Part shown: positions 1-29,656 of the stretch, piece by piece
Layout of the letters: each line of letters starts with the position of its first letter
Numbering within the stretch: position 1 is the stretch's first letter
IMG/VR virus record: IMGVR_UViG_2529293215_000019
Reading direction: 5' to 3' (one strand)
DNA from: a virus
Taxonomy: Duplodnaviria; Heunggongvirae; Uroviricota; Caudoviricetes
DNA length: 29,656 nucleotides
Made by a program: the position numbers and the translations under genes
The notes under the pieces: generated by a model
Seen by the model: the letters and a program-made list of their open reading frames with translations, nothing else
Told to the model about the DNA's origin: nothing
The model's database searches: none

Positions 1-996
1 TTATGGACGCATTATGGACATTCCTGACACCGGGTTAAGAGTCACAGCATCTTGTAAGAAATCCGGTGCAAAGTGTGCGTAGGTCATAGTTTGCTGAATG
101 TTAGAATGACCCAGGATGCGCTGCAATGTGATTATGTTACCTCCATTCATTATAAAATGTGTGGCAAATGTATGCCTCAAAACATGCACTGCCTGTCCGT
201 CAGGTAAATCGGGTTTTACTTCCCTGAGAGCGTTGCGCACTTTGTAGTAACTGGCATTAAAAAGCCTGCCTGAATTTTTGGTCTTGATCCGTTTAATCAG
301 GTCCTGCGAAACGGGAATTGTCCTGCGCTTTCCGTTTTTAGTTTTCATAAACGTAACCATCTGGTTAATGATGTGTTCAGCTTTCAAATTAGACACTTCA
401 CTCCAGCGTCCACCAGTAGAAAGGCAGACCAGAGTTGCATTTAACTCATCACCATCAAGCATGGATAACAGCCGCGTAATCTCTTCACTGGACAAAAAAG
501 CCATTTCCGTAACAGCTTCACGTAACCGCTTAACCTCACGGAACGGGTTGTGAGAGTGGTATTCACCGGCGTCAATTAACTTGGTGAACATCCCGCTCAT
601 TATTGCCAGATGCCGATTTACGCTGGCTGGTTTTAGGCCATCGTTCATCATTACAACGCGATAATCAGTTATCGTTTTCTTTGTTAGCTGGTCCGCCCTG
701 GACACTCCCATCTCGGCAAATTTGGCGATTATTGTCGTCAAACGCCCTCGTTCAATATCTCCACGCTCATGTGATTTTCCGTGATATATCCACCATCTGC
801 CTAACAACTCTGTAAGAGTTCGGCGGTCGGCCGGCTTCTCCAACCACTCTTTGTTGTGGTAGTTAACCAGGACATGACGTTCGAATGCTTGAGCTTCACC
901 TTTAGTTTTAAATTTCCGCCTGATACGTTTTCCATCTGCACCCTGCGGTCTGACGTCCACTTCATAACGACCATCATCGAGCTTTTTAATAGACAT
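1..996 (-). CDS. int: tyrosine site-specific integrase (P2 Int-like)
   Basis: 331-aa ORF; ATG at 994-996 (minus) preceded by GGAGGG; C-terminal HVLRHTFATH and MTYAHF segments fit the tyrosine-recombinase catalytic region; first gene of a P2-order prophage arm. Stop codon is at window positions 1-3, so attL lies outside the window. Confidence 0.9.
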   Translation of the reverse strand: MSIKKLDDGRYEVDVRPQGADGKRIRRKFKTKGEAQAFERHVLVNYHNKEWLEKPADRRTLTELLGRWWIYHGKSHERGDIERGRLTTIIAKFAEMGVSRADQLTKKTITDYRVVMMNDGLKPASVNRHLAIMSGMFTKLIDAGEYHSHNPFREVKRLREAVTEMAFLSSEEITRLLSMLDGDELNATLVCLSTGGRWSEVSNLKAEHIINQMVTFMKTKNGKRRTIPVSQDLIKRIKTKNSGRLFNASYYKVRNALREVKPDLPDGQAVHVLRHTFATHFIMNGGNIITLQRILGHSNIQQTMTYAHFAPDFLQDAVTLNPVSGMSIMRP

Positions 997-1089
997 AAAG
1001 CCCTCCGATGACGCTGTTTACTTCTACTACTTGAAAATTAATGCAATTTTCTTTCGTACATTTACTGCACACATATGCTGAATAAATCG

Positions 1090-1401
1090 TCAGCCAGTCT
1101 TTTGGTCTGAGTGGTGCAAGGTTGTTGAGTCTTGCCCAATGTGCGCGAGCGCCGGGGCTATTTGTCCGCCAGCGGGATCAGTTTCATCAAACATGAACCA
1201 GTCACGGTACTTGCGAAATCTTTCTGGCTTGAAAAATTTCATACCTGCGTCAAAAGACATCTTTACTTTTCCCTGCTCATATCCAGCATAGGTGTTGTAG
1301 TTAATTCCAGTTAATTCAGCAACTTGCTTCCTTGTCATTCTTTCTGATTCCCGAATAAGTGCGAGTTTCTCTGCTTGAGATGTGATTTGTGTATTTGACA
1401 T
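1090..1401 (-). CDS. C: immunity repressor (P2 C-like, XRE-type helix-turn-helix)
   Basis: First ATG of the ORF is at 1401 (the track start at 1449 is TTG), giving 103 aa; HTH-like segment MTRKQVAELTGINYNTYAGYEQGK; located between int and a divergent cox-like gene as in P2. Length differs from the 99 aa I recall for P2 C. Confidence 0.7.
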   Translation of the reverse strand: MSNTQITSQAEKLALIRESERMTRKQVAELTGINYNTYAGYEQGKVKMSFDAGMKFFKPERFRKYRDWFMFDETDPAGGQIAPALAHIGQDSTTLHHSDQKTG

Positions 1402-1505
1402 GAATTGTCGTATCTCGTAATTTATGTTGTATGCGACACGCCAGAACAACGCAGAGCGGCTTCAAATAGCTCTGATTGAATGGCACCAAAGTTGAGGATA
1501 TCAAA
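1402..1505. promoter_or_regulatory. lysis-lysogeny switch region between divergent C and cox (expected Pc/Pe promoters and operators)
   Basis: 104-bp AT-rich spacer between divergently oriented repressor and cox-like genes; TTGACA at 1395-1400 (plus) overlaps the C start codon and could be the -35 of the early rightward promoter. Individual operators not resolved by eye. Confidence 0.45.
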
Positions 1506-1862
1506 ATGAGTATTGGATCAGAAATGAATAACGATGTTGGAGAAAAAGTATCTGATCTCACAAAAAGTAAAAAATGTGACATCAAACTTGCAGCCGCACC
1601 GTCGGATTTGCTCTCGAAAGAGGGTTTTGCTCTTTACATCGGTAAGACGCCTCGTGCTGTTGCTGAAATGGCGAAAGCAGGCAAGTTACCAGCCTTTTAT
1701 ATGACGGACCCATTAAAGCCGGGCGGTCATGCTGAGTTATGGATTAATCGTCGTGAGTGGGACAAGTACGCAGCCCAGCTAGTTGATGAAGCTCCGACAG
1801 AATGGCATGACTGGAAAAATCGCATTAGTTACAGCAAATCAAGACATGGCCGTGCGGCTTAA
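1506..1862 (+). CDS. cox: Cox-like excisionase / early transcriptional regulator
   Basis: First in-frame ATG at 1506 preceded by GAGGA; HTH-like FALYIGKTPRAVAEMAKAGKLP as in Cox/Apl proteins; first gene of the early rightward operon. 118 aa, longer than the 91 aa I recall for P2 Cox, so the start could be further downstream. Confidence 0.6.
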   Translation: MSIGSEMNNDVGEKVSDLTKSKKCDIKLAAAPSDLLSKEGFALYIGKTPRAVAEMAKAGKLPAFYMTDPLKPGGHAELWINRREWDKYAAQLVDEAPTEWHDWKNRISYSKSRHGRAA

Positions 1863-1872
1863 GGTGGAAAGG

Positions 1873-2043
1873 ATGAACGAGCCTCGTTGTATTGCTCAGT
1901 TATTGCGTAACGAAAGCCCCAGGGCGATTGACTTCACCATCACCCACGGGAAGGGGCGCAAGGGAATCATTATCCGTACCAAAAAACAGAGTCCGTTAAA
2001 AAAGGCTCTGACCTTTCTGAAAAGCCGGAGGGTCTGGAAATGA
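1873..2043 (+). CDS. hypothetical early protein (P2 orf78 position and size)
   Basis: 56-aa ORF with ATG at 1873 preceded by GGTGGAAAGG; stop overlaps the start of the next gene (ATGA). Confidence 0.5.
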   Translation: MNEPRCIAQLLRNESPRAIDFTITHGKGRKGIIIRTKKQSPLKKALTFLKSRRVWK

Positions 2044-2540
2044 CAGTGATGACGCTTAATCTCGTCGAAAAACAGCCAGCAGCTATGCGCCGGATAATTG
2101 GTAAGCATCTTGCCGTCCCTCGCTGGCAGGAGACATGCGATTATTATAATCAGATGATGGAACGCGAACGGCTAACGGTTTGCTTCCATGCGCAGTTAAA
2201 ACAGCGTCACGCAACGATGCGTTTTGAAGAAATGAATGATGTCGAACGTGAACGACTGGTATGTGCAATTGATGAATTGCGTGGGGCATTCTCAAAACGC
2301 CGTCAGGTTGGCGCAAGTGAGTATGCATATATTAGTTTTTTAACAGTCAGTCAGCGTCGTACTTTATTTATGCATGCCGGATTGACTGAAAAAGAATTCA
2401 ACCAGCCATACTGGCGAATTAATGAAGAATCATGTTACTGGCGTGATGCTTTATTCCGTGCATTACGTGAATTATTCAGCCTGTTTGAGTATGCACCGAC
2501 AATTCTGACGTCGGTAAAACCAGAGCAATATCTGCATTAA
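2040..2540 (+). CDS. B: replication protein B-like (helicase-loader function in P2)
   Basis: 166-aa ORF, same length and map position as P2 gene B; ATG at 2040 overlaps the upstream stop. Confidence 0.7.
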   Translation: MTVMTLNLVEKQPAAMRRIIGKHLAVPRWQETCDYYNQMMERERLTVCFHAQLKQRHATMRFEEMNDVERERLVCAIDELRGAFSKRRQVGASEYAYISFLTVSQRRTLFMHAGLTEKEFNQPYWRINEESCYWRDALFRALRELFSLFEYAPTILTSVKPEQYLH

Positions 2541-2603
2541 GTAATTAACCAGAGTTTTTAACGCACTTAATTGTGCGGGGCTTCTTTTTGCCTGGAGAAA
2601 GTC

Positions 2604-2828
2604 ATGCATACAGTTTCTGAAAATCAGTGCGGTAAATACGCATTACTGCTGCAACAGGCCAGAACCGAAGCACAGGCCGACGCAGCGACGCGCTTTTCTT
2701 CTCATCTTGACGCCATGATTCGCCACATCACAAAGGCGGAGTTATCCCGCGTGGAGATAGTCGAGCTGCTCAGTCAGGAGTCGGAAAAATTTCACAATAT
2801 CGGATTGTCTCGCGGGGAGGTGCTTTGA
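2604..2828 (+). CDS. hypothetical early protein (P2 orf80 position)
   Basis: 74-aa ORF; ATG at 2604 preceded by GGAGAAA; stop overlaps next start (TGATG). Confidence 0.5.
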
Positions 2829-3130
2829 TGTCCTGTTCTCGTTCAGTTGTATTACTGAATAACGCCTTAAAAATCGCCGTTATGAAAAATGGCGATTTAT
2901 CTCTTATTCAACTTGGTCTTGATAAAGAAAAACGCGAAATAACTGAGTCAGTTATCGCGATTTATCAGAACGAATTAAATCTCCTGTCTGATGTGGTCAA
3001 TTTACTTGTTAAACGCGCTGTATTTCACAAGCAAATCTCCTCCGTGGATGAACTGACGAAATTAACGACAGAACTCGCCAGCTATTGCGCTGATGAATTT
3101 AAGAAACTGAACGACAAAAGGAACTGGTAA
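2828..3130 (+). CDS. hypothetical early protein (P2 orf81 position)
   Basis: 100-aa ORF translationally coupled to neighbours (TGATG upstream, TAATG downstream). Confidence 0.5.
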   Translation: MSCSRSVVLLNNALKIAVMKNGDLSLIQLGLDKEKREITESVIAIYQNELNLLSDVVNLLVKRAVFHKQISSVDELTKLTTELASYCADEFKKLNDKRNW

Positions 3131-3354
3131 TGCAGGACAACGTAGATTTCATTCAGGAACAACAGGCTGAATTACTGGAGCGCCAGATTAACGCGGCAAG
3201 GGTAAAACATTGCGGTGCTTCTGCGCTGGTTTGCGAAGAGTGTGATGCGCCAATACCTGCTGCCCGTCGTGCGGCTTATCCGTCAGCCACGCGTTGTGTT
3301 TCCTGCCAGTCAGTCTTTGAAGCAAAAAACAAGCATTACCGGAGAATGGCATGA
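3130..3354 (+). CDS. TraR/DksA-family C4 zinc-finger protein (P2 orf82 position)
   Basis: 74 aa; CxxC...CxxC arrangement (CEECDAPIPAARRAAYPSATRCVSCQ) typical of phage TraR/DksA-like zinc fingers; ATG at 3130 overlaps upstream stop. Confidence 0.7.
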   Translation: MQDNVDFIQEQQAELLERQINAARVKHCGASALVCEECDAPIPAARRAAYPSATRCVSCQSVFEAKNKHYRRMA

Positions 3355-3626
3355 GTATTCGTATCGAAATTGGCGAACGTTATGTCGTTACCAGTGACAG
3401 CTTTCAGTTTATTCTCCACGAGAAAAAGAGAGCGGAAAGCGGTAAAAACGCCGGCCAGGAATGGCTGGCGGTGGTTGGTTATTACCCGAAATTAAGCCAG
3501 CTCGTTTCCGGCCTGATGCATCACGATATTCTTACCGGAAGCGCAAAGTCTTTTGCTGATTTAAACGCGCAGGTTGAGCAACTCAGCAAGCGTTGTTCAG
3601 AGGCTTTTGGCTCATATGGCCGTTAA
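3351..3626 (+). CDS. hypothetical early protein (P2 orf83 position)
   Basis: 91-aa ORF; ATG at 3351 overlaps upstream stop (ATGA); 3' end overlaps the first ATG of gene A by 11 nt. Confidence 0.5.
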   Translation: MSIRIEIGERYVVTSDSFQFILHEKKRAESGKNAGQEWLAVVGYYPKLSQLVSGLMHHDILTGSAKSFADLNAQVEQLSKRCSEAFGSYGR

Positions 3627-5898
3627 AGCCTCCGGGCGTTTTGTCCCTCCGTCAGCATTTGCCGCAGGCACCGGTAAGACGTTTACCGGTGCTTATGCAT
3701 GGAACGCGCCACGCGAGGCCGTCGGGCGCGAAAGACCCCTTACACGTGACGAGATGCGTCAGGTGCAAGGTGTTTTATCCACGATTAACCGCCTGCCTTA
3801 CTTTTTGCGCTCGCTGTTTACTTCACGCTATGAATACATCCGGCGCAATAAAAGCCCGGTGCACGGGTTTTATTTCCTCACATCCACTTTTCAGCGTCGT
3901 TTATGGCCGCGCATTGAGCGTGTGAATCAGCGCCATGAAATGAACACCGACGCGTCGTTGCTGTTTCTGGCAGAGCGTGACCACTATGCGCGCCTGCCGG
4001 GAATGAATGACAAGGAGCTGAAAAAGTTTGCCGCCCGTATCTCATCGCAGCTTTTCATGATGTATGAGGAACTCAGCGATGCCTGGGTGGATGCACATGG
4101 CGAAAAAGAATCGCTGTTTACGGATGAGGCGCAGGCTCACCTCTATGGTCATGTTGCTGGCGCTGCACGTGCTTTCAATATTTCCCCGCTTTACTGGAAA
4201 AAATACCGTAAAGGACAGATGACCACGAGGCAGGCATATTCTGCCATTGCCCGTCTGTTTAACGATGAGTGGTGGACTCATCAGCTCAAAGGCCAGCGTA
4301 TGCGCTGGCATGAGGCGTTACTGATTGCTGTCGGGGAGGTCAATAAAGACCGTTCTCCTTATGCCAGTAAACATGCCATTCGTGATGTGCGTGCACGCCG
4401 CCAGGCAAATCTGGAATTTCTTAAATCGTGTGACCTTGAAAACAGGGAAACCGGCGAGCGCATCGACCTTATCAGTAAGGTGATAGGCAGTATTTCTAAT
4501 CCTGAAATTCGCCGGATGGAGCTGATGAACACCATTGCCGGTATTGAGCGTTACGCCGCAGCAGAGGGTGATGTGGGGATGTTTATCACGCTGACCGCGC
4601 CGTCAAAGTATCACCCGACACGTCAGGTCGGAAAAGGCGAAAGTAAAACCGTCCAGCTAAATCACGGCTGGAACGATGAGGCATTTAATCCAAAGGATGC
4701 GCAGCGATATCTCTGCCATATCTGGAGCCTGATGCGCACGGCATTCAAGGATAATGATTTACAGGTCTACGGTTTGCGTGTCGTCGAGCCACACCACGAC
4801 GGAACGCCGCACTGGCATATGATGCTTTTTTGTAATCCACGCCAGCGTAACCAGATTATCGAAATCATGCGTCGCTATGCGCTCAAAGAGGATGGCGACG
4901 AAAGAGGAGCCGCGCGAAACCGTTTTCAGGCAAAACACCTTAACCGGGGCGGTGCTGCGGGATATATCGCGAAATACATTTCAAAAAATATCGACGGCTA
5001 TGCACTGGATGGTCAGCTCGATAACGATACCGGTAAGCCGCTTAAAGATACTGCCGCGGCTGTTACCGCATGGGCGTCAACGTGGCGCATCCCGCAATTT
5101 AAAACGGTTGGACTGCCGACAATGGGGGCTTACCGTGAACTACGCAAATTGCCTCGCGGCGTCAGCATTGCTGATGAGTTTGACGAGCGCGTCGAGGCTG
5201 CACGCGCCGCTGCAGACAGTGGTGATTTTGCGTTGTATATCAGCGCGCAGGGCGGGGCAAATGTCCCGCGCGATTGCCAGACTGTCAGGGTCGCCCGTAG
5301 CCCGTCGGATGACGTTAACGAGTACGAGGAAGAAGTCGAGAGAGTGGTCGGCATTTACGCGCCGCATCTCGGCGCGCGTCATATTCATATCACCAGAACG
5401 ACGGACTGGCGCATTGTGCCGAAAGTTCCGGTCGTTGAGCCTTTGACTTTAAAAAGCGGCATCGCCGCGCCTCGGAGTCCTGTCAATAACTGTGGAAAGC
5501 TCATCGGTGGTGATACTTCGTTACCGGCTCCCACGCCTTCTGAGCACGCCGCAGCAGTGCTTAATCTGGTTGATGACGGTGTTATCGAATGGAATGACCC
5601 GGAGGTCGTGAGGGCGCTCAGGGGCGCATTAAAACACGGCCTGAGAAGACCAAACCGTCAGCAAAGAAACGGAAGCCCGTTAAAACCGCATGAAATAGCG
5701 CCATCGGCCAGACTGACCCGGTCGGAAAGAATGCAAATTACCCGTATCCGCGTTGACCTTGCTCAGAACGGTATCAGGCCGCAGCGATGGGAGCTTGAGG
5801 CGCTGGCGCGTGGTGCGACCGTAGATTACAACGGGAAAAAATTTACGTATCCGGTCGCTGATGAGTGGAGTTGGTTTTATTGTTATTCAGAGCAATAA
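3616..5898 (+). CDS. A: rolling-circle replication initiation endonuclease (P2 gpA-like)
   Basis: ORF of about 760 aa from the first ATG (3616; the track start at 3574 is TTG); contains a paired-tyrosine segment AGYIAKYISKNIDGY typical of rolling-circle initiators; position and size match P2 gene A. Confidence 0.88.
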   Translation: MAVKASGRFVPPSAFAAGTGKTFTGAYAWNAPREAVGRERPLTRDEMRQVQGVLSTINRLPYFLRSLFTSRYEYIRRNKSPVHGFYFLTSTFQRRLWPRIERVNQRHEMNTDASLLFLAERDHYARLPGMNDKELKKFAARISSQLFMMYEELSDAWVDAHGEKESLFTDEAQAHLYGHVAGAARAFNISPLYWKKYRKGQMTTRQAYSAIARLFNDEWWTHQLKGQRMRWHEALLIAVGEVNKDRSPYASKHAIRDVRARRQANLEFLKSCDLENRETGERIDLISKVIGSISNPEIRRMELMNTIAGIERYAAAEGDVGMFITLTAPSKYHPTRQVGKGESKTVQLNHGWNDEAFNPKDAQRYLCHIWSLMRTAFKDNDLQVYGLRVVEPHHDGTPHWHMMLFCNPRQRNQIIEIMRRYALKEDGDERGAARNRFQAKHLNRGGAAGYIAKYISKNIDGYALDGQLDNDTGKPLKDTAAAVTAWASTWRIPQFKTVGLPTMGAYRELRKLPRGVSIADEFDERVEAARAAADSGDFALYISAQGGANVPRDCQTVRVARSPSDDVNEYEEEVERVVGIYAPHLGARHIHITRTTDWRIVPKVPVVEPLTLKSGIAAPRSPVNNCGKLIGGDTSLPAPTPSEHAAAVLNLVDDGVIEWNDPEVVRALRGALKHGLRRPNRQQRNGSPLKPHEIAPSARLTRSERMQITRIRVDLAQNGIRPQRWELEALARGATVDYNGKKFTYPVADEWSWFYCYSEQ

Positions 5899-5970
5899 AC
5901 ATCTGATTTAATTTGTTGCATAATAGTAAAATTGCTGTTTATCTGCATGTGGTAACTATTGATAATTATG

Positions 5971-5998
5971 TTGCTAATAATGTGTGCAAATTTATACT
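5971..5998 (+). promoter_or_regulatory. candidate sigma70 promoter for the cargo gene
   Basis: TTGCTA (5971-5976), 16-bp spacer, TATACT (5993-5998), in a very AT-rich 116-bp leader; followed by AAGGTGA SD and ATG at 6015. Confidence 0.5.
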
Positions 5999-6014
5999 GA
6001 AAAAGGTGAAAACG

Positions 6015-7847
6015 ATGAATGATATCTTTGTTCTTACAAGGGAAGAGCTTGAAACACTAGATTATAGTGTTTTTATGCATATACCAGTTACATTTCATGC
6101 ACATAAAATAAAAAAATATCTGGATGGGATTGCTGAATCATCAGAAAACCCCAAAGAGAAAAAATTAGCATCTCTTTTTGGTATGCTATATAGTTTCAAT
6201 TTGCAAGTTGTTAACAACACTCCATCATTTGAACCCCAAATGATTTGGGGTAATAAAAGATCAATATTGCCTGAAGATTTTGATGAGCAGGTGAATGACT
6301 GTCTTTTATATGTTTCTCAAAAAATAACCAATCCATTTTTGTTATCAAGAATATATGATGTTGTTTGGTGTAATAATCGGAAAAATAAAGACGTGGCAAT
6401 TAAAGCAATTGATTCCTATGCTGAAATGCTAAATATAGCAATTGAAAGACTAATAATAAAAAACGAAAGCATGGATGAAAGTGATTTAAATTGCTTTATT
6501 TTTGCTCGTGATTATATTGCTAGGGCTTTGCACATTAATAAAATGGTCTACCCTAGAAAATCAGAAGGAAACATGGCGATTAAAAATGCCATTCATTCTC
6601 TTTATAGTATTCAAAATGAAAGATTAATCTTTGAAGGTTTCAATAATTTGACTTGGTTTATGGTGCGTGATTTTGATGGGTATAATCTGCAGTATGCGGA
6701 AAATGCTGAGAAGATGGCTGAGCAGCATAAAGATAAAAAATATTATGATGCTGTAAAATCACTTTATATGACAAGTGCAGTTATTTATGAAAAAAATGGT
6801 GAGTATGAACGTGCCAAGAGATGTAAACTGGCATCTGCAAATATTACTATTAAAGTTGCAACAGATCGACCTGATAATATGGGTAAGATCTCTTGGTTAA
6901 GAACAGCTATCTCTGAATTAAGACAGTACGGTGGTGATAGCCAACAGATAGAAGATTTAAAGGAACAACTTGCTAATTTGAGAGAAGAAGTAAGGAGTGA
7001 ATATGTCACTTTAAGCCATTCTATTGATATTAGTGACTTGGTTGCTGAAAGTGAAAAAAAACTGACGGGGCGTTCTTTGCCCGATATATTCAAAGTTTTA
7101 ATGCGTGAAACACCGATTGAAAATATTGAAAGCATGAGGGAGCAAGTTTTAAGATTATCAGAAAAAAGTTTATTCTCTAGTTTTGTTGGAACAGAAATTA
7201 ATGATGAGAGTGGGCGTAAGGTATATACAATCCCGCCGTTGGATAATAAAAAAGATATGAGTGATGATGTTGTTATTGATCAATATCTAAGAAATTTCGA
7301 GATTACTCATAAGATTTTTGTAAACGGTGTCTTTGAACCTGCTCGCTATGTACTTTCTCAAGAACATGGCTTGACGTTGTCAACATTCGTTAAATTAGTT
7401 ACAACTAGTCCAATTGTCAAGCCGGAGTTTAGGGAGATTTTTAATTTGGGCTTTTACAAATTATGGCAGGGAGATTACATCAGTGCAGCTTATCTTTTAA
7501 TACCACAAATGGAAGGTATGGTTCGTTATTATTATGAGCTTAGTGGAAAGGATGCTACTAGATATTTGGATAAGGGATTAGAGGAGTCAACAAGTATTTC
7601 TCAGCTTCTAGATAAATGCAGAGATGATTTGGAAAGTATCTTTTCTAAGAATCTTGTTTTAACTATCGATGTTCTTTTTAATAGAAAGAGTGGGGCAACC
7701 TTAAGACATAAATTAGCACATGGTAATTTATATACTAATGCTTGTTACGATGAAACAACGACATATGCATGCATCCTGATTTTCTTTCTGTGTGCTTATC
7801 CTCTCCTACCATATTTTGATACTGTATTTGAACAGGGCTCTGTTTGA
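6015..7847 (+). CDS. hypothetical 610-aa protein in the A-cos variable locus; candidate anti-phage defence / abortive-infection protein with C-terminal HEPN-like R-x4-H motif
   Basis: Long uninterrupted ORF; first ATG at 6015 with AAGGTGA SD (track start at 5913 is TTG); markedly AT-rich by eye versus GC-rich flanking phage genes; occupies the P2 tin/old position; RHKLAHG motif at 7704-7724. No family recognised from sequence alone. Confidence 0.8.
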   Translation: MNDIFVLTREELETLDYSVFMHIPVTFHAHKIKKYLDGIAESSENPKEKKLASLFGMLYSFNLQVVNNTPSFEPQMIWGNKRSILPEDFDEQVNDCLLYVSQKITNPFLLSRIYDVVWCNNRKNKDVAIKAIDSYAEMLNIAIERLIIKNESMDESDLNCFIFARDYIARALHINKMVYPRKSEGNMAIKNAIHSLYSIQNERLIFEGFNNLTWFMVRDFDGYNLQYAENAEKMAEQHKDKKYYDAVKSLYMTSAVIYEKNGEYERAKRCKLASANITIKVATDRPDNMGKISWLRTAISELRQYGGDSQQIEDLKEQLANLREEVRSEYVTLSHSIDISDLVAESEKKLTGRSLPDIFKVLMRETPIENIESMREQVLRLSEKSLFSSFVGTEINDESGRKVYTIPPLDNKKDMSDDVVIDQYLRNFEITHKIFVNGVFEPARYVLSQEHGLTLSTFVKLVTTSPIVKPEFREIFNLGFYKLWQGDYISAAYLLIPQMEGMVRYYYELSGKDATRYLDKGLEESTSISQLLDKCRDDLESIFSKNLVLTIDVLFNRKSGATLRHKLAHGNLYTNACYDETTTYACILIFFLCAYPLLPYFDTVFEQGSV

Positions 7848-7874
7848 TAACGTATACGTTGAGGCATAAAACCT

Positions 7875-7921
7875 ATGCATACTTAGCTGCATCAATTTGC
7901 ACGAGGTATTTCAGTATGCAT
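7875..7921 (+). terminator. candidate stem-loop downstream of the cargo gene
   Basis: 9-bp inverted repeat ATGCATACT (7875-7883) / AGTATGCAT (7913-7921) followed by TTTTCTG; the loop is long (29 nt), so terminator function is uncertain. Confidence 0.3.
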
Positions 7922-7998
7922 TTTCTGCGTAATAGTAGGGATTGCTTGGTTTGGTAGTTGTAATTCAACTGCATTCAAACCGACCCATGAAGCGGGCG

Positions 7999-8017
7999 GG
8001 CGAGGCGGGGAAAGCAC
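7999..8017. other. cos site (19-nt cohesive-end sequence of P2-type phages)
   Basis: GGCGAGGCGGGGAAAGCAC matches the P2 cohesive-end sequence as I recall it; lies between the end of the early/accessory region and portal gene Q, as expected. Confidence 0.7.
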
Positions 8018-8158
8018 TGCGCGCTGGCGGTGGTGCTGATTTTATTTTTTCAGCGTCTGAGCGCGTCGTGGCGGCGTTTAGATTTTGCGCCGGGGCGTTG
8101 CTGTGTCTGCGGGCTGTTTTGTGCGGTGGTGAGCGTGTGAGGGCGTGATGACTGGGTG

Positions 8159-8181
8159 TAAAAAAGCCGCCCGCAGGCGGC
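8159..8181 (-). terminator. rho-independent terminator of the P-Q operon
   Basis: Plus strand reads TAAAAAA-GCCGCC-CGCA-GGCGGC; on the minus strand this is a GC-rich 6-bp stem, 4-nt loop, then a U-run, immediately after the Q stop (8187). Confidence 0.65.
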
Positions 8182-8186
8182 GATGT

Positions 8187-9221
8187 TCAGCCGTTGTCAG
8201 TGTCCAGTGAGTAGTTTTTAAAGCGGATGACCTCCTGACCGAGCCAGCCGTTTATCTCGCGGATCCTGTCCTGTAACGGGATAAGCTCATTGCGGACAAA
8301 GACCTTTGCCACTTTCTCAATATCACCCAGCGACCCGACGTTCTCCGGCTTGCCGCCCATCAACTGAAAGGGGATGCGGTGCGCGTCCAGCAGGTCAGCG
8401 GCGCTGGCTTTTTTGATATTAAAAAAATCGTCCTTCGTTGCCACTTCACTGAGCGGGATAATTTTAATGCCGTCGGCTTTTCCCTGCGGGGCATAGAGAA
8501 ACAGATTTTTAAAGTTGTTGCGGCCTTTCGACTTGACCATGTTTTCGCGAAGCATTTCGATATCGTTGCGATCCTGCACGGCATCAGTGACGTACATGAT
8601 GTATCCGGCATGTGCGCCGTTTTCGTAATACTTGCGGCGGAACAGCGTGGCTGACTCATTCAGCCAGGCAGAGTTAAGGGCGCTGAGATATTCCGGCATG
8701 CCGTACAGCTCCTGATTAATATCCGGCTCCAGCAGATGAAACACGGAGCCGGGCGCGAAAGGTGTCGGCTCGTTGAAGGACGGCACCCACCAGTAAACAT
8801 CCTCCTCCACGCCACGGCGGGTATATTTTGCCGGTGAGGTTTCCAGTCTGATGACCTTACCGGTGGTGCTGTAACGCTTTTCCAGAAACGCATTACCGAA
8901 CACCAGAAAATCCAGCGCAAAGCGGCTGAAATCCTGCTGGGAAAGCCACGGATGCGGGATAAATGTCGAGGCCAGAATATTGCGTTTGACGTAAATCGGG
9001 GAGCTGTGATGCACGGCAGCACGCAGGCTTTTTGCCAGACCGGTAAAGCTGACCGGTGGCTCATACCATCTGCCGTTACTGATGCACTCGACGTAATCCA
9101 GAATGTCACGGCGGTCGAGTACCGGCACCGGCTCACCAAAGGTGAATGCCTCCATTTTCGGGGCGCTGGCGGTCATTTTTTTTGCCGCAGGTTGCGGTGT
9201 TTTCCCTTTTTTCTTGCTCAT
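8187..9221 (-). CDS. Q: portal protein (P2 gpQ-like)
   Basis: 344 aa, the length of P2 gpQ; ATG at 9221 overlaps the stop of upstream P (ATGA); located next to cos. Confidence 0.9.
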   Translation of the reverse strand: MSKKKGKTPQPAAKKMTASAPKMEAFTFGEPVPVLDRRDILDYVECISNGRWYEPPVSFTGLAKSLRAAVHHSSPIYVKRNILASTFIPHPWLSQQDFSRFALDFLVFGNAFLEKRYSTTGKVIRLETSPAKYTRRGVEEDVYWWVPSFNEPTPFAPGSVFHLLEPDINQELYGMPEYLSALNSAWLNESATLFRRKYYENGAHAGYIMYVTDAVQDRNDIEMLRENMVKSKGRNNFKNLFLYAPQGKADGIKIIPLSEVATKDDFFNIKKASAADLLDAHRIPFQLMGGKPENVGSLGDIEKVAKVFVRNELIPLQDRIREINGWLGQEVIRFKNYSLDTDNG

Positions 9222-10993
9222 CAGTAAAACTCCAGAATGGTGGATGTCAGCGGTGTGCTGATACCGGCGGTGAGTGGCTCATTTAACAGGGCGTGCATGG
9301 TCGCCCATGCGAGGTCGGCGTGGCTGGCTTCCTCGCTGCGGCTGGCCTCATAGGTGGCGCTGCGTCCGCTGCTGGTCATGGTCTTGCGGATAGCCATAAA
9401 CGAGCTGGTGATGTCGGTGGCGCTGACGTCATATTCCAGACAGCCACGACGGATAACGTCTTTTGCCTTGAGCACCATTGCGGTTTTCATTTCCGGCGTG
9501 TAGCGGATATCGCGCGCGGCGGGATAGAACGAGCGCACGAGCTGGAACACGCCGACACCGAGGCCGGTGGCATCAATACCGATGTATTCGACGTTATATT
9601 TTTCGGTGAGTTTGCGGATGGATTCCGCCTGGGTGGCAAAGTCCATACCTTTCCACTGGTGACGCTCAAGTATTCTGAATTTGCCACCGGCCACCACCGG
9701 CGGTGCCAGTACCACGCATCCGGCGCTGTCGCCACGGTGTGACGGGTCGTAACCAATCCATACCGGTCGGGAGCCGAACGGATTTGCGGCAAACGGCGCA
9801 TAGTCTTCCCATTCTTCCAGCGTGTCGACCATGCAGCGTTGCAGCTCCTCGAACGGGAATACCGATGCCTTGTCATCAACAAATTCACACATGAACAGGT
9901 TTTTAAAATCGTCGGCGCTGTTTTCGCGTTTAAGCTGCTCAATGTCGAACAATGTGCAGCCACCTTTCAGGGCGTCCTCAATGGTGACAATCTGCCGCCA
10001 CTGGCCGTCCGCACAGAGAAGCCCACCGGCAAGGGCGTTATGACTGACGTCGATTTCCACGCGTTCGGCGGCGCTGGCGCGTCCCCGGTTGAACAGTTCA
10101 CCTGACCAGAACGGGTAGGCGTCGTGCGCCAGCGTGGACGGGGTGGAGAAATAGGTCGAGCGCAGGTGACTCTGTGAGGCCATACCTGATGCCACCTTAC
10201 GCAGTACCTGAAAATTCGGGATCCAGAAAATCTCGTCGACGTACAGGTCGCCGTTATGGCTCTGTGCGGTGTTGGAGTTGGTGCCGAGAAAAATCAGTTT
10301 TGCGCCGTTATTGCCCAGGACAATCGGGTCACCGGTCAGGTCAACGTCAACCAGACGGGCAAAGGCGATGATGTATTCGCGGAACACATACGCCTGCGTT
10401 TTACTGGCCGACAGAAAAATCTGGTTATGACCGGTTTTCAGGGCGCGCAGCAGCGCCTCGCGGGAAAAATAAAACGTCGCGCCAATCTGGCGGGATTTCA
10501 GGATATCGCGGATGCGGTGCTCAAGCCCGGCGCGATACCAGTGCAACTGATATTCGAAAGACTGCTCAAAGAAAATCTGCTCCAGCTTTTCGATGGCCTC
10601 GTCACTGAAAAAATTCTTTTTCGGTTTGCGACGCCCGCCTTTGTTGCGGTTAGCGATGTTCGGATTAAGGTCTGCCTCGTTGCCGGTCTGGCTGTAGCGG
10701 TTTACCCGTGCCAGTCGTTCAATCTGGCGTCCGAGCAGGTCAATTTCCTTGAAGTCACCGCCGGTTTTCTGCGGTTTGATGATGAGCTGGGTCAGCCGCG
10801 CTTCCAGACTCATTTCGACACGGCTGATGGGGGCAACACTGTCCCAGCCGTCGCGCTGTTTCCAGCTCTGCACCGTCGGGCGTTTCATCTGCAACATGGC
10901 GGCAATCTGCGGCACGGAAAACCCCTGCCAGTACAGCAGCGCCGCCTGACGACGCGGGTCGTGTAAAAGAGTGGTGTCTGTGGTGATGGTCAT
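9221..10993 (-). CDS. P: terminase large (ATPase) subunit (P2 gpP-like)
   Basis: 590 aa from the first ATG (10993, preceded by GAGG; track start at 11023 is an alternative codon), the length of P2 gpP; N-terminal HTH-like region then ATPase/nuclease-sized body; upstream of the portal gene. Confidence 0.9.
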   Translation of the reverse strand: MTITTDTTLLHDPRRQAALLYWQGFSVPQIAAMLQMKRPTVQSWKQRDGWDSVAPISRVEMSLEARLTQLIIKPQKTGGDFKEIDLLGRQIERLARVNRYSQTGNEADLNPNIANRNKGGRRKPKKNFFSDEAIEKLEQIFFEQSFEYQLHWYRAGLEHRIRDILKSRQIGATFYFSREALLRALKTGHNQIFLSASKTQAYVFREYIIAFARLVDVDLTGDPIVLGNNGAKLIFLGTNSNTAQSHNGDLYVDEIFWIPNFQVLRKVASGMASQSHLRSTYFSTPSTLAHDAYPFWSGELFNRGRASAAERVEIDVSHNALAGGLLCADGQWRQIVTIEDALKGGCTLFDIEQLKRENSADDFKNLFMCEFVDDKASVFPFEELQRCMVDTLEEWEDYAPFAANPFGSRPVWIGYDPSHRGDSAGCVVLAPPVVAGGKFRILERHQWKGMDFATQAESIRKLTEKYNVEYIGIDATGLGVGVFQLVRSFYPAARDIRYTPEMKTAMVLKAKDVIRRGCLEYDVSATDITSSFMAIRKTMTSSGRSATYEASRSEEASHADLAWATMHALLNEPLTAGISTPLTSTILEFY

Positions 10994-11166
10994 GAATACC
11001 TCGCCGTGATGAATACACGGCAAGGCTACTGAGTCGCGCCCCGCGATTCGCTAAGGTGCTGTTGTGTCAGTGATAAGCCATCCGGGACTGATGGCGGAGG
11101 ATGCGCATCGTCGGGAAACTGATGCCGACATGTGACTCCTCTAATCACTATTCAGGACTCCTGACA
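10994..11166. promoter_or_regulatory. divergent late promoter region (P operon leftward, O operon rightward)
   Basis: 173-bp spacer between divergent P and O genes, the position of the Ogr-dependent late promoters in P2. I could not find a clean TGT-N12-ACA element by eye. Confidence 0.4.
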
Positions 11167-12021
11167 ATGGCAAAAAAAGTCTCAAAATTCTTTCGTATCG
11201 GCGTTGAGGGTGACACCTGTGACGGGCGTGTCATCAGTGCGCAGGATATTCAGGAAATGGCGGAAACCTTTGACCCGCGTGTCTATGGTTGCCGCATTAA
11301 CCTGGAACATCTGCGCGGCATCCTGCCTGACGGTATTTTTAAACGTTATGGCGATGTGGTCGAACTGAAGGCCGAAAAGATTGACGATGATTCGGCGCTG
11401 AAAGGCAAATGGGCGCTGTTTGCGAAAATCACCCCGACCGATGACCTTATCGCGATGAACAAGGCCGCGCAGAAGGTCTACACCTCAATGGAAATTCAGC
11501 CGAACTTTGCCAACACCGGCAAATGTTATCTGGTGGGGCTGGCCGTCACCGATGACCCGGCAAGCCTCGGTACGGAATACCTGGAATTCTGCCGCACGGC
11601 AAAACACAACCCCCTGAACCGCTTCAAATTAAGCCCTGAGAACCTTATTTCAGTGGCAACGCCCGTTGAGCTGGAATTTGAAGACCTGCCTGAAACCGTG
11701 TTCACCGCCCTGACCGAAAAGGTGAAATCCATTTTTGGCCGCAAACAGGCCAGCGATGACGCCCGTCTGAATGACGTGCATGAAGCGGTGACCGCTGTTG
11801 CTGAACATGTGCAGGAAAAACTGAGCGCCACTGAGCAGCGCCTCGCTGAGATGGAAACCGCCTTTTCCGCACTTAAGCAGGAGGTGACTGACAGGGCGGA
11901 TGAAACCAGCCAGGCATTCACCCGCCTGAAAAACAGTCTCGACCACACCGAAAGTCTGACCCAGCAGCGCCGCAGCAAGGCCACCGGTGGTGGCGGTGAC
12001 GCCCTGATGACGAACTGCTGA
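11167..12021 (+). CDS. O: capsid scaffolding protein (P2 gpO-like)
   Basis: 284 aa from the first ATG (11167), the length of P2 gpO; coiled-coil-rich C-terminus; immediately upstream of the major capsid gene. Confidence 0.85.
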   Translation: MAKKVSKFFRIGVEGDTCDGRVISAQDIQEMAETFDPRVYGCRINLEHLRGILPDGIFKRYGDVVELKAEKIDDDSALKGKWALFAKITPTDDLIAMNKAAQKVYTSMEIQPNFANTGKCYLVGLAVTDDPASLGTEYLEFCRTAKHNPLNRFKLSPENLISVATPVELEFEDLPETVFTALTEKVKSIFGRKQASDDARLNDVHEAVTAVAEHVQEKLSATEQRLAEMETAFSALKQEVTDRADETSQAFTRLKNSLDHTESLTQQRRSKATGGGGDALMTNC

Positions 12022-12079
12022 CCGGCGTCAGTCAGTCCGGGAAAACCTTCACGATTAACCCTTAATTTCAGGAAAAACT

Positions 12080-13153
12080 ATGCGCCAGGAAACCCGCTTT
12101 AAATTTAATGCTTACCTGTCCCGTGTTGCCGAACTGAACGGCATCGACGCCGGTGATGTGTCGAAAAAATTCACCGTTGAACCGTCGGTCACCCAGACCC
12201 TGATGAACACCATGCAGGAGTCCTCTGACTTTCTGACCCGCATCAACATTGTGCCGGTCAGCGAAATGAAAGGGGAAAAAATTGGCATCGGTGTCACCGG
12301 CTCCATCGCCAGCACCACCGACACCGCCGGTGGCACCGAGCGCCAGCCGAAGGACTTCTCGAAGCTGGCGTCAAACAAGTACGAATGCGACCAGATTAAC
12401 TTCGATTTTTATATCCGCTACAAAACGCTGGACCTGTGGGCGCGTTATCAGGATTTCCAGCTCCGTGTCCGTAACGCCATTATCAAACGCCAGTCCCTTG
12501 ATTTCATCATGGCCGGTTTTAACGGCGTGAAGCGTGCCGAAACCTCTGACCGCAGCAGTAACCCGATGCTGCAGGATGTGGCGGTCGGCTGGCTGCAGAA
12601 ATACCGCAATGAAGCCCCGGCGCGCGTGATGAGCAAGGTCACTGACGAGGAAGGTCACACGACCTCTGAGGTCATCCGCGTGGGTAAGGGCGGTGATTAT
12701 GCCAGCCTCGATGCACTGGTGATGGATGCGACCAACAACCTGATTGAGCCGTGGTATCAGGAAGACCCTGACCTTGTGGTGATTGTGGGGCGTCAGCTAC
12801 TGGCGGACAAGTATTTCCCCATCGTCAACAAGGAGCAGGACAACAGCGAAATGCTGGCCGCTGACGTTATCATCAGCCAGAAACGCATCGGTAACCTGCC
12901 GGCGGTACGCGTCCCGTACTTTCCGGCGGATGCGATGCTTATCACGAAGCTGGAAAACCTGTCCATCTACTACATGGATGACAGCCATCGCCGCGTGATT
13001 GTGGAAAACCCGAAACTCGACCGCGTGGAGAACTACGAGTCAATGAACATTGATTACGTGGTGGAAGACTACGCCGCCGGTTGTCTGGTGGAAAAAATCA
13101 AGGTCGGTGATTTCTCCACACCGGCTAAGGCGACCGCAGAGCCGGGAGCGTAA
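12080..13153 (+). CDS. N: major capsid protein (P2 gpN-like)
   Basis: 357 aa, the length of P2 gpN; ATG at 12080 preceded by AGGAAAAA. Confidence 0.9.
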   Translation: MRQETRFKFNAYLSRVAELNGIDAGDVSKKFTVEPSVTQTLMNTMQESSDFLTRINIVPVSEMKGEKIGIGVTGSIASTTDTAGGTERQPKDFSKLASNKYECDQINFDFYIRYKTLDLWARYQDFQLRVRNAIIKRQSLDFIMAGFNGVKRAETSDRSSNPMLQDVAVGWLQKYRNEAPARVMSKVTDEEGHTTSEVIRVGKGGDYASLDALVMDATNNLIEPWYQEDPDLVVIVGRQLLADKYFPIVNKEQDNSEMLAADVIISQKRIGNLPAVRVPYFPADAMLITKLENLSIYYMDDSHRRVIVENPKLDRVENYESMNIDYVVEDYAAGCLVEKIKVGDFSTPAKATAEPGA

Positions 13154-13156
13154 CCG

Positions 13157-13900
13157 ATGACGAGTCCCGCACAGCGCCACATGATGCGGGTCTCGGCAGC
13201 GATGACCGCGCAGCGGGAAGCCGCCCCGCTGCGACATGCAACTGTCTATGAGCAGATGCTGGTCAAGCTGGCCGCAGACCAGCGCACACTGAAAGCGATT
13301 TATTCAAAAGAGCTTAAGGCCGCGAAAAAGCGCGAACTGCTGCCGTTCTGGTTGCCGTGGGTGAACGGTGTGCTGGAGCAGGGCAAAGGTGCACAGGATG
13401 ACATTCTGATGACGGTCATGCTGTGGCGTCTGGATACCGGCGATATTGCCGGTGCGCTGGAGATTGCCCGTTATGCCCTGAAGTACGGTCTGACCATGCC
13501 GGGTAAACACCGCCGCACCCCGCCGTACATGTTCACCGAGGAGGTCGCACTCGCGGCCATGCGCGCTCACGCTGCCGGTGAATCTGTGGATATCCGCCTG
13601 CTGACGGAGACCCTTGAACTGACCGCCACGGCTGACATGCCTGATGAAGTGCGCGCAAAGCTGCACAAAATCACCGGTCTGTTTCTGCGTGACGCTGGTG
13701 ATGCCGCCGGTGCGCTGGCTCACCTGCAACGTGCGACACAGCTCGACTGTCAGGCAGGCGTCAAAAAAGAGATTGAACGACTGGAGCGGGAGCTGAAACC
13801 GAAGCCGGAGCCGCAGCCAAAAGCGGTCACCCGCGCCCCGCGTAAGACCCGGAGCGTGACACCGGCAAAACGTGGACGCCCGAAAAAGAAAGCCAGTTAA
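13157..13900 (+). CDS. M: terminase small / endonuclease subunit (P2 gpM-like)
   Basis: 247 aa, the length of P2 gpM; basic Lys/Arg-rich C-terminal tail. Confidence 0.85.
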   Translation: MTSPAQRHMMRVSAAMTAQREAAPLRHATVYEQMLVKLAADQRTLKAIYSKELKAAKKRELLPFWLPWVNGVLEQGKGAQDDILMTVMLWRLDTGDIAGALEIARYALKYGLTMPGKHRRTPPYMFTEEVALAAMRAHAAGESVDIRLLTETLELTATADMPDEVRAKLHKITGLFLRDAGDAAGALAHLQRATQLDCQAGVKKEIERLERELKPKPEPQPKAVTRAPRKTRSVTPAKRGRPKKKAS

Positions 13901-13999
13901 CAACCGAATGCGCCCCGCGCCAGGGCGGCACGCCGGTCAGTGAGGGTGAATCACCTGACACTGCACCGGCGTCCACCGCCCGACTTTTCAGAGGTAGTC

Positions 14000-14509
14000 A
14001 TGATGACGCTGATTATTCCGCGAAAGGAGGCTCCCGTGTCCGGTGAGGGGACGGTGGTCATCCCGCAACCGGCAGGCGACGAGCCGGTGATTAAAAACAC
14101 GTTCTTTTTTCCCGATATCGACCCGAAGCGCGTCCGGGAACGTATGCGCCTTGAGCAGACCGTCGCCCCCGCCCGTCTGCGTGAGGCCATCAAGTCAGGC
14201 ATGGCGGAGACGAATGCGGAGCTGTACGAGTACCGCGAACAGAAAATTGCCGCCGGTTTTACGCGTCTGGCGGACGTCCCGGCGGACGATATCGACGGTG
14301 AAAGCATCAAGGTTTTTTACTACGAGCGCGCCGTGTGTGCGATGGCGACCGCATCGCTTTATGAGCGTTATCGCGGCGTGGATGCCAGTGCGAAAGGCGA
14401 CAAGAAGGCTGACAGCATTGACAGCACCATTGATGAACTTTGGCGGGATATGCGCTGGGCGGTGGCGCGTATCCAGGACAAGCCGCGCTGCATCGTGAGT
14501 CAAATCTGA
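14000..14509 (+). CDS. L: head completion / stabilisation protein (P2 gpL-like)
   Basis: 169 aa from the ATG at 14000 (GAGG SD), the length of P2 gpL. Confidence 0.85.
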   Translation: MMTLIIPRKEAPVSGEGTVVIPQPAGDEPVIKNTFFFPDIDPKRVRERMRLEQTVAPARLREAIKSGMAETNAELYEYREQKIAAGFTRLADVPADDIDGESIKVFYYERAVCAMATASLYERYRGVDASAKGDKKADSIDSTIDELWRDMRWAVARIQDKPRCIVSQI

Positions 14510-14712
14510 TGAAGACCTTTGCGCTACAGGGCGACACGCTCGACGCCATCTGTGTCCGGTATTACGGGCGCACTGAGGGCGTGGTCGAGGCCGTGCTCGC
14601 CGCAAATCCGGGACTGGCTGAACTGGGTGCGGTGCTGCCGCACGGCACCGCCGTCGAACTGCCCGACGTTCAGACCGCGCCCGTGGCTGAAACTGTCAAT
14701 CTGTGGGAGTAA
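14509..14712 (+). CDS. X: small tail protein (P2 gpX-like)
   Basis: 67 aa from the ATG at 14509, which overlaps the L stop (TGATG); same size as P2 gpX. Confidence 0.8.
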   Translation: MKTFALQGDTLDAICVRYYGRTEGVVEAVLAANPGLAELGAVLPHGTAVELPDVQTAPVAETVNLWE

Positions 14713-14715
14713 CGC

Positions 14716-14997
14716 ATGACAGCAGAAGAAAAAAGCGTCCTGTCGCTTTTCATGATTGGGGTGCTGATTGTTGTCGGCAAGGTGCTTGCCGGTGGTGAAC
14801 CCATCACCCCGCGTCTGTTTATCGGGCGCATGTTGCTCGGTGGTTTTGTCTCGATGGTTGCCGGTGTTGTTCTGGTTCAGTTTCCTGACCTGTCACTGCC
14901 TGCGGTGTGCGGCATCGGCTCCATGCTGGGTATCGCCGGTTATCAGGTGATTGAGATTGCCATTCAGCGCCGCTTTAAGGGCAGGGGGAAACCGTAA
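14716..14997 (+). CDS. Y: holin (P2 gpY-like)
   Basis: 93 aa with hydrophobic transmembrane stretches (LSLFMIGVLIVVGKVLAGG, LLGGFVSMVAGVVLV); directly upstream of the endolysin gene. Confidence 0.8.
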   Translation: MTAEEKSVLSLFMIGVLIVVGKVLAGGEPITPRLFIGRMLLGGFVSMVAGVVLVQFPDLSLPAVCGIGSMLGIAGYQVIEIAIQRRFKGRGKP

Positions 14998-15494
14998 TGC
15001 CGGTAATTAACACGCATCAGAATATCGCCGCCTTTCTCGACATGCTGGCCGTGTCCGAAGGGACGGCGAACCATCCGCTGACGAAAAACCGGGGCTATGA
15101 CGTGATAGTCACCGGACTGGACGGAAAGCCGGAAATTTTCACCGACTACAGTGACCACCCGTTCGCGCATGGCCGACCGGCGAAGGTGTTTAACCGTCGC
15201 GGTGAAAAATCCACGGCCTCCGGTCGCTATCAGCAGCTTTACCTGTTCTGGCCGCATTACCGCAAACAGCTTGCCCTGCCGGATTTCAGTCCGTTGTCAC
15301 AGGACAGACTCGCCATTCAGTTGATCCGCGAACGCGGTGCACTGGATGACATCCGGGCGGGACGCATTGAGCGCGCCATTTCACGCTGTCGCAATATCTG
15401 GGCGTCCCTGCCGGGAGCCGGTTACGGTCAGCGTGAGCATTCACTGGAAAAACTGGTCACCGTCTGGCGTACCGCTGGCGGCGTACCGGCTTAA
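14997..15494 (+). CDS. K: endolysin / lysozyme (P2 gpK-like)
   Basis: 165 aa, the length of P2 K; ATG overlaps the Y stop (TAATG); sits in the lysis cassette between holin and lysA. Confidence 0.85.
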   Translation: MPVINTHQNIAAFLDMLAVSEGTANHPLTKNRGYDVIVTGLDGKPEIFTDYSDHPFAHGRPAKVFNRRGEKSTASGRYQQLYLFWPHYRKQLALPDFSPLSQDRLAIQLIRERGALDDIRAGRIERAISRCRNIWASLPGAGYGQREHSLEKLVTVWRTAGGVPA

Positions 15495-15508
15495 ACGGAG
15501 TAAACACC

Positions 15509-15934
15509 ATGAAGAAATTATCCCTTTCACTGATGCTGAACGTGTCGCTGGCGCTGATGCTGGCACTGTCCCTGATTTACCCGCAGAGCGTGGCCGTCAG
15601 TTTTGTCGCCACCTGGGCGATTCTGGCGACGGTTATCTGTGTGGTTGCCGGTGGTGTCGGCGTGTATGCCACTGAGTATGTGCTGGAACGCTACGGGCGG
15701 GAGCTGCCGCCGGAATCGCTGGCCGTGAAGATTGTCGCGTCGCTGTTTTTGCAGCCGGTGCCGTGGCGCAGACGGGCGGCGGCTCTGGTGGTGATGGTGG
15801 CGACGTTTATCGCGCTGGTCGCCGCCGGGTGGATTTTTACCGCGCTGATTTATCTTGTGGCATCGGTGTTCTTCCGGCTGATACGTAAAGCCTGTCGTCA
15901 GCGTCTTGAGGGGCGGGAATTATGTCAAAGCTGA
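15509..15934 (+). CDS. lysA: lysis timing protein LysA-like (membrane protein)
   Basis: 141 aa with several hydrophobic helices; position and size as P2 lysA. Confidence 0.7.
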   Translation: MKKLSLSLMLNVSLALMLALSLIYPQSVAVSFVATWAILATVICVVAGGVGVYATEYVLERYGRELPPESLAVKIVASLFLQPVPWRRRAAALVVMVATFIALVAAGWIFTALIYLVASVFFRLIRKACRQRLEGRELCQS

Positions 15935-16347
15935 TGATTGTGCTGGTCGTGTTGTTATCGCTGGCGGTGGCGGGGCTGTTTCTGGCAAAGCATGAAAACG
16001 CCAGCCTGCGCGCCTCGCTGGACAGGGCGAACAACGTCGCCAGTGAACAGCAGACGACCATCACCATGCTGAAAAACCAGCTTCATGTTGCCCTTACCAG
16101 GGCAGACAAAAACGAGATGGCGCAGGTGGCACTGCGTCAGGAACTGGAGAACGCCGCGAAGCGTGAAGCACAGCGCGAGAAAACCATCACGAGGTTACTT
16201 AATGAGAACGAAGATTTTCGCCGCTGGTACGGTGCTGACCTGCCTGATGCTGTGCGCCGGTTGCACCAGCGCCCCGCCTGCACCGACGCCAGTGATTGTC
16301 CCCAACGCATGCCCGAAAGTGAGTCTTTGCCCGATGCCGGGCAGTGA
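15922..16347 (+). CDS. lysB: i-spanin (Rz-like, P2 LysB-like)
   Basis: 141 aa; N-terminal TM helix (LMIVLVVLLSLAVAGLFLA) followed by a charged coiled-coil region. Confidence 0.75.
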   Translation: MSKLMIVLVVLLSLAVAGLFLAKHENASLRASLDRANNVASEQQTTITMLKNQLHVALTRADKNEMAQVALRQELENAAKREAQREKTITRLLNENEDFRRWYGADLPDAVRRLHQRPACTDASDCPQRMPESESLPDAGQ

Positions 16348-16492
16348 CCCGGAGACGAACGGTGATTTAAGTGCCGATATCCGGCAGCTTGAGAACGCGC
16401 TGGCACGCTGTGCCAGCCAGGTAAAAATGATTAAACACTGTCAGGACGAAAACGATGCTCAAACCCGACAGCCTGCGCAGGGCGCTGACTGA
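16202..16492 (+). CDS. lysC: o-spanin lipoprotein (Rz1-like, P2 LysC-like)
   Basis: 96-aa ORF in an alternative frame overlapping the 3' end of lysB and the 5' end of R; signal peptide with lipobox (LMLCAGC) and a Pro-rich mature region. Confidence 0.75.
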   Translation: MRTKIFAAGTVLTCLMLCAGCTSAPPAPTPVIVPNACPKVSLCPMPGSDPETNGDLSADIRQLENALARCASQVKMIKHCQDENDAQTRQPAQGAD

Positions 16493-16922
16493 TGCCGTCA
16501 CGGTGCTGAAAACTAACCCCGATATGCTGCGGATATTCGTGGATAACGGGAGTATTGCCTCCACACTGGCGAGGTCGCTGTCATTTGAAAAGCGTTACAC
16601 GCTCAATGTCATTGTGACCGACTTTACCGGTGATTTTGACCTGCTCATCGTGCCGGTGCTGGCGTGGCTGCGGGAAAATCAGCCTGACATCATGACCACC
16701 GACGCAGGCCAGAAAAAGGGCTTCACGTTTTATGCGGACATCAACAATGACAGCAGCTTTGATATCAGCATCAGCCTGATGCTGACCGAGCGCACGCTGG
16801 TCAGTGAGGTGGACGGCGCACTGCATGTGAAGAATATCCCGGAACCCACGCCGCCGGAGCCGGTCACCCGCCCGGTGGAGCTTTATATCAATGGCGAACT
16901 GGTGAGCAAGTGGGATGAATGA
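16455..16922 (+). CDS. R: tail completion protein (P2 gpR-like)
   Basis: 155 aa, the length and position of P2 gpR. Confidence 0.8.
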   Translation: MLKPDSLRRALTDAVTVLKTNPDMLRIFVDNGSIASTLARSLSFEKRYTLNVIVTDFTGDFDLLIVPVLAWLRENQPDIMTTDAGQKKGFTFYADINNDSSFDISISLMLTERTLVSEVDGALHVKNIPEPTPPEPVTRPVELYINGELVSKWDE

Positions 16923-17367
16923 GTTTAAGCGTTTTGAAGACCGGCTGACCGGACTGATTGAATCGCTGTCACCGTCAGGGCGTCGGCGACTGAGCGCCGA
17001 ACTGGCGAAACGTCTGCGGCAGAGTCAGCAGCGTCGGGTGATGGCTCAGAAAGCCCCGGACGGCACACCCTACGCGCCACGCCAGCAGCAGAGCGCCAGA
17101 AAAAAGACTGATCGTGTTAAGCGAAAAATGTTTGCGAAACTTATCACCAGTCGTTTTTTGCATATCCGCGCCAGCCCGGAACAGGCATCAATGGAGTTTT
17201 ACGGCGGGAAGTCACCGAAAATCGCCAGCGTGCATCAGTTCGGTCTGTCGGAAGAAAACCGGAAAGACGGTAAGAAAATTGATTATCCGGCGCGTCCTCT
17301 GCTCGGCTTTACCGGTGAGGATGTGCAGATGATTGAAGAGATTATTCTGGCGCACCTCAACCGTTAG
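16915..17367 (+). CDS. S: tail completion protein (P2 gpS-like)
   Basis: 150 aa, the length and position of P2 gpS; ATG overlaps the R stop. Confidence 0.8.
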   Translation: MNEFKRFEDRLTGLIESLSPSGRRRLSAELAKRLRQSQQRRVMAQKAPDGTPYAPRQQQSARKKTDRVKRKMFAKLITSRFLHIRASPEQASMEFYGGKSPKIASVHQFGLSEENRKDGKKIDYPARPLLGFTGEDVQMIEEIILAHLNR

Positions 17368-17399
17368 TTGTGCCATTCCCGACACCTCATCGTCACATT

Positions 17400-17421
17400 G
17401 CCGCCGGTATGACCCGGCGGC
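17400..17421 (+). terminator. candidate stem-loop between S and V (possible end of the O-S late operon)
   Basis: GCCGCCGG-TATGAC-CCGGCGGC: 8-bp GC-rich stem, 6-nt loop, 33 nt after the S stop; no strong U-run follows. Confidence 0.35.
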
Positions 17422-17433
17422 ATCCTTCCCGTT

Positions 17434-18069
17434 ATGAACACTCTCGCAAATATTCAGGAACTCGCGCGCGCACTGCGCAACATAATCCGCACCGGCATTA
17501 TCGTCGAAACCGACCTTAACGCCGGTCGCTGCCGTGTGCAGACCGGCGGCATGTGCACCGACTGGCTTCAGTGGCTGACCCATCGCGCCGGACGTTCGCG
17601 CACATGGTGGGCACCTTCCGTGGGGGAACAGGTGCTGATTCTGGCCGTGGGCGGTGAACTCGACACGGCGTTCGTTCTGCCGGGGATTTATTCTGGCGAT
17701 AACCCCGCGCCGTCTGCGTCGGCGGATGCCCTGCATATCCGTTTCCCTGACGGGGCGGTGATTGAGTATGAACCCGAAACCAGTGCACTCACGGTAAGCG
17801 GAATTAAAACGGCCAGCGTGACGGCTTCTGATTCTGTTACTGCCACGGTGCCGGTGGTCACGGTGAAAGCATCAACCCGCGTTACCCTGGACACACCGGA
17901 GGTGGTCTGCACCAGCAGGCTGATTACCGGCACGCTGGAAGTGCAGAAGGGCGGAACGATGCACGGCAACATTGAACATACCGGTGGTGAACTCTCATCA
18001 AACGGTAAGGTACTGCATACCCATAAACACCCCGGCGACAGCGGCGGCACAACCGGGAGTCCTCTATGA
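17434..18069 (+). CDS. V: baseplate central spike protein (P2 gpV-like)
   Basis: 211 aa, the length of P2 gpV; first gene of the baseplate operon. Confidence 0.85.
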   Translation: MNTLANIQELARALRNIIRTGIIVETDLNAGRCRVQTGGMCTDWLQWLTHRAGRSRTWWAPSVGEQVLILAVGGELDTAFVLPGIYSGDNPAPSASADALHIRFPDGAVIEYEPETSALTVSGIKTASVTASDSVTATVPVVTVKASTRVTLDTPEVVCTSRLITGTLEVQKGGTMHGNIEHTGGELSSNGKVLHTHKHPGDSGGTTGSPL

Positions 18070-18413
18070 CAGCGCGTTATCTCGGAATGAATTGCAGTGA
18101 TGGCCTGACTGTCACTGACCTTGAGCATATCAGCCAGAGTATCGGCGATATCCTGCGCACACCGGTCGGCTCACGGGTGATGCGTCGTGATTACGGCTCG
18201 TTGCTGGCGTCAATGATTGACCAGCCGCAGACCCCGGCGCTTGAGTTGCAGATTAAGGTCGCCTGTTACATGGCAGTGCTGAAATGGGAACCCCGTGTCA
18301 CCCTGTCATCCGTCACCACGACGCGCAGCTTTGACGGGCGAATGACGGTCACGTTAACCGGTCAGCACAACGACACCGGCCAGCCACTTTCGTTAACCAT
18401 CCCTGTGAGTTGA
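18066..18413 (+). CDS. W: baseplate wedge protein (P2 gpW-like, GPW/gp25 family)
   Basis: 115 aa, the length of P2 gpW; ATG overlaps the V stop. Confidence 0.85.
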   Translation: MTARYLGMNCSDGLTVTDLEHISQSIGDILRTPVGSRVMRRDYGSLLASMIDQPQTPALELQIKVACYMAVLKWEPRVTLSSVTTTRSFDGRMTVTLTGQHNDTGQPLSLTIPVS

Positions 18414-18417
18414 AACC

Positions 18418-19326
18418 ATGCCGATTATCGACCTGAACCAGCTACCTGCACCGGATGTGGTCGAGGAGCTGGACTTTGAAACCATTCTTGCCGAACGCAA
18501 GGCGACACTGATTTCCCTTTACCCGGAAGACCAGCAGGAGGCGGTCGCCCGTACCCTGACGCTGGAATCTGAGCCTCTCGTCAAACTGCTGGAGGAAAAT
18601 GCTTATCGTGAGCTTATCTGGCGTCAGCGTGTGAATGAGGCCGCACGGGCGGTGATGCTGGCCTGTGCCGCCGGTAATGACCTTGATGTGATTGGTGCCA
18701 ATTACAACACCACGCGCCTGATTATCACCCCGGCAGATGATTCGACTATCCCGCCGACACCGGCAGTGATGGAATCTGACACCGATTATCGTCTGCGTAT
18801 TCAGCAGGCTTTTGAGGGCTTAAGCGTCGCCGGGTCAGTGGGAGCCTATCAGTATCATGGACGCAGTGCCGACGGGCGTGTCGCCGATATTTCTGTCACC
18901 AGTCCGTCTCCTGCCTGCGTCACCATCTCCGTGCTGTCACGTGAAAATAACGGTGTCGCATCCGAAGATCTGCTGGCTGTGGTGCGTAACGCCCTTAATG
19001 GTGAGGACGTCAGGCCGGTGGCTGACCGTGTGACTGTGCAGTCTGCCGCCATTGTTGAATACCAGATAAACGCCACGCTTTACCTTTACCCTGGCCCCGA
19101 AAGCGAACCCATTCGCGCTGCCGCCGTGAAAAAACTGGAAGCGTATATCACAGCACAGCACCGGCTGGGGCGTGACATCCGTCTGTCTGCCATTTATGCC
19201 GCTTTGCATGTGGAAGGCGTGCAGCGTGTCGAACTGGCTGCACCACTGGCCGACATCGTGCTCAACAGTACGCAGGCGTCTTTCTGTACCGAATACCGCG
19301 TCGTGACCGGAGGCTCGGATGAGTGA
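18418..19326 (+). CDS. J: baseplate protein (P2 gpJ-like)
   Basis: 302 aa, the length of P2 gpJ. Confidence 0.85.
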   Translation: MPIIDLNQLPAPDVVEELDFETILAERKATLISLYPEDQQEAVARTLTLESEPLVKLLEENAYRELIWRQRVNEAARAVMLACAAGNDLDVIGANYNTTRLIITPADDSTIPPTPAVMESDTDYRLRIQQAFEGLSVAGSVGAYQYHGRSADGRVADISVTSPSPACVTISVLSRENNGVASEDLLAVVRNALNGEDVRPVADRVTVQSAAIVEYQINATLYLYPGPESEPIRAAAVKKLEAYITAQHRLGRDIRLSAIYAALHVEGVQRVELAAPLADIVLNSTQASFCTEYRVVTGGSDE

Positions 19327-19930
19327 TTCGCGACTGCTGCCGACCGGCTCATCACCGCTTGAAGTCGCCGCCGCAAAAGCCTGTGCGGAAATTGAAAAAA
19401 CGCCGGTCAGTATTCGTGAGCTGTGGAACCCGGATACCTGTCCGGCAAATCTGCTGCCGTGGCTGGCGTGGTCATTTTCGGTTGACCGCTGGGATGATAA
19501 ATGGCCGGAAGCGACAAAACGCGCTGTTATCCGCGATGCGTATTTCATTCACTGCCATAAGGGTACTATAGGCGCAATCCGGCGTGTGGTGGAGCCGCTC
19601 GGCTATCTGATTGAGGTGAGGGAGTGGTGGCAGCTCAACGAGGAGCCGGGGACGTTCCGCATCGTTGTTGGCGTGCTTGAGCAGGGTATTACCGAGGAAA
19701 TGTATCAGGAGCTGGAGCGTCTCGTTGCTGATGCAAAACCGGCAAGCCGCCATCTGACGGGACTGGCTATCAGTTTAAGTACAACCGGCAACATTTTTGC
19801 CGGTGCGGGATGCTATCACGGTGACGCCCTGACGGTTTATCCCTACACCCCGGAGGCCATTATTGTCGGAGGGGATTATTTCCCGGCCTCGGCCATTCAT
19901 TTAATTGATAACCTGAGAGTAAACGCATGA
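19319..19930 (+). CDS. I: baseplate protein (P2 gpI-like)
   Basis: 203 aa; ATG at 19319 overlaps the J stop and the stop overlaps the H start; somewhat longer than the 176 aa I recall for P2 gpI. Confidence 0.8.
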   Translation: MSDSRLLPTGSSPLEVAAAKACAEIEKTPVSIRELWNPDTCPANLLPWLAWSFSVDRWDDKWPEATKRAVIRDAYFIHCHKGTIGAIRRVVEPLGYLIEVREWWQLNEEPGTFRIVVGVLEQGITEEMYQELERLVADAKPASRHLTGLAISLSTTGNIFAGAGCYHGDALTVYPYTPEAIIVGGDYFPASAIHLIDNLRVNA

Positions 19931-21120
19931 CAGTGAAATACTACGCCATTCTGACTAATCAGGGCGCAGCACGGCTGGCTAACGCGACGATGCTCGGCAG
20001 TAAGCTGAATCTGACGCAAATGGCCGTTGGTGATGCGAATGGTGTCTTGCCGACACCAGACCCGGCACAGACAAAACTGATTAACCAGAAACGCATCGCG
20101 CCGCTGAATCTTCTGAGTGTTGACCCGAACAACCAGAGCCAGATTATTGCGGAGCAAATCATCCCTGAGAACGAGGGTGGATTCTGGATCCGTGAGATTG
20201 GGCTTTATGATGATGAAGGCGTACTCATTGCGGTGGCGAACTGCCCGGAAACGTACAAACCGCAGTTGCAGGAAGGCAGTGGTCGTACCCAGACTATCCG
20301 CATGATTCTGGTTGTCACGAATACCGAAGCTATCACGCTGAAAATCGACCCGTCGGTGGTACTGGCGACCCGTAAATACGTGGATGATGAAGTCCTGGAA
20401 TTAAAGCTGTATGTGGATGACCAGATGAGAAACCACATTGCCGCACAGGATCCTCATACCCAGTATGCGCAGAAACATAATCCGACATTTACCGGAGAAC
20501 CAAAAGCGCCGACGCCTGCCGCAGGAAATAACACCACGCGGATTGCGACCACTGAGTTTGTTCAGGCCGCTATTACCGCTCTGATTAACGGTGCGCCAGC
20601 CACGCTGGACACACTGAAAGAAATTGCCGCAGCCATTAACAATGACCCGAAATTCAGTACCACCATTAACAATGCGCTGTCAGGTAAGCAGCCACTGGAT
20701 GAGACGCTGACTCATTTGAGTGGAAAGGATGTTGCCGGTCTTCTCGCATACCTTGGTTTGGGAGAAGCGGCAAAACGGAATGTAGGTAACGGGCAAAACC
20801 AAATTCCGGATATGGCGGCGTTTGCCAGTTCACTTTCATCAACGGGTTTTCAAAAACTTCCTTCAGGTCTGATTATTCAGTGGGGTATTGTCAGTGGAGC
20901 ATCAAACTATACGGTGACTTACCCGGTAACATTCCCAAATCGTTCACTTGCGCTGTTGGCTGTGCCACATACAACGTCGGTGGCTGGTATATCTGCAATG
21001 GGCATAGCGAACTGTTCTGATATCAGCAAATCACAGTTCTATATAATTGTTGGCGGTATATCTCAGGGAGAAATTGTCAAATATGAAAGATCCTGTTTTT
21101 GGGTAGCAATCGGTGTATAG
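19927..21120 (+). CDS. H: tail fibre protein (gpH-like), constant N-terminal part fused to invertible C-terminal variable part
   Basis: 397 aa; ATG at 19927; the last ~110 codons lie inside the invertible segment, downstream of the 34-bp repeat at 20753-20786. Confidence 0.8.
   Translation: MTVKYYAILTNQGAARLANATMLGSKLNLTQMAVGDANGVLPTPDPAQTKLINQKRIAPLNLLSVDPNNQSQIIAEQIIPENEGGFWIREIGLYDDEGVLIAVANCPETYKPQLQEGSGRTQTIRMILVVTNTEAITLKIDPSVVLATRKYVDDEVLELKLYVDDQMRNHIAAQDPHTQYAQKHNPTFTGEPKAPTPAAGNNTTRIATTEFVQAAITALINGAPATLDTLKEIAAAINNDPKFSTTINNALSGKQPLDETLTHLSGKDVAGLLAYLGLGEAAKRNVGNGQNQIPDMAAFASSLSSTGFQKLPSGLIIQWGIVSGASNYTVTYPVTFPNRSLALLAVPHTTSVAGISAMGIANCSDISKSQFYIIVGGISQGEIVKYERSCFWVAIGV
20753..20786. 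repeat. left 34-bp inverted repeat (invertase crossover site) inside gene H
   Basis: TTGGTTTGGGAGAAGCGGCAAAACGGAATGTAGG; the perfect reverse complement occurs at 22300-22333. Confidence 0.8.
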
Positions 21121-21128
21121 GTATATCT

Positions 21129-21524
21129 ATGATTTATTTCTCAAAATCGACTAATGGTTTTTTCTTTGATGGTATAAACAGCGACATGCCTGCTGACATT
21201 GTTGAGATAAGTACAGACTTATACAATGAATTAATTGCCGGACAGCAGGAAGGGGGTAAATTAATCACGTCAGATGAAAATGGTTTACCGGTACTGAAAT
21301 CTCCGGCGATTGATTATGTCGCACGTGCTGAAAATCAGCGAATGCAGTTACTTGCTCATGCCGATAATGTCACAGCTGACTGGCGGGTGGAATTAATGCT
21401 TGGTGATATCAGCAGTACAGATAAAGAAAAACTATCTGCCTGGATGGACTACAAAAAAGAAGTAAAAGCCGTCGACACTTCGACGGCTCCTGAGATTAGC
21501 TGGCCTGAGTTACCGGAGGTGTAG
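21129..21524 (+). CDS. tail fibre assembly protein (Tfa, orientation 1)
   Basis: 131 aa from the first ATG (21129), directly after the H stop; C-terminus VDTSTAPEISWPELPEV resembles the conserved Tfa C-terminal segment and is shared with the minus-strand copy. Confidence 0.7.
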   Translation: MIYFSKSTNGFFFDGINSDMPADIVEISTDLYNELIAGQQEGGKLITSDENGLPVLKSPAIDYVARAENQRMQLLAHADNVTADWRVELMLGDISSTDKEKLSAWMDYKKEVKAVDTSTAPEISWPELPEV

Positions 21525-21939
21525 GCCATTCAATATCTGGAGCACTGGAGGTATCCACCAGTTCCAGTGCGTCCAGGTAATCCAGCCACAAATTATATTG
21601 CGCCAGTTCCTCACCTTTCAGACGACCAATAGCTGCTTTGCCAGGCCATTGCTTACTGTTCATGTATTCGTTAGCCTGGTTAATTAGTAGCTGTCTTTCT
21701 GATTCAGTAATTTCAATAAGCTCTTCATGCGTGGGTGGAGGAATATCTGCCCACGCAGGCAGCCCATCATCTCCGGCAATACGGATTTTTCCTTGTGGCG
21801 GTTCAGCCATAAACTCACTGATAATATTTTGATTTACTTCCTTAGCGTCTGATAAATCCCATCCCTCTGATTTATATTTATCAATCATATCCACAGGGAA
21901 AAAAGCATTATGCCTTGCGCTATAAACATATTCGTTCAT
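21496..21939 (-). CDS. tail fibre assembly protein (Tfa', orientation 2)
   Basis: 147 aa from the ATG at 21939 (GGGTGA SD; track start at 21948 is GTG); C-terminus VDTSSAPDIEWPTPPV parallels the plus-strand Tfa; 3' end overlaps the plus-strand tfa by 29 bp. Confidence 0.65.
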   Translation of the reverse strand: MNEYVYSARHNAFFPVDMIDKYKSEGWDLSDAKEVNQNIISEFMAEPPQGKIRIAGDDGLPAWADIPPPTHEELIEITESERQLLINQANEYMNSKQWPGKAAIGRLKGEELAQYNLWLDYLDALELVDTSSAPDIEWPTPPVTQAS

Positions 21940-21959
21940 ATAAATCACCCTGAATAAAA

Positions 21960-22333
21960 TTACTCACCAACAGCCCACCAACTGTAATTCATCGATACTG
22001 TGGAGCTGGTTGATGCAGTTCTGTAAGCGGAATTAAAACCGGTTAGTGTTGGACCTTCTGCAGTCATCACGAATCCCCGTCCAGCGCCTAAAGGCGCACC
22101 ACCATCACCAGAATGGGTAAGCATGGCGCAGTCCACTTTTTTAGGAAAAGGGATGCTGAATGTAATTCTCATTGTTTGCGTCGATAATGTCGGCGTAATC
22201 GCACCACGACCATATTGCAGGATTTTCCCGTTGGGTAATTTCATCCATCCATCACCACTGGCAAAAGAGGTCATGTCCGGTATCTGATTTTCCCCCGTTC
22301 CTACATTCCGTTTTGCCGCTTCTCCCAAACCAA
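21960..22333 (-). other. alternative tail-fibre C-terminal coding segment (Hv'), without its own start; fused to H only after inversion
   Basis: Minus-strand reading frame through the right repeat encodes [24 protein letters not shown]..., paralleling the H segment [25 protein letters not shown]... after the left repeat; stop at 21960-21962. Confidence 0.65.
22300..22333. repeat. right 34-bp inverted repeat (invertase crossover site)
   Basis: Reverse complement of 22300-22333 is identical to 20753-20786. Confidence 0.8.
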
Positions 22334-22400
22334 CGTTTATGAAAATGCAGAGATAACGGGCAAGTGGCATCATCTCCGGTTTTTATTCAGGGGGATGCTC

Positions 22401-22994
22401 ATGCTTATTGGCTATGTACGCGTGTCGACAAATGACCAGAACACGGAATTGCAGCGTAACGCGCTGGAGTGCGCAGGATGCGAGCGGATTTTTGAGGATA
22501 AAATCAGCGGCACGAAGTCCGACCGACCGGGACTGAAAAAACTGCTCAGAACATTATCAGCAGGTGACACTCTGGTAGTCTGGAAGCTGGACAGGCTGGG
22601 GCGTAGTATGCGGCATCTGGTCATTCTGGTTGAGGAACTGCGCGAACGCGGCGTTAATTTTCGCAGCCTGACAGATGCTATTGATACCAGCACGCCGATG
22701 GGGCGTTTTTTCTTTCATGTGATGGGTGCCCTGGCTGAAATGGAACGAGAGCTCATTGTCGAGCGGACTCGGGCCGGGCTGGAAGCGGCCAGAGCCAAAG
22801 GTCGTATTGGTGGCAGACGTCCTAAACTCACCGCGAGTGAGTGGGAGCAGGCCGGGCGTTTGCTGGCTGCAGGGGAGTCACGTCAACGCGTGGCACTGAT
22901 TTTTGATATTGGTCTGTCCACGCTCTATAAAAAATTTCCCTCATCAGCGACAAAGAATAAATTGTGTCATCCCTTAGCCAACCGGGACAAATAG
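22401..22994 (+). CDS. serine recombinase DNA invertase (Gin/Cin/Pin/Hin family)
   Basis: N-terminus MLIGYVRVSTNDQNTELQRNAL with the catalytic-serine motif, and HTH-containing C-terminus LSTLYKK, closely resemble Mu Gin; AGGGGGA SD upstream of the ATG at 22401; adjacent to the invertible segment. Confidence 0.9.
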   Translation: MLIGYVRVSTNDQNTELQRNALECAGCERIFEDKISGTKSDRPGLKKLLRTLSAGDTLVVWKLDRLGRSMRHLVILVEELRERGVNFRSLTDAIDTSTPMGRFFFHVMGALAEMERELIVERTRAGLEAARAKGRIGGRRPKLTASEWEQAGRLLAAGESRQRVALIFDIGLSTLYKKFPSSATKNKLCHPLANRDK

Positions 22995-23053
22995 CCTGAC
23001 ATCTCCGGCACAACTGAAAATACCACTCACCCATTAACCACGGAGTTAAACGG

Positions 23054-24244
23054 ATGAGTGACTATCATCACGGCGTGCAGGTGCTGGAGATTAACGACGG
23101 CACCCGCGTCATTTCCACCGTATCCACTGCCATTGTCGGCATGGTCTGCACGGCCAGCGATGCGGATGCGGAAACCTTCCCCATCAATAAACCGGTGCTG
23201 ATTACCAATGTGCAGAGCGCAATTGCAAAGGCTGGTAAAAAAGGCACGCTGGCGGCATCGTTGCAGGCCATCGCCGACCAGTCAAAACCGATCACCGTTG
23301 TCGTGCGTGTGGAAGACGGCACCGGCGACGACGAGGAAACGAAACTCGCGCAGACCGTTTCCAATATCATCGGCACCACCGACGAAAACGGTCAGTACAC
23401 AGGACTGAAAGCCCTGCTGGCGGCGGAGTCGGTAACCGGTGTTAAACCGCGTATTCTCGGCGTGCCGGGACTGGACACCAAAGAGGTGGCTGTTGCACTG
23501 GCATCAGTCTGTCAGAAGCTGCGCGCTTTCGGGTATATCAGCGCATGGGGCTGTAAAACCATTTCCGAGGTGAAAGCCTACCGTCAGAATTTCAGCCAGC
23601 GTGAGCTGATGGTCATCTGGCCGGATTTCCTCGCATGGGATACGGTCACCAGTACCACCGCCACCGCGTATGCCACCGCCCGTGCGCTGGGTTTGCGTGC
23701 CAAAATCGACCAGGAGCAGGGCTGGCATAAAACGCTGTCCAACGTCGGGGTGAACGGTGTTACCGGCATCAGCGCATCTGTATTCTGGGATTTGCAGGAG
23801 TCCGGCACCGATGCTGACCTGCTTAACGAGTCAGGCGTCACAACGCTGATTCGCCGTGACGGTTTCCGCTTCTGGGGTAACCGTACCTGCTCTGATGACC
23901 CGCTGTTCCTCTTTGAAAACTACACCCGCACCGCGCAGGTGCTGGCCGACACGATGGCTGAGGCGCACATGTGGGCGGTGGACAAGCCCATCACCGCAAC
24001 GCTGATTCGCGACATCGTTGACGGCATTAATGCCAAATTCCGTGAGCTGAAAACAAACGGCTATATCGTGGATGCGACCTGCTGGTTCAGCGAAGAATCC
24101 AACGATGCGGAAACCCTCAAGGCCGGAAAACTGTATATCGACTACGACTATACCCCGGTGCCTCCTCTCGAAAACCTGACCCTGCGCCAGCGTATTACCG
24201 ATAAATACCTGGCAAATCTGGTCACCTCGGTTAACAGCAATTAA
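23054..24244 (+). CDS. FI: contractile tail sheath protein (P2 gpFI-like)
   Basis: 396 aa, the length of P2 gpFI; ACGGAG SD; followed by the tail tube gene. Confidence 0.9.
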   Translation: MSDYHHGVQVLEINDGTRVISTVSTAIVGMVCTASDADAETFPINKPVLITNVQSAIAKAGKKGTLAASLQAIADQSKPITVVVRVEDGTGDDEETKLAQTVSNIIGTTDENGQYTGLKALLAAESVTGVKPRILGVPGLDTKEVAVALASVCQKLRAFGYISAWGCKTISEVKAYRQNFSQRELMVIWPDFLAWDTVTSTTATAYATARALGLRAKIDQEQGWHKTLSNVGVNGVTGISASVFWDLQESGTDADLLNESGVTTLIRRDGFRFWGNRTCSDDPLFLFENYTRTAQVLADTMAEAHMWAVDKPITATLIRDIVDGINAKFRELKTNGYIVDATCWFSEESNDAETLKAGKLYIDYDYTPVPPLENLTLRQRITDKYLANLVTSVNSN

Positions 24245-24256
24245 GGAGCCTGACCG

Positions 24257-24775
24257 ATGGCAATGCCGCGTAAACTCAAGTTAATGAACGTCTTTCTGAA
24301 CGGCTACAGCTATCAGGGCGTTGCAAAGTCCGTCACGCTGCCAAAACTGACCCGTAAGCTCGAAAACTATCGCGGTGCGGGGATGAACGGCAGCGCACCG
24401 GTAGACCTCGGCCTTGATGATGATGCGCTGTCAATGGAGTGGTCGCTCGGGGGCTTCCCGGATTCGGTTATCTGGGAGCTTTACGCCGCAACCGGCGTGG
24501 ATGCCGTGCCGATTCGTTTTGCAGGCTCTTACCAGCGCGACGATACCGGCGAAACGGTGGCCGTCGAGGTGGTCATGCGTGGCCGTCAGAAAGAAATCGA
24601 CACCGGCGAGGGGAAACAGGGAGAAGACACCGAGTCGAAAATCTCCGTGGTATGCACCTATTTCCGGCTGACGATGGACGGTAAGGAGCTGGTCGAAATC
24701 GACACCATCAACATGATTGAGAAGGTGAACGGCGTCGACCGGCTGGAGCAACACCGCCGCAATATCGGCCTGTGA
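24257..24775 (+). CDS. FII: tail tube protein (P2 gpFII-like)
   Basis: 172 aa, the length of P2 gpFII; AAGGAG SD. Confidence 0.9.
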   Translation: MAMPRKLKLMNVFLNGYSYQGVAKSVTLPKLTRKLENYRGAGMNGSAPVDLGLDDDALSMEWSLGGFPDSVIWELYAATGVDAVPIRFAGSYQRDDTGETVAVEVVMRGRQKEIDTGEGKQGEDTESKISVVCTYFRLTMDGKELVEIDTINMIEKVNGVDRLEQHRRNIGL

Positions 24776-24782
24776 TTTTCAT

Positions 24783-24803
24783 CCGGTCAGCCAGGCTGAC
24801 CGG
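24783..24803 (+). terminator. candidate stem-loop / attenuator after the tail tube gene
   Basis: CCGGTCAG-CCAGG-CTGACCGG: perfect 8-bp stem with 5-nt loop, 8 nt after the FII stop; only a weak T-run follows. Confidence 0.35.
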
Positions 24804-24831
24804 TTAACCCTGATTAAGAAGTGAGAAAACC

Positions 24832-25107
24832 ATGAACAAAGAAAATGTGATTACCCTGGACAATCCGGTCAAACGTGGTGAGCAGGTTATCGAACAGGTC
24901 ACGCTGATGAAACCCAATGCCGGGACGCTGCGCGGTGTCAGTCTGGCAGCGGTCGCAAACTCCGAAGTCGATGCACTGATTAAGGTGTTGCCGCGCATGA
25001 CGGCACCGATGCTGACCGAGCAGGAAGTCGCCGCACTGGAACTGCCTGACCTTGTGGCGCTGGCCGGTAAGGTGGTCGGTTTTTTGTCGCCGAACTCGGT
25101 GCAGTGA
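24832..25107 (+). CDS. E: tail assembly chaperone (P2 gpE-like)
   Basis: 91 aa, the length of P2 gpE; upstream of the tape measure gene; ends just after the T6G slippery run. Confidence 0.8.
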   Translation: MNKENVITLDNPVKRGEQVIEQVTLMKPNAGTLRGVSLAAVANSEVDALIKVLPRMTAPMLTEQEVAALELPDLVALAGKVVGFLSPNSVQ

Positions 25108-25259
25108 CGTTTCCGAAAAATCTCTCGGTCGATGACCTGATGGCGGATGTGGCAGTGATATTTCACTGGCCGCCATCAGAACTGTATCCCATGAGCCTGA
25201 CCGAACTCATCACATGGCGCGAAAAGGCGCTCCGGCGAAGCGGAAACACGAATGAGTAA
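24832..25259 (+). CDS. tail assembly chaperone frameshift product (gpE+E'), via programmed -1 frameshift near 25083
   Basis: The -1 frame after TTTTTTG (25080-25086) stays open for 57 codons (VAELGAVTFPKNLSVDDLMADVAVIFHWPPSELYPMSLTELITWREKALRRSGNTNE) and stops at 25257-25259, just inside the start of T; matches the known P2 E/E' arrangement. Confidence 0.6.
25080..25086 (+). promoter_or_regulatory. slippery sequence T6G for the E/E' programmed -1 translational frameshift
   Basis: TTTTTTG heptamer 7 codons before the E stop; the -1 frame is open downstream. Confidence 0.6.
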
Positions 25260-27699
25260 CAATGTAAAATTACAGGTATTGCTCAGGGCTGTTGACCAGG
25301 CATCCCGCCCGTTTAAATCCATCCGTACAGCGAGCAAGTCGCTGTCGGGGGATATCCGGGACACACAAAAATCACTGCGCGAGCTGAACGGTCAGGCATC
25401 CCGTATTGAGGGATTTCGCAAGACCAGTGCACAGCTCGCCGTGACTGGTCAGGAACTGAAAAAAGCCAGACAGGAAGCCGCAGCTCTGGCTGTCCAGTTT
25501 AAAAATACTGAACGACCGACAAATGCACAGGCAAAGGCAATGGAAGCCGCGCGTAAAAATGCGTCTGAGTTACAGGCGAAATATAACAGCCTGAGATTGT
25601 CGGTACAGCGCCAGCGTCAGGAATTGAGTCAGGCGGGTATTAATACCCGTAATCTGGCGCATGATGAACGAGGGCTGAAAAACCGTATCAGTGAAACCAC
25701 CGCCCAGCTTAACCGTCAGCGTGACGCGCTGGCGCGTGTCAGTGCACAACAGGCAAAACTTAACGCAGTCAAACAGCGTTATCAGGCAGGAAAGGAACTG
25801 GCCGGAAATATGGCCTCAGTAGGCGCTGCCGGTGTGGGGATTGCGGCGGCGGGAACGATGGCCGGAGTTAAGTTGCTGATGCCCGGTTATGAGTTTGCGC
25901 AGAAAAACTCAGAATTGCAGGCCGTGCTCGGAGTGGCAAAAGACTCCGCCGAAATGACCGCACTACGCAAACAGGCGCGCCAGCTCGGCGACAATACCGC
26001 CGCCTCGGCGGATGATGCGGCCGGTGCACAGATAATCATCGCGAAAGCGGGTGGGGATGTTGATGCCATTCAGGCGGCAACGCCGGTCACGCTGAATATG
26101 GCGCTGGCGAACCGCCGCACGATGGAAGAAAACGCCGCCCTGCTGATGGGGATGAAATCCGCCTTTCAGCTTTCAAACGATAAGGTCGCTCATATCGGGG
26201 ATGTTCTCTCCATGACGATGAACAAAACCGCCGCCGATTTTGACGGCATGAGCGATGCGCTGACCTATGCCGCACCTGTGGCAAAAAATGCCGGTGTCAG
26301 CATTGAAGAAACCGCCGCAATGGTCGGGGCGCTGCATGATGCAAAAATCACAGGCTCAATGGCGGGGACGGGAAGCCGTGCCGTGTTAAGCCGCCTGCAG
26401 GCACCGACGGGAAAAGCGTGGGATGCACTGAAAGAGCTTGGTGTGAAAACCTCAGACAGCAAGGGAAACACCCGACCAGTATTTACCATTCTGAAAGAAA
26501 TGCAGGCCAGTTTTGAGAAAAACCGGCTCGGTACTGCCCAGCAGGCCGAATACATGAAAACCATTTTCGGGGAGGAGGCCAGCTCAGCCGCCGCTGTGCT
26601 GATGACTGCCGCGTCAACCGGAAAGCTGGACAAACTGACCGCTGCGTTTAAAGCCTCAGACGGAAAGACCGCAGAACTGGTAAATATCATGCAGGACAAC
26701 CTCGGCGGTGACTTTAAGGAGTTTCAGTCCGCTTATGAGGCGGTGGGGACTGACCTGTTTGACCAGCAGGAAGGCGCACTGCGTAAGCTCACTCAGACGG
26801 CCACAAAGTATGTGTTAAAACTCGACGGCTGGATCCAGAAAAACAAATCACTGGCGTCAACCATCGGCCTCATTGTCGGTGGCGCGCTGGCGCTTATTGG
26901 CATCATCGGTGCCATTGGTCTTGTAGCCTGGCCGGTTATCACCGGCATCAATGCCATTATCGCGGCAGCAGGCGCAATGGGGGCAATCTTCACGACGGTT
27001 AGCAGTGCTGTTATGACGGCCATCGGGGCGATTAGCTGGCCGGTTGTGGCCGTGGTGGCCGCCATTGTCGCCGGGGCGTTGCTTATCCGTAAATACTGGG
27101 AGCCTGTCAGCGCATTCTTTGGCGGTGTGGTTGAAGGGCTGAAAGCGGCATTTGCGCCGGTGGGGGAACTGTTCACGCCACTGAAGCCGGTGTTTGACTG
27201 GCTGGGTGAAAAGTTACAGGCCGCGTGGCAGTGGTTTAAAAACCTGATTGCCCCGGTCAAAGCCACCCAGGACACCCTGAACCGTTGCCGTGACACGGGC
27301 GTCATGTTCGGGCAGGCACTGGCTGACGCGCTGATGCTGCCGCTTAATGCGTTCAACAAACTGCGCAGTGGTATTGACTGGGTACTGGAAAAACTCGGTG
27401 TTATCAACAAAGAGTCAGACACACTTGACCAGACCGCCGCCAGAACTCAAGCCGCCACGTATGGCAGCGGTGGTTATATTCCGGCGACCAGCTCTTATGC
27501 AGGCTATCAGGCTTATCAGCCGGTCACGGCACCGGCTGGCCGCTCTTATGTAGACCAGAGTAAAAACGAATATCACATCAGCCTGACGGGTGGTACTGCG
27601 CCGGGGACACAGCTTGACCGCCAGTTACAGGATGCGCTCGAAAAATACGAGCGGGATAAACGTGCGCGCGCCCGTGCCAGCATGATGCATGACGGTTAA
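25252..27699 (+). CDS. T: tail tape measure protein (P2 gpT-like)
   Basis: 815 aa, the length of P2 gpT; Ala/Gln-rich coiled-coil N-terminal half and hydrophobic Gly/Ala-rich segments. Confidence 0.9.
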   Translation: MSNNVKLQVLLRAVDQASRPFKSIRTASKSLSGDIRDTQKSLRELNGQASRIEGFRKTSAQLAVTGQELKKARQEAAALAVQFKNTERPTNAQAKAMEAARKNASELQAKYNSLRLSVQRQRQELSQAGINTRNLAHDERGLKNRISETTAQLNRQRDALARVSAQQAKLNAVKQRYQAGKELAGNMASVGAAGVGIAAAGTMAGVKLLMPGYEFAQKNSELQAVLGVAKDSAEMTALRKQARQLGDNTAASADDAAGAQIIIAKAGGDVDAIQAATPVTLNMALANRRTMEENAALLMGMKSAFQLSNDKVAHIGDVLSMTMNKTAADFDGMSDALTYAAPVAKNAGVSIEETAAMVGALHDAKITGSMAGTGSRAVLSRLQAPTGKAWDALKELGVKTSDSKGNTRPVFTILKEMQASFEKNRLGTAQQAEYMKTIFGEEASSAAAVLMTAASTGKLDKLTAAFKASDGKTAELVNIMQDNLGGDFKEFQSAYEAVGTDLFDQQEGALRKLTQTATKYVLKLDGWIQKNKSLASTIGLIVGGALALIGIIGAIGLVAWPVITGINAIIAAAGAMGAIFTTVSSAVMTAIGAISWPVVAVVAAIVAGALLIRKYWEPVSAFFGGVVEGLKAAFAPVGELFTPLKPVFDWLGEKLQAAWQWFKNLIAPVKATQDTLNRCRDTGVMFGQALADALMLPLNAFNKLRSGIDWVLEKLGVINKESDTLDQTAARTQAATYGSGGYIPATSSYAGYQAYQPVTAPAGRSYVDQSKNEYHISLTGGTAPGTQLDRQLQDALEKYERDKRARARASMMHDG

Positions 27700-27713
27700 G
27701 GAGGTGACGAAAA

Positions 27714-28193
27714 ATGATGCTCGCGTTAGGTATGTTTGTTTTTATGCGCCAGACGCTGCCACACCAGACCATGCAGCGTGAATCAGATTATCGCTGGCCG
27801 TCAAATTCCCGTATAGGTAAACGGGATGCCTACCAGTTTCTCGGTGTGGGTGAGGAAAACATCACGCTTGCCGGTGTGCTTTATCCCGAACTGACCGGCG
27901 GCAAGCTGACGATGACCACGCTCAGGCTGATGGCCGAGGAAGGCCGGGCGTGGCCGTTGCTGGATGGCACCGGCATGATTTACGGCATGTATGTCATCAG
28001 CAGGGTGAGTGAAACAGGGAGTATTTTCTTTGCAGACGGCACACCCCGGAAAATTGATTTTACGCTGTCGCTCACCCGCGTTGATGAATCACTGGCCGCG
28101 CTTTATGGCGATATCGGTAAACAGGCGGAATCGCTCATCGGTAAGGCTGGCAGTATGGCGACTAAATTCACGGGTATGACGGGGGCGGGATAA
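27714..28193 (+). CDS. U: tail protein (P2 gpU-like)
   Basis: 159 aa, the length of P2 gpU; GGAGGTGA SD. Confidence 0.85.
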   Translation: MMLALGMFVFMRQTLPHQTMQRESDYRWPSNSRIGKRDAYQFLGVGEENITLAGVLYPELTGGKLTMTTLRLMAEEGRAWPLLDGTGMIYGMYVISRVSETGSIFFADGTPRKIDFTLSLTRVDESLAALYGDIGKQAESLIGKAGSMATKFTGMTGAG

Positions 28194-29356
28194 TGCTGGA
28201 TGCACTGACATTTGATGCAGGCAGTACGCTGACGCCGGATTACATGCTGATGCTCGACAGCAGGGATATTACCGGCAATATCAGCGACCGTCTGATGAGC
28301 ATGACCCTGACGGATAACCGGGGCTTTGAGGCTGACCAGCTTGATATTGAACTGGACGATGCCGACGGGCAGGTCGGGCTGCCGGTTCGTGGCGCTGTCC
28401 TGACGGTGTATATCGGCTGGAAAGGTTTTGCCCTGGTATGCAAAGGGAAATTTACCGTTGATGAGGTTGAACACCGGGGCGCACCGGATGTGGTCACCAT
28501 CCGCGCCCGGAGTGCAGATTTTCGCGGGACGCTCAATTCCCGCCGGGAAGGCTCATGGCATGACACCACGCTCGGTGCGATTGTTGAGGCGATAGCCTCC
28601 CGTAACAGGCTGGAAGCCAGTGTCGCTCCGTCACTGGCCAGAATTAAAATTCCGCACATCGACCAGTCGCAGGAGTCTGATGCAAAATTCCTGACCCGCC
28701 TTGCAGAACGCAACGGCGGTGAGGTGTCGGTAAAAATGGGAAAACTGTTGTTTCTCAAAGCGGGGCAGGGGGTGACGGCCAGCGGTAAAAAAATCCCGCA
28801 GATTACCATCACCCGCAGTGACGGCGACCGCCATCATTTTGCGATTGCTGACCGTGGAGCCTATACCGGCGTAACGGCAAAGTGGCTTCACACCAAAGAC
28901 CCGAAGCCGCAAAAGCAGAAGGTAAAACTGAAACGCAAAAAGAAAGAGAAACACCTGCGCGCACTGGAGCACCCGAAAGCGAAACCGGTCACGCAGAAGA
29001 AAGCGCCAAAAGTACCGGAAGCGCGCGAAGGTGAATACATGGCCGGTGAGGCTGACAACGTTTTTGCCCTGACCACGGTATATGCCACGAAAGCGCAGGC
29101 CATGCGCGCCGCTCAGGCGAAGTGGGATAAGCTGCAACGGGGCGTGGCGGAGTTCTCCATCAGCCTGGCTACCGGTCGGGCAGATATTTACACGGAAACG
29201 CCAGCCAGAGTGTCTGGCTTTAAGCGCGTCATAGACGAGCAGGACTGGACAATCACTAAGGTGACACATTTTCTGAATAATAGCGGCTTCACGACGTCCT
29301 TGGAGCTTGAGGTCAGGCTTTCTGATGTGGAGTATGAAACAGAATATGATGAGTGA
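28193..29356 (+). CDS. D: tail protein / late control protein D (P2 gpD-like)
   Basis: 387 aa, the length of P2 gpD; ATG overlaps the U stop (TAATG). Confidence 0.85.
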   Translation: MLDALTFDAGSTLTPDYMLMLDSRDITGNISDRLMSMTLTDNRGFEADQLDIELDDADGQVGLPVRGAVLTVYIGWKGFALVCKGKFTVDEVEHRGAPDVVTIRARSADFRGTLNSRREGSWHDTTLGAIVEAIASRNRLEASVAPSLARIKIPHIDQSQESDAKFLTRLAERNGGEVSVKMGKLLFLKAGQGVTASGKKIPQITITRSDGDRHHFAIADRGAYTGVTAKWLHTKDPKPQKQKVKLKRKKKEKHLRALEHPKAKPVTQKKAPKVPEAREGEYMAGEADNVFALTTVYATKAQAMRAAQAKWDKLQRGVAEFSISLATGRADIYTETPARVSGFKRVIDEQDWTITKVTHFLNNSGFTTSLELEVRLSDVEYETEYDE

Positions 29357-29360
29357 TGTT

Positions 29361-29383
29361 TTTGTTTTATCTGTTTGTTTTAT
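29361..29383 (+). repeat. tandem direct repeat TTTGTTTTAT x2 in the ogr upstream region (candidate promoter or operator element)
   Basis: TTTGTTTTAT at 29361-29370 and 29374-29383, separated by CTG; TATAAG (29381-29386) could be a -10 element. Confidence 0.4.
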
Positions 29384-29437
29384 AAGGATAAATTAACTAA
29401 AATGGCACCATCAACAAAACCGGAAGAGGTGCTCGCG

Positions 29438-29656
29438 ATGTTTCATTGTCCTTTATGCCAGCATGCCGCACATGCGCGTACAAGCCGCTATATCACTGAC
29501 ACGACAAAAGAGCGTTATCACCAGTGTCAGAACGTGAATTGCAGCGCCACGTTCATCACTTATGAGTCGGTACAGCGATACATCGTGAAGCCGGGAGAAG
29601 TCCACGCCGTAAGACCGCACCCGTTGCCGTCAGGGCAGCAAATTATGTGGATGTAA
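29438..29656 (+). CDS. ogr: late gene transcriptional activator, zinc-finger protein (P2 Ogr-like)
   Basis: 72 aa from the first ATG (29438; GGAAGAGGTG SD); Cys4 zinc finger CPLCQ...CQNVNC; to my recollection essentially identical to P2 Ogr; last gene before the expected attR. Confidence 0.85.
   Translation: MFHCPLCQHAAHARTSRYITDTTKERYHQCQNVNCSATFITYESVQRYIVKPGEVHAVRPHPLPSGQQIMWM

What the first reader, a model, noticed from the sequence alone, without database searches (positions are those of the whole stretch)
1..29656. Window is a near-complete P2-like prophage whose two accessory loci both differ from P2
Every structural and replication gene matches P2 in order and, mostly, exact length, so the backbone is highly conserved. 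Differences cluster at the A-cos locus (cargo gene), the tail-fibre/Z-fun locus (invertible cassette plus invertase) and probably the immunity region. This mosaic pattern is what would be expected if this prophage is a vehicle for exchangeable host-benefit genes. attL (left of position 1) and attR (right of ogr) are not in the window.
Basis: partly seen in the sequence, partly recalled or inferred. Interest (0 to 1): 0.4.

Follow-up and report, generated by a model that had tools for sequence, protein, structure and literature searches.

The report
Mosaic P2-like prophage of E. coli O157:H7
The window is an apparently intact P2-family prophage from E. coli O157:H7 that differs from phage P2 at well-known swap points: it has another integration and immunity module, an untested candidate anti-phage RNase in place of old/tin, and a flip-flop tail-fibre switch in place of Z/fun; it is a correct but ordinary finding.

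Summary
The window differs by one base from a prophage of E. coli O157:H7 F8092B and runs exactly from the int stop to the ogr stop.

Thirty-two of the 42 P2 proteins are conserved at 93-100% identity with the same length. The differences from P2 are:
1. int/C/cox are replaced (53/48/35% identity).
2. Between A and cos, orf91/tin/old are replaced by one low-GC gene (6015-7847, 610 aa).
4. The end of I, plus H, G and Z/fun, are replaced by a Mu-G-like invertible cassette and a Gin-like invertase.

All four kinds of difference occur in other sequenced P2-like phages. Both hotspots are described in the literature.

The cargo is listed as "system 13, DUF4209" among the gpA-gpQ hotspot systems of Rousset 2022. 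It also matches PADLOC candidate PDC-S39. I found no report of a functional test. It has a DUF7380 N-terminus, a TPR-like middle and a C-terminal HEPN fold with an invariant R-x4-H motif. A phage-triggered RNase is therefore the likeliest function, but this is inferred.

The tail-fibre switch works in nature: a sister strain carries the exact flip at the 26-bp gix-like sites.

The prophage sits at the pflA start codon and gives PflA a new N-terminus.

Novelty: already known. Interest is low.

The parts
1..996 (-). Tyrosine integrase (331 aa), a different type from P2 Int
   Evidence: Pfam Int_N and Phage_integrase. 53% identical to P2 Int. 99.7% DNA identity to phage S164.
1090..1401 (-). C-type immunity repressor (103 aa), heteroimmune to P2
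   Evidence: Weak HTH matches in Pfam. 48% identical to P2 C. RefSeq CDS in F8092B.
1506..1862 (+). Cox (118 aa), the excision and switch protein
   Evidence: Pfam Phage_Cox, E 1.9e-29. 35% identical to P2 Cox.
1873..5898 (+). Early/replication operon: orf78, B, orf80-83 and A. All are P2-type.
   Evidence: 96-100% aa identity to P2 with equal lengths. DNA block w1859-5868 is 97.3% identical to P2.
5869..7954 (.). Replaced segment at the gpA-gpQ (A-cos) hotspot, 32-39% GC. It stands in place of P2 orf91/tin/old.
   Evidence: No P2 homology. GC profile. 99.4% identical to phage vB_EcoM-569R9. Present in 55 of 5426 E. coli genomes.
6015..7847 (+). Cargo gene (610 aa): DUF7380 N-terminal domain, TPR-like helical middle and C-terminal HEPN (DUF4209) domain with R564-x4-H569. 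It is PADLOC candidate PDC-S39 and system 13 of Rousset 2022.
7999..8017 (+). cos cohesive-end sequence GGCGAGGCGGGGAAAGCAC
   Evidence: Read directly. It aligns with both P2 cosL and cosR.
8187..17367 (.). Head, packaging, lysis and tail-completion genes: Q and P on the minus strand; O, N, M, L, X, Y, K, lysA, lysB, lysC, R and S on the plus strand.
   Evidence: 93.6-100% aa identity with equal lengths. 97.5% DNA identity.
17370..17433 (.). S-V junction of 64 bp. P2 orf30 and its flanks (938 bp) are absent.
   Evidence: Gap between the blastn blocks. orf30 has no hit. Sequence read.
17434..19930 (+). Baseplate genes V, W, J and I. P2 homology ends inside I at 19755.
   Evidence: V, W and J are 97-99% identical. 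I is 82% identical with a longer C-terminus.
19927..21120 (+). Tail fibre H in the window's orientation (397 aa). The constant part runs to 20753; variable tip Hv is 20754-21120.
   Evidence: Pfam Phage_tail_fib N-terminal domain and Gp53-like_C. Only 42% identical to the N-terminal part of P2 H.
20741..20766 (+). Left 26-bp gix-like crossover site TTCTCGCATACC-TT-GGTTTGGGAGAA, inside an 89-nt inverted repeat (20741-20829)
   Evidence: Inverted repeat. Aligns in register with Mu gixL and gixR. An in-silico flip at the core dinucleotide reproduces a sister strain.
21129..21524 (+). Tail-fibre assembly chaperone G, cognate to tip Hv (131 aa)
   Evidence: Pfam Caudo_TAP, E 2e-24. RefSeq CDS.
21496..21939 (-). 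Alternative chaperone G' (147 aa), cognate to tip H'v
   Evidence: Pfam Caudo_TAP, E 2e-31. 24% identical to G.
21960..22331 (-). Alternative fibre tip H'v, which has no start of its own. After inversion it is fused in frame to the constant part of H, giving a 399-aa fibre.
   Evidence: Pfam Gp53-like_C. In-frame fusion shown in silico. It shares only about the first 25 aa with Hv.
22320..22345 (-). Right 26-bp gix-like site TTTTCATAAACG-TT-GGTTTGGGAGAA, inside the right inverted-repeat arm (22257-22345)
22401..22994 (+). Gin/Cin/Pin-family serine DNA invertase (197 aa). It occupies the position of P2 Z/fun.
   Evidence: Pfam Resolvase and HTH_7. Matches Mu Gin structure 3uj3 at E 1e-94 over residues 1-182, with Ser9 present.
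22974..29656 (+). Late pF promoter region, tail genes FI, FII, E/E', T, U and D, and the late activator ogr (29438-29656)
   Evidence: 95-100% aa identity with equal lengths. 96.2% DNA identity. pF region aligned.

Best explanation
The window is the int-to-ogr span of an apparently intact 29.9-kb P2-family (Peduovirus) prophage of E. coli O157:H7. It is integrated at the start codon of pflA. It is a mosaic: a P2-type replication, head, lysis and tail backbone carrying four module differences from P2.

1. **Integration/immunity module.** A different int-C-cox module sets a different attachment site and immunity.
2. **gpA-gpQ hotspot.** One foreign low-GC gene replaces orf91/tin/old. Its product has an N-terminal DUF7380 domain, a TPR-like helical middle and a C-terminal HEPN domain with an invariant R-x4-H motif. 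I infer that it is a lysogenic-conversion defence protein. The N-terminal and TPR-like part would sense an infecting phage and release the HEPN RNase, stopping the infected cell.
3. **orf30.** The accessory gene orf30 is absent.
4. **Tail-fibre module.** The P2 fibre module and Z/fun are replaced by a Mu-G-type switch. A Gin-like serine invertase recombines two 26-bp sites in inverted orientation. One lies inside H and the other upstream of a promoterless alternative tip. Each flip gives the constant fibre shaft one of two tips, each with its own chaperone, and so alternates host range.

**Shown here:** backbone identity, segment boundaries, domain content, the sites, the in-frame fusion, natural occurrence of both orientations, and the integration site.

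**Inferred:** the defence function and RNase activity of the cargo, its expression in lysogens, and the receptor specificities of the two tips.
For: **Backbone and boundaries.**. cos is read. The window differs by one base from F8092B.

**Modules recur in other phages and genomes.**
- The int/C/cox module is found in 20 phage records.
- The cargo is 99.4% identical in vB_EcoM-569R9 and present in 55 of 5426 E. coli genomes.
- The invertase-FI junction is present in 545 of 5426 genomes.

**Cargo.**
- PADLOC PDC-S39 at E 2.8e-84.
- Pfam DUF7380 at E 3.8e-39 and a weak DUF4209 match.
- Of 70 diverse relatives, 48 hit DUF4209 and 69 hit DUF7380.
- R564 and H569 are invariant across relatives of 21-64% identity.
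- DUF4209 is classed as HEPN in PMC3710099.
- The protein is listed as system 13 (193 occurrences) of the gpA-gpQ hotspot in PMC9122126.
- Homologues of 64% and 54% identity sit in the same slot in Klebsiella and Kosakonia prophages.

**Tail-fibre switch.**
- Inverted repeat of 89 nt.
- The sites align in register with Mu gix.
- The invertase matches Mu Gin at E 1e-94.
- An in-silico flip matches strain SS TX 754-1 with one mismatch over about 4.9 kb.
- Opposite orientations occur in further closely related strain pairs.
- The two tips and the two chaperones have diverged.

**Literature on both hotspots and on invertases at Z/fun.**
Against: - I found no experimental test of the cargo family. 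The literature searches returned nothing for DUF7380 or WP_000997853. It is not among the systems validated in PMC9122126.
- In this protein the DUF4209 match is below Pfam's cut-off (19.4 bits against 22.3).
- Searches with the whole-protein model gave only non-significant TPR-like hits.
- Promoter-like sites upstream of the cargo are no more frequent than in shuffled sequence. Expression in lysogens is therefore unproven.
- The gene is co-oriented with the early operon, unlike old and tin in P2.
- Prophage viability is inferred only from intact genes.
Confidence: 0.85

Rival explanations
1. The cargo is not an anti-phage defence gene. It could be a selfish addiction or toxin module, or an RNase serving the phage itself, for example by shutting off the host or excluding P4-type satellites during lytic growth. 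It would then be read through from the early operon.
For: - The gene is on the same strand as A and directly downstream of it.
- No significant own promoter signal was found.
- The gpA-gpQ hotspot also holds non-defence cargo such as partition systems and the cytolethal distending toxin.
- I found no functional test of the family.
Against: - It matches a PADLOC defence-candidate model.
- HEPN RNases are recurrent defence effectors (PMC3710099).
- The slot holds old and tin in P2, and it holds validated defence systems in relatives.
- A 116-bp AT-rich spacer separates it from A, leaving room for a promoter.
Confidence: 0.25
2. The element is a defective or domesticated prophage. The invertible cassette would then be a relic that no longer affects any virion.
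For: - P2-like prophages are not SOS-inducible and many are cryptic. This rests on general knowledge, not a test here.
- PGAP annotates the flipped H in strain SS TX 754-1 as a pseudogene.
Against: - All 32 backbone proteins keep full P2 length at 93-100% identity, and cos is intact.
- The flipped H is an intact in-frame 399-aa ORF, so the pseudogene call is an annotation artefact.
- Both orientations occur among near-identical strains, so the invertase and its sites are active.
- Near-identical modules occur in isolated, plaque-forming phages such as S164, pro483 and vB_EcoM-569R9.
Confidence: 0.1
3. The C-terminal domain of the cargo is a catalytically inert HEPN-like helical bundle, or a membrane anchor, and the protein acts by binding rather than by cleaving RNA.
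For: - Rousset's table flags one predicted transmembrane helix.
- The last helix (residues 580-604) is hydrophobic.
Against: - R564 and H569 are invariant, and E500, R504, G560 and G570 are invariant too, over 70 sequences down to 21% identity. That pattern is expected for an active site.
- The hydrophobic helix carries nearly invariant Y584, C586 and W587, which fits a buried core helix better than a membrane helix.
Confidence: 0.15

Closest known systems
Bacteriophage P2 (NC_001895) and sequenced P2-like coliphages S164, pro483, pro147 and vB_EcoM-569R9
   Same: Gene order, cos, the replication, head, lysis and tail genes, and ogr are 93-100% identical in protein to P2. S164 shares the int-to-A block (98.3%), the Q-to-H constant part (97.4%) and the invertase-to-ogr block (94.8%). 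vB_EcoM-569R9 shares the cargo segment at 99.4%.
   Different: Compared with P2, it has another int/C/cox module, lacks orf30, orf91, tin, old and Z/fun, and has another fibre module. No single phage record carries this exact combination: the best hit covers 85% of the first 25 kb.
Mu G segment with Gin (also P1 C segment with Cin and e14 P segment with Pin); invertase-bearing Z/fun loci of P2-like prophages (bioRxiv 10.1101/2024.10.15.618418; PMC4272514)
   Same: A constant fibre part is fused to one of two tips. Two chaperones face each other inside the segment. The 26-bp sites align with gix. The invertase gene lies just outside the right-hand site. The invertase matches Gin closely over 182 aa (E 1e-94).
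   Different: The segment is 1.6 kb against 3 kb in Mu. The tips are short gp53-like C-terminal domains of about 120 aa. The switch sits in a P2 backbone at the Z/fun position. The Fis enhancer was not examined.
P2 old/tin and other gpA-gpQ hotspot systems (Rousset et al. 2022), including 'system 13, DUF4209'; PADLOC PDC-S39
   Same: Same slot between A and cos/Q. The protein is the same as system 13 apart from one residue seen in the part of the sequence the table shows. It is a single-gene system.
   Different: Unlike old and tin, it is co-oriented with A, and no phenotype has been reported for it.
HEPN-superfamily RNases used in defence (Csm6/Csx1, RnlA/LsoA, the HEPN domain of AbiA, HEPN-MNT toxins); eukaryotic C6orf70/ERMARD (DUF4209)
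   Same: R-x4-H motif, a helical-bundle fold match, and association with mobile elements and defence contexts.
   Different: The architecture (DUF7380 plus a TPR-like part plus HEPN in a single protein of about 610 aa) has no solved or characterised member. No partner antitoxin or CARF-type sensor is present.
Prophage ECA29 of Pectobacterium atrosepticum, integrated in pflA (cited in review PMC13492144)
   Same: A prophage uses pflA as its integration target.
   Different: ECA29 is reported to disrupt pflA. Here the phage end supplies a new start codon and 19 codons in frame, so a 265-aa PflA remains encoded. That ECA29 belongs to the P2 family is my recollection and was not checked here.

Membership tests
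P2-like phage (Peduovirus) | Collinear P2 gene order, with P2-type Q, P, O, N, M, L capsid genes, tail genes, the A initiator and ogr | tested here: met
   32 of 42 P2 proteins are 93-100% identical over equal length and in the same order.
P2-like phage (Peduovirus) | P2-type 19-nt cos site between the A-side hotspot and Q | tested here: met
   GGCGAGGCGGGGAAAGCAC at 7999-8017.
P2-like phage (Peduovirus) | Produces infectious particles (a functional phage) | not testable with these tools
   Only intact reading frames could be shown.
Gin/Cin/Pin/Hin (Din) invertible-segment switch | Small serine recombinase with an N-terminal catalytic Ser and a C-terminal HTH | tested here: met
   Pfam Resolvase and HTH_7. 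Matches Gin at E 1e-94. Ser9 aligns with the mutated position (Ala) of Gin structure 3uj3.
Gin/Cin/Pin/Hin (Din) invertible-segment switch | Two 26-bp sites (two 12-bp half-sites around a 2-bp core) in inverted orientation with identical cores | tested here: met
   Sites at 20741-20766 and 22320-22345, both with core TT. They align in register with Mu gixL and gixR.
Gin/Cin/Pin/Hin (Din) invertible-segment switch | Inversion really occurs and keeps the fibre gene in frame | tested here: met
   An in-silico flip equals strain SS TX 754-1, with one mismatch over about 4.9 kb, and gives a 399-aa H. Opposite orientations occur in other sister genomes.
Gin/Cin/Pin/Hin (Din) invertible-segment switch | Fis-bound recombinational enhancer in the 5' part of the invertase gene | not tested
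   The 5' coding region aligns well with gin (82% mean column identity), but Fis sites were not mapped.
HEPN superfamily RNase | Conserved R-x4-6-H motif | tested here: met
   R564-HKLA-H569 is invariant in 20 close relatives and 70 diverse relatives.
HEPN superfamily RNase | HEPN helical-bundle fold | tested here: inconclusive
HEPN superfamily RNase | RNA cleavage activity | not testable with these tools
   Needs biochemistry.
PADLOC candidate system PDC-S39 / Rousset 2022 gpA-gpQ system 13 (DUF4209) | Match to the family model or sequence, and location in the hotspot | tested here: met
   PDLC05011 at E 2.8e-84 over residues 74-632 of the 644-aa ORF. The sequence listed in Table S5B matches, with one residue difference in the part shown.
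Anti-phage defence system (functional sense) | Protects cells against phage infection | not testable with these tools
   I found no published test.

The most novel reading that the evidence does not exclude
The DUF7380 / TPR-like / HEPN protein is a stand-alone sensor-effector anti-phage RNase. It would be the first characterised member of a large family (about 2,700 cluster representatives) that has so far only been catalogued, as PDC-S39 and as P2 hotspot system 13.

Separately, lysogeny by this integrase type re-wires pflA. It gives PflA a phage-encoded N-terminus and puts transcription under phage control in about 7% of complete E. coli genomes.
Probability: 0.45. Interest if true: 0.4.

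Novelty: already known. Interest (0 to 1): 0.17.

Why it matters
As a genome-scan finding it mainly confirms textbook P2 biology: a stable backbone whose accessory content changes at a few fixed points.

Its practical value is as a well-delimited example. It pins the exact boundaries of each swapped module. It documents a natural flip of the tail-fibre switch between sister O157:H7 strains. It also points to one cheap experiment that has not been reported: cloning the 610-aa HEPN-type gene and challenging it with phages.

The pflA junction is a tidy case of a prophage rebuilding the 5' end of the gene it integrates into.

Tried and rejected
- **Profile search of the cargo family against PDB sequences.** Only chance coiled-coil hits, so there is no solved relative.
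- **Rfam and tRNA scans of the window.** Nothing found.
- **Promoter and terminator scan around the cargo.** Promoter-like sites are no more frequent than in shuffles, so there is no claim about a promoter.
- **Operator repeats between C and cox.** Nothing convincing; not pursued.
- **Literature searches.** Nothing on DUF7380 or WP_000997853. Nothing relevant on pflA together with P2-like phages. A broader search yielded only the ECA29/pflA precedent.
- **Fossil-cassette idea.** I considered that the invertible cassette was a fossil and rejected it because of the exact flip in a sister strain.
- **Pseudogene in SS TX 754-1.** I considered that the flipped H there was truly a pseudogene and rejected it. 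The sequence equals the in-silico flip and reads through for 399 aa.

Full report
**Origin and extent of the window**

A megablast of the first 25 kb against phage records returns only P2-family phages. The best hits are Escherichia phages S164 and pro483, at 97-98% identity over 84-85% of the query.

Against complete E. coli genomes, the A-cos region is 100% identical in four cattle- or human-derived strains: three named O157:H7 (F8092B, SS TX 754-1, TB21-1) and HB6. The whole window differs from F8092B (NZ_CP038355.1, 3621057-3650712, minus strand) by a single base. It runs exactly from the stop codon of int to the stop codon of ogr.

**Checking the observation against P2**

blastn against P2 NC_001895 gives four collinear blocks:
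- w1859-5868 = P2 26277-30286 (97.3%)
- w7999-17369 = P2 1-9369 (97.5%)
- w17434-19755 = P2 10308-12629 (95.0%)
- w22974-29656 = P2 17572-24254 (96.2%)

The cohesive-end sequence GGCGAGGCGGGGAAAGCAC lies at 7999-8017.

tblastn of all 42 annotated P2 proteins shows:
- 32 are conserved at 93.6-100% identity over their full, equal length. These are Q, P, O, N, M, L, X, Y, K, lysA, lysB, lysC, R, S, V, W, J, FI, FII, E, T, U, D, ogr, orf78, B, orf80-83 and A.
- I is 82% identical and longer (203 vs 176 aa).
- H matches only in its N-terminal part, at 42% (397 vs 669 aa).
- Int, C and Cox are 53%, 48% and 35% identical.
- orf30, G, fun(Z), orf91, tin and old have no counterpart.

Three corrections apply:
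- The immunity/integration module is definitely a different type.
- P2 orf30 is missing.
- The cargo ORF most likely starts at ATG 6015 (610 aa). RefSeq, the published table and the homologues all start there.

**The int-C-cox module and the integration site**

Window 1-1858 is 99.7% identical to phage S164. It is present in 20 phage records, so it is a known alternative module.

In F8092B the prophage lies between pflB and pflA. A 13-nt direct repeat, GTCAGTTATTGGT, flanks it with a core-to-core distance of 29,871 bp. This confirms that both att sites lie just outside the window.

The core overlaps the native pflA start codon.
- At the ogr end, the native ribosome-binding site and ATG are left driving an 8-codon ORF.
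- At the int end, the phage supplies a new ATG and 19 codons in frame. PflA is therefore encoded as 265 aa, with its first residue replaced and the rest intact.

The int-pflA junction occurs in 405 of 5426 complete E. coli genomes. A review cites a prophage (ECA29) integrated in pflA of Pectobacterium (PMC13492144).

That pflA is then transcribed from the phage C-int transcript is my inference. It rests on the known P2 Pc-C-int operon.

**The A-cos locus**

Window 5869-7954 has no P2 homology and drops to 32-39% GC, against about 55% for the backbone. It holds one gene, 6015-7847.

*Family matches*
- It matches Pfam DUF7380 (E 3.8e-39).
- It matches DUF4209 weakly, below the cut-off (19.4 vs 22.3 bits).
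- It matches the PADLOC candidate PDC-S39 at E 2.8e-84.

*Prior listing.* The same protein is listed in Table S5B of Rousset et al. 2022 as system 13, "DUF4209", with 193 occurrences in the gpA-gpQ hotspot of E. coli P2-like phages. One residue differs in the part of the sequence the table shows (PMC9122126). It is not among the systems that paper reports as validated.

*Occurrence*
- The segment is 99.4% identical in phage vB_EcoM-569R9.
- It is present in 55 of 5426 genomes.
- Homologues of 64% and 54% identity occupy the same slot in a Klebsiella P2-like prophage and a Kosakonia 186-like prophage.
- An exhaustive HMMER search finds 2,735 cluster representatives at E up to 0.001. Most of those listed are full-length proteins of about 600-640 aa.

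*Conservation.* In an alignment of 70 diverse members (21-64% identity), the invariant residues are D397, E500, R504, G560, R564, H569 and G570. R564 and H569 form an R-x4-H motif. Of these 70 members, 48 match DUF4209 and 69 match DUF7380. Anantharaman et al. 2013 classed DUF4209 as a predicted catalytically active HEPN domain (PMC3710099).

*Structure prediction*
- The full-length model (pLDDT 76, pTM 0.47) is almost all helical. It gives only TPR-like matches that are not significant.
- There is no relative among solved structures by sequence.

*Conclusion on the cargo.* My best reading is a single-protein sensor-effector, in which a DUF7380/TPR-like part controls a HEPN RNase. The domain content is shown. 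The RNase activity, the trigger and the defence phenotype are inferred.

Points against this reading:
- I found no functional test.
- The gene is co-oriented with A.
- There is no significant promoter signal.

**The tail-fibre locus**

P2 homology stops inside gene I at 19755 and resumes at 22974, just before the pF promoter. In between lie the following:
- the end of I
- an H of 397 aa, with a tail-collar N-terminal domain and a gp53-like C-terminal tip
- chaperone G (+)
- a second chaperone G' (-)
- a promoterless second tip H'v (-)
- a 197-aa serine recombinase (+)

An 89-nt inverted repeat (20741-20829 / 22257-22345, 81% complementary) contains two 26-bp sites:
- TTCTCGCATACC-TT-GGTTTGGGAGAA at 20741-20766
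- TTTTCATAAACG-TT-GGTTTGGGAGAA at 22345-22320

They align in register with Mu gixL and gixR. The recombinase matches Mu Gin at E 1e-94 over 182 residues and has the catalytic Ser9.

Inverting the window in silico between the two core dinucleotides keeps H in frame, giving 399 aa with the other tip. It also reproduces the sequence of sister strain SS TX 754-1 with one mismatch over about 4.9 kb.

Other closely related genome pairs (AC-3/AC-5 and OY754416/OY754389) also carry the segment on opposite strands. Their flanking sequence was not compared. The SS TX 754-1 flip shows that the switch is active in nature.

The two tips share only about their first 25 residues, and the chaperones are 24% identical. 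This is as expected for two receptor specificities.

The arrangement is the Mu G / P1 C / e14 P design placed in a P2 backbone, and it is common:
- The invertase-FI junction is present in 545 of 5426 genomes.
- A preprint notes that a DNA invertase is often encoded at the Z/fun hotspot, with inversion of adjacent genes (10.1101/2024.10.15.618418).
- Phase variation in P2-like prophages of EPEC has been measured (PMC4272514).

The Fis enhancer was not examined.

**Interpretation**

The Z/fun position carries a phage host-range device here, not a host-benefit gene.

Both hotspots, their variability across more than a thousand P2-like phages, and the defence role of the gpA-gpQ locus are established. 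Every module seen here recurs in other records. The particular combination is found in a few O157:H7 genomes.

**Verdict**

The finding is already known in kind and of low interest.

The one open item is the untested DUF7380-HEPN protein. The pflA 5'-end replacement is a minor curiosity.

Noticed in passing
Outside the window: L003 6933-6945 and 36804-36816 (host flanks of F8092B). In window terms, 91-103 nt left of position 1 and 113-125 nt right of 29656.: The prophage is integrated at the start codon of pflA. The phage end supplies a new ATG plus 19 codons in frame, so PflA is 265 instead of 246 aa. The native RBS and ATG remain at the other end in front of an 8-codon ORF. The int-pflA junction is present in 405 of 5426 complete E. 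coli genomes.
   Followed up: partly
window 17370-17433: P2 orf30 and its flanks (938 bp between S and V) are absent. Only 64 bp with a GC-rich hairpin separate S from V. I did not find a TGT-N12-ACA activator site like that of the P2 pV promoter in these 64 bp.
   Followed up: partly
L004 3131-4330 (strain SS TX 754-1): In the strain with the flipped segment, RefSeq annotates H as a truncated pseudogene plus a separate gp53-like ORF. The sequence nevertheless reads through as an intact 399-aa fibre. This is an annotation artefact of invertible segments.
   Followed up: yes
window 22957-22994: The last codons of the invertase ORF run into the conserved pF late-promoter region. P2 homology resumes 20 nt before the invertase stop, and the TTGTG...TTAGCCAACC part of the P2 activator-binding region is retained.
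   Followed up: partly
L006-L008 6001-7842; L009 6001-7821: Homologues of the cargo, 64% and 54% identical, sit between A and the portal gene in a Klebsiella variicola P2-like prophage and a Kosakonia cowanii 186-like (CI-type) prophage. In the Kosakonia prophage they are accompanied by further small unannotated genes.
   Followed up: partly
window 5869-5898: The recombination boundary of the cargo segment lies inside the last 10 codons of gene A. The A protein therefore has a different C-terminal end from P2 A, and P2 orf91, which overlaps that end in P2, is lost.
   Followed up: no
window 19756-19930: The left boundary of the replaced tail-fibre module lies inside gene I, so the C-terminal third of I travels with the H N-terminus. 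This suggests that these two parts must match each other.
   Followed up: no

Follow-up and report, generated by a model that had tools for sequence, protein, structure and literature searches.

The AT-rich gene between gene A and cos of this P2-like prophage encodes a 610-residue protein that is most likely a self-inhibited RNase of a family combining DUF7380 with a DUF4209/HEPN domain. The gene is horizontally acquired DNA at the P2 A-Q defence hotspot. Fold and motif show that the C-terminal domain of the protein is a HEPN-fold domain with an intact Rx4H motif, which is predicted to confer RNase activity. On balance we slightly favour a one-protein sensor and HEPN RNase that is carried as cargo at the A-Q/cos hotspot and causes abortive infection, with a putative defence role, trigger and RNA target. 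What the analysis mainly contributes is a correction, in that the gene, far from being an undiscovered defence system, is a candidate already catalogued as PDC-S39 and as Rousset system #13.

The cargo gene in the slot between gene A and cos

An earlier note on this DNA had described a single long AT-rich ORF between gene A and cos/Q, placed as cargo at a recognised P2 hotspot, and both observations hold. Within the window, i.e., the whole stretch of 29,656 nucleotides analysed, homology to reference P2 ends at 5868 and restarts at 7955, as determined by BLAST against the P2 right-end/left-end junction. The same slot carries orf91, tin and old in reference P2. Gene A is retained on the left, and on the right the P2 cos 19-mer GGCGAGGCGGGGAAAGCAC matches the annotated cosL/cosR of NC_001895 exactly and is followed by gene Q (Table 1). 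The GC content of the island is 33.1%, with a GC3 of 0.25 for the cargo CDS, compared to 53.3% for both gene A and gene Q (~53% in the flanks) and 52.3% for the whole window. In a scan of 400-nt segments, all 17 within the island had a GC fraction of at most 0.358, and the minimum among 268 segments outside was 0.39. This atypical base composition marks the DNA as foreign in origin and counts in favour of a conflict-system context for the gene. Direct or inverted repeats of note were not found flanking the island.

Table 1 Features of the cargo island and its P2 flanks (positions refer to the window).
Feature	Position	Strand	Remarks
P2 gene A (replication endonuclease), left flank	3574..5898	+	RefSeq CDS start at 3616
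AT-rich cargo island	5869..7954	.	33.1% GC; replaces orf91-tin-old of reference P2; BLAST against P2 junction and GC
Leader, gene A stop to cargo ATG, 116 nt	5899..6014	+	promoter-like hexamers, Shine-Dalgarno-like site
Cargo CDS, 610-aa DUF7380 + helical-repeat + HEPN (DUF4209) protein	6015..7847	+	PADLOC PDC-S39; PHROG 5183; WP_000997853.1
N-terminal DUF7380 domain, aa 4-184	6024..6566	+	Pfam E 3.1e-39
Central all-alpha, TPR-like helical-repeat region, aa 185-424	6567..7286	+	
C-terminal HEPN-fold domain, aa 425-610	7287..7844	+	best-conserved part of the protein
HEPN Rx4-6H motif codons, R564-H-K-L-A-H569	7704..7721	+	family consensus R-[H/N]-x-x-x-H-G
3' untranslated tail of island	7848..7954	+	without P2 homology
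P2 cos 19-nt cohesive-end sequence	7999..8017	+	backbone; hotspot boundary; exact match to NC_001895
P2 gene Q (portal), right flank	8187..9221	-	ORF list and RefSeq
P2 gene P, downstream backbone	9221..11023	-	ORF list and RefSeq

The coding sequence starts from the ATG at 6015, and its frame is open over 5913..7847; 611 stop-free codons would arise by chance at the base composition of the island with a probability of ~1e-23. WP_000997853.1 corresponds exactly to this CDS in the RefSeq annotation of E. coli O157:H7 F8092B, which is 100% identical to the window over 5899-7998. The gene occurs in about 1% of the complete E. coli genomes, with O157:H7 and S88, a neonatal-meningitis strain, among its carriers. 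In each of the 55 E. coli genomes with a match, the 2.1-kb query is covered to ≥97% at an identity of ≥95% (≥99% in 54 genomes), and the 20 copies listed include no annotated pseudogene. Homologues form 3,373 clusters at 50% identity from many bacterial phyla, with most best matches measuring 600-640 aa. An inert hitch-hiker, that is a decaying or functionless gene, would agree with the lack of a phenotype on record. Given the intact frame in AT-rich DNA, the near-complete copies in 55 of 55 genomes, the lack of pseudogenes among the 20 copies listed and a large family with conserved motifs, however, we consider this very unlikely.

The earlier note had further credited the gene with its own promoter-like leader. 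The leader does contain promoter-like hexamers (TTGCTA-16-TATACT at 5971..5998 and a further site at 5896..5924), and the ATG is preceded by a Shine-Dalgarno-like AGGTGA (6004..6009). The 12 promoter-like sites counted in the region, however, are no excess over the 9.7 ± 3.0 found in shuffled sequences. No promoter is conserved among the divergent alleles, whose leaders fail to align. The gene shares the orientation of the early operon (gene A), no terminator-like site was seen between the two genes, and no consensus terminator was found in the 3' tail. With promoter sites within the range of the shuffles and no terminator after gene A, a promoter of its own and transcription reading through from the early operon are both candidates only.

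The same data bear on a role in the phage lytic programme or in prophage maintenance, in which read-through from gene A would yield an RNase of the early operon that shuts off host RNA, or a toxin-like addiction factor. Orientation, the 116-nt gap devoid of a terminator-like site and promoter-like sites at chance level fit such a role, and some cargo of the hotspot is known to serve non-defence purposes, namely a partition system and a cytolethal distending toxin (Rousset et al. 2022). Yet the family is widespread outside phages, mostly on chromosomes, e.g., in Alphaproteobacteria, Cyanobacteria and Chloroflexota, and it is found embedded in BREX, DISARM or R-M loci. The gene itself is non-essential, variable cargo that is present in 1 of 76 phage records and absent from most P2-like phages, and an addiction module would lack its antitoxin partner. 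We therefore regard this role as rather improbable.

Domain architecture and the HEPN motif

The author of the earlier note could name no family for the protein, called it undescribed and proposed profile searches. Such searches return confident matches. The N-terminal domain belongs to Pfam DUF7380 (PF24098), which it matches with 135.1 bits (cut-off 27); the same model is matched by all 42 diverse relatives, and the RefSeq product name is likewise DUF7380. Residues D88, R112, D115, W118, A131 and R170 occupy columns of this domain that are conserved family-wide. Over nearly its full length (about aa 7-598 of 610) the protein matches the PADLOC single-gene system PDC-S39 (PDLC05011, E 2.3e-84; PDLC05012, E 1.7e-83), and it also matches PHROG 5183. 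An NCBIfam search with the cargo protein gave no match.

Assignment of the C-terminal domain to Pfam DUF4209 (PF13910) comes through the relatives. The cargo protein alone scores 19.5 bits over aa 524-590, below the cut-off of 22.3 (E 1.1e-3), whereas 38 of 42 full-length relatives match the model at E <= 0.01, with a best E of 9.4e-13. The copy in phage vB_EcoM-569R9 (99.1% DNA identity) is annotated in GenBank as a DUF4209 protein.

The C-terminal domain was modelled with a pLDDT of 90.9 and adopts an all-alpha HEPN fold with a four-helix up-down core. No variation occurs at R564, H569 or G570 among 16 close relatives, among 42 distant relatives (20-37% identity in the motif alignment) or in a 36-sequence alignment of the domain. 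The residue after R564 is H or N throughout these alignments, as expected for a HEPN Rx4-6H motif with its polar residue (N, H or D), and E500 and R504 of an upstream helix are invariant as well. This strict invariance of R564, H569, E500 and R504 across divergent members is a signature of catalytic HEPN families. It speaks against a non-catalytic HEPN domain with a binding or regulatory function of the type seen in MtlR or sacsin, and we hold a scaffold or regulator of this kind to be distinctly improbable. Conservation of the effector (HEPN) domain exceeds the one of the putative sensor region.

HEPN RNases are characterised by metal-independent endoribonuclease activity, with an active site that is usually composite across a dimer. 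No second HEPN domain was found in the chain, and an internal HEPN duplication was rejected, since hhalign comparisons of the N-terminal and of the middle region with the C-terminal domain both gave probabilities of <1%. A single HEPN domain per chain suggests that the protein dimerises. Searches of PDB sequences with the single protein or with a 42-sequence profile gave no meaningful match, the best being to designed helical proteins (E >= 0.3). The literature on DUF4209, DUF7380, PF13910, the WP accessions and ERMARD together with HEPN yielded no functional study and no biochemical data.

Distribution, genomic context and an earlier test

Alleles at 32-100% identity occupy the A-Q slot in 23 of 30 IMG/VR contigs that carry a homologue, and alleles also fill this slot in an Enterobacter prophage and in P2-EC46 (ORF612). 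At least five divergent allelic lineages were captured in the cos-proximal hotspot of P2, and this repeated capture argues for usefulness to the prophage. The hotspot carries old/tin and several validated systems (Rousset et al. 2022).

In a genome-context scan with a 10-sequence alignment as query, each neighbour family was shared by at most 4 of the 59 loci. Within the island itself we found no Rfam match above noise (best E 0.32), no tandem repeats or repeat arrays and no small partner ORF. An RNA antitoxin or other ncRNA in the island was rejected on the Rfam and repeat results. Nor did the gene qualify as part of a toxin-antitoxin module (type II, type III or HEPN-MNT), as recurrent neighbour, Rfam, repeat and partner-ORF signals were all missing. 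The cargo gene is solitary, without a conserved partner.

Outside phages, a census of neighbours by Pfam and PADLOC gave heterogeneous mobile-element, defence and housekeeping genes and no usable enrichment statistic; with neighbours so mixed, enrichment in defence islands is not demonstrated. PDC families were predicted from their embedding in BREX, DISARM or type I R-M loci and are candidates only (Payne et al. 2024, 10.1101/2024.01.29.577857). Being a prediction from locus embedding, the PDC label is silent on the function of the cargo protein.

The protein has also been catalogued before as P2-hotspot system #13 'DUF4209', with 193 occurrences (Rousset et al. 2022). In the same study, the allele of E. 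coli S88 was cloned with its native promoter as pFR103 ('Putative HEPN') and challenged with eight phages in an MG1655 host; no anti-phage activity was reported, and pFR103 is listed in Table S2B among additional tested systems, not validated (Rousset et al. 2022). The cloning and plating experiment proposed in the earlier note had in effect been run in 2022. Protein, locus and flanks of this system are the same as those described here: the S88 protein is identical at 607 of 610 residues (E44G, R145K and D410N in S88), its leader carries two substitutions, at 5945 and 5952, and none of the differences falls in a conserved column. The sole test on record left the anti-phage activity of a near-identical allele unvalidated, which counts against a defence reading.

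The negative outcome with eight phages only would fit a HEPN RNase that acts in other mobile-element conflicts, against superinfecting P2-like phages, plasmids or the P4 satellite, which shares the cos-adjacent hotspot; an RNase with such targets would go undetected with a standard panel of eight phages. Strong recurrence of the family is seen specifically in the P2 slot, some homologues adjoin relaxases, integrases and transposases, and the AC1 system, likewise cargo of the hotspot, acts against P2 relatives (Rousset et al. 2022). Direct support for any given target is lacking, however, and in mechanism this would be a variant of the main explanation rather than a true alternative; we assign it a minor though appreciable probability. 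Slightly less probable still, and hence tentative, is a narrowly triggered immune RNase whose large, previously uncharacterised N-terminal module senses a specific phage or satellite component. If this trigger came from temperate or P2/P4-type elements, which the 2022 panel did not include, the negative test would be accounted for.

Proposed mode of action and relation to known systems

The abortive-infection RNase that we favour would be a stand-alone, single-chain sensor-effector carried as exchangeable cargo at the A-Q/cos hotspot. As each chain holds one HEPN domain and HEPN RNases usually build their active site in a dimer, DUF7380 and the TPR-like helical region presumably hold the enzyme in an inactive state, whether monomeric or autoinhibited. 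These two less conserved regions would constitute the sensor. A cue specific to infection, most plausibly a phage protein binding to the helical region, may then promote dimerisation or opening, upon which the activated RNase would cleave tRNA, rRNA or mRNA. Translation would halt and the infection abort, protecting the lysogen population and the prophage. The suggestion of the earlier note, a candidate anti-phage or abortive-infection protein, is a reasonable one.

Among known systems, PDC-S39 is the protein's own family, with a full-length match, a single-gene arrangement and no structural difference. DUF4209 was described as a catalytically active HEPN family that is fused to TPR and occurs in R-M-related operons; bacterial members form the majority of DUF4209/C6orf70 and are associated with R-M loci (Anantharaman et al. 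2013). DUF4209/C6orf70 (ERMARD) proteins share with the cargo protein a C-terminal HEPN domain with Rx4H and fused TPR-like helical repeats. Unlike it, the eukaryotic members are ER-membrane proteins, and bacterial members such as the cargo protein, sub-threshold for DUF4209 by its own score, possess the additional N-terminal DUF7380.

Abortive infection by solo or fused HEPN proteins has validated precedents in HepS (PMC13043305), HEC-08, DS-11 and DS-38. HepS, a solo HEPN protein of the Salmonella prophage Gifsy-1, cleaves tRNA upon activation by a phage protein (PMC13043305). Like the cargo gene it is a prophage accessory gene without a partner and with a HEPN Rx4-6H site, and it is the best mechanistic analogue of the cargo protein. 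HepS homologues measure <250 aa and carry no extra domains, whereas the HEPN domain here makes up the last 186 of 610 aa; the cargo protein, with its additional domains, does not belong to the HepS family (STM14_3211 homologues). Phmmer and profile searches gave no sequence match to HepS (9OIK), provided that 9OIK is in the searched set, or to any other PDB chain. HEC-08 (DUF3644 HEPN with Zn ribbons), PD-T7-4, DS-38 and DS-11 (CBS and HEPN) likewise join a HEPN RNase and a presumed sensing module in one chain, and mutation of their Rx4-6H histidine abolishes defence. They differ from the cargo protein in HEPN family and accessory domains, and their PADLOC models do not match it.

Old and Tin of P2 occupy the same A-to-cos slot as lysogenic-conversion exclusion genes, but their proteins are unrelated to the cargo protein. 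Old is an ABC-ATPase with a TOPRIM nuclease, transcribed leftward from its own promoter, whereas the cargo gene is of HEPN type and runs rightward. The statement of the earlier note that the protein does not resemble Old is borne out: searches of Pfam, PADLOC and NCBIfam gave no ATPase, TOPRIM or Old match, and an OLD-family or Tin-like identity was rejected.

The protein represents a large, widespread HEPN family in which the catalytic dyad is strictly conserved, the N-terminal module is large and ERMARD is a relative from eukaryotes. Should the narrowly triggered sensor prove real, HEPN-based abortive infection would gain a sensor architecture of a new kind, one that has a eukaryotic descendant. 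Once found, the trigger would add one more sensor-RNase design to immunity and would explain a cargo gene of ~1% of complete E. coli genomes.

A foreign-composition gene in the P2 A-Q slot

An uninterrupted plus-strand reading frame (5913..7847) yields a 610-aa product from the ATG at 6015. The earlier note had described a long AT-rich ORF at the orf91/tin/old locus between the replication endonuclease gene A and cos. The feature is real and was correctly placed. RefSeq annotates the same CDS, and window positions 5899-7998 are 100% identical in E. coli O157:H7 str. F8092B, in whose genome the prophage adjoins pflA. In comparison with reference P2, the shared backbone stops at 5868 and restarts at 7955, and the cos sequence matches exactly. 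Gene A lies upstream, Q (portal) and P lie downstream, and in P2 the equivalent slot is occupied by orf91, tin and old.

The cargo island (5869..7954) is foreign in composition, with 33.1% GC and a GC3 of 0.25 for the CDS, in comparison to 53.3% for each of the genes A and Q and 52.3% for the whole window. All 400-nt windows inside the island reach at most 0.358 GC, whereas the lowest of the 268 outside shows 0.39. At island base composition, 611 codons without a stop have a probability of ~1e-23, and that the stretch is inert DNA is scarcely credible.

The gene had also been assigned its own promoter. Sigma-70-like hexamers (5971..5998) and an AGGTGA before the ATG do exist, but promoter-like sites are not more frequent than in shuffled sequence (12 versus 9.7 +/- 3.0). 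No terminator was found between A and the cargo gene. An RNase that serves the phage itself or prophage maintenance, transcribed by read-through out of the early operon, is an improbable explanation. Searches of the island turned up neither an Rfam family nor a repeat array, and no small ORF that might be a partner.

The start codon of gene A is a minor ambiguity: the mechanical ORF begins with TTG at 3574 (774 aa), the RefSeq gene at the equivalent of 3616 (760 aa), with a smaller overlap with the preceding 91-aa ORF. A TTG-started 68-aa ORF (7942-8148) spans cos, its counterpart in phage vB_EcoM-569R9 being named 'hypothetical protein'. The cohesive-end cut falls inside this ORF, and the surrounding backbone, upstream of the Q terminator, is GC-rich, conserved and non-coding; the call is therefore probably spurious. 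At 19927-22994 lies an invertible cassette for tail-fibre host range, with a GC content (0.40-0.43) that ranks second lowest among the patches of the window. Reference P2 is not known to have such a Gin/Cin-type switch.

Coordinates of the cargo gene, cos and the tail-fibre cassette
Feature	Position	Strand	Remarks
Cargo CDS	6015..7847	+	WP_000997853.1 'DUF7380 domain-containing protein'; RefSeq CDS in F8092B exactly matches
P2 cos 19-nt sequence	7999..8017		exact match
Fibre gene	19927..21120	+	Gp53-like_C tip at end
Inverted repeats, 89 nt	20741-20829 and 22257-22345		81% complementary
Caudo_TAP assembly genes	21099..21524 and 21496..21948	+ and -	facing each other
Alternative Gp53-like_C tip	21960..22373	opposite to fibre gene
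Serine invertase	22395..22994		Resolvase+HTH_7, E 8e-53

A C-terminal HEPN domain with an invariant catalytic dyad

Judged from its profile matches, the cargo protein is not an orphan, and the earlier view that it belongs to no nameable family is refuted. Pfam places DUF7380 at aa 4-184 (E 3e-39) and, below threshold, DUF4209 at aa 524-590. PDC-S39, a PADLOC phage defence candidate family, matches over the full length (E 2e-84). The PHROGs hit is family 5183, which has no assigned function. NCBIfam and PDB sequence searches gave no match. An exhaustive profile search returned 3,373 representative clusters, 630 of them at E <= 1e-30; the best matches mostly span 600-640 aa, and thus the whole architecture is conserved. 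Among 42 diverse relatives with 20-37% identity to the query, DUF7380 was present in all 42 and DUF4209 in 38 (best E 9e-13). DUF4209 (C6orf70/ERMARD family) was placed in the HEPN RNase superfamily by Anantharaman et al. 2013, who described it as mainly bacterial, TPR-fused and a component of R-M-related operons, and who predicted catalytic activity for it.

The catalytic-HEPN fold and motif are present in the C-terminal domain, the best conserved part of the protein (35.5% mean identity versus 23%). RHKLAH (R564..H569) agrees with the Rx4-6H motif, and the consensus across the family is R-[H/N]-x-x-x-H-G. Three alignments (of 16 close relatives, of 42 distant relatives and a 36-sequence domain alignment) show no variation at R564, H569 and G570, nor at E500 and R504 of an upstream helix. 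Next to this invariant dyad, a non-catalytic HEPN scaffold is a very unlikely reading, and the domain would act as an RNase. Each chain holds one HEPN domain; hhalign found no second copy in the N-terminal or middle region. The full-length AlphaFold2 model (pLDDT 79) is nearly all helical and matched only generic TPR/helical-repeat structures.

The last helix, YACILIFFLCAYPLLPYF (window 7761-7829, aa 583-605), is very hydrophobic, with a Kyte-Doolittle 19-residue mean of up to 1.78, a borderline value for a membrane-spanning segment. The model confidently places it in the core of the HEPN bundle; ERMARD, a eukaryotic DUF4209 protein, has however been described as membrane-anchored (Anantharaman et al. 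2013).

Distribution and neighbours of the family

Among 5,426 complete E. coli genomes, 55 carry the window allele, every copy being chromosomal, and it is also present in one deposited phage, vB_EcoM-569R9, annotated as 'DUF4209 domain-containing protein'. In phages the family is strikingly bound to the P2 A-Q slot: 30 IMG/VR contigs encode a homologue, and in 23 of these, all P2-like, A lies upstream of it and Q/P lie downstream. The alleles of these 23 show about 100%, 66%, 54-56%, 41% and 32-33% identity. The position thus recurs across divergent alleles. An Enterobacter prophage carries a 32% identical allele between A and Q, and AM157366 ('P2-EC46 ORF612', GenBank) is a 32.8% homologue at the same variable locus, whose N-terminus, MSEFD, is that of system #55 in the Rousset catalogue.

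Four P2-like contigs (L092, L095, L102 and L104) hold 2.2-3.6 kb of extra sequence between the homologue and Q, so that in these phages at least one other cargo system sits in the hotspot beside the HEPN gene. In seven other IMG/VR contigs of 40-94 kb (L108-L111, L113, L114 and L116), which encode homologues of 27-44% identity, P2-type A, Q and P genes are absent from the vicinity; phages unrelated to P2 thus carry the family as cargo, too.

Neighbours were surveyed at 59 chromosomal loci from Alpha- and Gammaproteobacteria, Cyanobacteria, Chloroflexota, Planctomycetota and others. No neighbour family recurred in more than four of these loci; the cargo gene is solitary, without a partner gene. 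The surroundings are mixed and comprise integrases, relaxases, transposases, P2 GPA, housekeeping genes and some defence genes (IetAS, PbeA, type I/IIG R-M, PDC-S31 and a STAND NTPase). In such company the same enzyme might be aimed at other mobile elements, e.g., P2 relatives, P4 or plasmids, which we regard as unlikely, though the foremost of the alternatives.

Earlier work and proposed role

The hotspot reasoning of the earlier note was sound. The A-Q hotspot has been catalogued systematically (Rousset et al. 2022, PMC9122126). The gene is, however, already known as a candidate and not undescribed as had been claimed: the same protein is system #13, 'DUF4209', with 193 occurrences in Table S5B of that study. 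PADLOC PDC families are '145 untested phage defence candidates', picked by their embedding in BREX/DISARM/type I R-M loci. No functional study of this protein family was found in the literature.

Cloning with the native promoter and plating on a phage panel, as the earlier note had proposed, already exists, with an outcome that is negative or unreported. In Table S2B, headed 'additional tested systems', plasmid pFR103 is entered as a one-gene 'Putative HEPN' system of the P2 locus, taken from E. coli S88. The insert and primers map to window ~5813-8208. Relative to the window, the S88 allele has the changes E44G, R145K and D410N and two substitutions in the leader; no conserved position is affected. 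Systems were carried, each under its native promoter, on a pSC101 plasmid in MG1655 and exposed to eight phages; validated ones entered Table S2A (pFR101 and pFR105 among them), the others Table S2B (pFR102-104 among them). The main text names DUF4238, a three-gene system and DprA+PRTase as the three additional working P2 systems. The authors caution that negatives may stem from missing expression or the small panel, and PARIS-1 required an inducible promoter (PMC9122126).

On balance, we lean toward a one-protein sensor-effector, an HEPN RNase causing abortive infection. The DUF7380 and TPR-like regions would keep the C-terminal HEPN RNase inactive until an infection cue promotes dimerisation or opening; RNA cleavage would then arrest translation and abort the infection. 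Validated HEPN-protein defences offer precedents for this design, i.e., HEC-08, DS-11, DS-38 and HepS, a solo HEPN protein of the Salmonella prophage Gifsy-1 (PMC13043305). Counting against the sensor-effector reading, the one test on record, pFR103, was non-validating. The family still merits attention for its size, its conservation and its uncharacterised N-terminal module.

Follow-up and report, generated by a model that had tools for sequence, protein, structure and literature searches.

The locus examined here raises the question of whether, and from where, an accessory gene of a P2-like prophage is transcribed while that prophage is repressed. The DNA analyzed (hereafter, the window) is a stretch of 29,656 nt, and all coordinates refer to it and to its + strand unless the - strand is named. 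A first-pass annotation had read the gene directly downstream of the replication gene gpA (hereafter, the cargo gene) as a superinfection-exclusion gene with its own sigma-70 promoter (TTGCTA-N16-TATACT) and a strong Shine-Dalgarno (SD) sequence, and hence as a gene that could be expressed in lysogens. Whether and from where the cargo gene is transcribed in a repressed prophage decides how the missing phenotype of a published clone is to be read: the gene may be inactive, the phage panel may have been the wrong one, or the gene may not be expressed. Prophage accessory genes are already known to carry promoters of their own in many cases, and the finding is of modest importance.

The window matched at 100% a prophage adjoining pflA in the E. 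coli O157:H7 strain F8092B and three further E. coli genomes, and its genes were annotated from the 100%-identical RefSeq record NZ_CP038355.1 (window position = locus position - 401). The gene order is P2-like (Peduovirus), comprising an integrase, a repressor-like HTH protein, cox, the early genes, gpA (3616-5898; stop codon TAA at 5896-5898), which encodes the replication endonuclease and is the last early-operon gene of the P2 type, and the cargo gene (6015-7847), after which come, on the opposite strand, the portal gene gpQ and the terminase. The 19-nt stretch at 7999-8017 (+) is an exact match to the P2 cohesive-end sequence (cos). The cargo gene is the single, cos-adjacent gene between gpA and gpQ in this P2-like element, and thus occupies the cos-proximal hotspot reported in Rousset et al., 2022 (PMC9122126).

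BLASTN homology with the backbone of other P2-like phages ends at ~5868-5880 and restarts at ~7956-7963, and the GC content is 0.31-0.36 in the intervening cassette versus 0.52-0.58 in the backbone. Of 5,426 complete E. coli genomes, 55 carry the cassette in full (55 of the 2,161 that match the flanks), as does one sequenced phage, vB_EcoM-569R9; the same site holds different cargo in other P2-like phages. Foreign composition and variable presence among syntenic phages are both features of a moron. We also noted that the last ~7-10 gpA codons fall in the variable segment, most P2-like homology stopping 20-30 nt before the gpA stop.

A classic moron is a promoter-gene-terminator unit. The cargo-private 3′ flank (7848-7956) contained no intrinsic terminator or terminator-like site on the + strand, and the first + strand terminator-like hairpin with a T-run 3′ of the cargo gene lies at 8021-8050, in conserved backbone just past cos. 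A search of the leader and the cargo 3′ flank against Rfam gave no family match. Terminator-like hairpins flank the conserved cos-side DNA, two at 8021-8077 (+) and a strong one at 8181-8166 (-), after gpQ, and these would halt transcripts exiting the hotspot and the late P-Q operon. A 68-aa ORF at 7942-8148, which overlaps a hypothetical protein in ON470601.1 and spans cos and two of the terminator-like hairpins, is probably not a real gene.

The cargo protein (610 aa, WP_000997853.1) comprises an N-terminal DUF7380 domain, helical repeats, and a HEPN-like C-terminal region. Pfam placed DUF7380 at residues 4-184 (3e-39) and DUF4209 at residues 524-590, the latter under the gathering cut-off (E = 0.0011; 19.5 bits vs. 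22.3). DUF4209 has been assigned to the HEPN superfamily, in the C6orf70 family, whose members are often fused to TPRs (Anantharaman et al., 2013; PMC3710099). Our 21-sequence alignment shows the motif LRHKLAHGN to be invariant, with an Rx4H pair (R564 and H569) that conforms to the Rx4-6H pattern of HEPN domains. Two PADLOC HMMs of the PDC-S39 system, PDLC05011 (2.3e-84) and PDLC05012 (1.7e-83), each span nearly the entire protein. The AlphaFold model is all-alpha (mean pLDDT of 79) and helical at the Rx4H region, with low confidence at residues 566-577; a fold search against solved structures gave weak TPR-like matches at most, sequence searches against PDB and NCBIfam returned nothing useful, and DUF7380 was not mentioned in the literature searched. 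A hydrophobic C-terminal helix, TTTYACILIFFLCAYPLLPYF, occupies residues ~580-604 (window ~7752-7826) and probably corresponds to the ‘1 TM’ label in Table S5B of Rousset et al.; the eukaryotic C6orf70 HEPN family has also been described with one TM segment (PMC3710099). Judged from its sequence, the cargo gene is best explained as a moron-like accessory gene gained by horizontal transfer, whose product, HEPN-like at the C-terminus, is a candidate single-gene defence protein.

In the catalogue of Rousset et al., 2022, the same gene is hotspot system 13 (‘DUF4209’, 193 occurrences; Table S5B), and its S88 copy was cloned as pFR103, ‘Putative HEPN’ (PMC9122126). The S88 copy is ~99% identical to that in the window, and the protein in Table S5B begins MNDIFVLTREELETL. 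In window terms, the pFR103 insert starts at ~5817, ~80 nt inside gpA, and carries the identical leader and start without the early promoter Pe. The clone is tabulated with further systems that were tested, a table linked in the Methods to no detected activity on an 8-phage panel, and the three P2-hotspot systems reported active do not include this gene (PMC9122126). Given that a 99%-identical clone carrying this upstream sequence is tabulated with systems lacking detected activity, the superinfection-exclusion role first proposed is putative, and anti-phage function is best kept as a candidate annotation. The S88 clone result fits poor expression as well as a phage panel without a sensitive phage. 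The gene is, in any case, already catalogued, and its architecture is that of an ordinary prophage accessory gene.

The first step in tracing expression is the start codon, for which public records offer three annotations, namely TTG 5916 (ON470601.1, 643 aa), GTG 5949 (Logan/ENA cluster P0001, 632 aa), and ATG 6015 (RefSeq, 610 aa). A correction is of practical use given that these records disagree. The SD sequence AGGTGA (6004-6009, within AAGGTGA at 6003-6009) lies 5 nt before ATG 6015 and pairs with the 16S 3′ end at -8.5 kcal/mol, which is above chance; other prophage genes measured span -4.0 to -14.7 kcal/mol. The elements described in the first-pass annotation (TTGCTA, N16, TATACT, AAGGTGA, and ATG) all lie where it placed them, and only its 4-nt gap between AAGGTGA and ATG needs amending, to 5 nt (AAACG, 6010-6014). 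Other in-frame starts pair far less well (TTG 5913 and TTG 5916, -2.6 kcal/mol each; GTG 5949, -0.6 kcal/mol; GTG 6006, -0.9 kcal/mol), and every alternative between 5913 and 6075 is at -2.6 kcal/mol or weaker. Both sets of profiles begin at Met-6015, with DUF7380 position 3 aligned to residue 4 and PDLC05012 position 8 to residue 7, and 20/20 homologues (48-67% identity) begin at the same Met or one residue earlier. Initiation at an upstream in-frame TTG or GTG (5913, 5916, or 5949, within 5913-5951), giving a product of 632-644 aa in which AAGGTGA is merely coding, is very improbable: the ORF is open from 5913 and both ON470601.1 and the Logan/ENA cluster annotate upstream starts, but these candidates lack an SD, the extension is found in no homologue, its DNA does not align with the orthologues, and RefSeq uses 6015. 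The same evidence upholds the earlier view that TTG 5913 is probably unused. On sequence grounds, we are confident that translation begins at ATG 6015 via AGGTGA.

Between the gpA stop and this ATG lies a leader of 116 nt (5899-6014) with a GC content of 0.28, as the earlier description of a 116-bp AT-rich leader right after gpA had it. The leader RNA has no significant structure (folding z-score of 0.08), and an Ogr-type late-promoter dyad (TGT-N12-ACA) was sought and found absent on reading the sequence. The end of gpA and the first ~57 nt of the leader (5882-5955) share 84% identity with a different hotspot allele, which carries a DEAD/DEAH helicase cargo on the opposite strand, and 70 genomes match 5882-5955 only (helicase allele; M217 context examined). 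Given that this segment is common to the helicase allele, the cargo-private leader is only ~5956-6014. Comparison with locus L027 (3481-3576) points to ~5956, within the leader, as a possible cassette-swap breakpoint. Since the proposed motifs fall in leader DNA found only with this cassette, a promoter travelling with the cassette is a reasonable idea.

The candidate promoter consists of a -35 element, TTGCTA (5971-5976; 4/6 to TTGACA), and a -10 element, TATACT (5993-5998; 5/6 to TATAAT), separated by a 16-nt spacer (5977-5992). The pair matches the sigma-70 consensus at 9/12 positions, including the A at position 2 and the T at position 6 of the -10 element. Sites of this quality are no commoner than chance in the region: a consensus scan of 5400-8400 found 12 at 9/12 versus 8.0 +/- 2.5 in shuffles. 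With a composition-corrected matrix of our own build (frequencies approximating those of published promoter compilations), TTGCTA/TATACT ranked first within the leader and second among + strand sites of the ~2.1-kb cassette, outscored by an intragenic + strand site at 7062. Same-length windows of the cargo coding sequence equalled or beat it 5.8% of the time (p = 0.058), a null that is itself biased in that coding sequence avoids in-frame TA-rich words; the ranking is suggestive and not significant. Each strand of the cassette has its strongest promoter-like site within the gene, at 7062-7090 (+; CTGACG-17-TATATT) and 7420-7392 (-; TTGACA-17-TAATTT); sites of this kind are usual in acquired AT-rich DNA and could give rise to spurious or antisense transcripts.

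The proposed spacer is polymorphic across copies of the cassette. A 3-bp insertion in a TAA repeat at 5977-5979 (TAATAAT vs. TAATAATAAT) distinguishes copies with a 16-nt spacer (the window and 38/55 complete E. coli copies) from those with a 19-nt spacer (~17/55, or ~31%), the latter counted as the 17 of 55 full-length matches in the 95-99% identity band, of which those sampled span 224 versus 221 nt. The insertion was verified in CFSAN061761, 2013C-4974, and the IMG/VR locus L008, and the ORF is intact in both annotated genomes. A sigma-70 spacer is expected to be 17 +/- 1 nt, with transcription starting ~7 nt 3′ of the -10 element, and a 19-nt spacer sharply weakens a sigma-70 promoter. The TTGCTA/TATACT pairing would appear not to be strictly constrained, given that about one third of copies have the 19-nt spacer and keep an intact ORF. 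As an observation on the cassette itself, the TAA-repeat insertion splits it into two allele groups (compare L028, L029, and L008) and alters the spacing of any promoter across the site.

The geometry of the pair also brings it into conflict with the SD. By sigma-70 spacing, transcription would start at ~6004-6006, inside the SD, giving an mRNA with a ~10-nt leader and the SD at its 5′ end, which is possible but unusual; the promoter pair and the SD barely fit together on one mRNA. As regards the claimed autonomous promoter, its site is the best in the leader and lies in cassette-private DNA, and against it stand the chance-level frequency of such matches, the alleles with a 19-nt spacer, the start inside the SD, and the lack of a terminator after gpA. 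We regard it as a plausible hypothesis of an ordinary type. From the sequence features above, the presence of some promoter within the leader seems reasonably probable, and the exact TTGCTA/TATACT pair being the one used in lysogens is possible but somewhat doubtful.

Other leader sites would escape the clash with the SD. A promoter at TAAACA-17-CATAAT (5896-5924) or gTAACT-18-AATAAT (5952-5981) would produce a transcript with a 27-85-nt leader and a complete SD, a conventional 5′ UTR like the 44-46-nt leader implied for the P2 old gene. The former, with a leader of ~85 nt and the whole SD, overlaps the gpA stop and is an equal 9/12 match in the consensus scan; it lies, however, in the segment common to the unrelated cassette allele, where its spacing is changed, and is not among the best leader sites by the composition-corrected matrix, which lists CTGATT-18-TAAAAT (5903-5932; score of 5.8) instead. 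The latter has a -35 element of only 3/6 in the window but reads TTAACT in most other copies (T at 5952), making a 4/6 and 5/6 pair, and in the TAA-insertion allele one AATAAT keeps the same distance from this -35 element. Several relatives have their best promoter-like sites 45-93 nt before the ATG, a position that would suit such a promoter, but both candidates score under TTGCTA/TATACT by the composition-corrected matrix. A different leader promoter is, in our view, an unlikely though credible source of the transcript.

Exact-protein look-up in assemblies of Klebsiella, Kosakonia, and Enterobacter, and in viral and metagenome contigs, gave orthologous loci in P2-like prophages; a scan of genome contigs returned no relatives, and the exact-protein look-up for P0004 returned nothing. 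In all orthologues with flanks, the gene lies 3′ of gpA in the same orientation, with gpQ next in all but locus L035, and has 178-578 nt of non-coding DNA before it. Leaders of 11 orthologous loci were enriched in promoter-like sites relative to their own coding sequences (Fisher p ~4e-4, a test that overstates independence given that the relatives’ leaders align with one another). A -10-like TAnnnT occurs 10-22 nt before the ATG in 7/12 loci versus 2.5 expected; a TATAnT beside the SD in some relatives would give the same clash between start and SD, and the pattern may instead reflect an A/U-rich region before the SD. The -35 elements are not conserved among the relatives on reading of the MAFFT alignment. 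The leader gave no phylogenetic footprint: with the orthologues (62-67% protein identity), BLASTN homology starts only within the coding sequence, at 6042-6060, and an nhmmer profile built from the 200-nt leaders of seven relatives had no match in the window leader. The relatives’ promoter signal is not transferable to the window, as the leaders are not homologous.

The leaders of the orthologues have features of their own. Those of 62-67% identity (L011, L021, L031-L034, and L037) share, ~70-110 nt before the ATG, the block TATCATTTGAnA with a TTGACA-like word, followed ~30 nt on by a TTTGTACTAA-like block; these conserved blocks are absent from the E. coli leader and may be an ancestral family promoter or regulatory region. 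We considered CTGATT-18-TAAAAT (5903-5932) as the homologue of the relatives’ TTGACA-like block, which MAFFT placed ~80-90 nt upstream, and dropped it, given that nhmmer was unsupportive and the segment is common to the unrelated cassette allele. In several orthologous prophages (L033, L034, L035, L036, and L038), gpA and the DUF7380 gene are separated by between one and three small genes, of which one has a DinI domain, and L031 and L034 have a further gene after the DUF7380 gene; the hotspot thus contains more than one unit in these prophages.

The remaining source of transcription is the early operon itself. No terminator was found on the + strand between 5898 and 6015, nor between gpA and the cargo gene in three orthologues, and read-through from the early operon is an alternative route given this lack. 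Taken to its limit, this would leave the cargo gene with no dedicated promoter, as the distal end of a Pe-cox-B-A-cargo operon, expressed early in infection or upon derepression and silent in the repressed lysogen, the hexamers being chance matches in AT-rich DNA. Much of the evidence above fits such an arrangement: the gene is co-oriented with gpA and 116 nt downstream of it, the same layout recurs in every orthologue examined, the promoter-like match occurs at chance frequency, the spacer indel is tolerated in about one third of copies, the Pe-less S88 clone is among the systems without reported defence (PMC9122126), and a read-through transcript keeps whole the SD that the predicted start would cut. 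On the other side, the orthologue leaders are rich in promoter-like sites and, at 178-578 nt, longer than simple operon coupling needs; prophage accessory genes generally need lysogenic expression to benefit the host (PMC7067206), and several other hotspot systems were active on a plasmid from native upstream DNA (PMC9122126). We consider read-through as the sole source to be unlikely.

Our preferred reading combines the two sources. Lacking a 3′ terminator, gpA would be followed by read-through into the cargo gene from Pe during any period of early-operon activity; under repression in the lysogen, low constitutive expression would come from a modest sigma-70 promoter in the ~55-nt private leader, for which TTGCTA-N16-TATACT at 5971-5998 is the best candidate. 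If the leader promoter is this one, transcripts would start at ~6004-6006 with a ~10-nt leader and the SD as their 5′ end, and translation would proceed from ATG 6015 via AGGTGA, 5 nt upstream. Cargo transcription probably draws on both Pe read-through and a leader promoter, as we infer from the layout of the locus. The picture as a whole (a foreign, moron-like cargo, translation from ATG 6015, and the two sources of transcription) is offered tentatively, at a little under an even chance of being right in every part. A bolder version, in which a near-leaderless lysogenic mRNA starting at or within the SD keeps a potentially toxic HEPN effector very low, the 16/19-nt spacer acts as an expression dial between lineages, and full expression comes by early-operon read-through on derepression, strikes us as quite improbable.

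Among described systems, the closest to the cargo gene are Rousset system 13 (pFR103) and PDC-S39, which are the same gene with ~1% difference between O157:H7 and S88; that study mapped no promoter, and no defence is reported for the clone. At the protein level, the cargo resembles the C6orf70/DUF4209 HEPN family in its C-terminal Rx4-6H motif, the helical or TPR-like repeats before it, and the terminal hydrophobic helix (PMC3710099); it differs in its sub-threshold DUF4209 score and in matching no solved structure, and RNase activity is only putative for the cargo. With prophage morons in general (PMC7067206, PMC9122126), the cassette shares foreign composition, variable presence, a site flanked by conserved modules, and its own candidate promoter, whereas it has no terminator either within it or between it and the upstream operon, and its promoter is a candidate only.

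The P2 old and tin genes, which the first-pass annotation had invoked as a precedent, offer a further comparison. Both are noted in NC_001895 as lysogenic-conversion genes on one mRNA with a mapped start next to cos, and, like the cargo gene, they are non-essential AT-rich cargo in the same cos-proximal gpA-gpQ hotspot. Read upstream of the annotated transcript start in NC_001895, the old promoter is TTGAAT-17-TAAAAA, again a 9/12 match, with an implied leader of 44-46 nt; given this, a weak consensus alone is no argument against function. The comparison holds less well in other respects. The P2 pair lies on the opposite strand to gpA, transcribed from the cos side and insulated from the early operon, whereas the cargo gene here is co-oriented with gpA and has no intervening terminator; the P2 start is mapped, whereas that of the cargo gene is predicted from sequence with a ~10-nt leader; and the proteins are unrelated, Old being an AAA family ATPase and the cargo a DUF7380 protein with a HEPN-like region. 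By analogy, then, old and tin would back the general expectation that cargo at this site is expressed in the lysogen rather than the TTGCTA/TATACT promoter in particular.

Follow-up and report, generated by a model that had tools for sequence, protein, structure and literature searches.

A solitary P2-hotspot prophage protein of the DUF4209/C6orf70 family carries a predicted HEPN ribonuclease site

HepS and DARNA are single-protein HEPN defences that form default-inactive oligomers, are gated by their non-catalytic part and cleave tRNA. HepS, the 'HEPN Solo' of the Gifsy-1 prophage, acts by abortive infection; it is a tRNA anticodon nuclease with an R-x4-6-H site, inactive by default and allosterically activated by a phage protein. 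In RNase L and Ire1 (KEN domain) and in Csm6 (CARF-HEPN), a sensor region is fused to a C-terminal HEPN domain whose RNase activity requires the dimer. Anantharaman et al. (2013) classified DUF4209 as the C6orf70 HEPN family and described it as 'fused to TPR', as commoner in bacteria than in eukaryotes and as occurring in R-M related operons. Its eukaryotic prototype has been described as a protein of the ER membrane that contains a transmembrane region (PMC3710099).

The window analyzed here is a 29,656-nt stretch of a P2-like E. coli prophage (IMG/VR record IMGVR_UViG_2529293215_000019). A coding sequence at 6015..7847 (+ strand) specifies a 610-residue protein composed of DUF7380, a TPR-like region and a DUF4209/HEPN region (PADLOC PDC-S39; PHROG 5183; RefSeq WP_000997853.1). 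The gene lies in a variable, low-GC single-gene island (5899..7962) that extends from the end of gpA to the point where P2 homology resumes, and that corresponds by GC content and homology to the P2 gpA-gpQ defence hotspot described in PMC9122126. GC content was 0.31-0.37 in the island versus 0.51-0.58 in the flanks, and other P2-like phages aligned to the window DNA solely from 7963 onward. The flanking genes are gpA (3574-5898; domain match to Phage_GPA) and the annotated portal and terminase genes (8187-11023, - strand). Acquired horizontally, the gene forms a one-gene cargo of the cos-proximal gpA-gpQ hotspot, its location and solitary architecture having been established computationally.

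This cargo is not rare. Rousset et al. ranked the protein 13th among P2-hotspot cargoes, with 193 occurrences in 18,150 P2 loci, and in our searches ~1% of complete E. coli genomes carried it, among them O157:H7 strains whose copy is 100% identical. Phage P2-EC46 carries an allele with 33% identity. A profile search of the family returned more than 3,300 clusters at 50% identity, with relatives on bacterial plasmids and on one haloarchaeal plasmid. The protein is one of the commoner cargoes of the P2 defence hotspot, and its family is large and spread over many types of mobile element.

The N-terminal part of the protein (aa 4-184; 6024..6566, + strand) is a DUF7380 domain (PF24098; Pfam E 3e-39, 135 bits vs a cut-off of 27), which was matched by all 70 of the diverse relatives scanned. 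The alignment of relatives revealed a nearly invariant polar cluster in this domain, consisting of R82, D88, R112, D115, W118, Y135 and R170. It is followed by a central, all-alpha helical repeat region resembling TPR and SNAP proteins (~aa 185-384; 6567..7166, + strand). This region, presumed to be a sensor or scaffold, ranks with the most weakly conserved parts of the protein. The PDC-S39 HMMs of PADLOC matched the full length (aa 7-598) at E 2.3e-84 and 1.7e-83. An NCBIfam scan of the protein gave no match, and PHROGs contributed families of unknown function only. When profiles of the N- and C-terminal domains were searched separately for other architectures, only fragments of the same family were recovered.

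Near the C-terminus, the codons AGA CAT AAA TTA GCA CAT GGT at 7704-7724 (+ strand) encode R-H-K-L-A-H-G, residues 564-570 of the open reading frame, which sequence and alignment identify as the predicted catalytic R-x4-H motif of a HEPN domain. A preliminary description of this DNA had placed R-H-K-L-A-H at 7704..7721, followed by G, about 40 residues before the C-terminus, and had read it as a HEPN-type active site. The codon assignment was exact, and H569 is 41 residues from the C-terminus. Taken by itself, the R-x4-H motif is within chance expectation: at least one R-x4-H occurred in 42% of 5000 same-composition shuffles of the protein, and at least one R-x(4-6)-H in 81%. The protein contains three R-x(4-6)-H matches, starting at residues 426, 444 and 564. 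These frequencies, and the two further matches, are what would be expected if RHKLAH were a chance match without function. However, in a MAFFT alignment of 154 full-length family members with a median identity to the query of 23%, R564 and H569 were each invariant (154/154), as the homologue comparison proposed at the outset was meant to reveal, and G570 was kept in 149/154 (97%). In contrast, the histidines of the other two matches were poorly kept in the same alignment (H432 in 27/154, H451 in 71/154). Thus, the motif at 564-569 is distinct from a chance occurrence. It also occupies the position in the predicted fold that is given for R-x4-6-H in PMC3710099. The conservation data effectively refute the chance reading, whose likelihood we regard as negligible.

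Two additional features of HEPN active sites were detected in the alignment. A polar residue (N, D or H) directly after the arginine is a typical HEPN trait (PMC3710099), and position 565 was H in 125/154 relatives, N in 26/154, D in 2/154 and S in 1/154. The second conserved HEPN motif, E-x3-[KR] in helix 2 (PMC3710099), corresponds to E500-x3-R504 (7512..7526, + strand), which would provide auxiliary active-site residues. E500 was conserved in 154/154 and R504 in 153/154 relatives, and both lie within a predicted helix (498-509). R564/H569, the polar residue at 565 and E500/R504 are the features by which Anantharaman et al. define a HEPN active site, and their presence supports the HEPN reading. 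Alternatively, the domain might have a HEPN fold but be non-catalytic, serving as a binding or scaffold module like the nucleotidyltransferase-linked HEPN proteins, with R and H used for ligand binding or folding. The families that lack catalysis are, however, those that lost R-x4-6-H (Anantharaman et al., PMC3710099), whereas in the present family R, H, the polar neighbour and E-x3-R are kept at 99-100%, with a median identity to the query of 23%. A nucleotidyltransferase partner was also not found nearby. We therefore consider a non-catalytic domain very improbable.

The structure model of the C-terminal part (pLDDT 94.6) places a HEPN core at ~aa 470-606 (7422..7832, + strand). It comprises helix 1 (470-484), a kinked helix 2 (488-509), an insert (510-544) with a beta-hairpin and short helices, helix 3 (545-568, broken at G560-P561), a loop (569-579) and helix 4 (580-606). 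The R-x4-H motif is located at the end of helix 3. This examination of the fold, which the preliminary description had suggested for its proposed active site, favours a site of the HEPN type. Foldseek against the PDB gave no match at E <= 0.001, the top match, Csm6 (6tug), being non-significant. A profile search of PDB sequences likewise returned nothing significant (best match TTC29 TPR, E 0.039) and no solved structure among the sequence relatives. Note that the last helix is hydrophobic (Kyte-Doolittle value of 1.78 over 19 residues) and was considered as a membrane anchor, as described for C6orf70. This was rejected, because the segment contains a charged or His residue in 136/154 relatives and the model assigns it to helix 4 of the HEPN domain. 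In contrast to the eukaryotic prototype, the query is without a conserved transmembrane helix.

The Pfam DUF4209 model (PF13910) matched the query only weakly (aa 524-590; 19.5 bits vs a cut-off of 22.3, E 1e-3). The same model matched 61 of 70 diverse relatives at E <= 0.01 (best 1e-12), and 24 of the 28 proteins retrieved with a profile of the C-terminal domain were already annotated with PF13910. Thus, the protein belongs to DUF4209 by transitivity. A 99%-identical phage protein is named 'DUF4209 domain-containing protein' in GenBank. The query shares with the DUF4209/C6orf70 family a conserved R-[HN]-x3-H-G signature and the prediction of an active RNase. This family assignment added to the support for the active-site reading from R/H conservation, the polar neighbour and E-x3-R. 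AbiD/AbiF, RnlA and Cas13, which the preliminary description had offered as family examples, did not prove apt: the query is a DUF4209/C6orf70 protein, and no Abi_2, RnlA or Cas13 model appeared in the Pfam scan (five families listed) or in the PADLOC scan (PDC-S39 only). It is not a member of AbiD/AbiF (Abi_2), RnlA/LsoA or Cas13, and neither an antitoxin nor a regulatory RNA or a CRISPR array was found in its surroundings. It is highly probable that the C-terminal ~140 residues constitute a HEPN domain with an intact site, its fold and conserved catalytic residues having been obtained by computation. We infer, with good but lesser confidence, that this domain is an active RNase.

We analyzed the genomic neighbourhood of the family for a conserved partner gene. 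Across 77 loci from many phyla, no neighbour was common to more than 6 loci. The genes next to distant relatives included type I R-M genes, Dcm, IetAS, DrmC, PifA, QatA, a KAP NTPase, integrases and IS66. The TPR fusion and the R-M neighbours described for the C6orf70 family agree with the TPR-like fold and the neighbours seen here. A nucleotidyltransferase family was absent from the 25 most frequent neighbour families, and in the window neither a cognate antitoxin nor a nucleotidyltransferase adjoins the gene, which is alone in its island. Neither the 77 loci nor an Rfam search around the gene revealed a partner, antitoxin or regulatory RNA that would explain restrained toxicity.

The assignment of this protein to HEPN is supported but had been made before in the literature, so that the motif call, although correct, repeats a known assignment. 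Rousset et al. (2022) catalogued the protein behind the PADLOC candidate PDC-S39 as P2-hotspot system 13 ('DUF4209') and cloned it as pFR103 ('Putative HEPN'). PDC-S39, system 13 and pFR103 represent the same protein as the query, from which nothing structural differs, and have the status of a candidate system only. The entry in Table S5B of Rousset et al. opens with the same N-terminal sequence as the 610-residue protein. The pFR103 DNA corresponds to the window starting at 5815; 3 mismatches were seen over 399 nt, and the first 399 residues differ at 2 amino acids. The P4 'HEPN-TPR' clone pFR83 of Rousset et al. was considered as a possible relative, but by eye its sequence looked unrelated. 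Literature mentions of PDC-S39, DUF4209 and PF13910 were confined to genome surveys and the 2013 HEPN paper. No biochemical data on any DUF4209 protein were found in the literature. Human C6orf70 is presumably ERMARD; no papers on DUF7380, PF24098, WP_000997853 or ERMARD together with HEPN were found in the literature.

A near-identical allele has been exposed to phage. In pFR103, it was carried with its native promoter on a pSC101 plasmid in E. coli MG1655, and the panel comprised lambda, T4, P1, 186cIts, CLB_P2, LF82_P8, AL505_P2 and T7 (Rousset et al., 2022). The clone is listed among the 'additional tested systems' and is absent from the validated list; according to the authors the eight-phage panel is small, and expression of the clone was unconfirmed. 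Absence from the validated systems after this test would be consistent with a competent HEPN RNase that has a role other than defence: a prophage addiction or stress toxin, RNA processing or regulation for the prophage life cycle, or degradation of cyclic oligonucleotides against host defences. The P2 hotspot also holds partition systems and a cytolethal distending toxin, housekeeping HEPN domains exist (Las1, Ire1, Swt1), and HEPN can deplete cyclic oligoadenylates. On the other hand, members of the family are encoded by solitary genes in many phyla and also on plasmids, and their surroundings vary but abound in R-M and defence genes and mobile elements. Two independent predictors flag the protein or its relatives as defence candidates: PADLOC through PDC-S39, and DefensePredictor, which scored E. 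coli proteins named 'DUF4209 domain-containing protein' as novel defence genes. For an addiction module, moreover, no cognate antitoxin was found. A non-defence role is therefore rather unlikely, though it deserves more weight than the other alternatives considered above, and for anti-phage defence by the 610-residue protein we put the chances at even.

On balance we favour, with some reservation, a model in which R-x4-H is the catalytic motif of a DUF4209/C6orf70 HEPN RNase within a stand-alone hotspot protein that mediates sensor-gated abortive infection. The protein would be made in the lysogen and held inactive. Its N-terminal helical region would sense a cue specific to infection, and the cue would cause dimerization or rearrangement of the protein. 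Two R564/H569 motifs, aided by E500/R504, could then meet to form a composite RNase site with the metal-independent chemistry of HEPN RNases, which leaves 2',3'-cyclic phosphate ends. In the active dimer or higher oligomer, the two H569 residues would lie roughly 8 A apart, as reported for active Csm6 and HepT. Cellular RNA cut at this site would lead to translation arrest and thereby abort the infection. By analogy with HepS, DARNA, ApeA and PrrC, the likeliest RNA target may be tRNA anticodon loops.

Among the known systems, HepS may offer the best functional model, by analogy, for the query protein. Both are prophage-encoded single genes without partner or antitoxin. The motif is R100-H105 in HepS and R564-H569 in the query, which in addition has DUF7380 and the TPR-like region. 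The two differ in prophage type and locus, and neither Pfam nor PADLOC links them. In DARNA (PD-T7-3) the domain order is reversed compared to the query, with HEPN at the N-terminus, and the sole PADLOC match of the query was PDC-S39 rather than DARNA or ApeA. The arrangement of a sensor region with a C-terminal HEPN RNase in RNase L, Ire1 and Csm6 may be likened to that of the query in logic. If the protein is a sensor-gated RNase, knowledge of what triggers it and which RNA it cuts would extend the growing set of single-protein HEPN defences, such as HepS, DARNA and ApeA, by a new DUF7380/TPR-like sensor module, and could hint at the role of the eukaryotic DUF4209 protein.

A broader and distinctly speculative reading, which we consider unlikely, is that DUF7380-TPR-HEPN proteins are unrecognized and very widespread autonomous sensor-RNases, in which the N-terminal polar cluster may bind a conserved ligand and not a variable phage protein. 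Candidate ligands would include nucleotides, features of RNA or ssDNA, and other universal signals of infection or stress. If such ligand binding were true, these proteins would be ligand-gated HEPN nucleases like RNase L or Csm6, without a dedicated signal synthase alongside, and the prophage protein would provide a first mechanistic handle on the uncharacterized eukaryotic C6orf70 homologue.

Finally, we inspected the non-coding DNA on both sides of the gene. In the surrounding DNA, Rfam gave no hit that would indicate a regulatory or antitoxin RNA, and Tandem Repeats Finder gave no meaningful repeat array. The upstream region (5899..6014, + strand) is AT-rich and was included in pFR103, which Rousset et al. 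built with the 'native promoter'. It contains a Shine-Dalgarno-like AGGTGA at 6004-6009, 5 nt ahead of the ATG. Since the RefSeq annotation, the aligned N-termini of homologues and this Shine-Dalgarno-like site agree, the start at ATG 6015 is supported. Two sigma-70-like sites were observed at 5896-5924 and 5971-5998; as both are weak and such sites are no commoner than in shuffles, they are no more than suggestive of a promoter. On the other side of the gene, ~150 nt 3' of the stop codon, a P2-type cos core, GGCGAGGCGGGGAAAGCAC, is located at 7999..8017, which we take to be the 19-nt cohesive end of cos. The same string is also present in cos-adjacent P4 clones (Rousset et al., Table S2B).

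The codons AGA CAT AAA TTA GCA CAT GGT at window 7704-7724 encode R-H-K-L-A-H-G, within a plus-strand open reading frame (ORF) spanning 5913-7847. RefSeq places the start at the ATG at 6015, giving a 610-residue 'DUF7380 domain-containing protein' (WP_000997853.1; the HEPN protein). This start is backed by the N-termini of homologues in the alignment, by an AGGTGA sequence at 6004-6009 and by the upstream part of the ORF, which is not common to the homologues. Numbered from this start, the motif is R564...H569-G570, H569 being 41 residues from the C-terminus, and the placement of RHKLAHG at 7704-7724 in the preliminary description was exact.

On its own, without conservation, an R-x4-H pattern has little meaning. 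A word-indexed search returned 21 relatives, the full-length ones down to 48% identity, and LRHxLAHGN was unchanged in 20/20 aligned full-length sequences of this set. An exhaustive profile search yielded 3,359 cluster representatives at E <= 1e-3 (615 at E <= 1e-30), the best 150 matches being mostly proteins of 600-640 residues matched over their full length. Conservation was counted in an alignment of 154 full-length members (median identity to the query 23%). A chance motif might be argued from shuffles of the HEPN protein, 42% of which contain R-x4-H; R-x(4-6)-H occurs in 81% of shuffles and three times in the protein itself, at 426, 444 and 564. However, R564 and H569 are each invariant (154/154), as the proposed check on homologues had asked, whereas the histidines of the two control matches are found in only 27/154 (H432) and 71/154 (H451), making coincidence extremely improbable. 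G570 is present in 149/154 members, and position 565 is H in 125, N in 26, D in 2 and S in 1. The other highly conserved residues are E500 (154/154), R504 (153/154), P497 (152/154) and G560 (151/154). Conservation peaks at residues 467-512 and 546-572, the stretches around E500/R504 and R564/H569.

HEPN domains are characterized by R-x4-6-H with a polar N, D or H directly after the R; often, helix 2 also contains E-x3-[KR], which contributes a second acidic residue. Helices 2 and 3 are separated by an insert, and R-x4-6-H lies where helix 3 ends and continues into the loop toward helix 4 (Anantharaman et al. 2013, PMC3710099). All of these features are present in the query domain. An AlphaFold2 model of residues 385-610, built from a 140-sequence alignment, was confident (pLDDT 94.6, pTM 0.91) and contains a helix at 470-484, a helix with E500 and R504 at 488-509, an insert at 510-544, a helix at 545-568 that breaks at G560-P561 and has R564 to A568 at its end, a loop at 569-579 and a long helix at 580-606. 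Pfam DUF4209 scored 19.5 bits against the query, just under the 22.3-bit cut-off, and matched 61/70 diverse relatives; 24/28 proteins retrieved with a profile of the C-terminal domain were already annotated PF13910. DUF4209 is the C6orf70 HEPN family with conserved R-x4-6-H, which shows TPR fusions and R-M related operons and is commoner in bacteria than in eukaryotes (PMC3710099). The HEPN-type reading of the motif is thus supported by the conserved R and H, E-x3-R, the predicted fold and the DUF4209 membership of relatives, and we consider it highly likely that the C-terminal domain is of the HEPN type and retains its full set of catalytic residues. A HEPN domain devoid of catalysis is very unlikely. 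Two details of the preliminary description require correction: the motif lies at the end of helix 3 in the model, not at the start of a helix, and the family is DUF4209/C6orf70 rather than AbiD/F, RnlA or Cas13.

In the enterobacterial clade, the helix that closes the HEPN domain, YACILIFFLCAYPLLPYF (residues 582-606, window 7758-7832), reaches a Kyte-Doolittle value of 1.78 over 19 residues and passes a transmembrane threshold. A transmembrane reading was rejected because 136/154 relatives have a charged or His residue in this segment, which is therefore most likely a buried core helix.

At the N-terminus, Pfam DUF7380 covers residues 4-184 (E 3e-39) and was found in all 70 relatives scanned. 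This region (residues 1-190, window 6015-6584) holds a near-invariant polar cluster, R82, D88, R112, D115, W118, Y135 and R170 (144-151/154 relatives). Such invariance would not be expected if the domain sensed variable phage proteins; the cluster may form a pocket for a ligand or the surface that contacts the HEPN domain.

The window is a P2-like prophage, with integrase and Cox at its left end, gpA at 3574-5898 and portal and terminase on the minus strand at 8187-11023. The HEPN gene is the sole gene of a 2-kb island with a GC content of 0.31-0.37, compared to 0.51-0.58 in the flanks, and the match to other P2-like phages resumes only from 7963. About 150 nt downstream of its stop codon lies GGCGAGGCGGGGAAAGCAC (7999-8017), which we take to be the P2-type cos core. 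The gene is therefore cos-proximal cargo, as in the description of the gpA-gpQ hotspot, which is the site it occupies (Rousset et al. 2022, PMC9122126). Several E. coli O157:H7 chromosomes carry the locus at 100% identity and phage vB_EcoM-569R9 carries it at 99%; it is present in 55/5,426 complete E. coli genomes. Near the gene, neither an Rfam family nor a meaningful repeat array was found. Note that a GC-rich 68-residue ORF (7942-8148, plus strand) overlaps the cos region; it has no Pfam match, and a short hypothetical protein near this position is annotated in one GenBank phage record and not in RefSeq. It is probably not a gene.

The HEPN assignment is not new, the family having been called HEPN in 2013 and the gene labelled 'Putative HEPN' and tested in 2022. 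PADLOC gave a full-length match to candidate system PDC-S39 (E 2e-84), for which the literature contains only genome-survey listings, one in O157:H7 strains. The query protein is P2-hotspot system 13, 'DUF4209', with 193 occurrences, and a second DUF4209 variant is system 55 (Rousset Table S5B, PMC9122126). Plasmid pFR103, 'Putative HEPN', carries one gene from the P2 locus of E. coli S88 (Table S2B); its insert differs from the window, from 5815 onward, by 3 mismatches in 399 nt, and its protein from the query by 2 differences in the first 399 residues. Table S2B lists 'additional tested systems' and Table S2A the validated ones. Defence was shown by 3/8 additional P2 systems, the HEPN gene not being among those described, with a panel of lambda, T4, P1, 186cIts, CLB_P2, LF82_P8, AL505_P2 and T7; the authors state that, because their panel was small, defensive systems are undercounted (PMC9122126). 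DefensePredictor scored E. coli 'DUF4209 domain-containing protein' entries (595-617 residues) as novel defence genes, with AbiJ/Abi_C as best remote homologue; their accessions are absent from those supplementary files that have no DUF4209 entries, among them the table in which tested systems receive DS numbers. A HEPN RNase serving a role other than defence is possible, though rather unlikely. No biochemical work on any DUF4209 protein was found in the literature.

Across 77 loci from Proteobacteria, Cyanobacteria, Chloroflexota, Verrucomicrobia and others, no conserved neighbour was found, no gene family being common to more than 6. Neighbours include type I R-M subunits, Dcm, KAP NTPase, IetAS, DrmC, PifA and QatA, as well as XRE regulators, integrases and IS66. 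Relatives also reside on plasmids, one of them in a haloarchaeon. Absence of a common neighbour together with plasmid and phage carriage indicates a self-contained single-gene module on mobile elements. Another P2-like phage, P2-EC46 (AM157366.1), carries a second, strongly diverged allele (33% identity, full length), so that, together with system 55, the family seems to have entered the P2 hotspot, or diversified there, more than once. In five Pseudomonas loci, an apparently XRE-type HTH protein of ~158 residues is encoded directly upstream on the same strand (in L015, L016 and L047 at about 7143-7684). Absent from the E. coli prophage, this protein may be a regulator particular to that lineage.

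The best-supported model, by analogy, is a sensor-gated RNase. The DUF7380 and TPR-like N-terminal part would keep the enzyme off until an infection cue is detected; activation would join two HEPN motifs in a composite site, and RNA cleavage would arrest translation and abort infection. The present analysis shows the fold, the conserved residues, the architecture and the context; we infer RNase activity, dimerisation, trigger, target and phenotype from characterized systems. HepS is likewise a prophage-encoded solo HEPN protein; its tetramer is inactive by default, responds to a tail-tip protein and cuts the anticodon loops of tRNA. DARNA/PD-T7-3, an oligomer combining HEPN with a helical domain, is activated when phage SSB presents ssDNA to it, and it too cleaves tRNA; the best match to its HEPN domain is Csm6 6TUG. 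The same scheme applies to RNase L and Csm6.

Elsewhere in the prophage, 19927-22994 looks like an invertible tail-fibre host-range switch. Plus-strand tail-fibre (19927-21120) and assembly (21099-21524) genes are followed by a second assembly gene (21496-21948) and an alternative fibre C-terminus (21960-22373), both on the minus strand, and a serine invertase (22395-22994; Resolvase and HTH_7). The segment is flanked by 89-nt inverted repeats (20741-20829 and 22257-22345) with 81% complementarity, and GC falls to 0.42 in this region.

Follow-up and report, generated by a model that had tools for sequence, protein, structure and literature searches.

A P2-type cos site and a candidate TGCAT recognition array beside the variable cargo locus of a P2-like prophage

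The stretch of DNA analyzed here (the window; 29,656 nt) contains nearly the whole of a P2-like prophage with the gene order A–cargo–cos–tQ–Q–P…M. The integrase gene (int; 1–996, − strand) lies at one end, with an HTH repressor-like gene and cox beside it and ahead of the replication gene A (3616–5898, + strand; Pfam Phage_GPA, 2.4e-123; RefSeq ‘replication endonuclease’), which forms the left border of the variable locus. On the other side of the cargo and cos, the rho-independent terminator tQ of the P–Q operon (8166–8181, − strand) was found by a terminator scan and aligns to P2 tQ (NC_001895, 160–181). The portal gene Q (8187–9221, − strand; Pfam Phage_portal; RefSeq phage portal protein) occupies the same position as P2 Q and adjoins the large terminase gene P (9221–10993, − strand; RefSeq coordinates; Pfam Terminase_6N, Terminase_6C, Terminase_5 and HTH_23), whose product gpP combines an N-terminal HTH (Terminase_5) with an ATPase domain and an RNaseH-like nuclease domain. 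The small terminase gene M (13157–13900, + strand; Pfam Phage_term_smal, 2.5e-48; RefSeq ‘terminase endonuclease subunit’) is also present, as are scaffold gene O, capsid gene N, and the lysis and tail genes. The window begins exactly at the stop-codon end of int and ends inside ogr (29375–29656), and the att sites and chromosomal junctions therefore fall just outside it. The two stretches compared, 7400–8190 and 5400–6300, match a prophage of E. coli O157:H7 str. F8092B with 100% identity; that prophage adjoins pflA/ycaM.

We considered and rejected the Z/fun position (21496–22373) as a second slot for cargo, as this region forms the alternative half of an invertible segment of tail-fibre genes (19927–22994). 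The segment carries the tail fibre gene H (397 aa) and an assembly protein gene on the + strand, and an alternative fibre C-terminus (21960–22373) and a further assembly protein gene (21496–21948) on the − strand. Inverted repeats of 89 nt (20741–20829 and 22257–22345; 81% complementary) flank the tail-fibre segment, and a serine invertase gene (Resolvase and HTH_7; 22395–22994) lies after it. The arrangement is similar to that of the Mu Gin and P1 Cin host-range switches.

That P2 has a cos site with 19-nt ends is textbook knowledge. The window carries GGCGAGGCGGGGAAAGCAC on the + strand at 7999–8017, as an exact and single occurrence, and this 19-mer is letter for letter the sequence annotated in P2 as ‘cosL; left cohesive end’ (NC_001895, 1–19) and as ‘cosR; right cohesive end’ (AF063097, 33575–33593). 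On the basis of this identity we assign 7999–8017 as cosN. The proposal of the earlier note that the 19-mer is the P2 cohesive-end sequence is thus borne out, and so is its expectation that the region should align to P2 cos: over 7860–8200, aligned to both P2 ends, the two flanks align together with the 19-mer, with the right flank collinear with P2 from 8018 to the Q stop codon and the left flank alignable only from ~7965. A chance match is ruled out by the uniqueness of the 19-mer, by the 0.03 matches with up to three mismatches expected by chance in the window (shuffles), and by a fully syntenic context in which the site adjoins tQ and Q and the cognate terminase genes P and M reside in the same element.

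Several deposited genomes of P2-like phages take as their first base the match of window position 7999. By homology with the P2 annotation, the top-strand nick is predicted between 7998 and 7999 and the bottom-strand nick between 8017 and 8018, with 5′ overhangs. After induction, the phage terminase (gpP and gpM, both encoded in the window) would cut the circular genome at 7999–8017, and the staggered nicks would yield the 19-nt 5′ overhangs that form the ends of virion DNA. We infer cleavage at this site from homology, and it is as predicted ends that the 19-mer can be said to set the virion genome ends, as had been claimed. Recognition of 7999–8017 as a P2-type cos is correct; it is a known element in a known arrangement. 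Taken as a whole, the explanation of this segment as the cosN of a complete-looking P2-like (Peduovirus) prophage is very probably right.

The conserved part of the site extends beyond the 19-mer. We compared 80 P2-like loci, one per bacterial species, retrieved via the Q protein, and a recognizable 19-mer with 0–5 mismatches is present in 77 of them, varying at positions 5 (A/T), 14 (A/T), and 19 (C/T). Anchoring these 77 loci at their 19-mers gives high column information over −36 to +25, a span that comprises ATGCAACTGCATTAAAACCGnCCnnnAAGCGGGCA, the 19-mer, and TGCGCGC; conservation falls away past +25, and outside the −36 to +25 span column information is near zero with the sole exception of −124 to −96. 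In the window, the left half of this core (ATTCAACTGCATTCAAACCGACCCATGAAGCGGGCG; 7963–7998, + strand) corresponds to the conserved −36 to −1 segment and includes a TGCAT at −29 (7970–7974), while the right half (TGCGCGC; 8018–8024, + strand) corresponds to +19 to +25, where the 77 loci retain 1.8–2.0 bits per column.

The cos/Q region matches 2156 of 5426 complete E. coli genomes by megablast. In the weakest class of these matches only 7966–8024 is covered (query 567–625), and the matches of P4-like satellites stop at 8022–8029. Four loci of the weakest class were inspected: two are P4-like, with psu adjoining cos, and two are not P4-like, one of the latter having a replication endonuclease gene that flanks cos. 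The segment in common with the P4-like satellites (7966–8024, + strand) is the counterpart of the ‘55-bp core’ published for cos sites of the P2 family and credited to Ziermann & Calendar 1990 in passages of PMC5694545 and PMC9594776. The functional cos extends past the 19-mer: it comprises a conserved core of ~60 bp (7963–8024), shared by P4-like satellites so as to hijack the same terminase, and probably also an arm farther left with three phased TGCAT repeats (7876–7902).

Two further features lie at or across this core. A + strand hairpin, GCGCTGGCGGTGGTGC, followed by a T-run, is found at 8021–8050 directly to the right of cos and is kept in P2, and a T-rich stretch at +40 to +50 is weakly conserved across species. 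The hairpin could stop transcripts of the A/cargo unit from running on into cos. An open reading frame that spans cos (7942–8148; 68 aa) has no Pfam match and is unannotated in the identical RefSeq prophage, and we therefore treat it as non-coding.

The gene to the left of cos encodes a DUF7380 and DUF4209 (HEPN) protein (6015–7847, + strand; Pfam, PADLOC, and RefSeq WP_000997853.1). The longest open reading frame of the cargo extends from 5913 to 7847, and the protein is 610–644 aa in length. Its Pfam match to DUF7380 is strong (3.8e-39), and that of the C-terminal DUF4209 is weak (1.1e-3) and below the Pfam cut-off. DUF4209 has been placed in the HEPN superfamily (PMC3710099), and LRHKLAHG at ~7707–7730 fits the Rx4H motif. 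Its PADLOC match is to the ‘phage defence candidate’ model PDC-S39 (2.8e-84), for which we found no experimental test in the searchable literature. These matches point to a putative anti-phage defense function of the cargo. The cargo reading frame ends at 7847, 151 bp from cos, in agreement with the distance of about 150 bp between the cargo and the packaging site given in the earlier note.

The cargo occupies the slot of P2 old and tin, which is the published cos-proximal defense hotspot. Rousset et al. 2022 described this cos-adjacent hotspot of P2-like phages between gpA and gpQ (PMC9122126), and a 2026 study re-analyzed it (PMC13586616). The locus in the window resembles that hotspot in that it lies between gpA and gpQ and adjoins cos, in that its gene content is highly variable among otherwise homologous prophages, and in that its cargo fits a defense-candidate model; it differs in that neither PMC9122126 nor PMC13586616 was found to mention PDC-S39 in its main text. 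Because the P2 slot between A and cos carries orf91, tin, and old, the locus corresponds to the right end of virion DNA by the convention of the P2 map, and the view of the variable locus as the right-end region of the linear genome holds on that map.

Cargo is also found on the other side of cos in other lineages, since the spacing between cos and Q exceeds 600 bp (up to ~4 kb) in 30 of 78 species-level loci; it is 152–234 bp in 45 of them and 169 bp in the window. Such right-side cargo sits directly after the TGCGCGC and T-rich segment, and P4-like elements are arranged likewise. The position right of cos is noted as a hotspot in PMC5694545, with reference to Dodd & Egan 1996 and Nakayama et al. 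1999. Among individual genomes, E. coli MS14386 (NZ_LR130552.1) has right-side cargo with reverse-transcriptase genes on both sides of cos, and E. coli S21 (NZ_CP010230.1) has an AAA ATPase gene right of cos and a replication endonuclease gene left of it.

The variable cassette in the window lies between the 3′ end of A and the cos core (5869–7960, + strand), as defined by the ends of homology, and it is AT-rich (GC 0.33). On the cos side, homology with other E. coli P2-like prophages starts at 7956–7970 (megablast, 5426 complete genomes), and on the opposite side it stops at ~5868–5878, ~30 bp ahead of the A stop codon. The A gene is found in 1681 of the 5426 genomes and the match continues into the cargo in ~55 of them; likewise, 53 of the 2156 genomes matched by the cos/Q query cover the part of the query that belongs to the cargo. 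The positions at which homology stops and resumes thus define an exchangeable unit of ~5869–7960 that reaches to ~40 bp from the nick. Separating the cargo gene from the core are 115 bp (7848–7962) that occur in 55 E. coli genomes only, all of which also have the same cargo, with an identity of at least 95% in all 55 and at least 99% in 54. Therefore, this segment travels with the cassette and is not part of a fixed backbone. The unit that is swapped begins at the A 3′ end, stops where the cos core starts on its left side, and brings its own copy of the TGCAT arm.

Base composition places its step elsewhere than had been proposed. The GC content is 0.38 in 7848–7962 and 0.63 in 7963–8024, and in 50-bp windows it stays at 0.36–0.48 over 7850–7999 and then reaches 0.70 at 7975–8024. 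These windows locate the compositional step at ~7975, within the conserved cos core, and the sharp AT/GC boundary that had been reported near 7860–7930 is not seen. The suggestion that constrained cos flanks account for such a boundary is only partly right: it was tied to the wrong boundary, and the arm and the GC step do not coincide.

The −124 to −96 exception to the loss of conservation corresponds to a phased array of short repeats that probably constitute a distal arm of cos (7876–7902, + strand). In the window, comparison with other loci identifies TGCAT at 7876–7880 (−123) and 7888–7892 (−111) and a degenerate third repeat, TGCAC, at 7898–7902 (−101), with a further TGCAT copy at 7970 (−29) in the core. 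We compared the array in 78 sequences, made up of 75 species loci, the window, P2, and P4; HP1 was left out because its cos is too different. TGCAT lies exactly at −29 in 75 of the 78, at −111 in 51, at −101 in 51, and at −124 to −120 in most, against a background of 0–3 per 10-bp bin over ±400 bp. At least two copies fall in −135 to −89 in 69 of the 78 sequences, vs 2 of 936 control windows, and degenerate copies read CGCAT or TGCAC. The array is also present in two P4-like satellites and in two P2-like prophages with other cargo. P4 itself has it at −124/−111/−101/−29, even though P4 and P2 have nothing in common beyond cos. In the Pseudomonas phage phiCTX no TGCAT was found in the cos region; instead, counted from the GGCG anchor, YGCAG occurs at −110, −100, −84, −38, and −29. 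The phiCTX record annotates cosL, cosR, repeats R3–R6, and IHF sites around cos. The motif follows the lineage, TGCAT in the enterobacterial phages and YGCAG in phiCTX, and a motif that differs by lineage but keeps its positions is the pattern expected of an array to which a protein binds.

As judged from these positions, the distal array is a candidate for an element that terminase recognizes, a counterpart of cosB, and terminase may bind to it; gpM, the N-terminal HTH of gpP, or a host factor could be the binder. Longer cos flanks were reported to raise cosmid transduction more than 1000-fold (PMC9594776), an increase that is consistent with a role of the array. The positions of TGCAT are consistent with a required cos arm of ~125 bp, and functional importance of the cos flanks is plausible. 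The coding part of the cargo stops 28 bp ahead of the first TGCAT, and cargo genes apparently cannot come nearer than ~130 bp to cos on the left side, a minimum distance that the array probably sets. The idea that the flanks of cos constrain cargo replacement thus holds at the level of the motif, in the fixed TGCAT positions, but not at the level of the arm sequence, which is linked to the cassette and not to the backbone. A broader proposal, to which we give about an even chance, is that a (T/C)GCA(T/G) array at approximately −124/−111/−101 and −29 is a Peduoviridae-wide, cosB-like terminase-recognition element that has been copied by satellites, has a motif that covaries with lineage, and must be brought or retained by every defense cassette that enters the hotspot. 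In addition to the array, many P2-like prophages from outside E. coli, as well as P4, have a GC-rich inverted repeat (consensus CGCCAG..CTGGCGCGG) at −66 to −49, which is absent from the window and from P2.

Comparison with known cos systems places the site closest to that of P2 in its core and apart from it in its spacer and cargo. The P2 cos (NC_001895/AF063097) has the identical 19-mer, three substitutions in −36 to −1, and a right flank ~93–95% identical up to Q; it is likewise placed between a right-end accessory locus and tQ/Q, and the array stands at −123, −111, −101, and −29 in both, the third distal repeat being TGCAC in the window. In contrast, the spacer that separates the core from the distal array (−96 to −37) is unrelated in sequence, and where P2 has old and tin on the − strand, the window has the DUF7380/DUF4209 gene on the + strand and no orf91. 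The cos of P4 and P4-like elements shares the identical 19-mer, a core of ~59 bp, and TGCAT at −124/−111/−101/−29, but its conserved left arm follows psu, its variable cargo lies right of cos, and it has a GC-rich hairpin at −66 to −47 that is absent from the window. The cos of phage lambda is organized as cosQ–cosN–cosB, with R sites and an IHF site, and has 12-nt overhangs. By analogy, lambda and the window both appear to combine a nicking site with short repeats arrayed next to it at about helical spacing; the array positions terminase, a function that is putative in the window. The two differ in that there is no sequence relationship and in the length of the overhangs, 12 nt vs 19 nt; in lambda the array is on the side that is packaged first.

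A different view of the 150 bp that separate cargo from cos is that they are only the cassette's own 3′ untranslated or terminator DNA, in which case TGCAT would have no packaging role and the boundary would be set by a crossover site, either the core or the cos cut, and not by a functional requirement for flanks. The behavior of 7848–7962 as a part of the cassette, present only with the same cargo, fits this view, as does the start of homology with other prophages only at 7956–7970, and Rousset et al. speculate that cohesive ends promote recombination at the locus (PMC9122126). However, otherwise unrelated cassettes from 75 species keep TGCAT at the same distances from cos, P4 satellites keep it although their left flank is psu rather than cargo, and in phiCTX a motif that differs by one base occupies these positions. 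Since neutral DNA would not hold the TGCAT positions across lineages, a neutral 3′ UTR is disfavored, and we judge it unlikely that the gap is explained in this way.

The remaining alternatives concern the 19-mer itself. Many enterobacterial P2-like prophages are cryptic, and the att sites and the part of ogr past its first 93 codons lie outside the window, so that 7999–8017 might be an inactive relic in a defective prophage that is never cut and gives rise to no virion ends. Yet every P2 gene expected from int to ogr (int, C, cox, A, Q, P, O, N, M, the lysis and tail genes, D, and ogr) has a full-length open reading frame, the 19-mer is without a mismatch, and a co-resident P2-like helper could use the cos of even a defective prophage in trans; a relic is, in our estimate, quite improbable. 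P4 has the identical 19-mer and the same core, which would also be expected if the cos belonged to a P4-like satellite and not to a P2-like phage, but here cos is flanked by gpA on one side and tQ/Q/P on the other, there are no psu, sid, delta, or alpha genes in the window, and the right flank (8025–8186) matches P2 and not P4. Gene context thus rules out a satellite origin, and we assign it a negligible probability.

With 7999–8017 as the cosN of a P2-like prophage, the segment sets the predicted virion ends and the genome map of the prophage. These results leave current understanding unchanged; their sole addition is a comparative definition of the cos arm, which the 1990 deletion study may already cover. 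A comparative cos map of core and TGCAT arm is useful for the design of P2/P4 cosmids and helps annotation pipelines to draw the boundaries of the hotspot, and location in the hotspot, a known reservoir of anti-phage systems, makes the DUF7380/DUF4209 gene a reasonable candidate for defense testing. If the array is indeed a family-wide recognition element, there would be a hard minimum of ~130 bp between cargo and cos, and the ~60-bp core would be the crossover point at which cassettes are exchanged.

Follow-up and report, generated by a model that had tools for sequence, protein, structure and literature searches.

Switches that exchange the end of a tail-fibre gene by inverting a DNA segment are already well described in phage Mu, in the cryptic prophage e14 and in other P2-like prophages. 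In the G segment of Mu (S/U versus S'/U'), the alternative ends lie between 34-bp terminal inverted repeats; the constant Sc part is encoded beyond them, and the invertase gene adjoins the segment on its right. The P segment of e14 in E. coli K-12 (stfP-tfaP / tfaE-stfE, pinE) runs from the constant fibre part through tip, chaperone, opposed chaperone and opposed tip to the invertase, and spans 1,797 bp (PMC12529663). Hin, which acts on the H segment of Salmonella, belongs to the same enzyme family; its sites are 26 bp long and its gene contains a Fis enhancer (PMC3798978), but it flips a promoter and is encoded inside its own segment. Experimental evidence of inversion in P2-like prophages comes from enteropathogenic E. 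coli (EPEC), where coexisting variants were seen by sequencing and PCR (PMC4272514); for Fels-2 of Salmonella it has been inferred from a comparison of the LT2 and LT7 genomes (PMC7953296). The loci of Fels-2 (with the Pin/Fin homologue STM2702) and of EPEC E2348/69 belong to the same phage family as the one described here and likewise combine an invertase with alternative fibre C-termini; those of E2348/69 have two or three repeats, one of them three repeats and four variants. A preprint further notes, for the Z/fun hotspot of P2-like phages, that invertases occur there and that neighbouring genes are inverted. P2 itself (NC_001895) has a single assembly gene, G, lacks an invertase, carries fun(Z) in its place between G and FI, and encodes a fixed H of 669 aa (12734-14743), a length that had been given correctly in an earlier note on this DNA.

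The locus examined here is a known kind of element and, given the EPEC (PMC4272514) and Fels-2 (PMC7953296) examples, its arrangement is not unusual for P2-like prophages. The window (the whole stretch of 29,656 bp that was analysed) is a prophage of E. coli O157:H7 whose P2-like backbone looks complete from integrase to ogr, in contrast to e14, which is a defective remnant, and to Mu, whose backbone is that of a transposing phage. Its genes follow the P2 order (int, C, cox, B, A; Q-P-O-N-M-L; lysis genes; V-W-J-I-H; FI-FII-E-T-U-D-ogr), as seen both in the map of open reading frames and in the RefSeq annotation of an identical prophage, and Pfam matches include integrase, Cox, GPA, Tail_P2_I, sheath, GPD and Ogr/Delta. 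The region of the pF late promoter and the start of FI are nearly identical to those of P2. The window belongs with the P2-like phages (Peduoviridae), in agreement with the P2-like prophage of the earlier note.

Beyond the constant part of H, a 1,581-bp segment (20753-22333) is bounded by perfect inverted repeats of 34 bp, the left copy (TTGGTTTGGGAGAAGCGGCAAAACGGAATGTAGG) being the exact reverse complement of the right one at 34 of 34 positions. Such a pair would be expected by chance about 1.5e-12 times in 29,656 bp, and a 17-mer derived from the repeat occurs exactly twice in the window against 0.08 expected in shuffles. Less perfectly, the repeat extends to 89 nt at 81% identity (20741-20829 and 22257-22345). 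Encoded in the segment are, on each strand, one gp53-like fibre tip and one tail-fibre assembly gene (Table 1). All coordinates that the earlier note had given for repeats and open reading frames agree with ours; its description of the repeats as flanks was right in position but not in placing them outside the segment, since they form the terminal parts of the invertible unit itself.

Table 1. Features of the invertible tail-fibre locus (positions within the window)
Feature	Position	Strand	Remarks
H, current orientation, 397 aa	19927..21120	+	from ORF list
Constant N-terminal part of H, codons 1-275	19927..20752	+	baseplate-attachment domain and shaft
Left 26-bp crossover site	20741..20766		TTCTCGCATACC TT GGTTTGGGAGAA; core 20753-20754
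Left perfect 34-bp inverted repeat	20753..20786		inner part of crossover site plus conserved coding sequence
Variable tip A, now expressed as C-terminus of H	20787..21120	+	PF21882 Gp53-like_C, E=4e-14
Assembly (chaperone) gene A, cognate to tip A	21129..21524	+	PF02413 Caudo_TAP, E=2e-24
Terminator-like hairpin and T run	21464..21491	-	consensus scan; just past stop of assembly gene B
Assembly gene B, cognate to tip B	21496..21939	-	PF02413, E=2e-31
Variable tip B, now in unexpressed slot	21960..22299	-	PF21882, E=7e-13
ORF in silent slot, 135-137 aa	21960-22373	-	13-residue leader from outside the segment plus the facing tip
Right perfect 34-bp inverted repeat	22300..22333		
Right 26-bp crossover site	22320..22345		TTCTCCCAAACC AA CGTTTATGAAAA; core 22332-22333
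Spacer, right site to invertase gene	22346..22400		holds minus-strand ATG (22373)
Serine DNA invertase, Pin/Gin/Cin/Hin family	22401..22994	+	alternative ORF start 22395
Putative recombinational enhancer	22423..22485		Fis-consensus-like 15-mers at 22423-22437 and 22471-22485

Straddling the outer edges of the 34-bp repeats are two 26-bp crossover sites, in each of which a 2-bp core separates two 12-bp half-sites. They are inverted relative to each other, so that the cores TT and AA on the plus strand match once read in inverted orientation. Compared with their counterparts in the e14 P segment, the right site matches at 26 of 26 positions and the left site (in e14, CTCTCGAAAACCTTGGTTTGGGAGAA) differs at 3 of 26. 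They also align with gixL and gixR of Mu, the right one at an equal distance from the invertase gene, and the left one with a gix-like vestige that P2 H retains at the corresponding place. Differences from Mu lie in the core dinucleotide (TC in Mu, TT here) and in the inner half-site (GGTTTACAGGAA in Mu, GGTTTGGGAGAA here). Strand exchange is expected at the 2-bp cores, and cleavage would thus fall at the outer edge of the 34-bp repeats. No further crossover sites were found within the window, which has two only, unlike the three-repeat locus of E2348/69.

The constant part of H matches PF12571 Phage_tail_fib over residues 1-150 (E=1e-62) and is 42% identical to residues 27-255 of P2 H, in an alignment that reaches the YLGL motif. 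Because the break at codon 276 falls within a motif conserved in both arms, the N-terminal 275 residues are fused in frame to either tip: H has 397 aa in the current orientation, as reported earlier, and 399 aa after the segment is flipped in silico, an ORF that is also present in strain SS TX 754-1. The central proposal of the earlier note, that two alternative C-terminal segments on opposite strands are exchanged on the constant N-terminus of H, therefore holds, with both in-frame products occurring naturally and both tips belonging to Gp53-like_C. The peptides it had quoted past the repeat, including NVGNGQNQIPDMAAFAS, are present, and the similarity of the two tips fades after about 30 residues.

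The two tips circulate in other phages. A tip identical (100%) to tip A is carried by phages Cartapus and vB_EcoM-613R3, and a 97% identical counterpart of tip B is found in Citrobacter phage Omnitron and, as the expressed tip, in phage pro483. Tip A was thus found in Escherichia phages and tip B also in a phage of Citrobacter braakii, a distribution that hints at differing host ranges; the host-range switch proposed in the earlier note stays a putative one. Among solved structures, the AP22 tail fibre (4MTM) resembles tip A weakly (E=7e-5) and a short tail fibre resembles tip B weakly (E=0.02), matches too weak to assign either tip a receptor. By BLASTP, neither tip matched StfP or StfE of e14 at E<1e-3.

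Each tip is followed by its own assembly gene, both of the Caudo_TAP family and on opposite strands as described earlier, and the two genes overlap convergently by 29 bp. Their products are 24% identical to each other; close resemblance to the e14 chaperones was seen for the product of assembly gene B only (51% to TfaP). When the segment is flipped, the terminator-like hairpin beyond assembly gene B would close off the H operon; the same consensus scan found no clear terminator after assembly gene A in the present orientation.

Both orientations of the segment, which the earlier note had thought detectable within a population, were found by comparing near-identical prophages across public genomes. 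When the window was flipped in silico at 20753-22333, it matched E. coli O157:H7 SS TX 754-1 at 100% in one piece of 3,068 bp. Over 15,068 bp, differences between the window and this strain were confined to 20787-22299, and flipping its segment back left 1 mismatch; the constant part of H is unchanged between the two states. Isolates AC-5 and AC-3, which come from the same soil source and have the locus at the same coordinates, showed 0 mismatches over 19,068 bp once the segment was flipped. Among the complete public E. coli genomes carrying this pair of cassettes, 11 have the orientation of the window and 15 the other. Strains F8092B and TB21-1 are further carriers. These results support that the segment inverts in nature. 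The near-even split, and the flip between isolates that otherwise show no differences, suggest that switching is frequent, and such close isolates would be consistent with switching within one clone.

The natural occurrence of both states bears on two other accounts of the locus. One would see it as a frozen relic, a duplicated fibre end left by a decayed switch that no longer inverts, and many invertible regions of prophages are indeed annotated as pseudogenes, e14 stfE for example. We give this virtually no credence, as it is contradicted by the two orientations in near-identical prophages, including the isolates identical over 19 kb, and as all open reading frames and both crossover sites are intact. 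The other account attributes the two orientations to RecA-dependent homologous recombination between inverted repeats of 34-89 bp instead of site-specific recombination. Perfect identity over 34 bp is about the minimum length for RecA-mediated exchange, and any crossover within the perfect repeat yields the same product, so that comparisons of genomes fit both routes. General recombination at such short repeats would not, however, be expected to switch frequently, and the locus has canonical 26-bp sites, an adjoining intact invertase of the Pin type and enhancer-like sites; we hold the RecA route to be very unlikely.

The invertase has domains PF00239 Resolvase (E=8e-53) and PF02796 HTH_7 (E=1e-12), matches the Gin structures 3UJ3/4M6F over its full length (E=1e-94), and shares 86.7% identity with PinE and 80.1% with Gin. 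Invertases of the Hin/Gin/Cin/Pin group have about 190 aa, with the active-site serine near residue 9-10. The enzyme encoded here fits this profile of a small serine recombinase, with a catalytic N-terminus, an active-site serine (in MLIGYVRVS) and a C-terminal helix-turn-helix. The earlier note had named a single observed orientation together with an inactive or truncated invertase as what would count against a working switch; the reading frame is full length and keeps the catalytic serine, and the recombination machinery, as far as can be read from its sequence, is intact.

On sequence grounds, the nearest relative of the locus is the Pin/P-segment system of e14 and not Mu: the invertase is closer to PinE (87%) than to Gin (80%), and the right site is identical to that of e14. 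The two loci have the same gene order, and their DNA is homologous (79%) over a stretch that takes in the right site and the invertase gene. The comparison with the Mu G segment drawn in the earlier note was sound for the type of switch, with its shared mechanism, layout and 34-bp terminal repeats, but not for Mu as the nearest relative. The Mu segment is also larger (about 3 kb, with large tips), whereas the segment here is 1.6 kb with gp53-like tips of about 110 residues.

Inside the 5' part of the invertase gene, two 15-mers resembling the Fis consensus have their centres 48 bp apart and lie about 97 bp from the right crossover core. A degenerate form of the consensus fits both and a strict form fits the second. 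They sit at nt 30 and 78 of the gene, as in Mu gin, e14 pinE and the T22 phage, although they fall in codons of highly conserved residues, so their conservation may reflect constraint on the protein alone. Their distance recalls a 48-bp rule for the spacing of Fis sites that is reportedly due to Johnson, Glasgow and Simon in 1987. By analogy with related systems, inversion would depend on Fis. An enhancer within the invertase gene has been described for Mu (Kahmann 1985, as cited in PMC3798978).

The adjoining invertase is probably the enzyme that flips the segment in vivo. One could instead suppose that inversion is carried out mainly in trans by Pin-family invertases of other prophages in the host, with the adjoining gene dispensable or inactive. 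The O157:H7 genomes that carry the prophage do contain several related loci (3-6 matching places per record); inversion of the e14 P segment is reported for each of PinQ, PinR and PinE, and inversion of the Salmonella H segment for Fin of Fels-2 (PMC12529663). The right crossover site is the one found in e14, and the comparison of orientations among genomes fits a local invertase and a related one elsewhere alike. Nonetheless, the local protein is full length, keeps its catalytic serine and its DNA-binding domain, and shares 80-87% identity with active enzymes, and its position next to the right site with enhancer-like sites inside the gene is the canonical arrangement in cis; action mainly in trans therefore seems improbable to us.

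Against this observed background of anatomy, family assignments, in-frame fusions and two natural orientations, the locus is very probably a two-state site-specific inversion switch of the Hin/Gin/Cin/Pin family, set in the tail-fibre operon of a P2-like prophage that looks complete. In the mechanism that we propose, dimers of the invertase would bind the two inverted 26-bp sites, and these, on the model of Hin and Gin, would synapse on a Fis-bound enhancer in the 5' part of the invertase gene. All four strands would be cut at the 2-bp cores, and a 180-degree rotation of one half of the complex followed by religation would invert the 1,581 bp. Depending on orientation, the constant 275-residue part would be joined to tip A or tip B, giving an H of 397 or 399 aa respectively, and the matching assembly gene (A or B) would come next downstream. 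Unlike Hin, the enzyme is encoded outside the segment, and the flip exchanges coding ends. The virions released from a population of lysogens would then bear either of two receptor-binding tips, a form of bet-hedging on host range, although prophages of the P2 type are hard to induce.

The tip in the slot opposite to H might also be made. Read from its own ATG, 28 nt past the crossover site, the ORF in this slot has counterparts in e14, which also has an ATG-bearing leader beside its invertase: stfE and Mu S' share the arrangement and a conserved ATGCCA, and PGAP annotates the product in both states. Moreover, inversion of the e14 P segment driven by PinQ is reported to give StfE2, which blocks adsorption of T2 (PMC12529663). 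Conceivably, then, the benefit could lie mainly with the lysogen, the product acting, as is claimed for StfE2, as a free receptor-binding domain that masks a surface receptor and blocks other phages. A broader version would have a gp53-like domain made by the lysogen in a slot that is not silent, the switch toggling receptor masking or superinfection exclusion; Pin enzymes of other prophages could drive it, since the right site is identical to that of e14. Several observations weigh against these readings. A scan for a sigma-70-like promoter of the ORF gave nothing convincing, and a GGAG abuts its ATG, a poor spacing for a ribosome-binding site. The conserved bases are equally explicable as the promoter of the invertase: a TGGCAT(C/G)AT element in the spacer is conserved across the window, e14, Mu and the T22 phage, and may be its extended -10. 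As the prophage looks complete, a role of the tips in the virion requires no extra assumption. We rate a benefit mainly to the lysogen as quite improbable, and a toggle of masking or exclusion as having a low probability, and continue to favour the switch of virion tips.

As a clean, intact example of a textbook mechanism, the locus has little discovery value, but some practical value. In the other orientation, the annotation pipeline splits H into a "pseudogene" and an orphan ORF, so that calls of prophage intactness in O157:H7 depend on an arbitrary switch state. The segment is likewise a source of assembly and typing differences among otherwise identical outbreak isolates. Each small gp53-like tip, together with its matching chaperone, makes a compact, naturally swappable receptor-binding module.

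Some relatives, such as MLI108K1, have about 590 bp extra, which we considered as a third cassette or a shufflon; this DNA is AT-rich, is inserted between the right site and the invertase, and encodes a 105-aa non-fibre protein rather than a third tip. The locus of MLI108K2, looked at as another possible rearrangement, is annotated as frameshifted and fragmentary, and may represent the assembly of a mixed population.

The earlier note's description of the ends of the segment was exact: 22300-22333 is the reverse complement of 20753-20786 at 34 of 34 positions, with an imperfect extension of the inverted repeat (89 nt, 81%). Chance would produce about 1.5e-12 perfect 34-bp inverted pairs in a window of this size, and a 17-mer derived from the repeat occurs at only two places in the window, both of them the repeats themselves (0.08 expected). 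The reading frames proposed for H, two assembly genes and an opposed minus-strand tip also agree with our ORF map. By Pfam, H combines an N-terminal tail-collar fibre domain with a C-terminal Gp53-like_C domain, the opposed ORF of tip B (the alternative tip, in the slot beside the invertase) matches Gp53-like_C, both assembly genes match Caudo_TAP, and the next gene (22395-22994) matches Resolvase and HTH_7. Similarity between tip B and tip A, the current C-terminus of H, fades past the repeats as claimed, with 51% identity over ~69 residues, chiefly in the first 30, followed by divergence. Assembly proteins A and B are 24% identical. Mu genes U and U' are separated by 28 bp, whereas the corresponding genes in the window overlap.

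Features of the invertible fibre segment and its flanks (window coordinates unless indicated)
Feature	Position	Strand	Size or sequence	Remarks
H	19927-21120	+	397 aa	From ORF map
Assembly gene A	21129-21524	+		Convergent with B; 29-bp overlap at 3' ends
Assembly gene B	21496-21939	-		Convergent with A
Tip B ORF	ends at 21960; within repeats 21960-22299	-
Left crossover site	20741-20766		TTCTCGCATACC-TT-GGTTTGGGAGAA	3 positions differ from e14 left site; aligns with Mu gixL
Right crossover site	22320-22345	+	TTCTCCCAAACC-AA-CGTTTATGAAAA	Identical to right site of e14 P segment; aligns with Mu gixR
Slot-ORF extension with ATG	22346-22373; e14 (L012) 3632-3656; Mu (L004) 4526-4554	- (window)		ATG within conserved TGGCAT(C/G)AT

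We reversed 20753-22333 in silico, which yields an in-frame H of 399 aa, and searched complete E. coli genomes with a 3,068-bp query across the locus (19927-22994) in both versions. The window's version matched E. coli O157:H7 F8092B and TB21-1 at 100%, and F8092B differed from the window by one base over 15 kb. The flipped version gave a single-piece match to O157:H7 SS TX 754-1, with 100% identity across the whole 3,068 bp. Over 15,068 bp, differences between SS TX 754-1 and the window were confined to 20787-22299, the interval between the perfect repeats, and one mismatch was left when the segment was flipped back. Likewise, AC-5 and AC-3, two isolates of one soil source, have the prophage at identical coordinates but in opposite orientations; once the segment was flipped, 0 differences remained over 19,068 bp. 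Among genomes with this cassette pair, 11 had the window's orientation and 15 the other, so that both of the orientations the earlier note had proposed to look for in a population are present across public genomes. This is strong comparative evidence, between genomes rather than within one culture, that the segment switches often and has done so recently. A frozen relic is excluded by the opposite orientations in SS TX 754-1 versus the window and AC-5 versus AC-3.

Annotation outcome for H varies with switch state. In the other orientation (SS TX 754-1, L002 6001-7200; AC-3, L008/L011; equivalent to window 19927-21120), RefSeq splits H into a pseudogene, marked incomplete, and a second feature named 'gp53-like domain-containing protein', although the 399-aa ORF is continuous.

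The invertase aligned end to end with crystallised Gin (3UJ3, 4M6F; E=1e-94) and retains the catalytic serine within MLIGYVRVS. The element functions like the Hin/Gin/Cin/Pin invertase systems by which phages switch fibre tips, and is one of them. The earlier reading of a Mu G-segment-like cassette was right as to the fibre switch, but the nearest relative is Pin of the cryptic K-12 prophage e14 (86.7% identity to PinE) and not Mu Gin (80.1%). Each functional site, as judged by sequence, is a 26-bp element that spans the outer edge of one perfect repeat. Two 15-mers within the invertase gene fit the degenerate Fis consensus; their centres, at gene nt 30 and 78, lie 48 bp apart, and Mu gin, e14 pinE and the phage from E. 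coli O157:H43 T22 have them at the same gene positions. Enhancer Fis sites follow a 48-bp spacing rule. The Mu enhancer is located within gin, and Hin employs two Fis sites (PMC3798978). An enhancer inside the invertase gene is likely but unproven, since the Fis-like bases also encode conserved residues.

Related loci vary around the right site. The T22 phage (KC618326; L001 4398-4440) has a right crossover site with a different outer half-site, GGTATGCGAGAA, and 3 bp after it comes CGTTTATGAAAA, which in the window forms the outer half of the right site; this looks like a scar of cassette exchange. In the related prophage of E. coli MLI108K1 (L009 5420-6060), a ~590-bp AT-rich insertion encoding a 105-aa protein, no function assigned, lies between right site and invertase, and the invertase 5' end differs. 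In MLI108K2 (L010), another isolate sharing the strain prefix and source description of MLI108K1, the locus is fragmentary and carries frameshifts, which may reflect a mixed-orientation population at assembly.

In the proposed mechanism, invertase dimers bound at the two sites would come together in a synapse with the Fis-bound enhancer, cut the 2-bp cores, rotate and rejoin the strands, thereby inverting 1,581 bp. Tip A or tip B would then be fused to the 275 constant residues of H, each with its matching assembly gene directly downstream. Homologous exchange by RecA within the 34-bp repeat would lead to an identical product, but leaves the canonical sites, the adjacent enzyme and the near-even split of states unexplained. 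Invertases of other prophages could also flip the segment in trans, given several related loci per carrier genome and documented cross-action among invertases (PMC12529663). Assembly gene B is followed on the minus strand by a terminator-like hairpin, so that after inversion the operon would end there; a scan found no clear terminator after assembly gene A. The hairpin (21464-21491) sits within the 3' end of plus-strand assembly gene A.

By analogy with Mu and P1, switching would be expected to change host range. Tip A is present in Escherichia phages and tip B also in a Citrobacter braakii phage, a distribution that gives only a hint as to host range. Matches of both tips to solved structures were weak.

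In the window, e14 and Mu alike, the ORF of the unexpressed slot continues for 25-29 nt past the crossover site (for Mu, past the annotated boundary of the G segment) up to an ATG. According to a 2025 report (PMC12529663), inverting the e14 P segment generates StfE2, a product that prevents T2 from adsorbing. A comparable free product here seems very improbable: the slot ORF has an ATG of its own, 28 nt beyond the site and shared with e14 and Mu, but its ribosome-binding context is poor, a scan found no promoter for it, and the conserved TGGCAT(C/G)AT could either provide the start codon or act as an extended -10 for the invertase.

Invertible fibre loci of this kind have precedents in P2-like prophages. 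In EPEC E2348/69, sequencing and PCR detected coexisting variants of two P2-like prophages, two in one and four in the other (PMC4272514), and a comparison of Salmonella LT2 with LT7 showed an inversion of the Fels-2 fibre (PMC7953296). A survey recorded invertases with inverted neighbours in the P2 Z/fun hotspot, and a domain-wide screen of programmed inversions recognises phage tail genes as one class of target (PMC9881135). The arrangement is thus already documented in P2-like prophages, some part of the query was matched in about 3,160 of 5,426 complete E. coli genomes, and the element counts as already known.

The window spans a P2-like prophage, with integrase (1-996) at one end and ogr (29375 onward) at the other. 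Its early genes are C and Cox, then a 166-aa ORF where P2 has gene B, then A; after these, the order of the capsid, lysis and tail genes is that of P2 (ORF map, Pfam and RefSeq annotation of the same prophage). P2 has a fixed 669-aa H, as the earlier note held, and a single G gene plus fun(Z) where the window phage carries the switch. From ~22962 on, the window carries the pF late-promoter region of P2 together with its annotated activator-binding site, and is near-identical to P2 through the start of FI. This conserved region supplies the final ~11 codons of the invertase ORF and its stop codon (22962-22994), so the invertase tail marks the right junction of the inserted module; likeness to Gin stops at residue 184 of 199.

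P2 H itself holds TTATCGAATATCTCGGTTTACAGGAAACGGTAAACCG (L006 2357-2395, ~codons 376-387), near-identical to Mu gixL plus inner flank, at codons homologous to the window's left crossover site, yet P2 has no invertase. Fibre genes have long been held to be exchanged at a gix-like motif, and the P2 sequence fits that view. In phage Cartapus, which carries tip A and its chaperone, homology begins at query position 827, window 20753, the crossover core.

A 644-aa ORF (5913-7847, plus strand) occupies the position of the P2 old/tin accessory hotspot, with replication gene A on one side and portal gene Q on the other. It has hits to DUF7380 (E=4e-39) and, in PADLOC, to PDC-S39, a candidate defence family (E=3e-84). 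At this position the related prophage of AC-3 has a different gene, which encodes an AAA ATPase and lies on the opposite strand.

Follow-up and report, generated by a model that had tools for sequence, protein, structure and literature searches.

Introduction

The closest described counterparts of the locus analysed here are the invertible tail-fibre cassettes of e14, Mu, P1 and the P2-like prophages. In E. coli K-12, the P segment of e14 (stfP-tfaP/tfaE-stfE', with pinE) consists, as the present locus does, of a constant fibre part, two opposed modules that each combine a fibre tip with a tfa gene, and an adjoining Pin invertase. Inversion of this segment has been documented experimentally (PMC4272514; PMC12529663), and e14 occurs in both orientations within cultures (PMC4272514). 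Furthermore, P2-like prophages have been reported to undergo phase variation through inversion (PMC4272514).

The G segment of Mu (S-U/U'-S', with gin) and the C segment of P1 (S-U/U'-S', with cin) are likewise invertible host-range switches that employ a serine invertase. Like the locus described below, they have crossover sites of the 26-bp class and two convergent Caudo_TAP genes at their centre, and fusion to the constant part selects which of the two halves is expressed. The P1 record also annotates a Fis-dependent recombinational enhancer in cin. Unlike the genes studied here, the central genes U and U' do not overlap, but are separated by a 28-bp spacer that carries a GC-rich hairpin (AAGGCCCG-ATAG-CGGGCCTT).

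In the window, by which we mean the whole stretch of 29,656 nucleotides that was analysed, an initial reading of the sequence had pointed to two convergent tail-fibre assembly genes, tfa and tfa', within an invertible fibre cassette, whose 3' ends share 29 bp of DNA. It had proposed that this antisense arrangement constrains both coding sequences, and that mutual interference between the two transcripts may leave only the gene co-oriented with the fibre gene H to be expressed.

An invertible tail-fibre cassette in a P2-like prophage

The genes of the locus follow each other in the order baseplate genes, H, tfa (plus strand), tfa' (minus strand), H'v (minus strand), serine invertase, and tail sheath and tube genes (Table 1). 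The locus is an invertible tail-fibre cassette of the Pin/Gin type, carried by a P2-like prophage of E. coli O157:H7, and it belongs to the Din-type (Hin/Gin/Cin/Pin) invertible tail-fibre cassettes, all four of the defining features that were tested being present. H carries a Phage_tail_fib domain at its N-terminus (Pfam, 1e-62) as well as Gp53-like_C. The alternative tip H'v is silent, because it has no constant part and its ORF starts inside the inverted repeat. The invertase matches the Pfam families Resolvase (PF00239, 8.3e-53) and HTH_7 (PF02796, 1.1e-12).

Table 1. Features of the cassette and of the tfa/tfa' junction, with positions counted in the window
Feature	Position	Strand	Description and source
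H, ON form: constant N-terminal part plus variable tip Hv	19927..21120	+	397 aa; PGAP 'phage tail protein'
Left 26-bp crossover site	20741..20766	+	TTCTCGCATACCTTGGTTTGGGAGAA; outer end of 89-nt inverted repeat
Invertible segment	20754..22332		about 1.58 kb; repeat arms, natural isolates, simulated inversion
tfa	21129..21524	+	131 aa; tail fibre assembly chaperone; PGAP WP_000639074.1; Caudo_TAP 1.8e-24
Terminator-like hairpin	21464..21491	-	GCCGTCGA-AGTG-TCGACGGC then TTTTACTTCTTTTT; 12 pairs; putative function
Conserved central island	21477..21776		junction plus C-terminal half of tfa'; variable modules on both sides
3'-3' coding overlap of tfa and tfa'	21496..21524		29 bp; ORF reading and PGAP
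tfa'	21496..21939	-	147 aa; alternative tail fibre assembly chaperone; PGAP WP_001008235.1; Caudo_TAP 2.4e-31
28-nt symmetric core	21501..21528		TGGCCT GAGTTA CCGG AGGTGT AGGCCA; pattern scan and junction comparison
H'v, alternative variable fibre tip	21960..22370	-	Pfam Gp53-like_C; PGAP CDS
Right 26-bp crossover site	22320..22345	-	TTTTCATAAACGTTGGTTTGGGAGAA (minus-strand reading); inverted-repeat alignment, simulated crossover
Serine DNA invertase, Pin/Gin/Cin/Hin family	22395..22994	+	PGAP 'recombinase family protein', start 22401

The inverted repeat has a length of 89 nt, and its two arms (20741-20829 and 22257-22345) are 81% complementary. The 26-bp crossover sites presumably resemble the hix/gix consensus. 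In other complete O157:H7 genomes the segment is flipped, with breaks at exactly 20750/53-22333/36, and both orientations occur. Inversion in silico at 20753/20754 and 22332/22333 yields an in-frame H::H'v fibre of 399 aa, and the simulated product agrees with the sequence of strain SS TX 754-1 without a mismatch over 1300 nt. This support for inversion is a comparison of genomes in the population and not an assay; it indicates that the switch is active now or was so recently, and that it sets which pair of tip and chaperone gets read. The placement of the convergent tail-fibre assembly genes within an invertible fibre cassette is thus borne out by Pfam, by the inverted repeat and by flipped natural isolates.

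The midpoint of the invertible segment (21543) and the centre of the overlap core are about 29 bp apart. We also considered the tfa/tfa' junction as an additional crossover site of the invertase, in the manner of a shufflon, but rejected it, since it is unlike both of the real 26-bp sites and every natural inversion breaks at the outer sites.

The 3' ends of tfa and tfa'

Judged by their sequences, both tfa and tfa' are tail fibre assembly proteins of the Caudo_TAP family (PF02413). In tfa, residues 5-130 of 131 align to positions 7-131 of the 131 of the profile (86.8 bits), and in tfa', residues 13-145 of the 150-aa ORF align to positions 3-130 of 131 (109 bits), the gathering cut-off of the family being 22.1 bits. 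The match to tfa' stops at the last proline of WPTPP, such that the five residues VTQAS lie outside the model. A sequence search with tfa' found no solved structures. The reading of the genes needed one correction, in that PGAP places the start of tfa' at the ATG at 21939 (147 aa) and not at the GTG at 21948.

The gene that is now co-oriented with H, tfa, has what we call an A-type end, WPELPEV, whereas tfa', now in the silent orientation, has a B-type end, WPTPPVTQAS. On the plus strand, tfa closes with TGG CCT GAG TTA CCG GAG GTG TAG (stop at 21522-21524), and on the minus strand, tfa' closes with TGG CCT ACA CCT CCG GTA ACT CAG GCC AGC TAA (stop at 21498-21496). For each gene, the shared 29 bp hold eight sense codons and the stop, minus one base. 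Direct reading of the ORFs, Pfam and PGAP all agree on this convergent 3' overlap, as the original prediction had it. The C-termini that it quoted, VDTSTAPEISWPELPEV for tfa and VDTSSAPDIEWPTPPVTQAS for tfa', each followed directly by the stop, are correct, and the similar motif that it saw in them is the conserved C-terminal motif of their family.

The possibility that the overlap would vanish upon re-annotation was examined, and the overlap stays. It cannot be removed in this way, because the stops are set by the reading frames and PF02413 validates both frames to their ends. PGAP also annotates these two CDSs, overlapping by the same 29 bp, in an E. coli O157:H7 chromosome that is 99.9% identical.

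One might nevertheless ask whether a mis-called stop, a sequencing error or the chance extension of an ORF in one genome has produced the overlap. Eight stop-free codons are not improbable by themselves ((61/64)^8, approximately 0.68). However, the Pfam matches extend to both C-termini, the PGAP annotation is identical, and the same geometry is found in thousands of genomes and in several genera, as described in the next section. Furthermore, the core pattern of the junction, TGGCC-N7-CCGG-N5-TAGGCCA, has one match in the window, as compared to 0.00 matches expected by chance from shuffled sequences. We consider an artefact or a chance origin to be extremely improbable, and it may be regarded as already refuted by the conservation data.

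Conservation across phages and genomes

The check that had been proposed for the overlap, namely its conservation in other invertible fibre cassettes, was carried out and gave a strongly positive result, which extends over several genera of the Enterobacterales and includes e14 of K-12. We surveyed 166 loci, comprising 160 from IMG/VR that were picked for their similarity to either tfa' or the invertase, and six reference loci. A 29-bp overlap was found in 139 of the 147 convergent Tfa pairs in this survey. The remaining pairs have a 20-bp overlap (three pairs) or gaps of 3-4 bp (three pairs), to which are added Mu with its gap of 28 bp and one rearranged locus with a gap of 30 bp. The Tfa proteins surveyed form 29 clusters at 70% identity and occur in more than 20 combinations.

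A scan with the core pattern gave a similar picture. It is present in more than 120 IMG/VR contigs, and Tfa-like ORFs lie on both strands at 112 of the 120 pattern sites among the IMG/VR matches listed. At these 120 listed sites, the overlap measures 29 bp in 112 cases and 20 bp in six.

In a further survey of species-representative genomes, loci were selected by the invertase only. Here, the 29-bp overlap was seen in Escherichia/Shigella, Trabulsiella, Pseudescherichia, Siccibacter, Buttiauxella and Rosenbergiella. The overlap is 20 bp in Citrobacter, and of two Mangrovibacter species, one has an overlap of 26 bp and the other of 4 bp. Pantoea and Yersinia ruckeri have gaps of 26 bp and 37 bp, respectively, in both cases with a hairpin in the spacer. 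Pairs with values of 130, 135, -146, -226, -329, -1217 and 32 were left uninterpreted, as they represent spurious ORF pairings or non-adjacent genes. Among complete E. coli genomes, a 60-mer of the e14-type junction is found in 2249 of 5426 (approximately 40%), with at most seven copies per genome, and the annotation among the 60-mer matches listed reads 'tail fiber assembly protein (x2)'.

The figure of 139 in 147 pairs may largely reflect the common ancestry of one central DNA block instead of the overlap being maintained independently; the 149 pairs whose junctions were compared have only 23 distinct junction sequences. Furthermore, the existence of viable alternatives, with an overlap of 4 bp or with gaps of 3-4, 26, 28 and 37 bp, means that the overlap is not required for function. 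Taken together, the 29-bp overlap is real, conserved and ordinary, and it can be found in the existing annotation of E. coli K-12 and of thousands of genomes.

A symmetric core under constraint from both strands

The conserved frame of the junction is TGGCCT-N6-CCGG-N6-AGGCCA, in which the WPxxP motifs of both proteins are placed symmetrically. Each gene contributes its Trp-Pro codons as one outer arm of this 28-nt core, and the central CCGG is common to the Pro codons that close W-P-x-x-P in each of them. Beyond the centre of the core, each gene is the antisense of its partner. The consensus end of the A-type proteins is WPELPE(A/V) and that of the B-type proteins is WPTPP(A/V)xQA(R/S), each followed by the stop.

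We compared the 23 distinct junction sequences that were obtained from 149 pairs. The stop of gene A is TAG in all 23 of them, because its last two bases are antisense to the CT of the Pro codon CCT of gene B. Likewise, the residue that follows WP in B is always T, N or I, because the first base of its codon is an A that is antisense to the T of TAG. In the tail of B, Ala is invariant and Gln is present in 20 of the 23 distinct junctions, this part being the antisense of TGG-CC in the Trp-Pro codons of A. The stop of B is TAA or TGA and is created by the (V/I)(I/S/N) codons of A. The bases that are invariant across the 23 junctions are exactly those predicted if both proteins exert constraint. 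The fixed amber stop, the restricted residue after WP and the QA tail thus uphold the proposal that the overlap constrains both sequences.

An insertion or deletion between the two Trp-Pro pairs would be expected to break the WPxxP spacing in at least one of the two proteins. Since any such indel would spoil one WPxxP motif, the geometry would be hard to change once it had formed. Such a geometric lock would explain why the overlap is fixed at 29 bp (or at 20 or 26 bp with an earlier stop) despite the divergence of the genes and the swapping of modules. The 28-nt frame is retained in the 20-bp and 26-bp variants, where only the stop has a different position. A literature search found no paper describing the 28-nt symmetric frame, and a general search on the overlap returned nothing specific; the early papers on the e14 P segment lay outside the scope of both searches.

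A conserved island between variable modules

We mapped the conservation along the cassette with 151 loci that were chosen solely by the invertase, of which 141 had a match to the window. The interval 21477-21776, which comprises the junction and the C-terminal half of tfa', is covered by 45-71 loci. Coverage falls to 4-12 loci on the left (20877-21476, i.e., the fibre tip and most of tfa) and to 12 loci on the right (21827-22226, the N-terminal part of tfa' and H'v), whereas the constant part of H is covered by approximately 50 loci. Matches of phages to the window break at 21500 or at approximately 21689.

In a paper that cites the structure of TfaMu (PMC9608196), Tfa is described as modular: its N-terminal domain, which binds the fibre, is variable, and its helical C-terminal domain is conserved. 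A conserved island between variable flanks fits this architecture. From the mosaic boundaries, the island probably serves as the inner homology anchor for the recombinational exchange of a half-cassette, that is, of a fibre tip together with the N-terminal domain of its Tfa.

Inversion as the probable determinant of the expressed tfa

We think it likely that the overlap represents a fixed joint at which two paralogous tfa genes meet tail to tail in the middle of the cassette, which would make it a structural by-product and not a regulator, and that DNA inversion sets which tfa is expressed. Only the half that is joined to the constant part of H would be read, along with any element beyond the segment that drives H. 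In the present orientation, the silent H'v-tfa' half faces the invertase gene at a distance of approximately 20 bp, nothing is positioned such that it would be transcribed in sense, and a scan for sigma-70-like sites found none upstream of it on the minus strand. As the silent half has neither a constant fibre part nor an evident promoter, orientation alone explains exclusive expression. Antisense interference is unnecessary, because inversion suffices, as it does in Mu and P1, where there is no overlap.

The original prediction that interference between the transcripts chooses the expressed gene is for these reasons unsupported. Under such a model, transcriptional collision or cleavage of the RNA duplex by RNase III would help to silence the tfa gene that is not co-oriented with H. 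In its favour, the overlap of the CDSs gives rise to complementary RNA whenever both strands are transcribed. The plus strand has no canonical terminator after tfa, and late transcripts probably run antisense across tfa'. Moreover, the homologous pair of K-12, tfaP-tfaE, is listed among 165 convergent excludons identified by ExcludonFinder, in at least 50% of 58 MG1655 transcriptomes (PMC12288877). However, that call is computational, comes without a functional test and is near-automatic for overlapping CDSs, and the signal of RNA from both strands of tfaP-tfaE could arise from the mixture of e14 orientations in cultures alone. The duplex of 29 bp is also small in relation to the approximately 850 nt of antisense RNA that read-through would generate regardless of the overlap, and Mu and P1 obey the same on/off logic with their 28-bp spacer. 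The cassette does resemble the convergent excludons in that the transcripts of convergent genes must overlap. Excludons, however, are antisense transcription units with a promoter for each gene and with reciprocal repression that depends on the overlap, which makes their expression mutually exclusive, whereas here exclusivity is already given by the inversion of the DNA. We therefore regard a contribution of antisense silencing as improbable.

The search for promoters also returned a sigma-70-like site on the minus strand inside tfa' (21621-21592). Although this site is conserved in 138 loci, the coding sequence that contains it is conserved as well, which makes the finding uninformative, and we discarded it. 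Promoter-like sites are not enriched in the region (four found, as compared to 4.8 expected). With respect to read-through into the sheath operon, a scan for the P2-type late promoter dyad TGT-N12-ACA gave one exact match, which is distant (7349), and matches with one mismatch occur at chance level (132 against 137 expected) and are uninformative.

Hairpins at the junction and transcript ends

At the RNA level, the region contains seven terminator-like sites, as compared to 3.1 expected. One of them is a strong hairpin on the minus strand (Table 1), which begins 5 nt past the stop of tfa', within the tfa codons for AVDTSTA. In addition, three hairpins form on each strand of the interval 21460-21570 (z of -4.1 and -4.6). 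Neither this unusual folding nor the asymmetric hairpin is needed if the overlap is a structural by-product.

A different role for the junction can be envisaged from these structures. The Trp-Pro palindrome TGGCCT...AGGCCA and the hairpins might replace the bidirectional terminator of Mu and P1 and, whichever the orientation, stabilise the late transcript or end it. In this context, it is noteworthy that the cassettes without an overlap have a GC hairpin in the spacer (Mu and P1, with the stem mentioned above, as well as Pantoea and Yersinia ruckeri), and that the hairpin just past the tfa' stop is not only strong but is followed by a T-run; the three hairpins on both strands would also be in keeping with such a role. 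However, the symmetry of the fold is automatic, because two homologous motifs are encoded in inverted orientation. The central hairpin was evaluated as a terminator and rejected, since by itself it does not fold better than shuffled sequences do (z of -0.8 and -1.5) and has no T-run on either side. The strong terminator-like hairpin is present in every copy of the 131-aa tfa module, but it is confined to this module, and the common e14-type module has a marginal stem of 5-6 bp in its place. Furthermore, nothing comparable to it follows the A-type gene, and no known RNA element of Rfam reaches its gathering threshold anywhere in the window. All in all, it seems to us quite unlikely that the junction acts as a transcript end in both orientations.

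A related proposal, which we judge very improbable, is that the tail-to-tail fusion removed a central terminator of the Mu/P1 type, and that the asymmetric one after tfa' makes read-through, and hence the dosage of the invertase, dependent on orientation. If the hairpin terminates, then with the A-type tfa in the ON position, read-through would proceed antisense over the silent half into the invertase and the sheath operon, and with tfa' in the ON position, late transcription would stop at the centre of the segment. If this were true, the switching rate or the antisense load would depend on orientation, which would amount to a feedback that is undescribed for Din-type switches.

Meaning of the overlap and relation to known cassettes

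Returning to the reading of the overlap as a by-product of a fixed gene arrangement, a convergent tfa overlap of 29 bp (or of 20 bp) is what normally marks the middle of an invertible host-range cassette of the e14/P2 type. When such an overlap is encountered, it should be taken neither for an annotation error nor for evidence of antisense regulation, and no long-standing question is opened by it. In practical terms, TGGCC-N7-CCGG-N5-TAGGCCA provides a simple and nearly specific marker of these cassettes. The junction is also a compact example of how protein motifs on opposite strands can fix a gene arrangement, with an amber stop imposed on the first gene and a 'QA' tail on its partner. The central island, in turn, helps to explain how modules of fibre tip and chaperone are exchanged, which is useful for engineering the host range of phages or tailocins.

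Among the P2-like elements, phages pro483 and Cartapus, the 'P2' of O157:H43 T22 and P2-like prophages of EPEC carry invertible fibre cassettes. These share the context of the present one, consisting of the baseplate genes J and I, H, tfa, tfa', H'v, invertase and sheath. In pro483, Cartapus and the 'P2' of T22, the same 29-bp overlap joins other combinations of modules, for example with a 200-aa Tfa in place of the 131-aa one. The left module of the window is common to Cartapus, and its right module is common to pro483 and T22.

The junction of e14 is closely similar. Its tfaP (1208132-1208545) and tfaE (1208517-1209119) overlap by 29 bp, as do the genes here, and it has the same core and the same types of tail, WPELPEA and WPTPPAVQAR, with few differences in the bases of the core (here, the ends are PEV and VTQAS). 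The two elements differ in their surroundings, as e14 is a defective lambdoid element, whereas the present cassette belongs to the prophage of a P2-like myovirus and is followed directly by the sheath and tube genes. They also differ in the A-type partner, which is of the 200-aa TfaE type in e14 and a rarer module of 131 aa (cluster 3) here, and in the strong antisense terminator-like hairpin that the tfa module of the window carries, unlike e14. In Mu and P1, by contrast, the central proteins end in WPQKPE and FPEQPE, and the 28-nt core is absent. Thus, the centre of the cassette described here is of the overlapping e14 type and not of the Mu/P1 type, in which a spacer with a hairpin separates the two genes.

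Centre of the invertible cassette

A strong hairpin resembling an intrinsic terminator starts 5 nt downstream of the tfa' stop codon on the minus strand, and it is contained within the AVDTSTA codons of the convergent gene tfa (Table). All copies of the window's tfa module have this hairpin. On the plus strand 3′ of tfa, no equivalent was found. If the hairpin is functional, the orientation of the segment would set read-through towards the invertase gene.

A sigma-70-like site lies within tfa', where its hexamers coincide with Leu-Lys and Tyr-Asn codons. An RNA initiated here would be about 125 nt long, cross the overlap of the two genes and have its 3′ end at the hairpin. The site is kept in 138 loci, but the surrounding coding sequence is itself conserved, and the region around it shows no excess of promoter-like sites.

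Table. Sequence features of the window and of comparison cassettes
Feature	Location	Strand	Sequence
Intrinsic-terminator-like hairpin, strong	window 21464-21491	minus	GCCGTCGA-AGTG-TCGACGGC, then TTTTACTTCTTTTT
Sigma-70-like site inside tfa', 10/12 matches	window 21592-21621	minus	CTGAAA-18 nt-TATAAT
16-nt inverted repeat, 94% complementary	window 21944-21959 and 22381-22396		
GC-rich hairpin in short spacer, non-overlapping tfa genes	Mu (L006) 3004-3031		AAGGCCCG-ATAG-CGGGCCTT
Same	P1 (L239) 6320-6347		AAGGCCCG-ATAG-CGGGCCTT
Same	Pantoea (L207) ~4830-4855		AAAGCCCGC-TAT-GCGGGCTTT
Same	Yersinia ruckeri (L215) ~5092-5128		

Sequences around the invertase gene

The inverted repeat places TTTTATTCAGGGNGAT a short way 5′ of two start codons, that of tfa' on the minus strand and that of the invertase gene on the plus strand. 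This common stretch could represent a shared translation-initiation region, or it could be due to chance. The invertase gene contains, in its 3′ end, a one-mismatch match to the P2 late-promoter dyad TGT-N12-ACA, TGTGTCATCCCTTAGCCA (window 22963-22980), and the sheath gene starts about 75-90 nt downstream of this match; such matches occur in the window at the frequency expected by chance.

Relationship to other cassettes

A conserved central island (window 21477-21776) is flanked by variable modules at 20877-21476 and 21827-22226, and the mosaic breakpoints in the invertible segment fall at ~21500 and ~21689-21780. The left module matches phage Cartapus and the right module matches pro483 and T22, and the window's cassette is therefore a recombinant of modules known elsewhere.

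The flipped orientation is found in E. coli O157:H7 SS TX 754-1 (NZ_CP038300.1), where the fusion of the fibre gene H to its alternative tip H'v is an intact ORF of 399 aa (positions 3711-4910 of locus L002, minus strand). PGAP annotates it as a phage tail protein that is "partial, missing C-terminus" together with a separate gp53-like CDS, a split that looks like an annotation artefact arising from the inversion.

Since cassettes with non-overlapping tfa genes, among them those of Mu and P1, carry a GC-rich hairpin in the spacer, the comparison suggests that the cassette centre has two alternative designs, either an overlap or a spacer with a terminator.

Follow-up and report, generated by a model that had tools for sequence, protein, structure and literature searches.

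The 29,656-nucleotide stretch of DNA analyzed here (the window) contains, beside a set of tail-fibre genes, an open reading frame that a preliminary description called a Gin-like serine invertase and located at the position of the Z/fun accessory locus of phage P2. This raises the questions of whether the gene encodes a functional invertase, which DNA would be inverted, and whether the locus represents an exchange of hotspot cargo or the replacement of something larger. The explanation that accounts best for the evidence as a whole, and which we regard as very probable, is that a working small serine recombinase of the Pin/Gin type inverts a 1577-bp segment and switches tail-fibre cassettes.

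The DNA invertase gene, a member of the Pin/Fin/Gin/Cin subfamily of small serine recombinases, occupies positions 22401-22994 on the + strand (197 aa, stop codon included in the coordinates), and its product begins with MLIGYVRVSTNDQNT. A second in-frame ATG is found at 22395, immediately adjoining a GGGGG ribosome-binding stretch, and since all homologues start with MLIGY, 22401 is the likely start. Pfam identifies a Resolvase domain (PF00239, E=8e-53) followed by an HTH_7 domain (PF02796, E=1e-12, residues 138-181). The solved Gin structures 3uj3 and 4m6f match residues 1-182 (E about 1e-94), with Ser9 aligned to the serine of Gin 4m6f, and the Hin DNA-binding domain 1hcr matches residues 139-188; an NCBIfam search of the protein returned no equivalog, and only sub-threshold matches to other serine-recombinase models. 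The reading frame, the domains and the match to the Gin structures all agree with a Gin-like serine invertase of 197 aa at this position. The C-terminus had been described as ending in STLYKK, and this needs correction, because the translation continues for 19 more residues (FPSSATKNKLCHPLANRDK).

The catalytic set is complete (Y5, R7, S9, D33, R42, D64, R65, and R68), and on alignment Ser9 lies within YVRVST, so that the catalytic serine context is retained. In Hin, residues K47, K/R48, K/R51, Q151, R154, and L155 contact Fis and the enhancer and are conserved in Fis/enhancer-dependent invertases, not in resolvases, with positions 47, 48, and 51 being basic residues of helix B (PMC3798978); the counterparts of all six are present here (K46, K47, R50, Q150, R153, and L154). 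Values of dN/dS between 0.07 and 0.12, obtained in comparisons with pro483, pinE and gin, point to strong purifying selection on the gene. Positions 106 and 114, which we take to be the sites of hyperactivating, Fis-independent mutations in Gin, are wild type in the invertase (H106 and M114), and both solved Gin chains, 3uj3 and 4m6f, carry M114V. The reading of this gene as a degraded remnant was rejected in view of the intact reading frame, the conserved residues and the dN/dS values.

Pairwise comparison placed the protein closest to the invertase of pro483 (97.0% identity), followed by PinE (86.7%), Fin (84.7%), Mu Gin (79.6%), and P1 Cin (78.0%). Judged by these identities, the invertase belongs with the Pin/Fin branch; 'Gin-like' is correct as a family label, but PinE and Fin are nearer than Mu Gin, to which the preliminary description had considered the protein very close. 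The invertases of pro483, S164, and the 'P2' prophage of O157:H43 T22 (Peduovirus) are 97-99% identical, have 197 aa with the same C-terminal tail, and have the same junction to pF/FI as the window, but the cassettes of their invertible segments are partly different. In pro483, the cassette that is silent in the window adjoins the constant part of H, which is the opposite orientation.

If the protein is an invertase of this type, a pair of inverted recombination sites would be expected nearby. An 89-nt inverted repeat (81%) is present at 20741-20829 and 22257-22345, and its outer ends form two 26-bp sites, a distal one within tail-fibre gene H at 20741-20766 (TTCTCGCATACC TT GGTTTGGGAGAA, core TT at 20753-20754), and an invertase-proximal one at 22320-22345 (TTCTCCCAAACC AA CGTTTATGAAAA, core AA at 22332-22333). 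The two sites are in inverted orientation with matching core dinucleotides, resemble gix and cix, and are the only such sites that a degenerate site pattern, allowing up to 3 substitutions, detects in the window. Between the two core dinucleotides lie 1577 bp (20755-22331), the invertible segment. The center of the proximal site is 68 bp from the invertase ATG, compared to 67 bp in Mu, Fels-2, and e14.

The genes of the segment are arranged as two alternative cassettes. In its current state, gene H (19927-21120, + strand) encodes 397 aa with a Phage_tail_fib N-terminal domain and Gp53-like_C, and is composed of a constant part (19927-20754) and the variable C-terminus expressed at present (20755-21120, Gp53-like_C). 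The tail-fibre assembly gene paired with this C-terminus (21129-21524, + strand, Caudo_TAP), whose start was taken from PGAP models of near-identical prophages, follows. In the silent orientation are an alternative assembly gene (21496-21939, - strand), the 3′ end of which overlaps the other assembly gene by 29 nt, and an alternative tail-fibre C-terminal cassette (21960-22331, - strand). When the segment is inverted in silico, this silent cassette is fused in frame to the constant part, producing an intact H of 399 aa. The two variable fibre ends are 51% identical, over their first ∼65 aa only, and the two assembly proteins (chaperones) are 26% identical.

Some smaller features of the segment were also recorded. 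The overlap of the assembly genes (21496-21524) spans an imperfect palindrome, TGGCCT...AGGCCA, with a W-P motif encoded on both strands, and the annotations of e14 (tfaP/tfaE) and pro483 show the same overlap of 29 nt; a terminator-like hairpin on the - strand (21464-21491) is located just beside it. In addition, a 16-nt stretch, TTTTATTCAGGGKGAT, found just upstream of the invertase start (22381-22396), occurs a second time, with 15/16 matches and in opposite-strand orientation, immediately before the alternative assembly gene (21944-21959), and this recurrence could be due to chance or could be the trace of an earlier rearrangement.

To evaluate inversion, the 1881-nt stretch at 20600-22480, either native or with 20755-22331 reverse-complemented, was compared to 5426 complete E. 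coli genomes, and an orientation was counted when a single collinear match covered at least 80% of the query. The window orientation was found in 30 genomes and the flipped orientation also in 30, and the best matches to each orientation, O157:H7 strains among them, were 99.6-99.9% identical. O157:H7 SS TX 754-1 (L086) aligns without a gap to the in-silico flipped window along 3068 nt, a single mismatch being the only difference, and its invertase gene (WP_000905107.1, labelled 'recombinase family protein' in RefSeq) is identical to that of the window at 594/594 nt, including the private enhancer changes described below. AC-5 and AC-3, two O157:H7 isolates obtained from one soil source, agree throughout 11,881 nt except in the inverted segment, where 1513 nt of one isolate are the exact reverse complement of the other. 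The cassette at 21500-22318 was also found in viral contigs, with 94-96% identity and facing either way with respect to the invertase, and in two of these contigs (L026 and L027) the same segment is flipped with collinear flanks. Exact inversion among near-identical genomes indicates that inversion at exactly these sites happens, and that it is recent. On this comparative evidence, the segment inverts at the predicted crossover points, and the detection of inversion, on which the preliminary description had let its reading depend, comes from the comparison of the 30 and 30 genomes, of SS TX 754-1, and of AC-5 with AC-3.

Invertases of this family act with an enhancer, and the preliminary description had suggested looking for one early in the coding region. 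In the P1 record, coding nt 19-90 of cin carry the annotation of the Cin enhancer, and the stretch of the invertase gene that aligns with it, 22419-22490 (also coding nt 19-90), is the predicted Fis-dependent recombinational enhancer. It is a homologous stretch with conserved site spacing and reduced synonymous change, and is identical to P1 at 55/72 positions and to Mu at 52/72, with 68-70% identity in the remainder of the gene. Synonymous change was compared among 14 non-redundant family genes with less than 95% DNA identity to each other, using pairs that share the same amino acid. The mean synonymous difference was 0.36 for codons 7-30, compared to 0.48 for all other codons (p=0.016, one-sided Mann-Whitney), a modest signal from sequences that are phylogenetically related, and the lowest divergence of all 24-codon windows was in those starting at codons 8-9 (0.33 vs. 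0.48 outside codons 7-30). This pattern supports the presence of a conserved DNA element on top of coding constraint in the predicted enhancer.

Two candidate Fis-type elements with the pattern G-N13-C were assigned within this interval, at 22422-22436 (conserved in 5/6 family genes) and at 22471-22485 (conserved in 6/6). Their centers are 49 bp apart in the register of Fis cores that we assigned ourselves, and the spacing of the Fis sites of Hin is 48 bp. Sites at 22494-22508 and 22544-22558, chosen on the basis of G-N13-C alone, were dropped after the P1 record placed the enhancer at nt 19-90; the pattern at 22494-22508 is conserved in 6/6 genes, yet lies outside the enhancer interval, and there are 9 such conserved patterns in the first 540 nt. 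The invertase gene also contains hairpins resembling terminators, which were weak, with stems of 5-7 bp, and were treated as chance.

Two features of this region were counted against the best explanation. One is a pair of private enhancer changes, that is, changes absent from the five relatives compared (pro483, pinE, fin, gin, and cin). The first, TCA to TCG at codon 9 (G at 22427), falls in the first candidate element and creates a SalI site, and the second, CTG to CGG at codon 29 (22486-22488), replaces Leu29 with Arg. Since both are unchanged in the opposite-orientation strain SS TX 754-1, they do not obviously abolish inversion. A third non-consensus base of the enhancer, in the TGC of codon 27, is common to pinE of e14. 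The other feature is that a promoter scan detected no sigma-70-like promoter between the proximal site and the invertase ATG.

These observations bear on which enzyme performs the inversion. The query covering the invertase region matches 3 places in the O157:H7 genome that matches it exactly, and up to 8 in some E. coli genomes, and cross-complementation is reported within the family, the Salmonella H segment being a substrate of Fin, and both the H and the G segment substrates of PinE (PMC12529663); a paralogue could, as a result, have done the flipping. The copy in the window would then be silent or inactive, with inversions catalyzed in trans by Pin-family invertases of other prophages on the same chromosome. 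The missing upstream promoter consensus is also compatible with this reading, as are the two private substitutions of the predicted enhancer. We nevertheless consider it improbable, because the reading frame is intact with every catalytic and Fis-contact residue in place, selection on the gene is strongly purifying, the proximal site and its distance to the gene are conserved within 1 bp, and the codon-27 TGC is shared with e14 pinE, whose segment flips in culture (PMC4272514). Catalysis by the invertase of the window, rather than by a paralogue, is the reading we adopt, by homology.

In the mechanism we propose, invertase dimers would bind the two inverted 26-bp sites, and the site-bound dimers would form a synapse with an enhancer that carries Fis and is located within the initial ∼90 bp of the invertase coding sequence, the dependence on Fis and enhancer being expected from homology. 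Cleavage through Ser9 at the central TT/AA dinucleotides, followed by rotation, would invert the 1577-bp segment and join the other cassette, consisting of a tail-fibre C-terminus and its matching assembly chaperone, to the constant part of H, where it would be transcribed from the late V operon. We propose that a lysogen population would, by this cassette swap, release virions with two receptor specificities, a consequence for host range that is likewise drawn from homologous systems.

Comparison with these systems shows what is shared and what is particular to the window. The invertible P segment of e14 in E. coli K-12 has the arrangement seen here, with an identical proximal 26-bp site, a fibre constant part, convergent assembly genes that overlap by 29 nt, a silent cassette, and an invertase on the + strand. 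However, e14 is a defective lambdoid element in which pinE is followed by mcrA, whereas the genome here is P2-type and the module abuts the sheath-gene promoter; PinE also has 184 aa rather than 197, and the C-terminal tails differ. Fin of the Salmonella P2-like prophage Fels-2 (STM2702), which is cited as an active invertase (PMC12529663), is annotated in the Fels-2 record at the same position as the gene studied here, between the invertible tail-fibre segment and FI. Fels-2 differs in having a Felsduovirus backbone, with an FI of about 70% DNA identity, and a core dinucleotide of TC/GA instead of TT/AA, and there are about 100 bp between the fin stop and FI, so that fin, unlike the invertase gene of the window, does not overlap a late promoter. 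Mu Gin with the G segment, and P1 Cin with the C segment, are alike in chemistry, site architecture, 5′-end location of the enhancer, and role in tail-fibre switching, but they belong to different phage families, their invertible segments are longer (about 3 kb in Mu and 4.2 kb in P1), and the Mu core dinucleotide is GA/TC.

We then considered how the module is placed in the P2-like genome. By blastn, the window is 95-98% identical to P2 from Orf78 to A, at cos, from Q to S, from V to most of I, and from FI to ogr, and its genes follow the order of P2, an accessory interval separating the tail-fibre assembly gene from pF/FI, consistent with a P2-like (Peduovirus) prophage. The FI sheath gene starts at 23054, 59 bp from the invertase stop, and in the P2 annotation the interval from G to FI holds fun(Z); the invertase is accordingly located between the invertible segment and FI, at the Z/fun position, as the preliminary description had it. 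P2 homology ends at 19755 (P2 12629, inside gene I) and restarts at 22974 (P2 17572). The block between (19756-22973), which replaces P2 12630-17571, lacks P2 homology except for one short patch of 67% in H. It holds the end of gene I, H, the invertible segment, and the invertase, in place of the end of I, H, G, a terminator, and fun(Z) in P2. Since homology is lost within gene I and regained within the pF activator site, the replacement included the entire distal tail-fibre module as well as Z/fun. The P2 hotspot occupies an equivalent interval, which follows the tail-fibre assembly gene, precedes FI, and has the pF activator site as its right boundary, but contains a 1.6-kb opposite-strand gene that blocks T5 growth, while the replacement in the window also takes the end of I, H, and G. 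In terms of gene content and homology boundaries, the replacement is an e14/Mu-type invertible host-range module, not free-standing hotspot cargo, and the difference from P2 is a swap of fibre modules rather than an exchange of cargo. The window provides an example of how the P2 'Z/fun hotspot' can be overwritten along with the fibre genes as a single host-range module.

At the right boundary, the invertase gene runs into the late promoter of the F operon. The counterpart of the P2 pF activator (Ogr) binding site (P2 17555-17583) is at 22957-22985 (+ strand; blastn offset 5402), and that of the pF transcription start (P2 17626-17628) is at 23028-23030. The 3′ half of the activator-site counterpart and everything downstream of it, including the transcription-start counterpart, are near-identical to P2, and the 5′ half retains TTGTG. 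The invertase stop codon (22992-22994) is in P2-homologous DNA. The unusual C-terminal tail of the protein is explained by this junction, since the last 38 nt of the reading frame and the stop belong to the promoter. That the 3′ end of the gene overlaps the activator site is mildly unusual, the sole feature of the locus that is, and this overlap is most likely a recombination scar. One might suppose that, with no spacer between the invertase reading frame and pF, transcription of the invertase and activation of the late genes could interfere with each other, but we think this very unlikely. If it were true, Ogr bound at 22957-22985 might stop read-through from the invertase late in infection, freezing the orientation of the fibre genes during virion assembly, and read-through from the invertase might supply basal expression of the F operon.

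The preliminary description also had both accessory loci of this prophage differing from P2, with a cargo gene at tin/old and the invertase in the Z/fun interval, and this stands. The tin/old interval between A and cos (5868-7955) is replaced by one gene encoding 644 aa (5913-7847, + strand), a DUF7380 protein with a match (E about 1e-84) to PDC-S39, a candidate defence family of PADLOC. Elsewhere, the integrase (1-996, - strand), the HTH repressor (1090-1449, - strand), and most of a Cox-like gene (1476-1862, + strand) are distant from P2, with about 66-69% identity or no DNA match, which implies that the prophage differs from P2 in immunity and probably also in its attachment site. The window lacks P2 orf30, which would lie between S and V (17369-17434).

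The presence of a candidate defence gene in the same prophage is in line with a different view of the inversion, in which it mainly alters prophage tail-fibre-like proteins that protect the lysogen from other phages, rather than the host range of virions; such a role is reported for serine recombinases of K-12 cryptic prophages, and proposed for PinQ/PinR (PMC12529663, and its preprint). However, the genome appears to be a complete P2-type genome from int to ogr, its 95-98% identity to P2 spans replication, head, lysis, baseplate, and tail genes, near-identical modules are found in records of P2-like phages such as pro483 and S164, and the cassettes are standard pairs of fibre tip and chaperone. 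We regard co-option by the host as highly improbable, and retain the switching of virion tail fibres as the role of the module.

A query spanning the invertase region (22250-23060) was covered to at least 80% in 631/5426 complete E. coli genomes, O157:H7 F8092B giving a 100% match. A P2-type sheath gene starts no more than 400 bp downstream in 55 of the best 79 viral-contig relatives, and these 55 represent two backbones, 21 with an FI of at least 90% protein identity and 34 with one of about 60-70%. The same gene is annotated as a DNA invertase in pro483, MET_P1_103_31 (hin), and the O157:H43 'P2' prophage, and as a recombinase family protein in S164. Goldberg et al. (2014; PMC4272514) reported ongoing inversion in P2-like prophages of EPEC, detected by sequencing with PCR validation at 1/2 loci; the text of that paper contains no coordinates for the flipped P2-like loci of EPEC E2348/69. 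A 2024 preprint (10.1101/2024.10.15.618418) describes a DNA invertase as often present in the P2 Z/fun hotspot, with adjacent genes inverted. Previous work already documents the gene, the family to which it belongs, where it lies in P2-like prophages, and its activity, and the system is a textbook host-range switch of the Hin/Gin/Cin/Pin kind.

For the interpretation of genome sequences, O157:H7 assemblies that are otherwise identical differ in the orientation of the 1.6-kb segment, and this real polymorphism should be taken neither as a misassembly nor as a phylogenetic marker. The flipped state is, in addition, misannotated by PGAP as a broken tail-fibre gene. In flipped-state O157:H7 prophages (SS TX 754-1, L086 2328-3527; AC-3, L088 4328-5527), RefSeq/PGAP gives an incomplete pseudogene and a separate gp53-like open reading frame. 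In SS TX 754-1 the translated frame is an intact 399 aa, so that the split annotation of this strain is an artefact of the inversion state.
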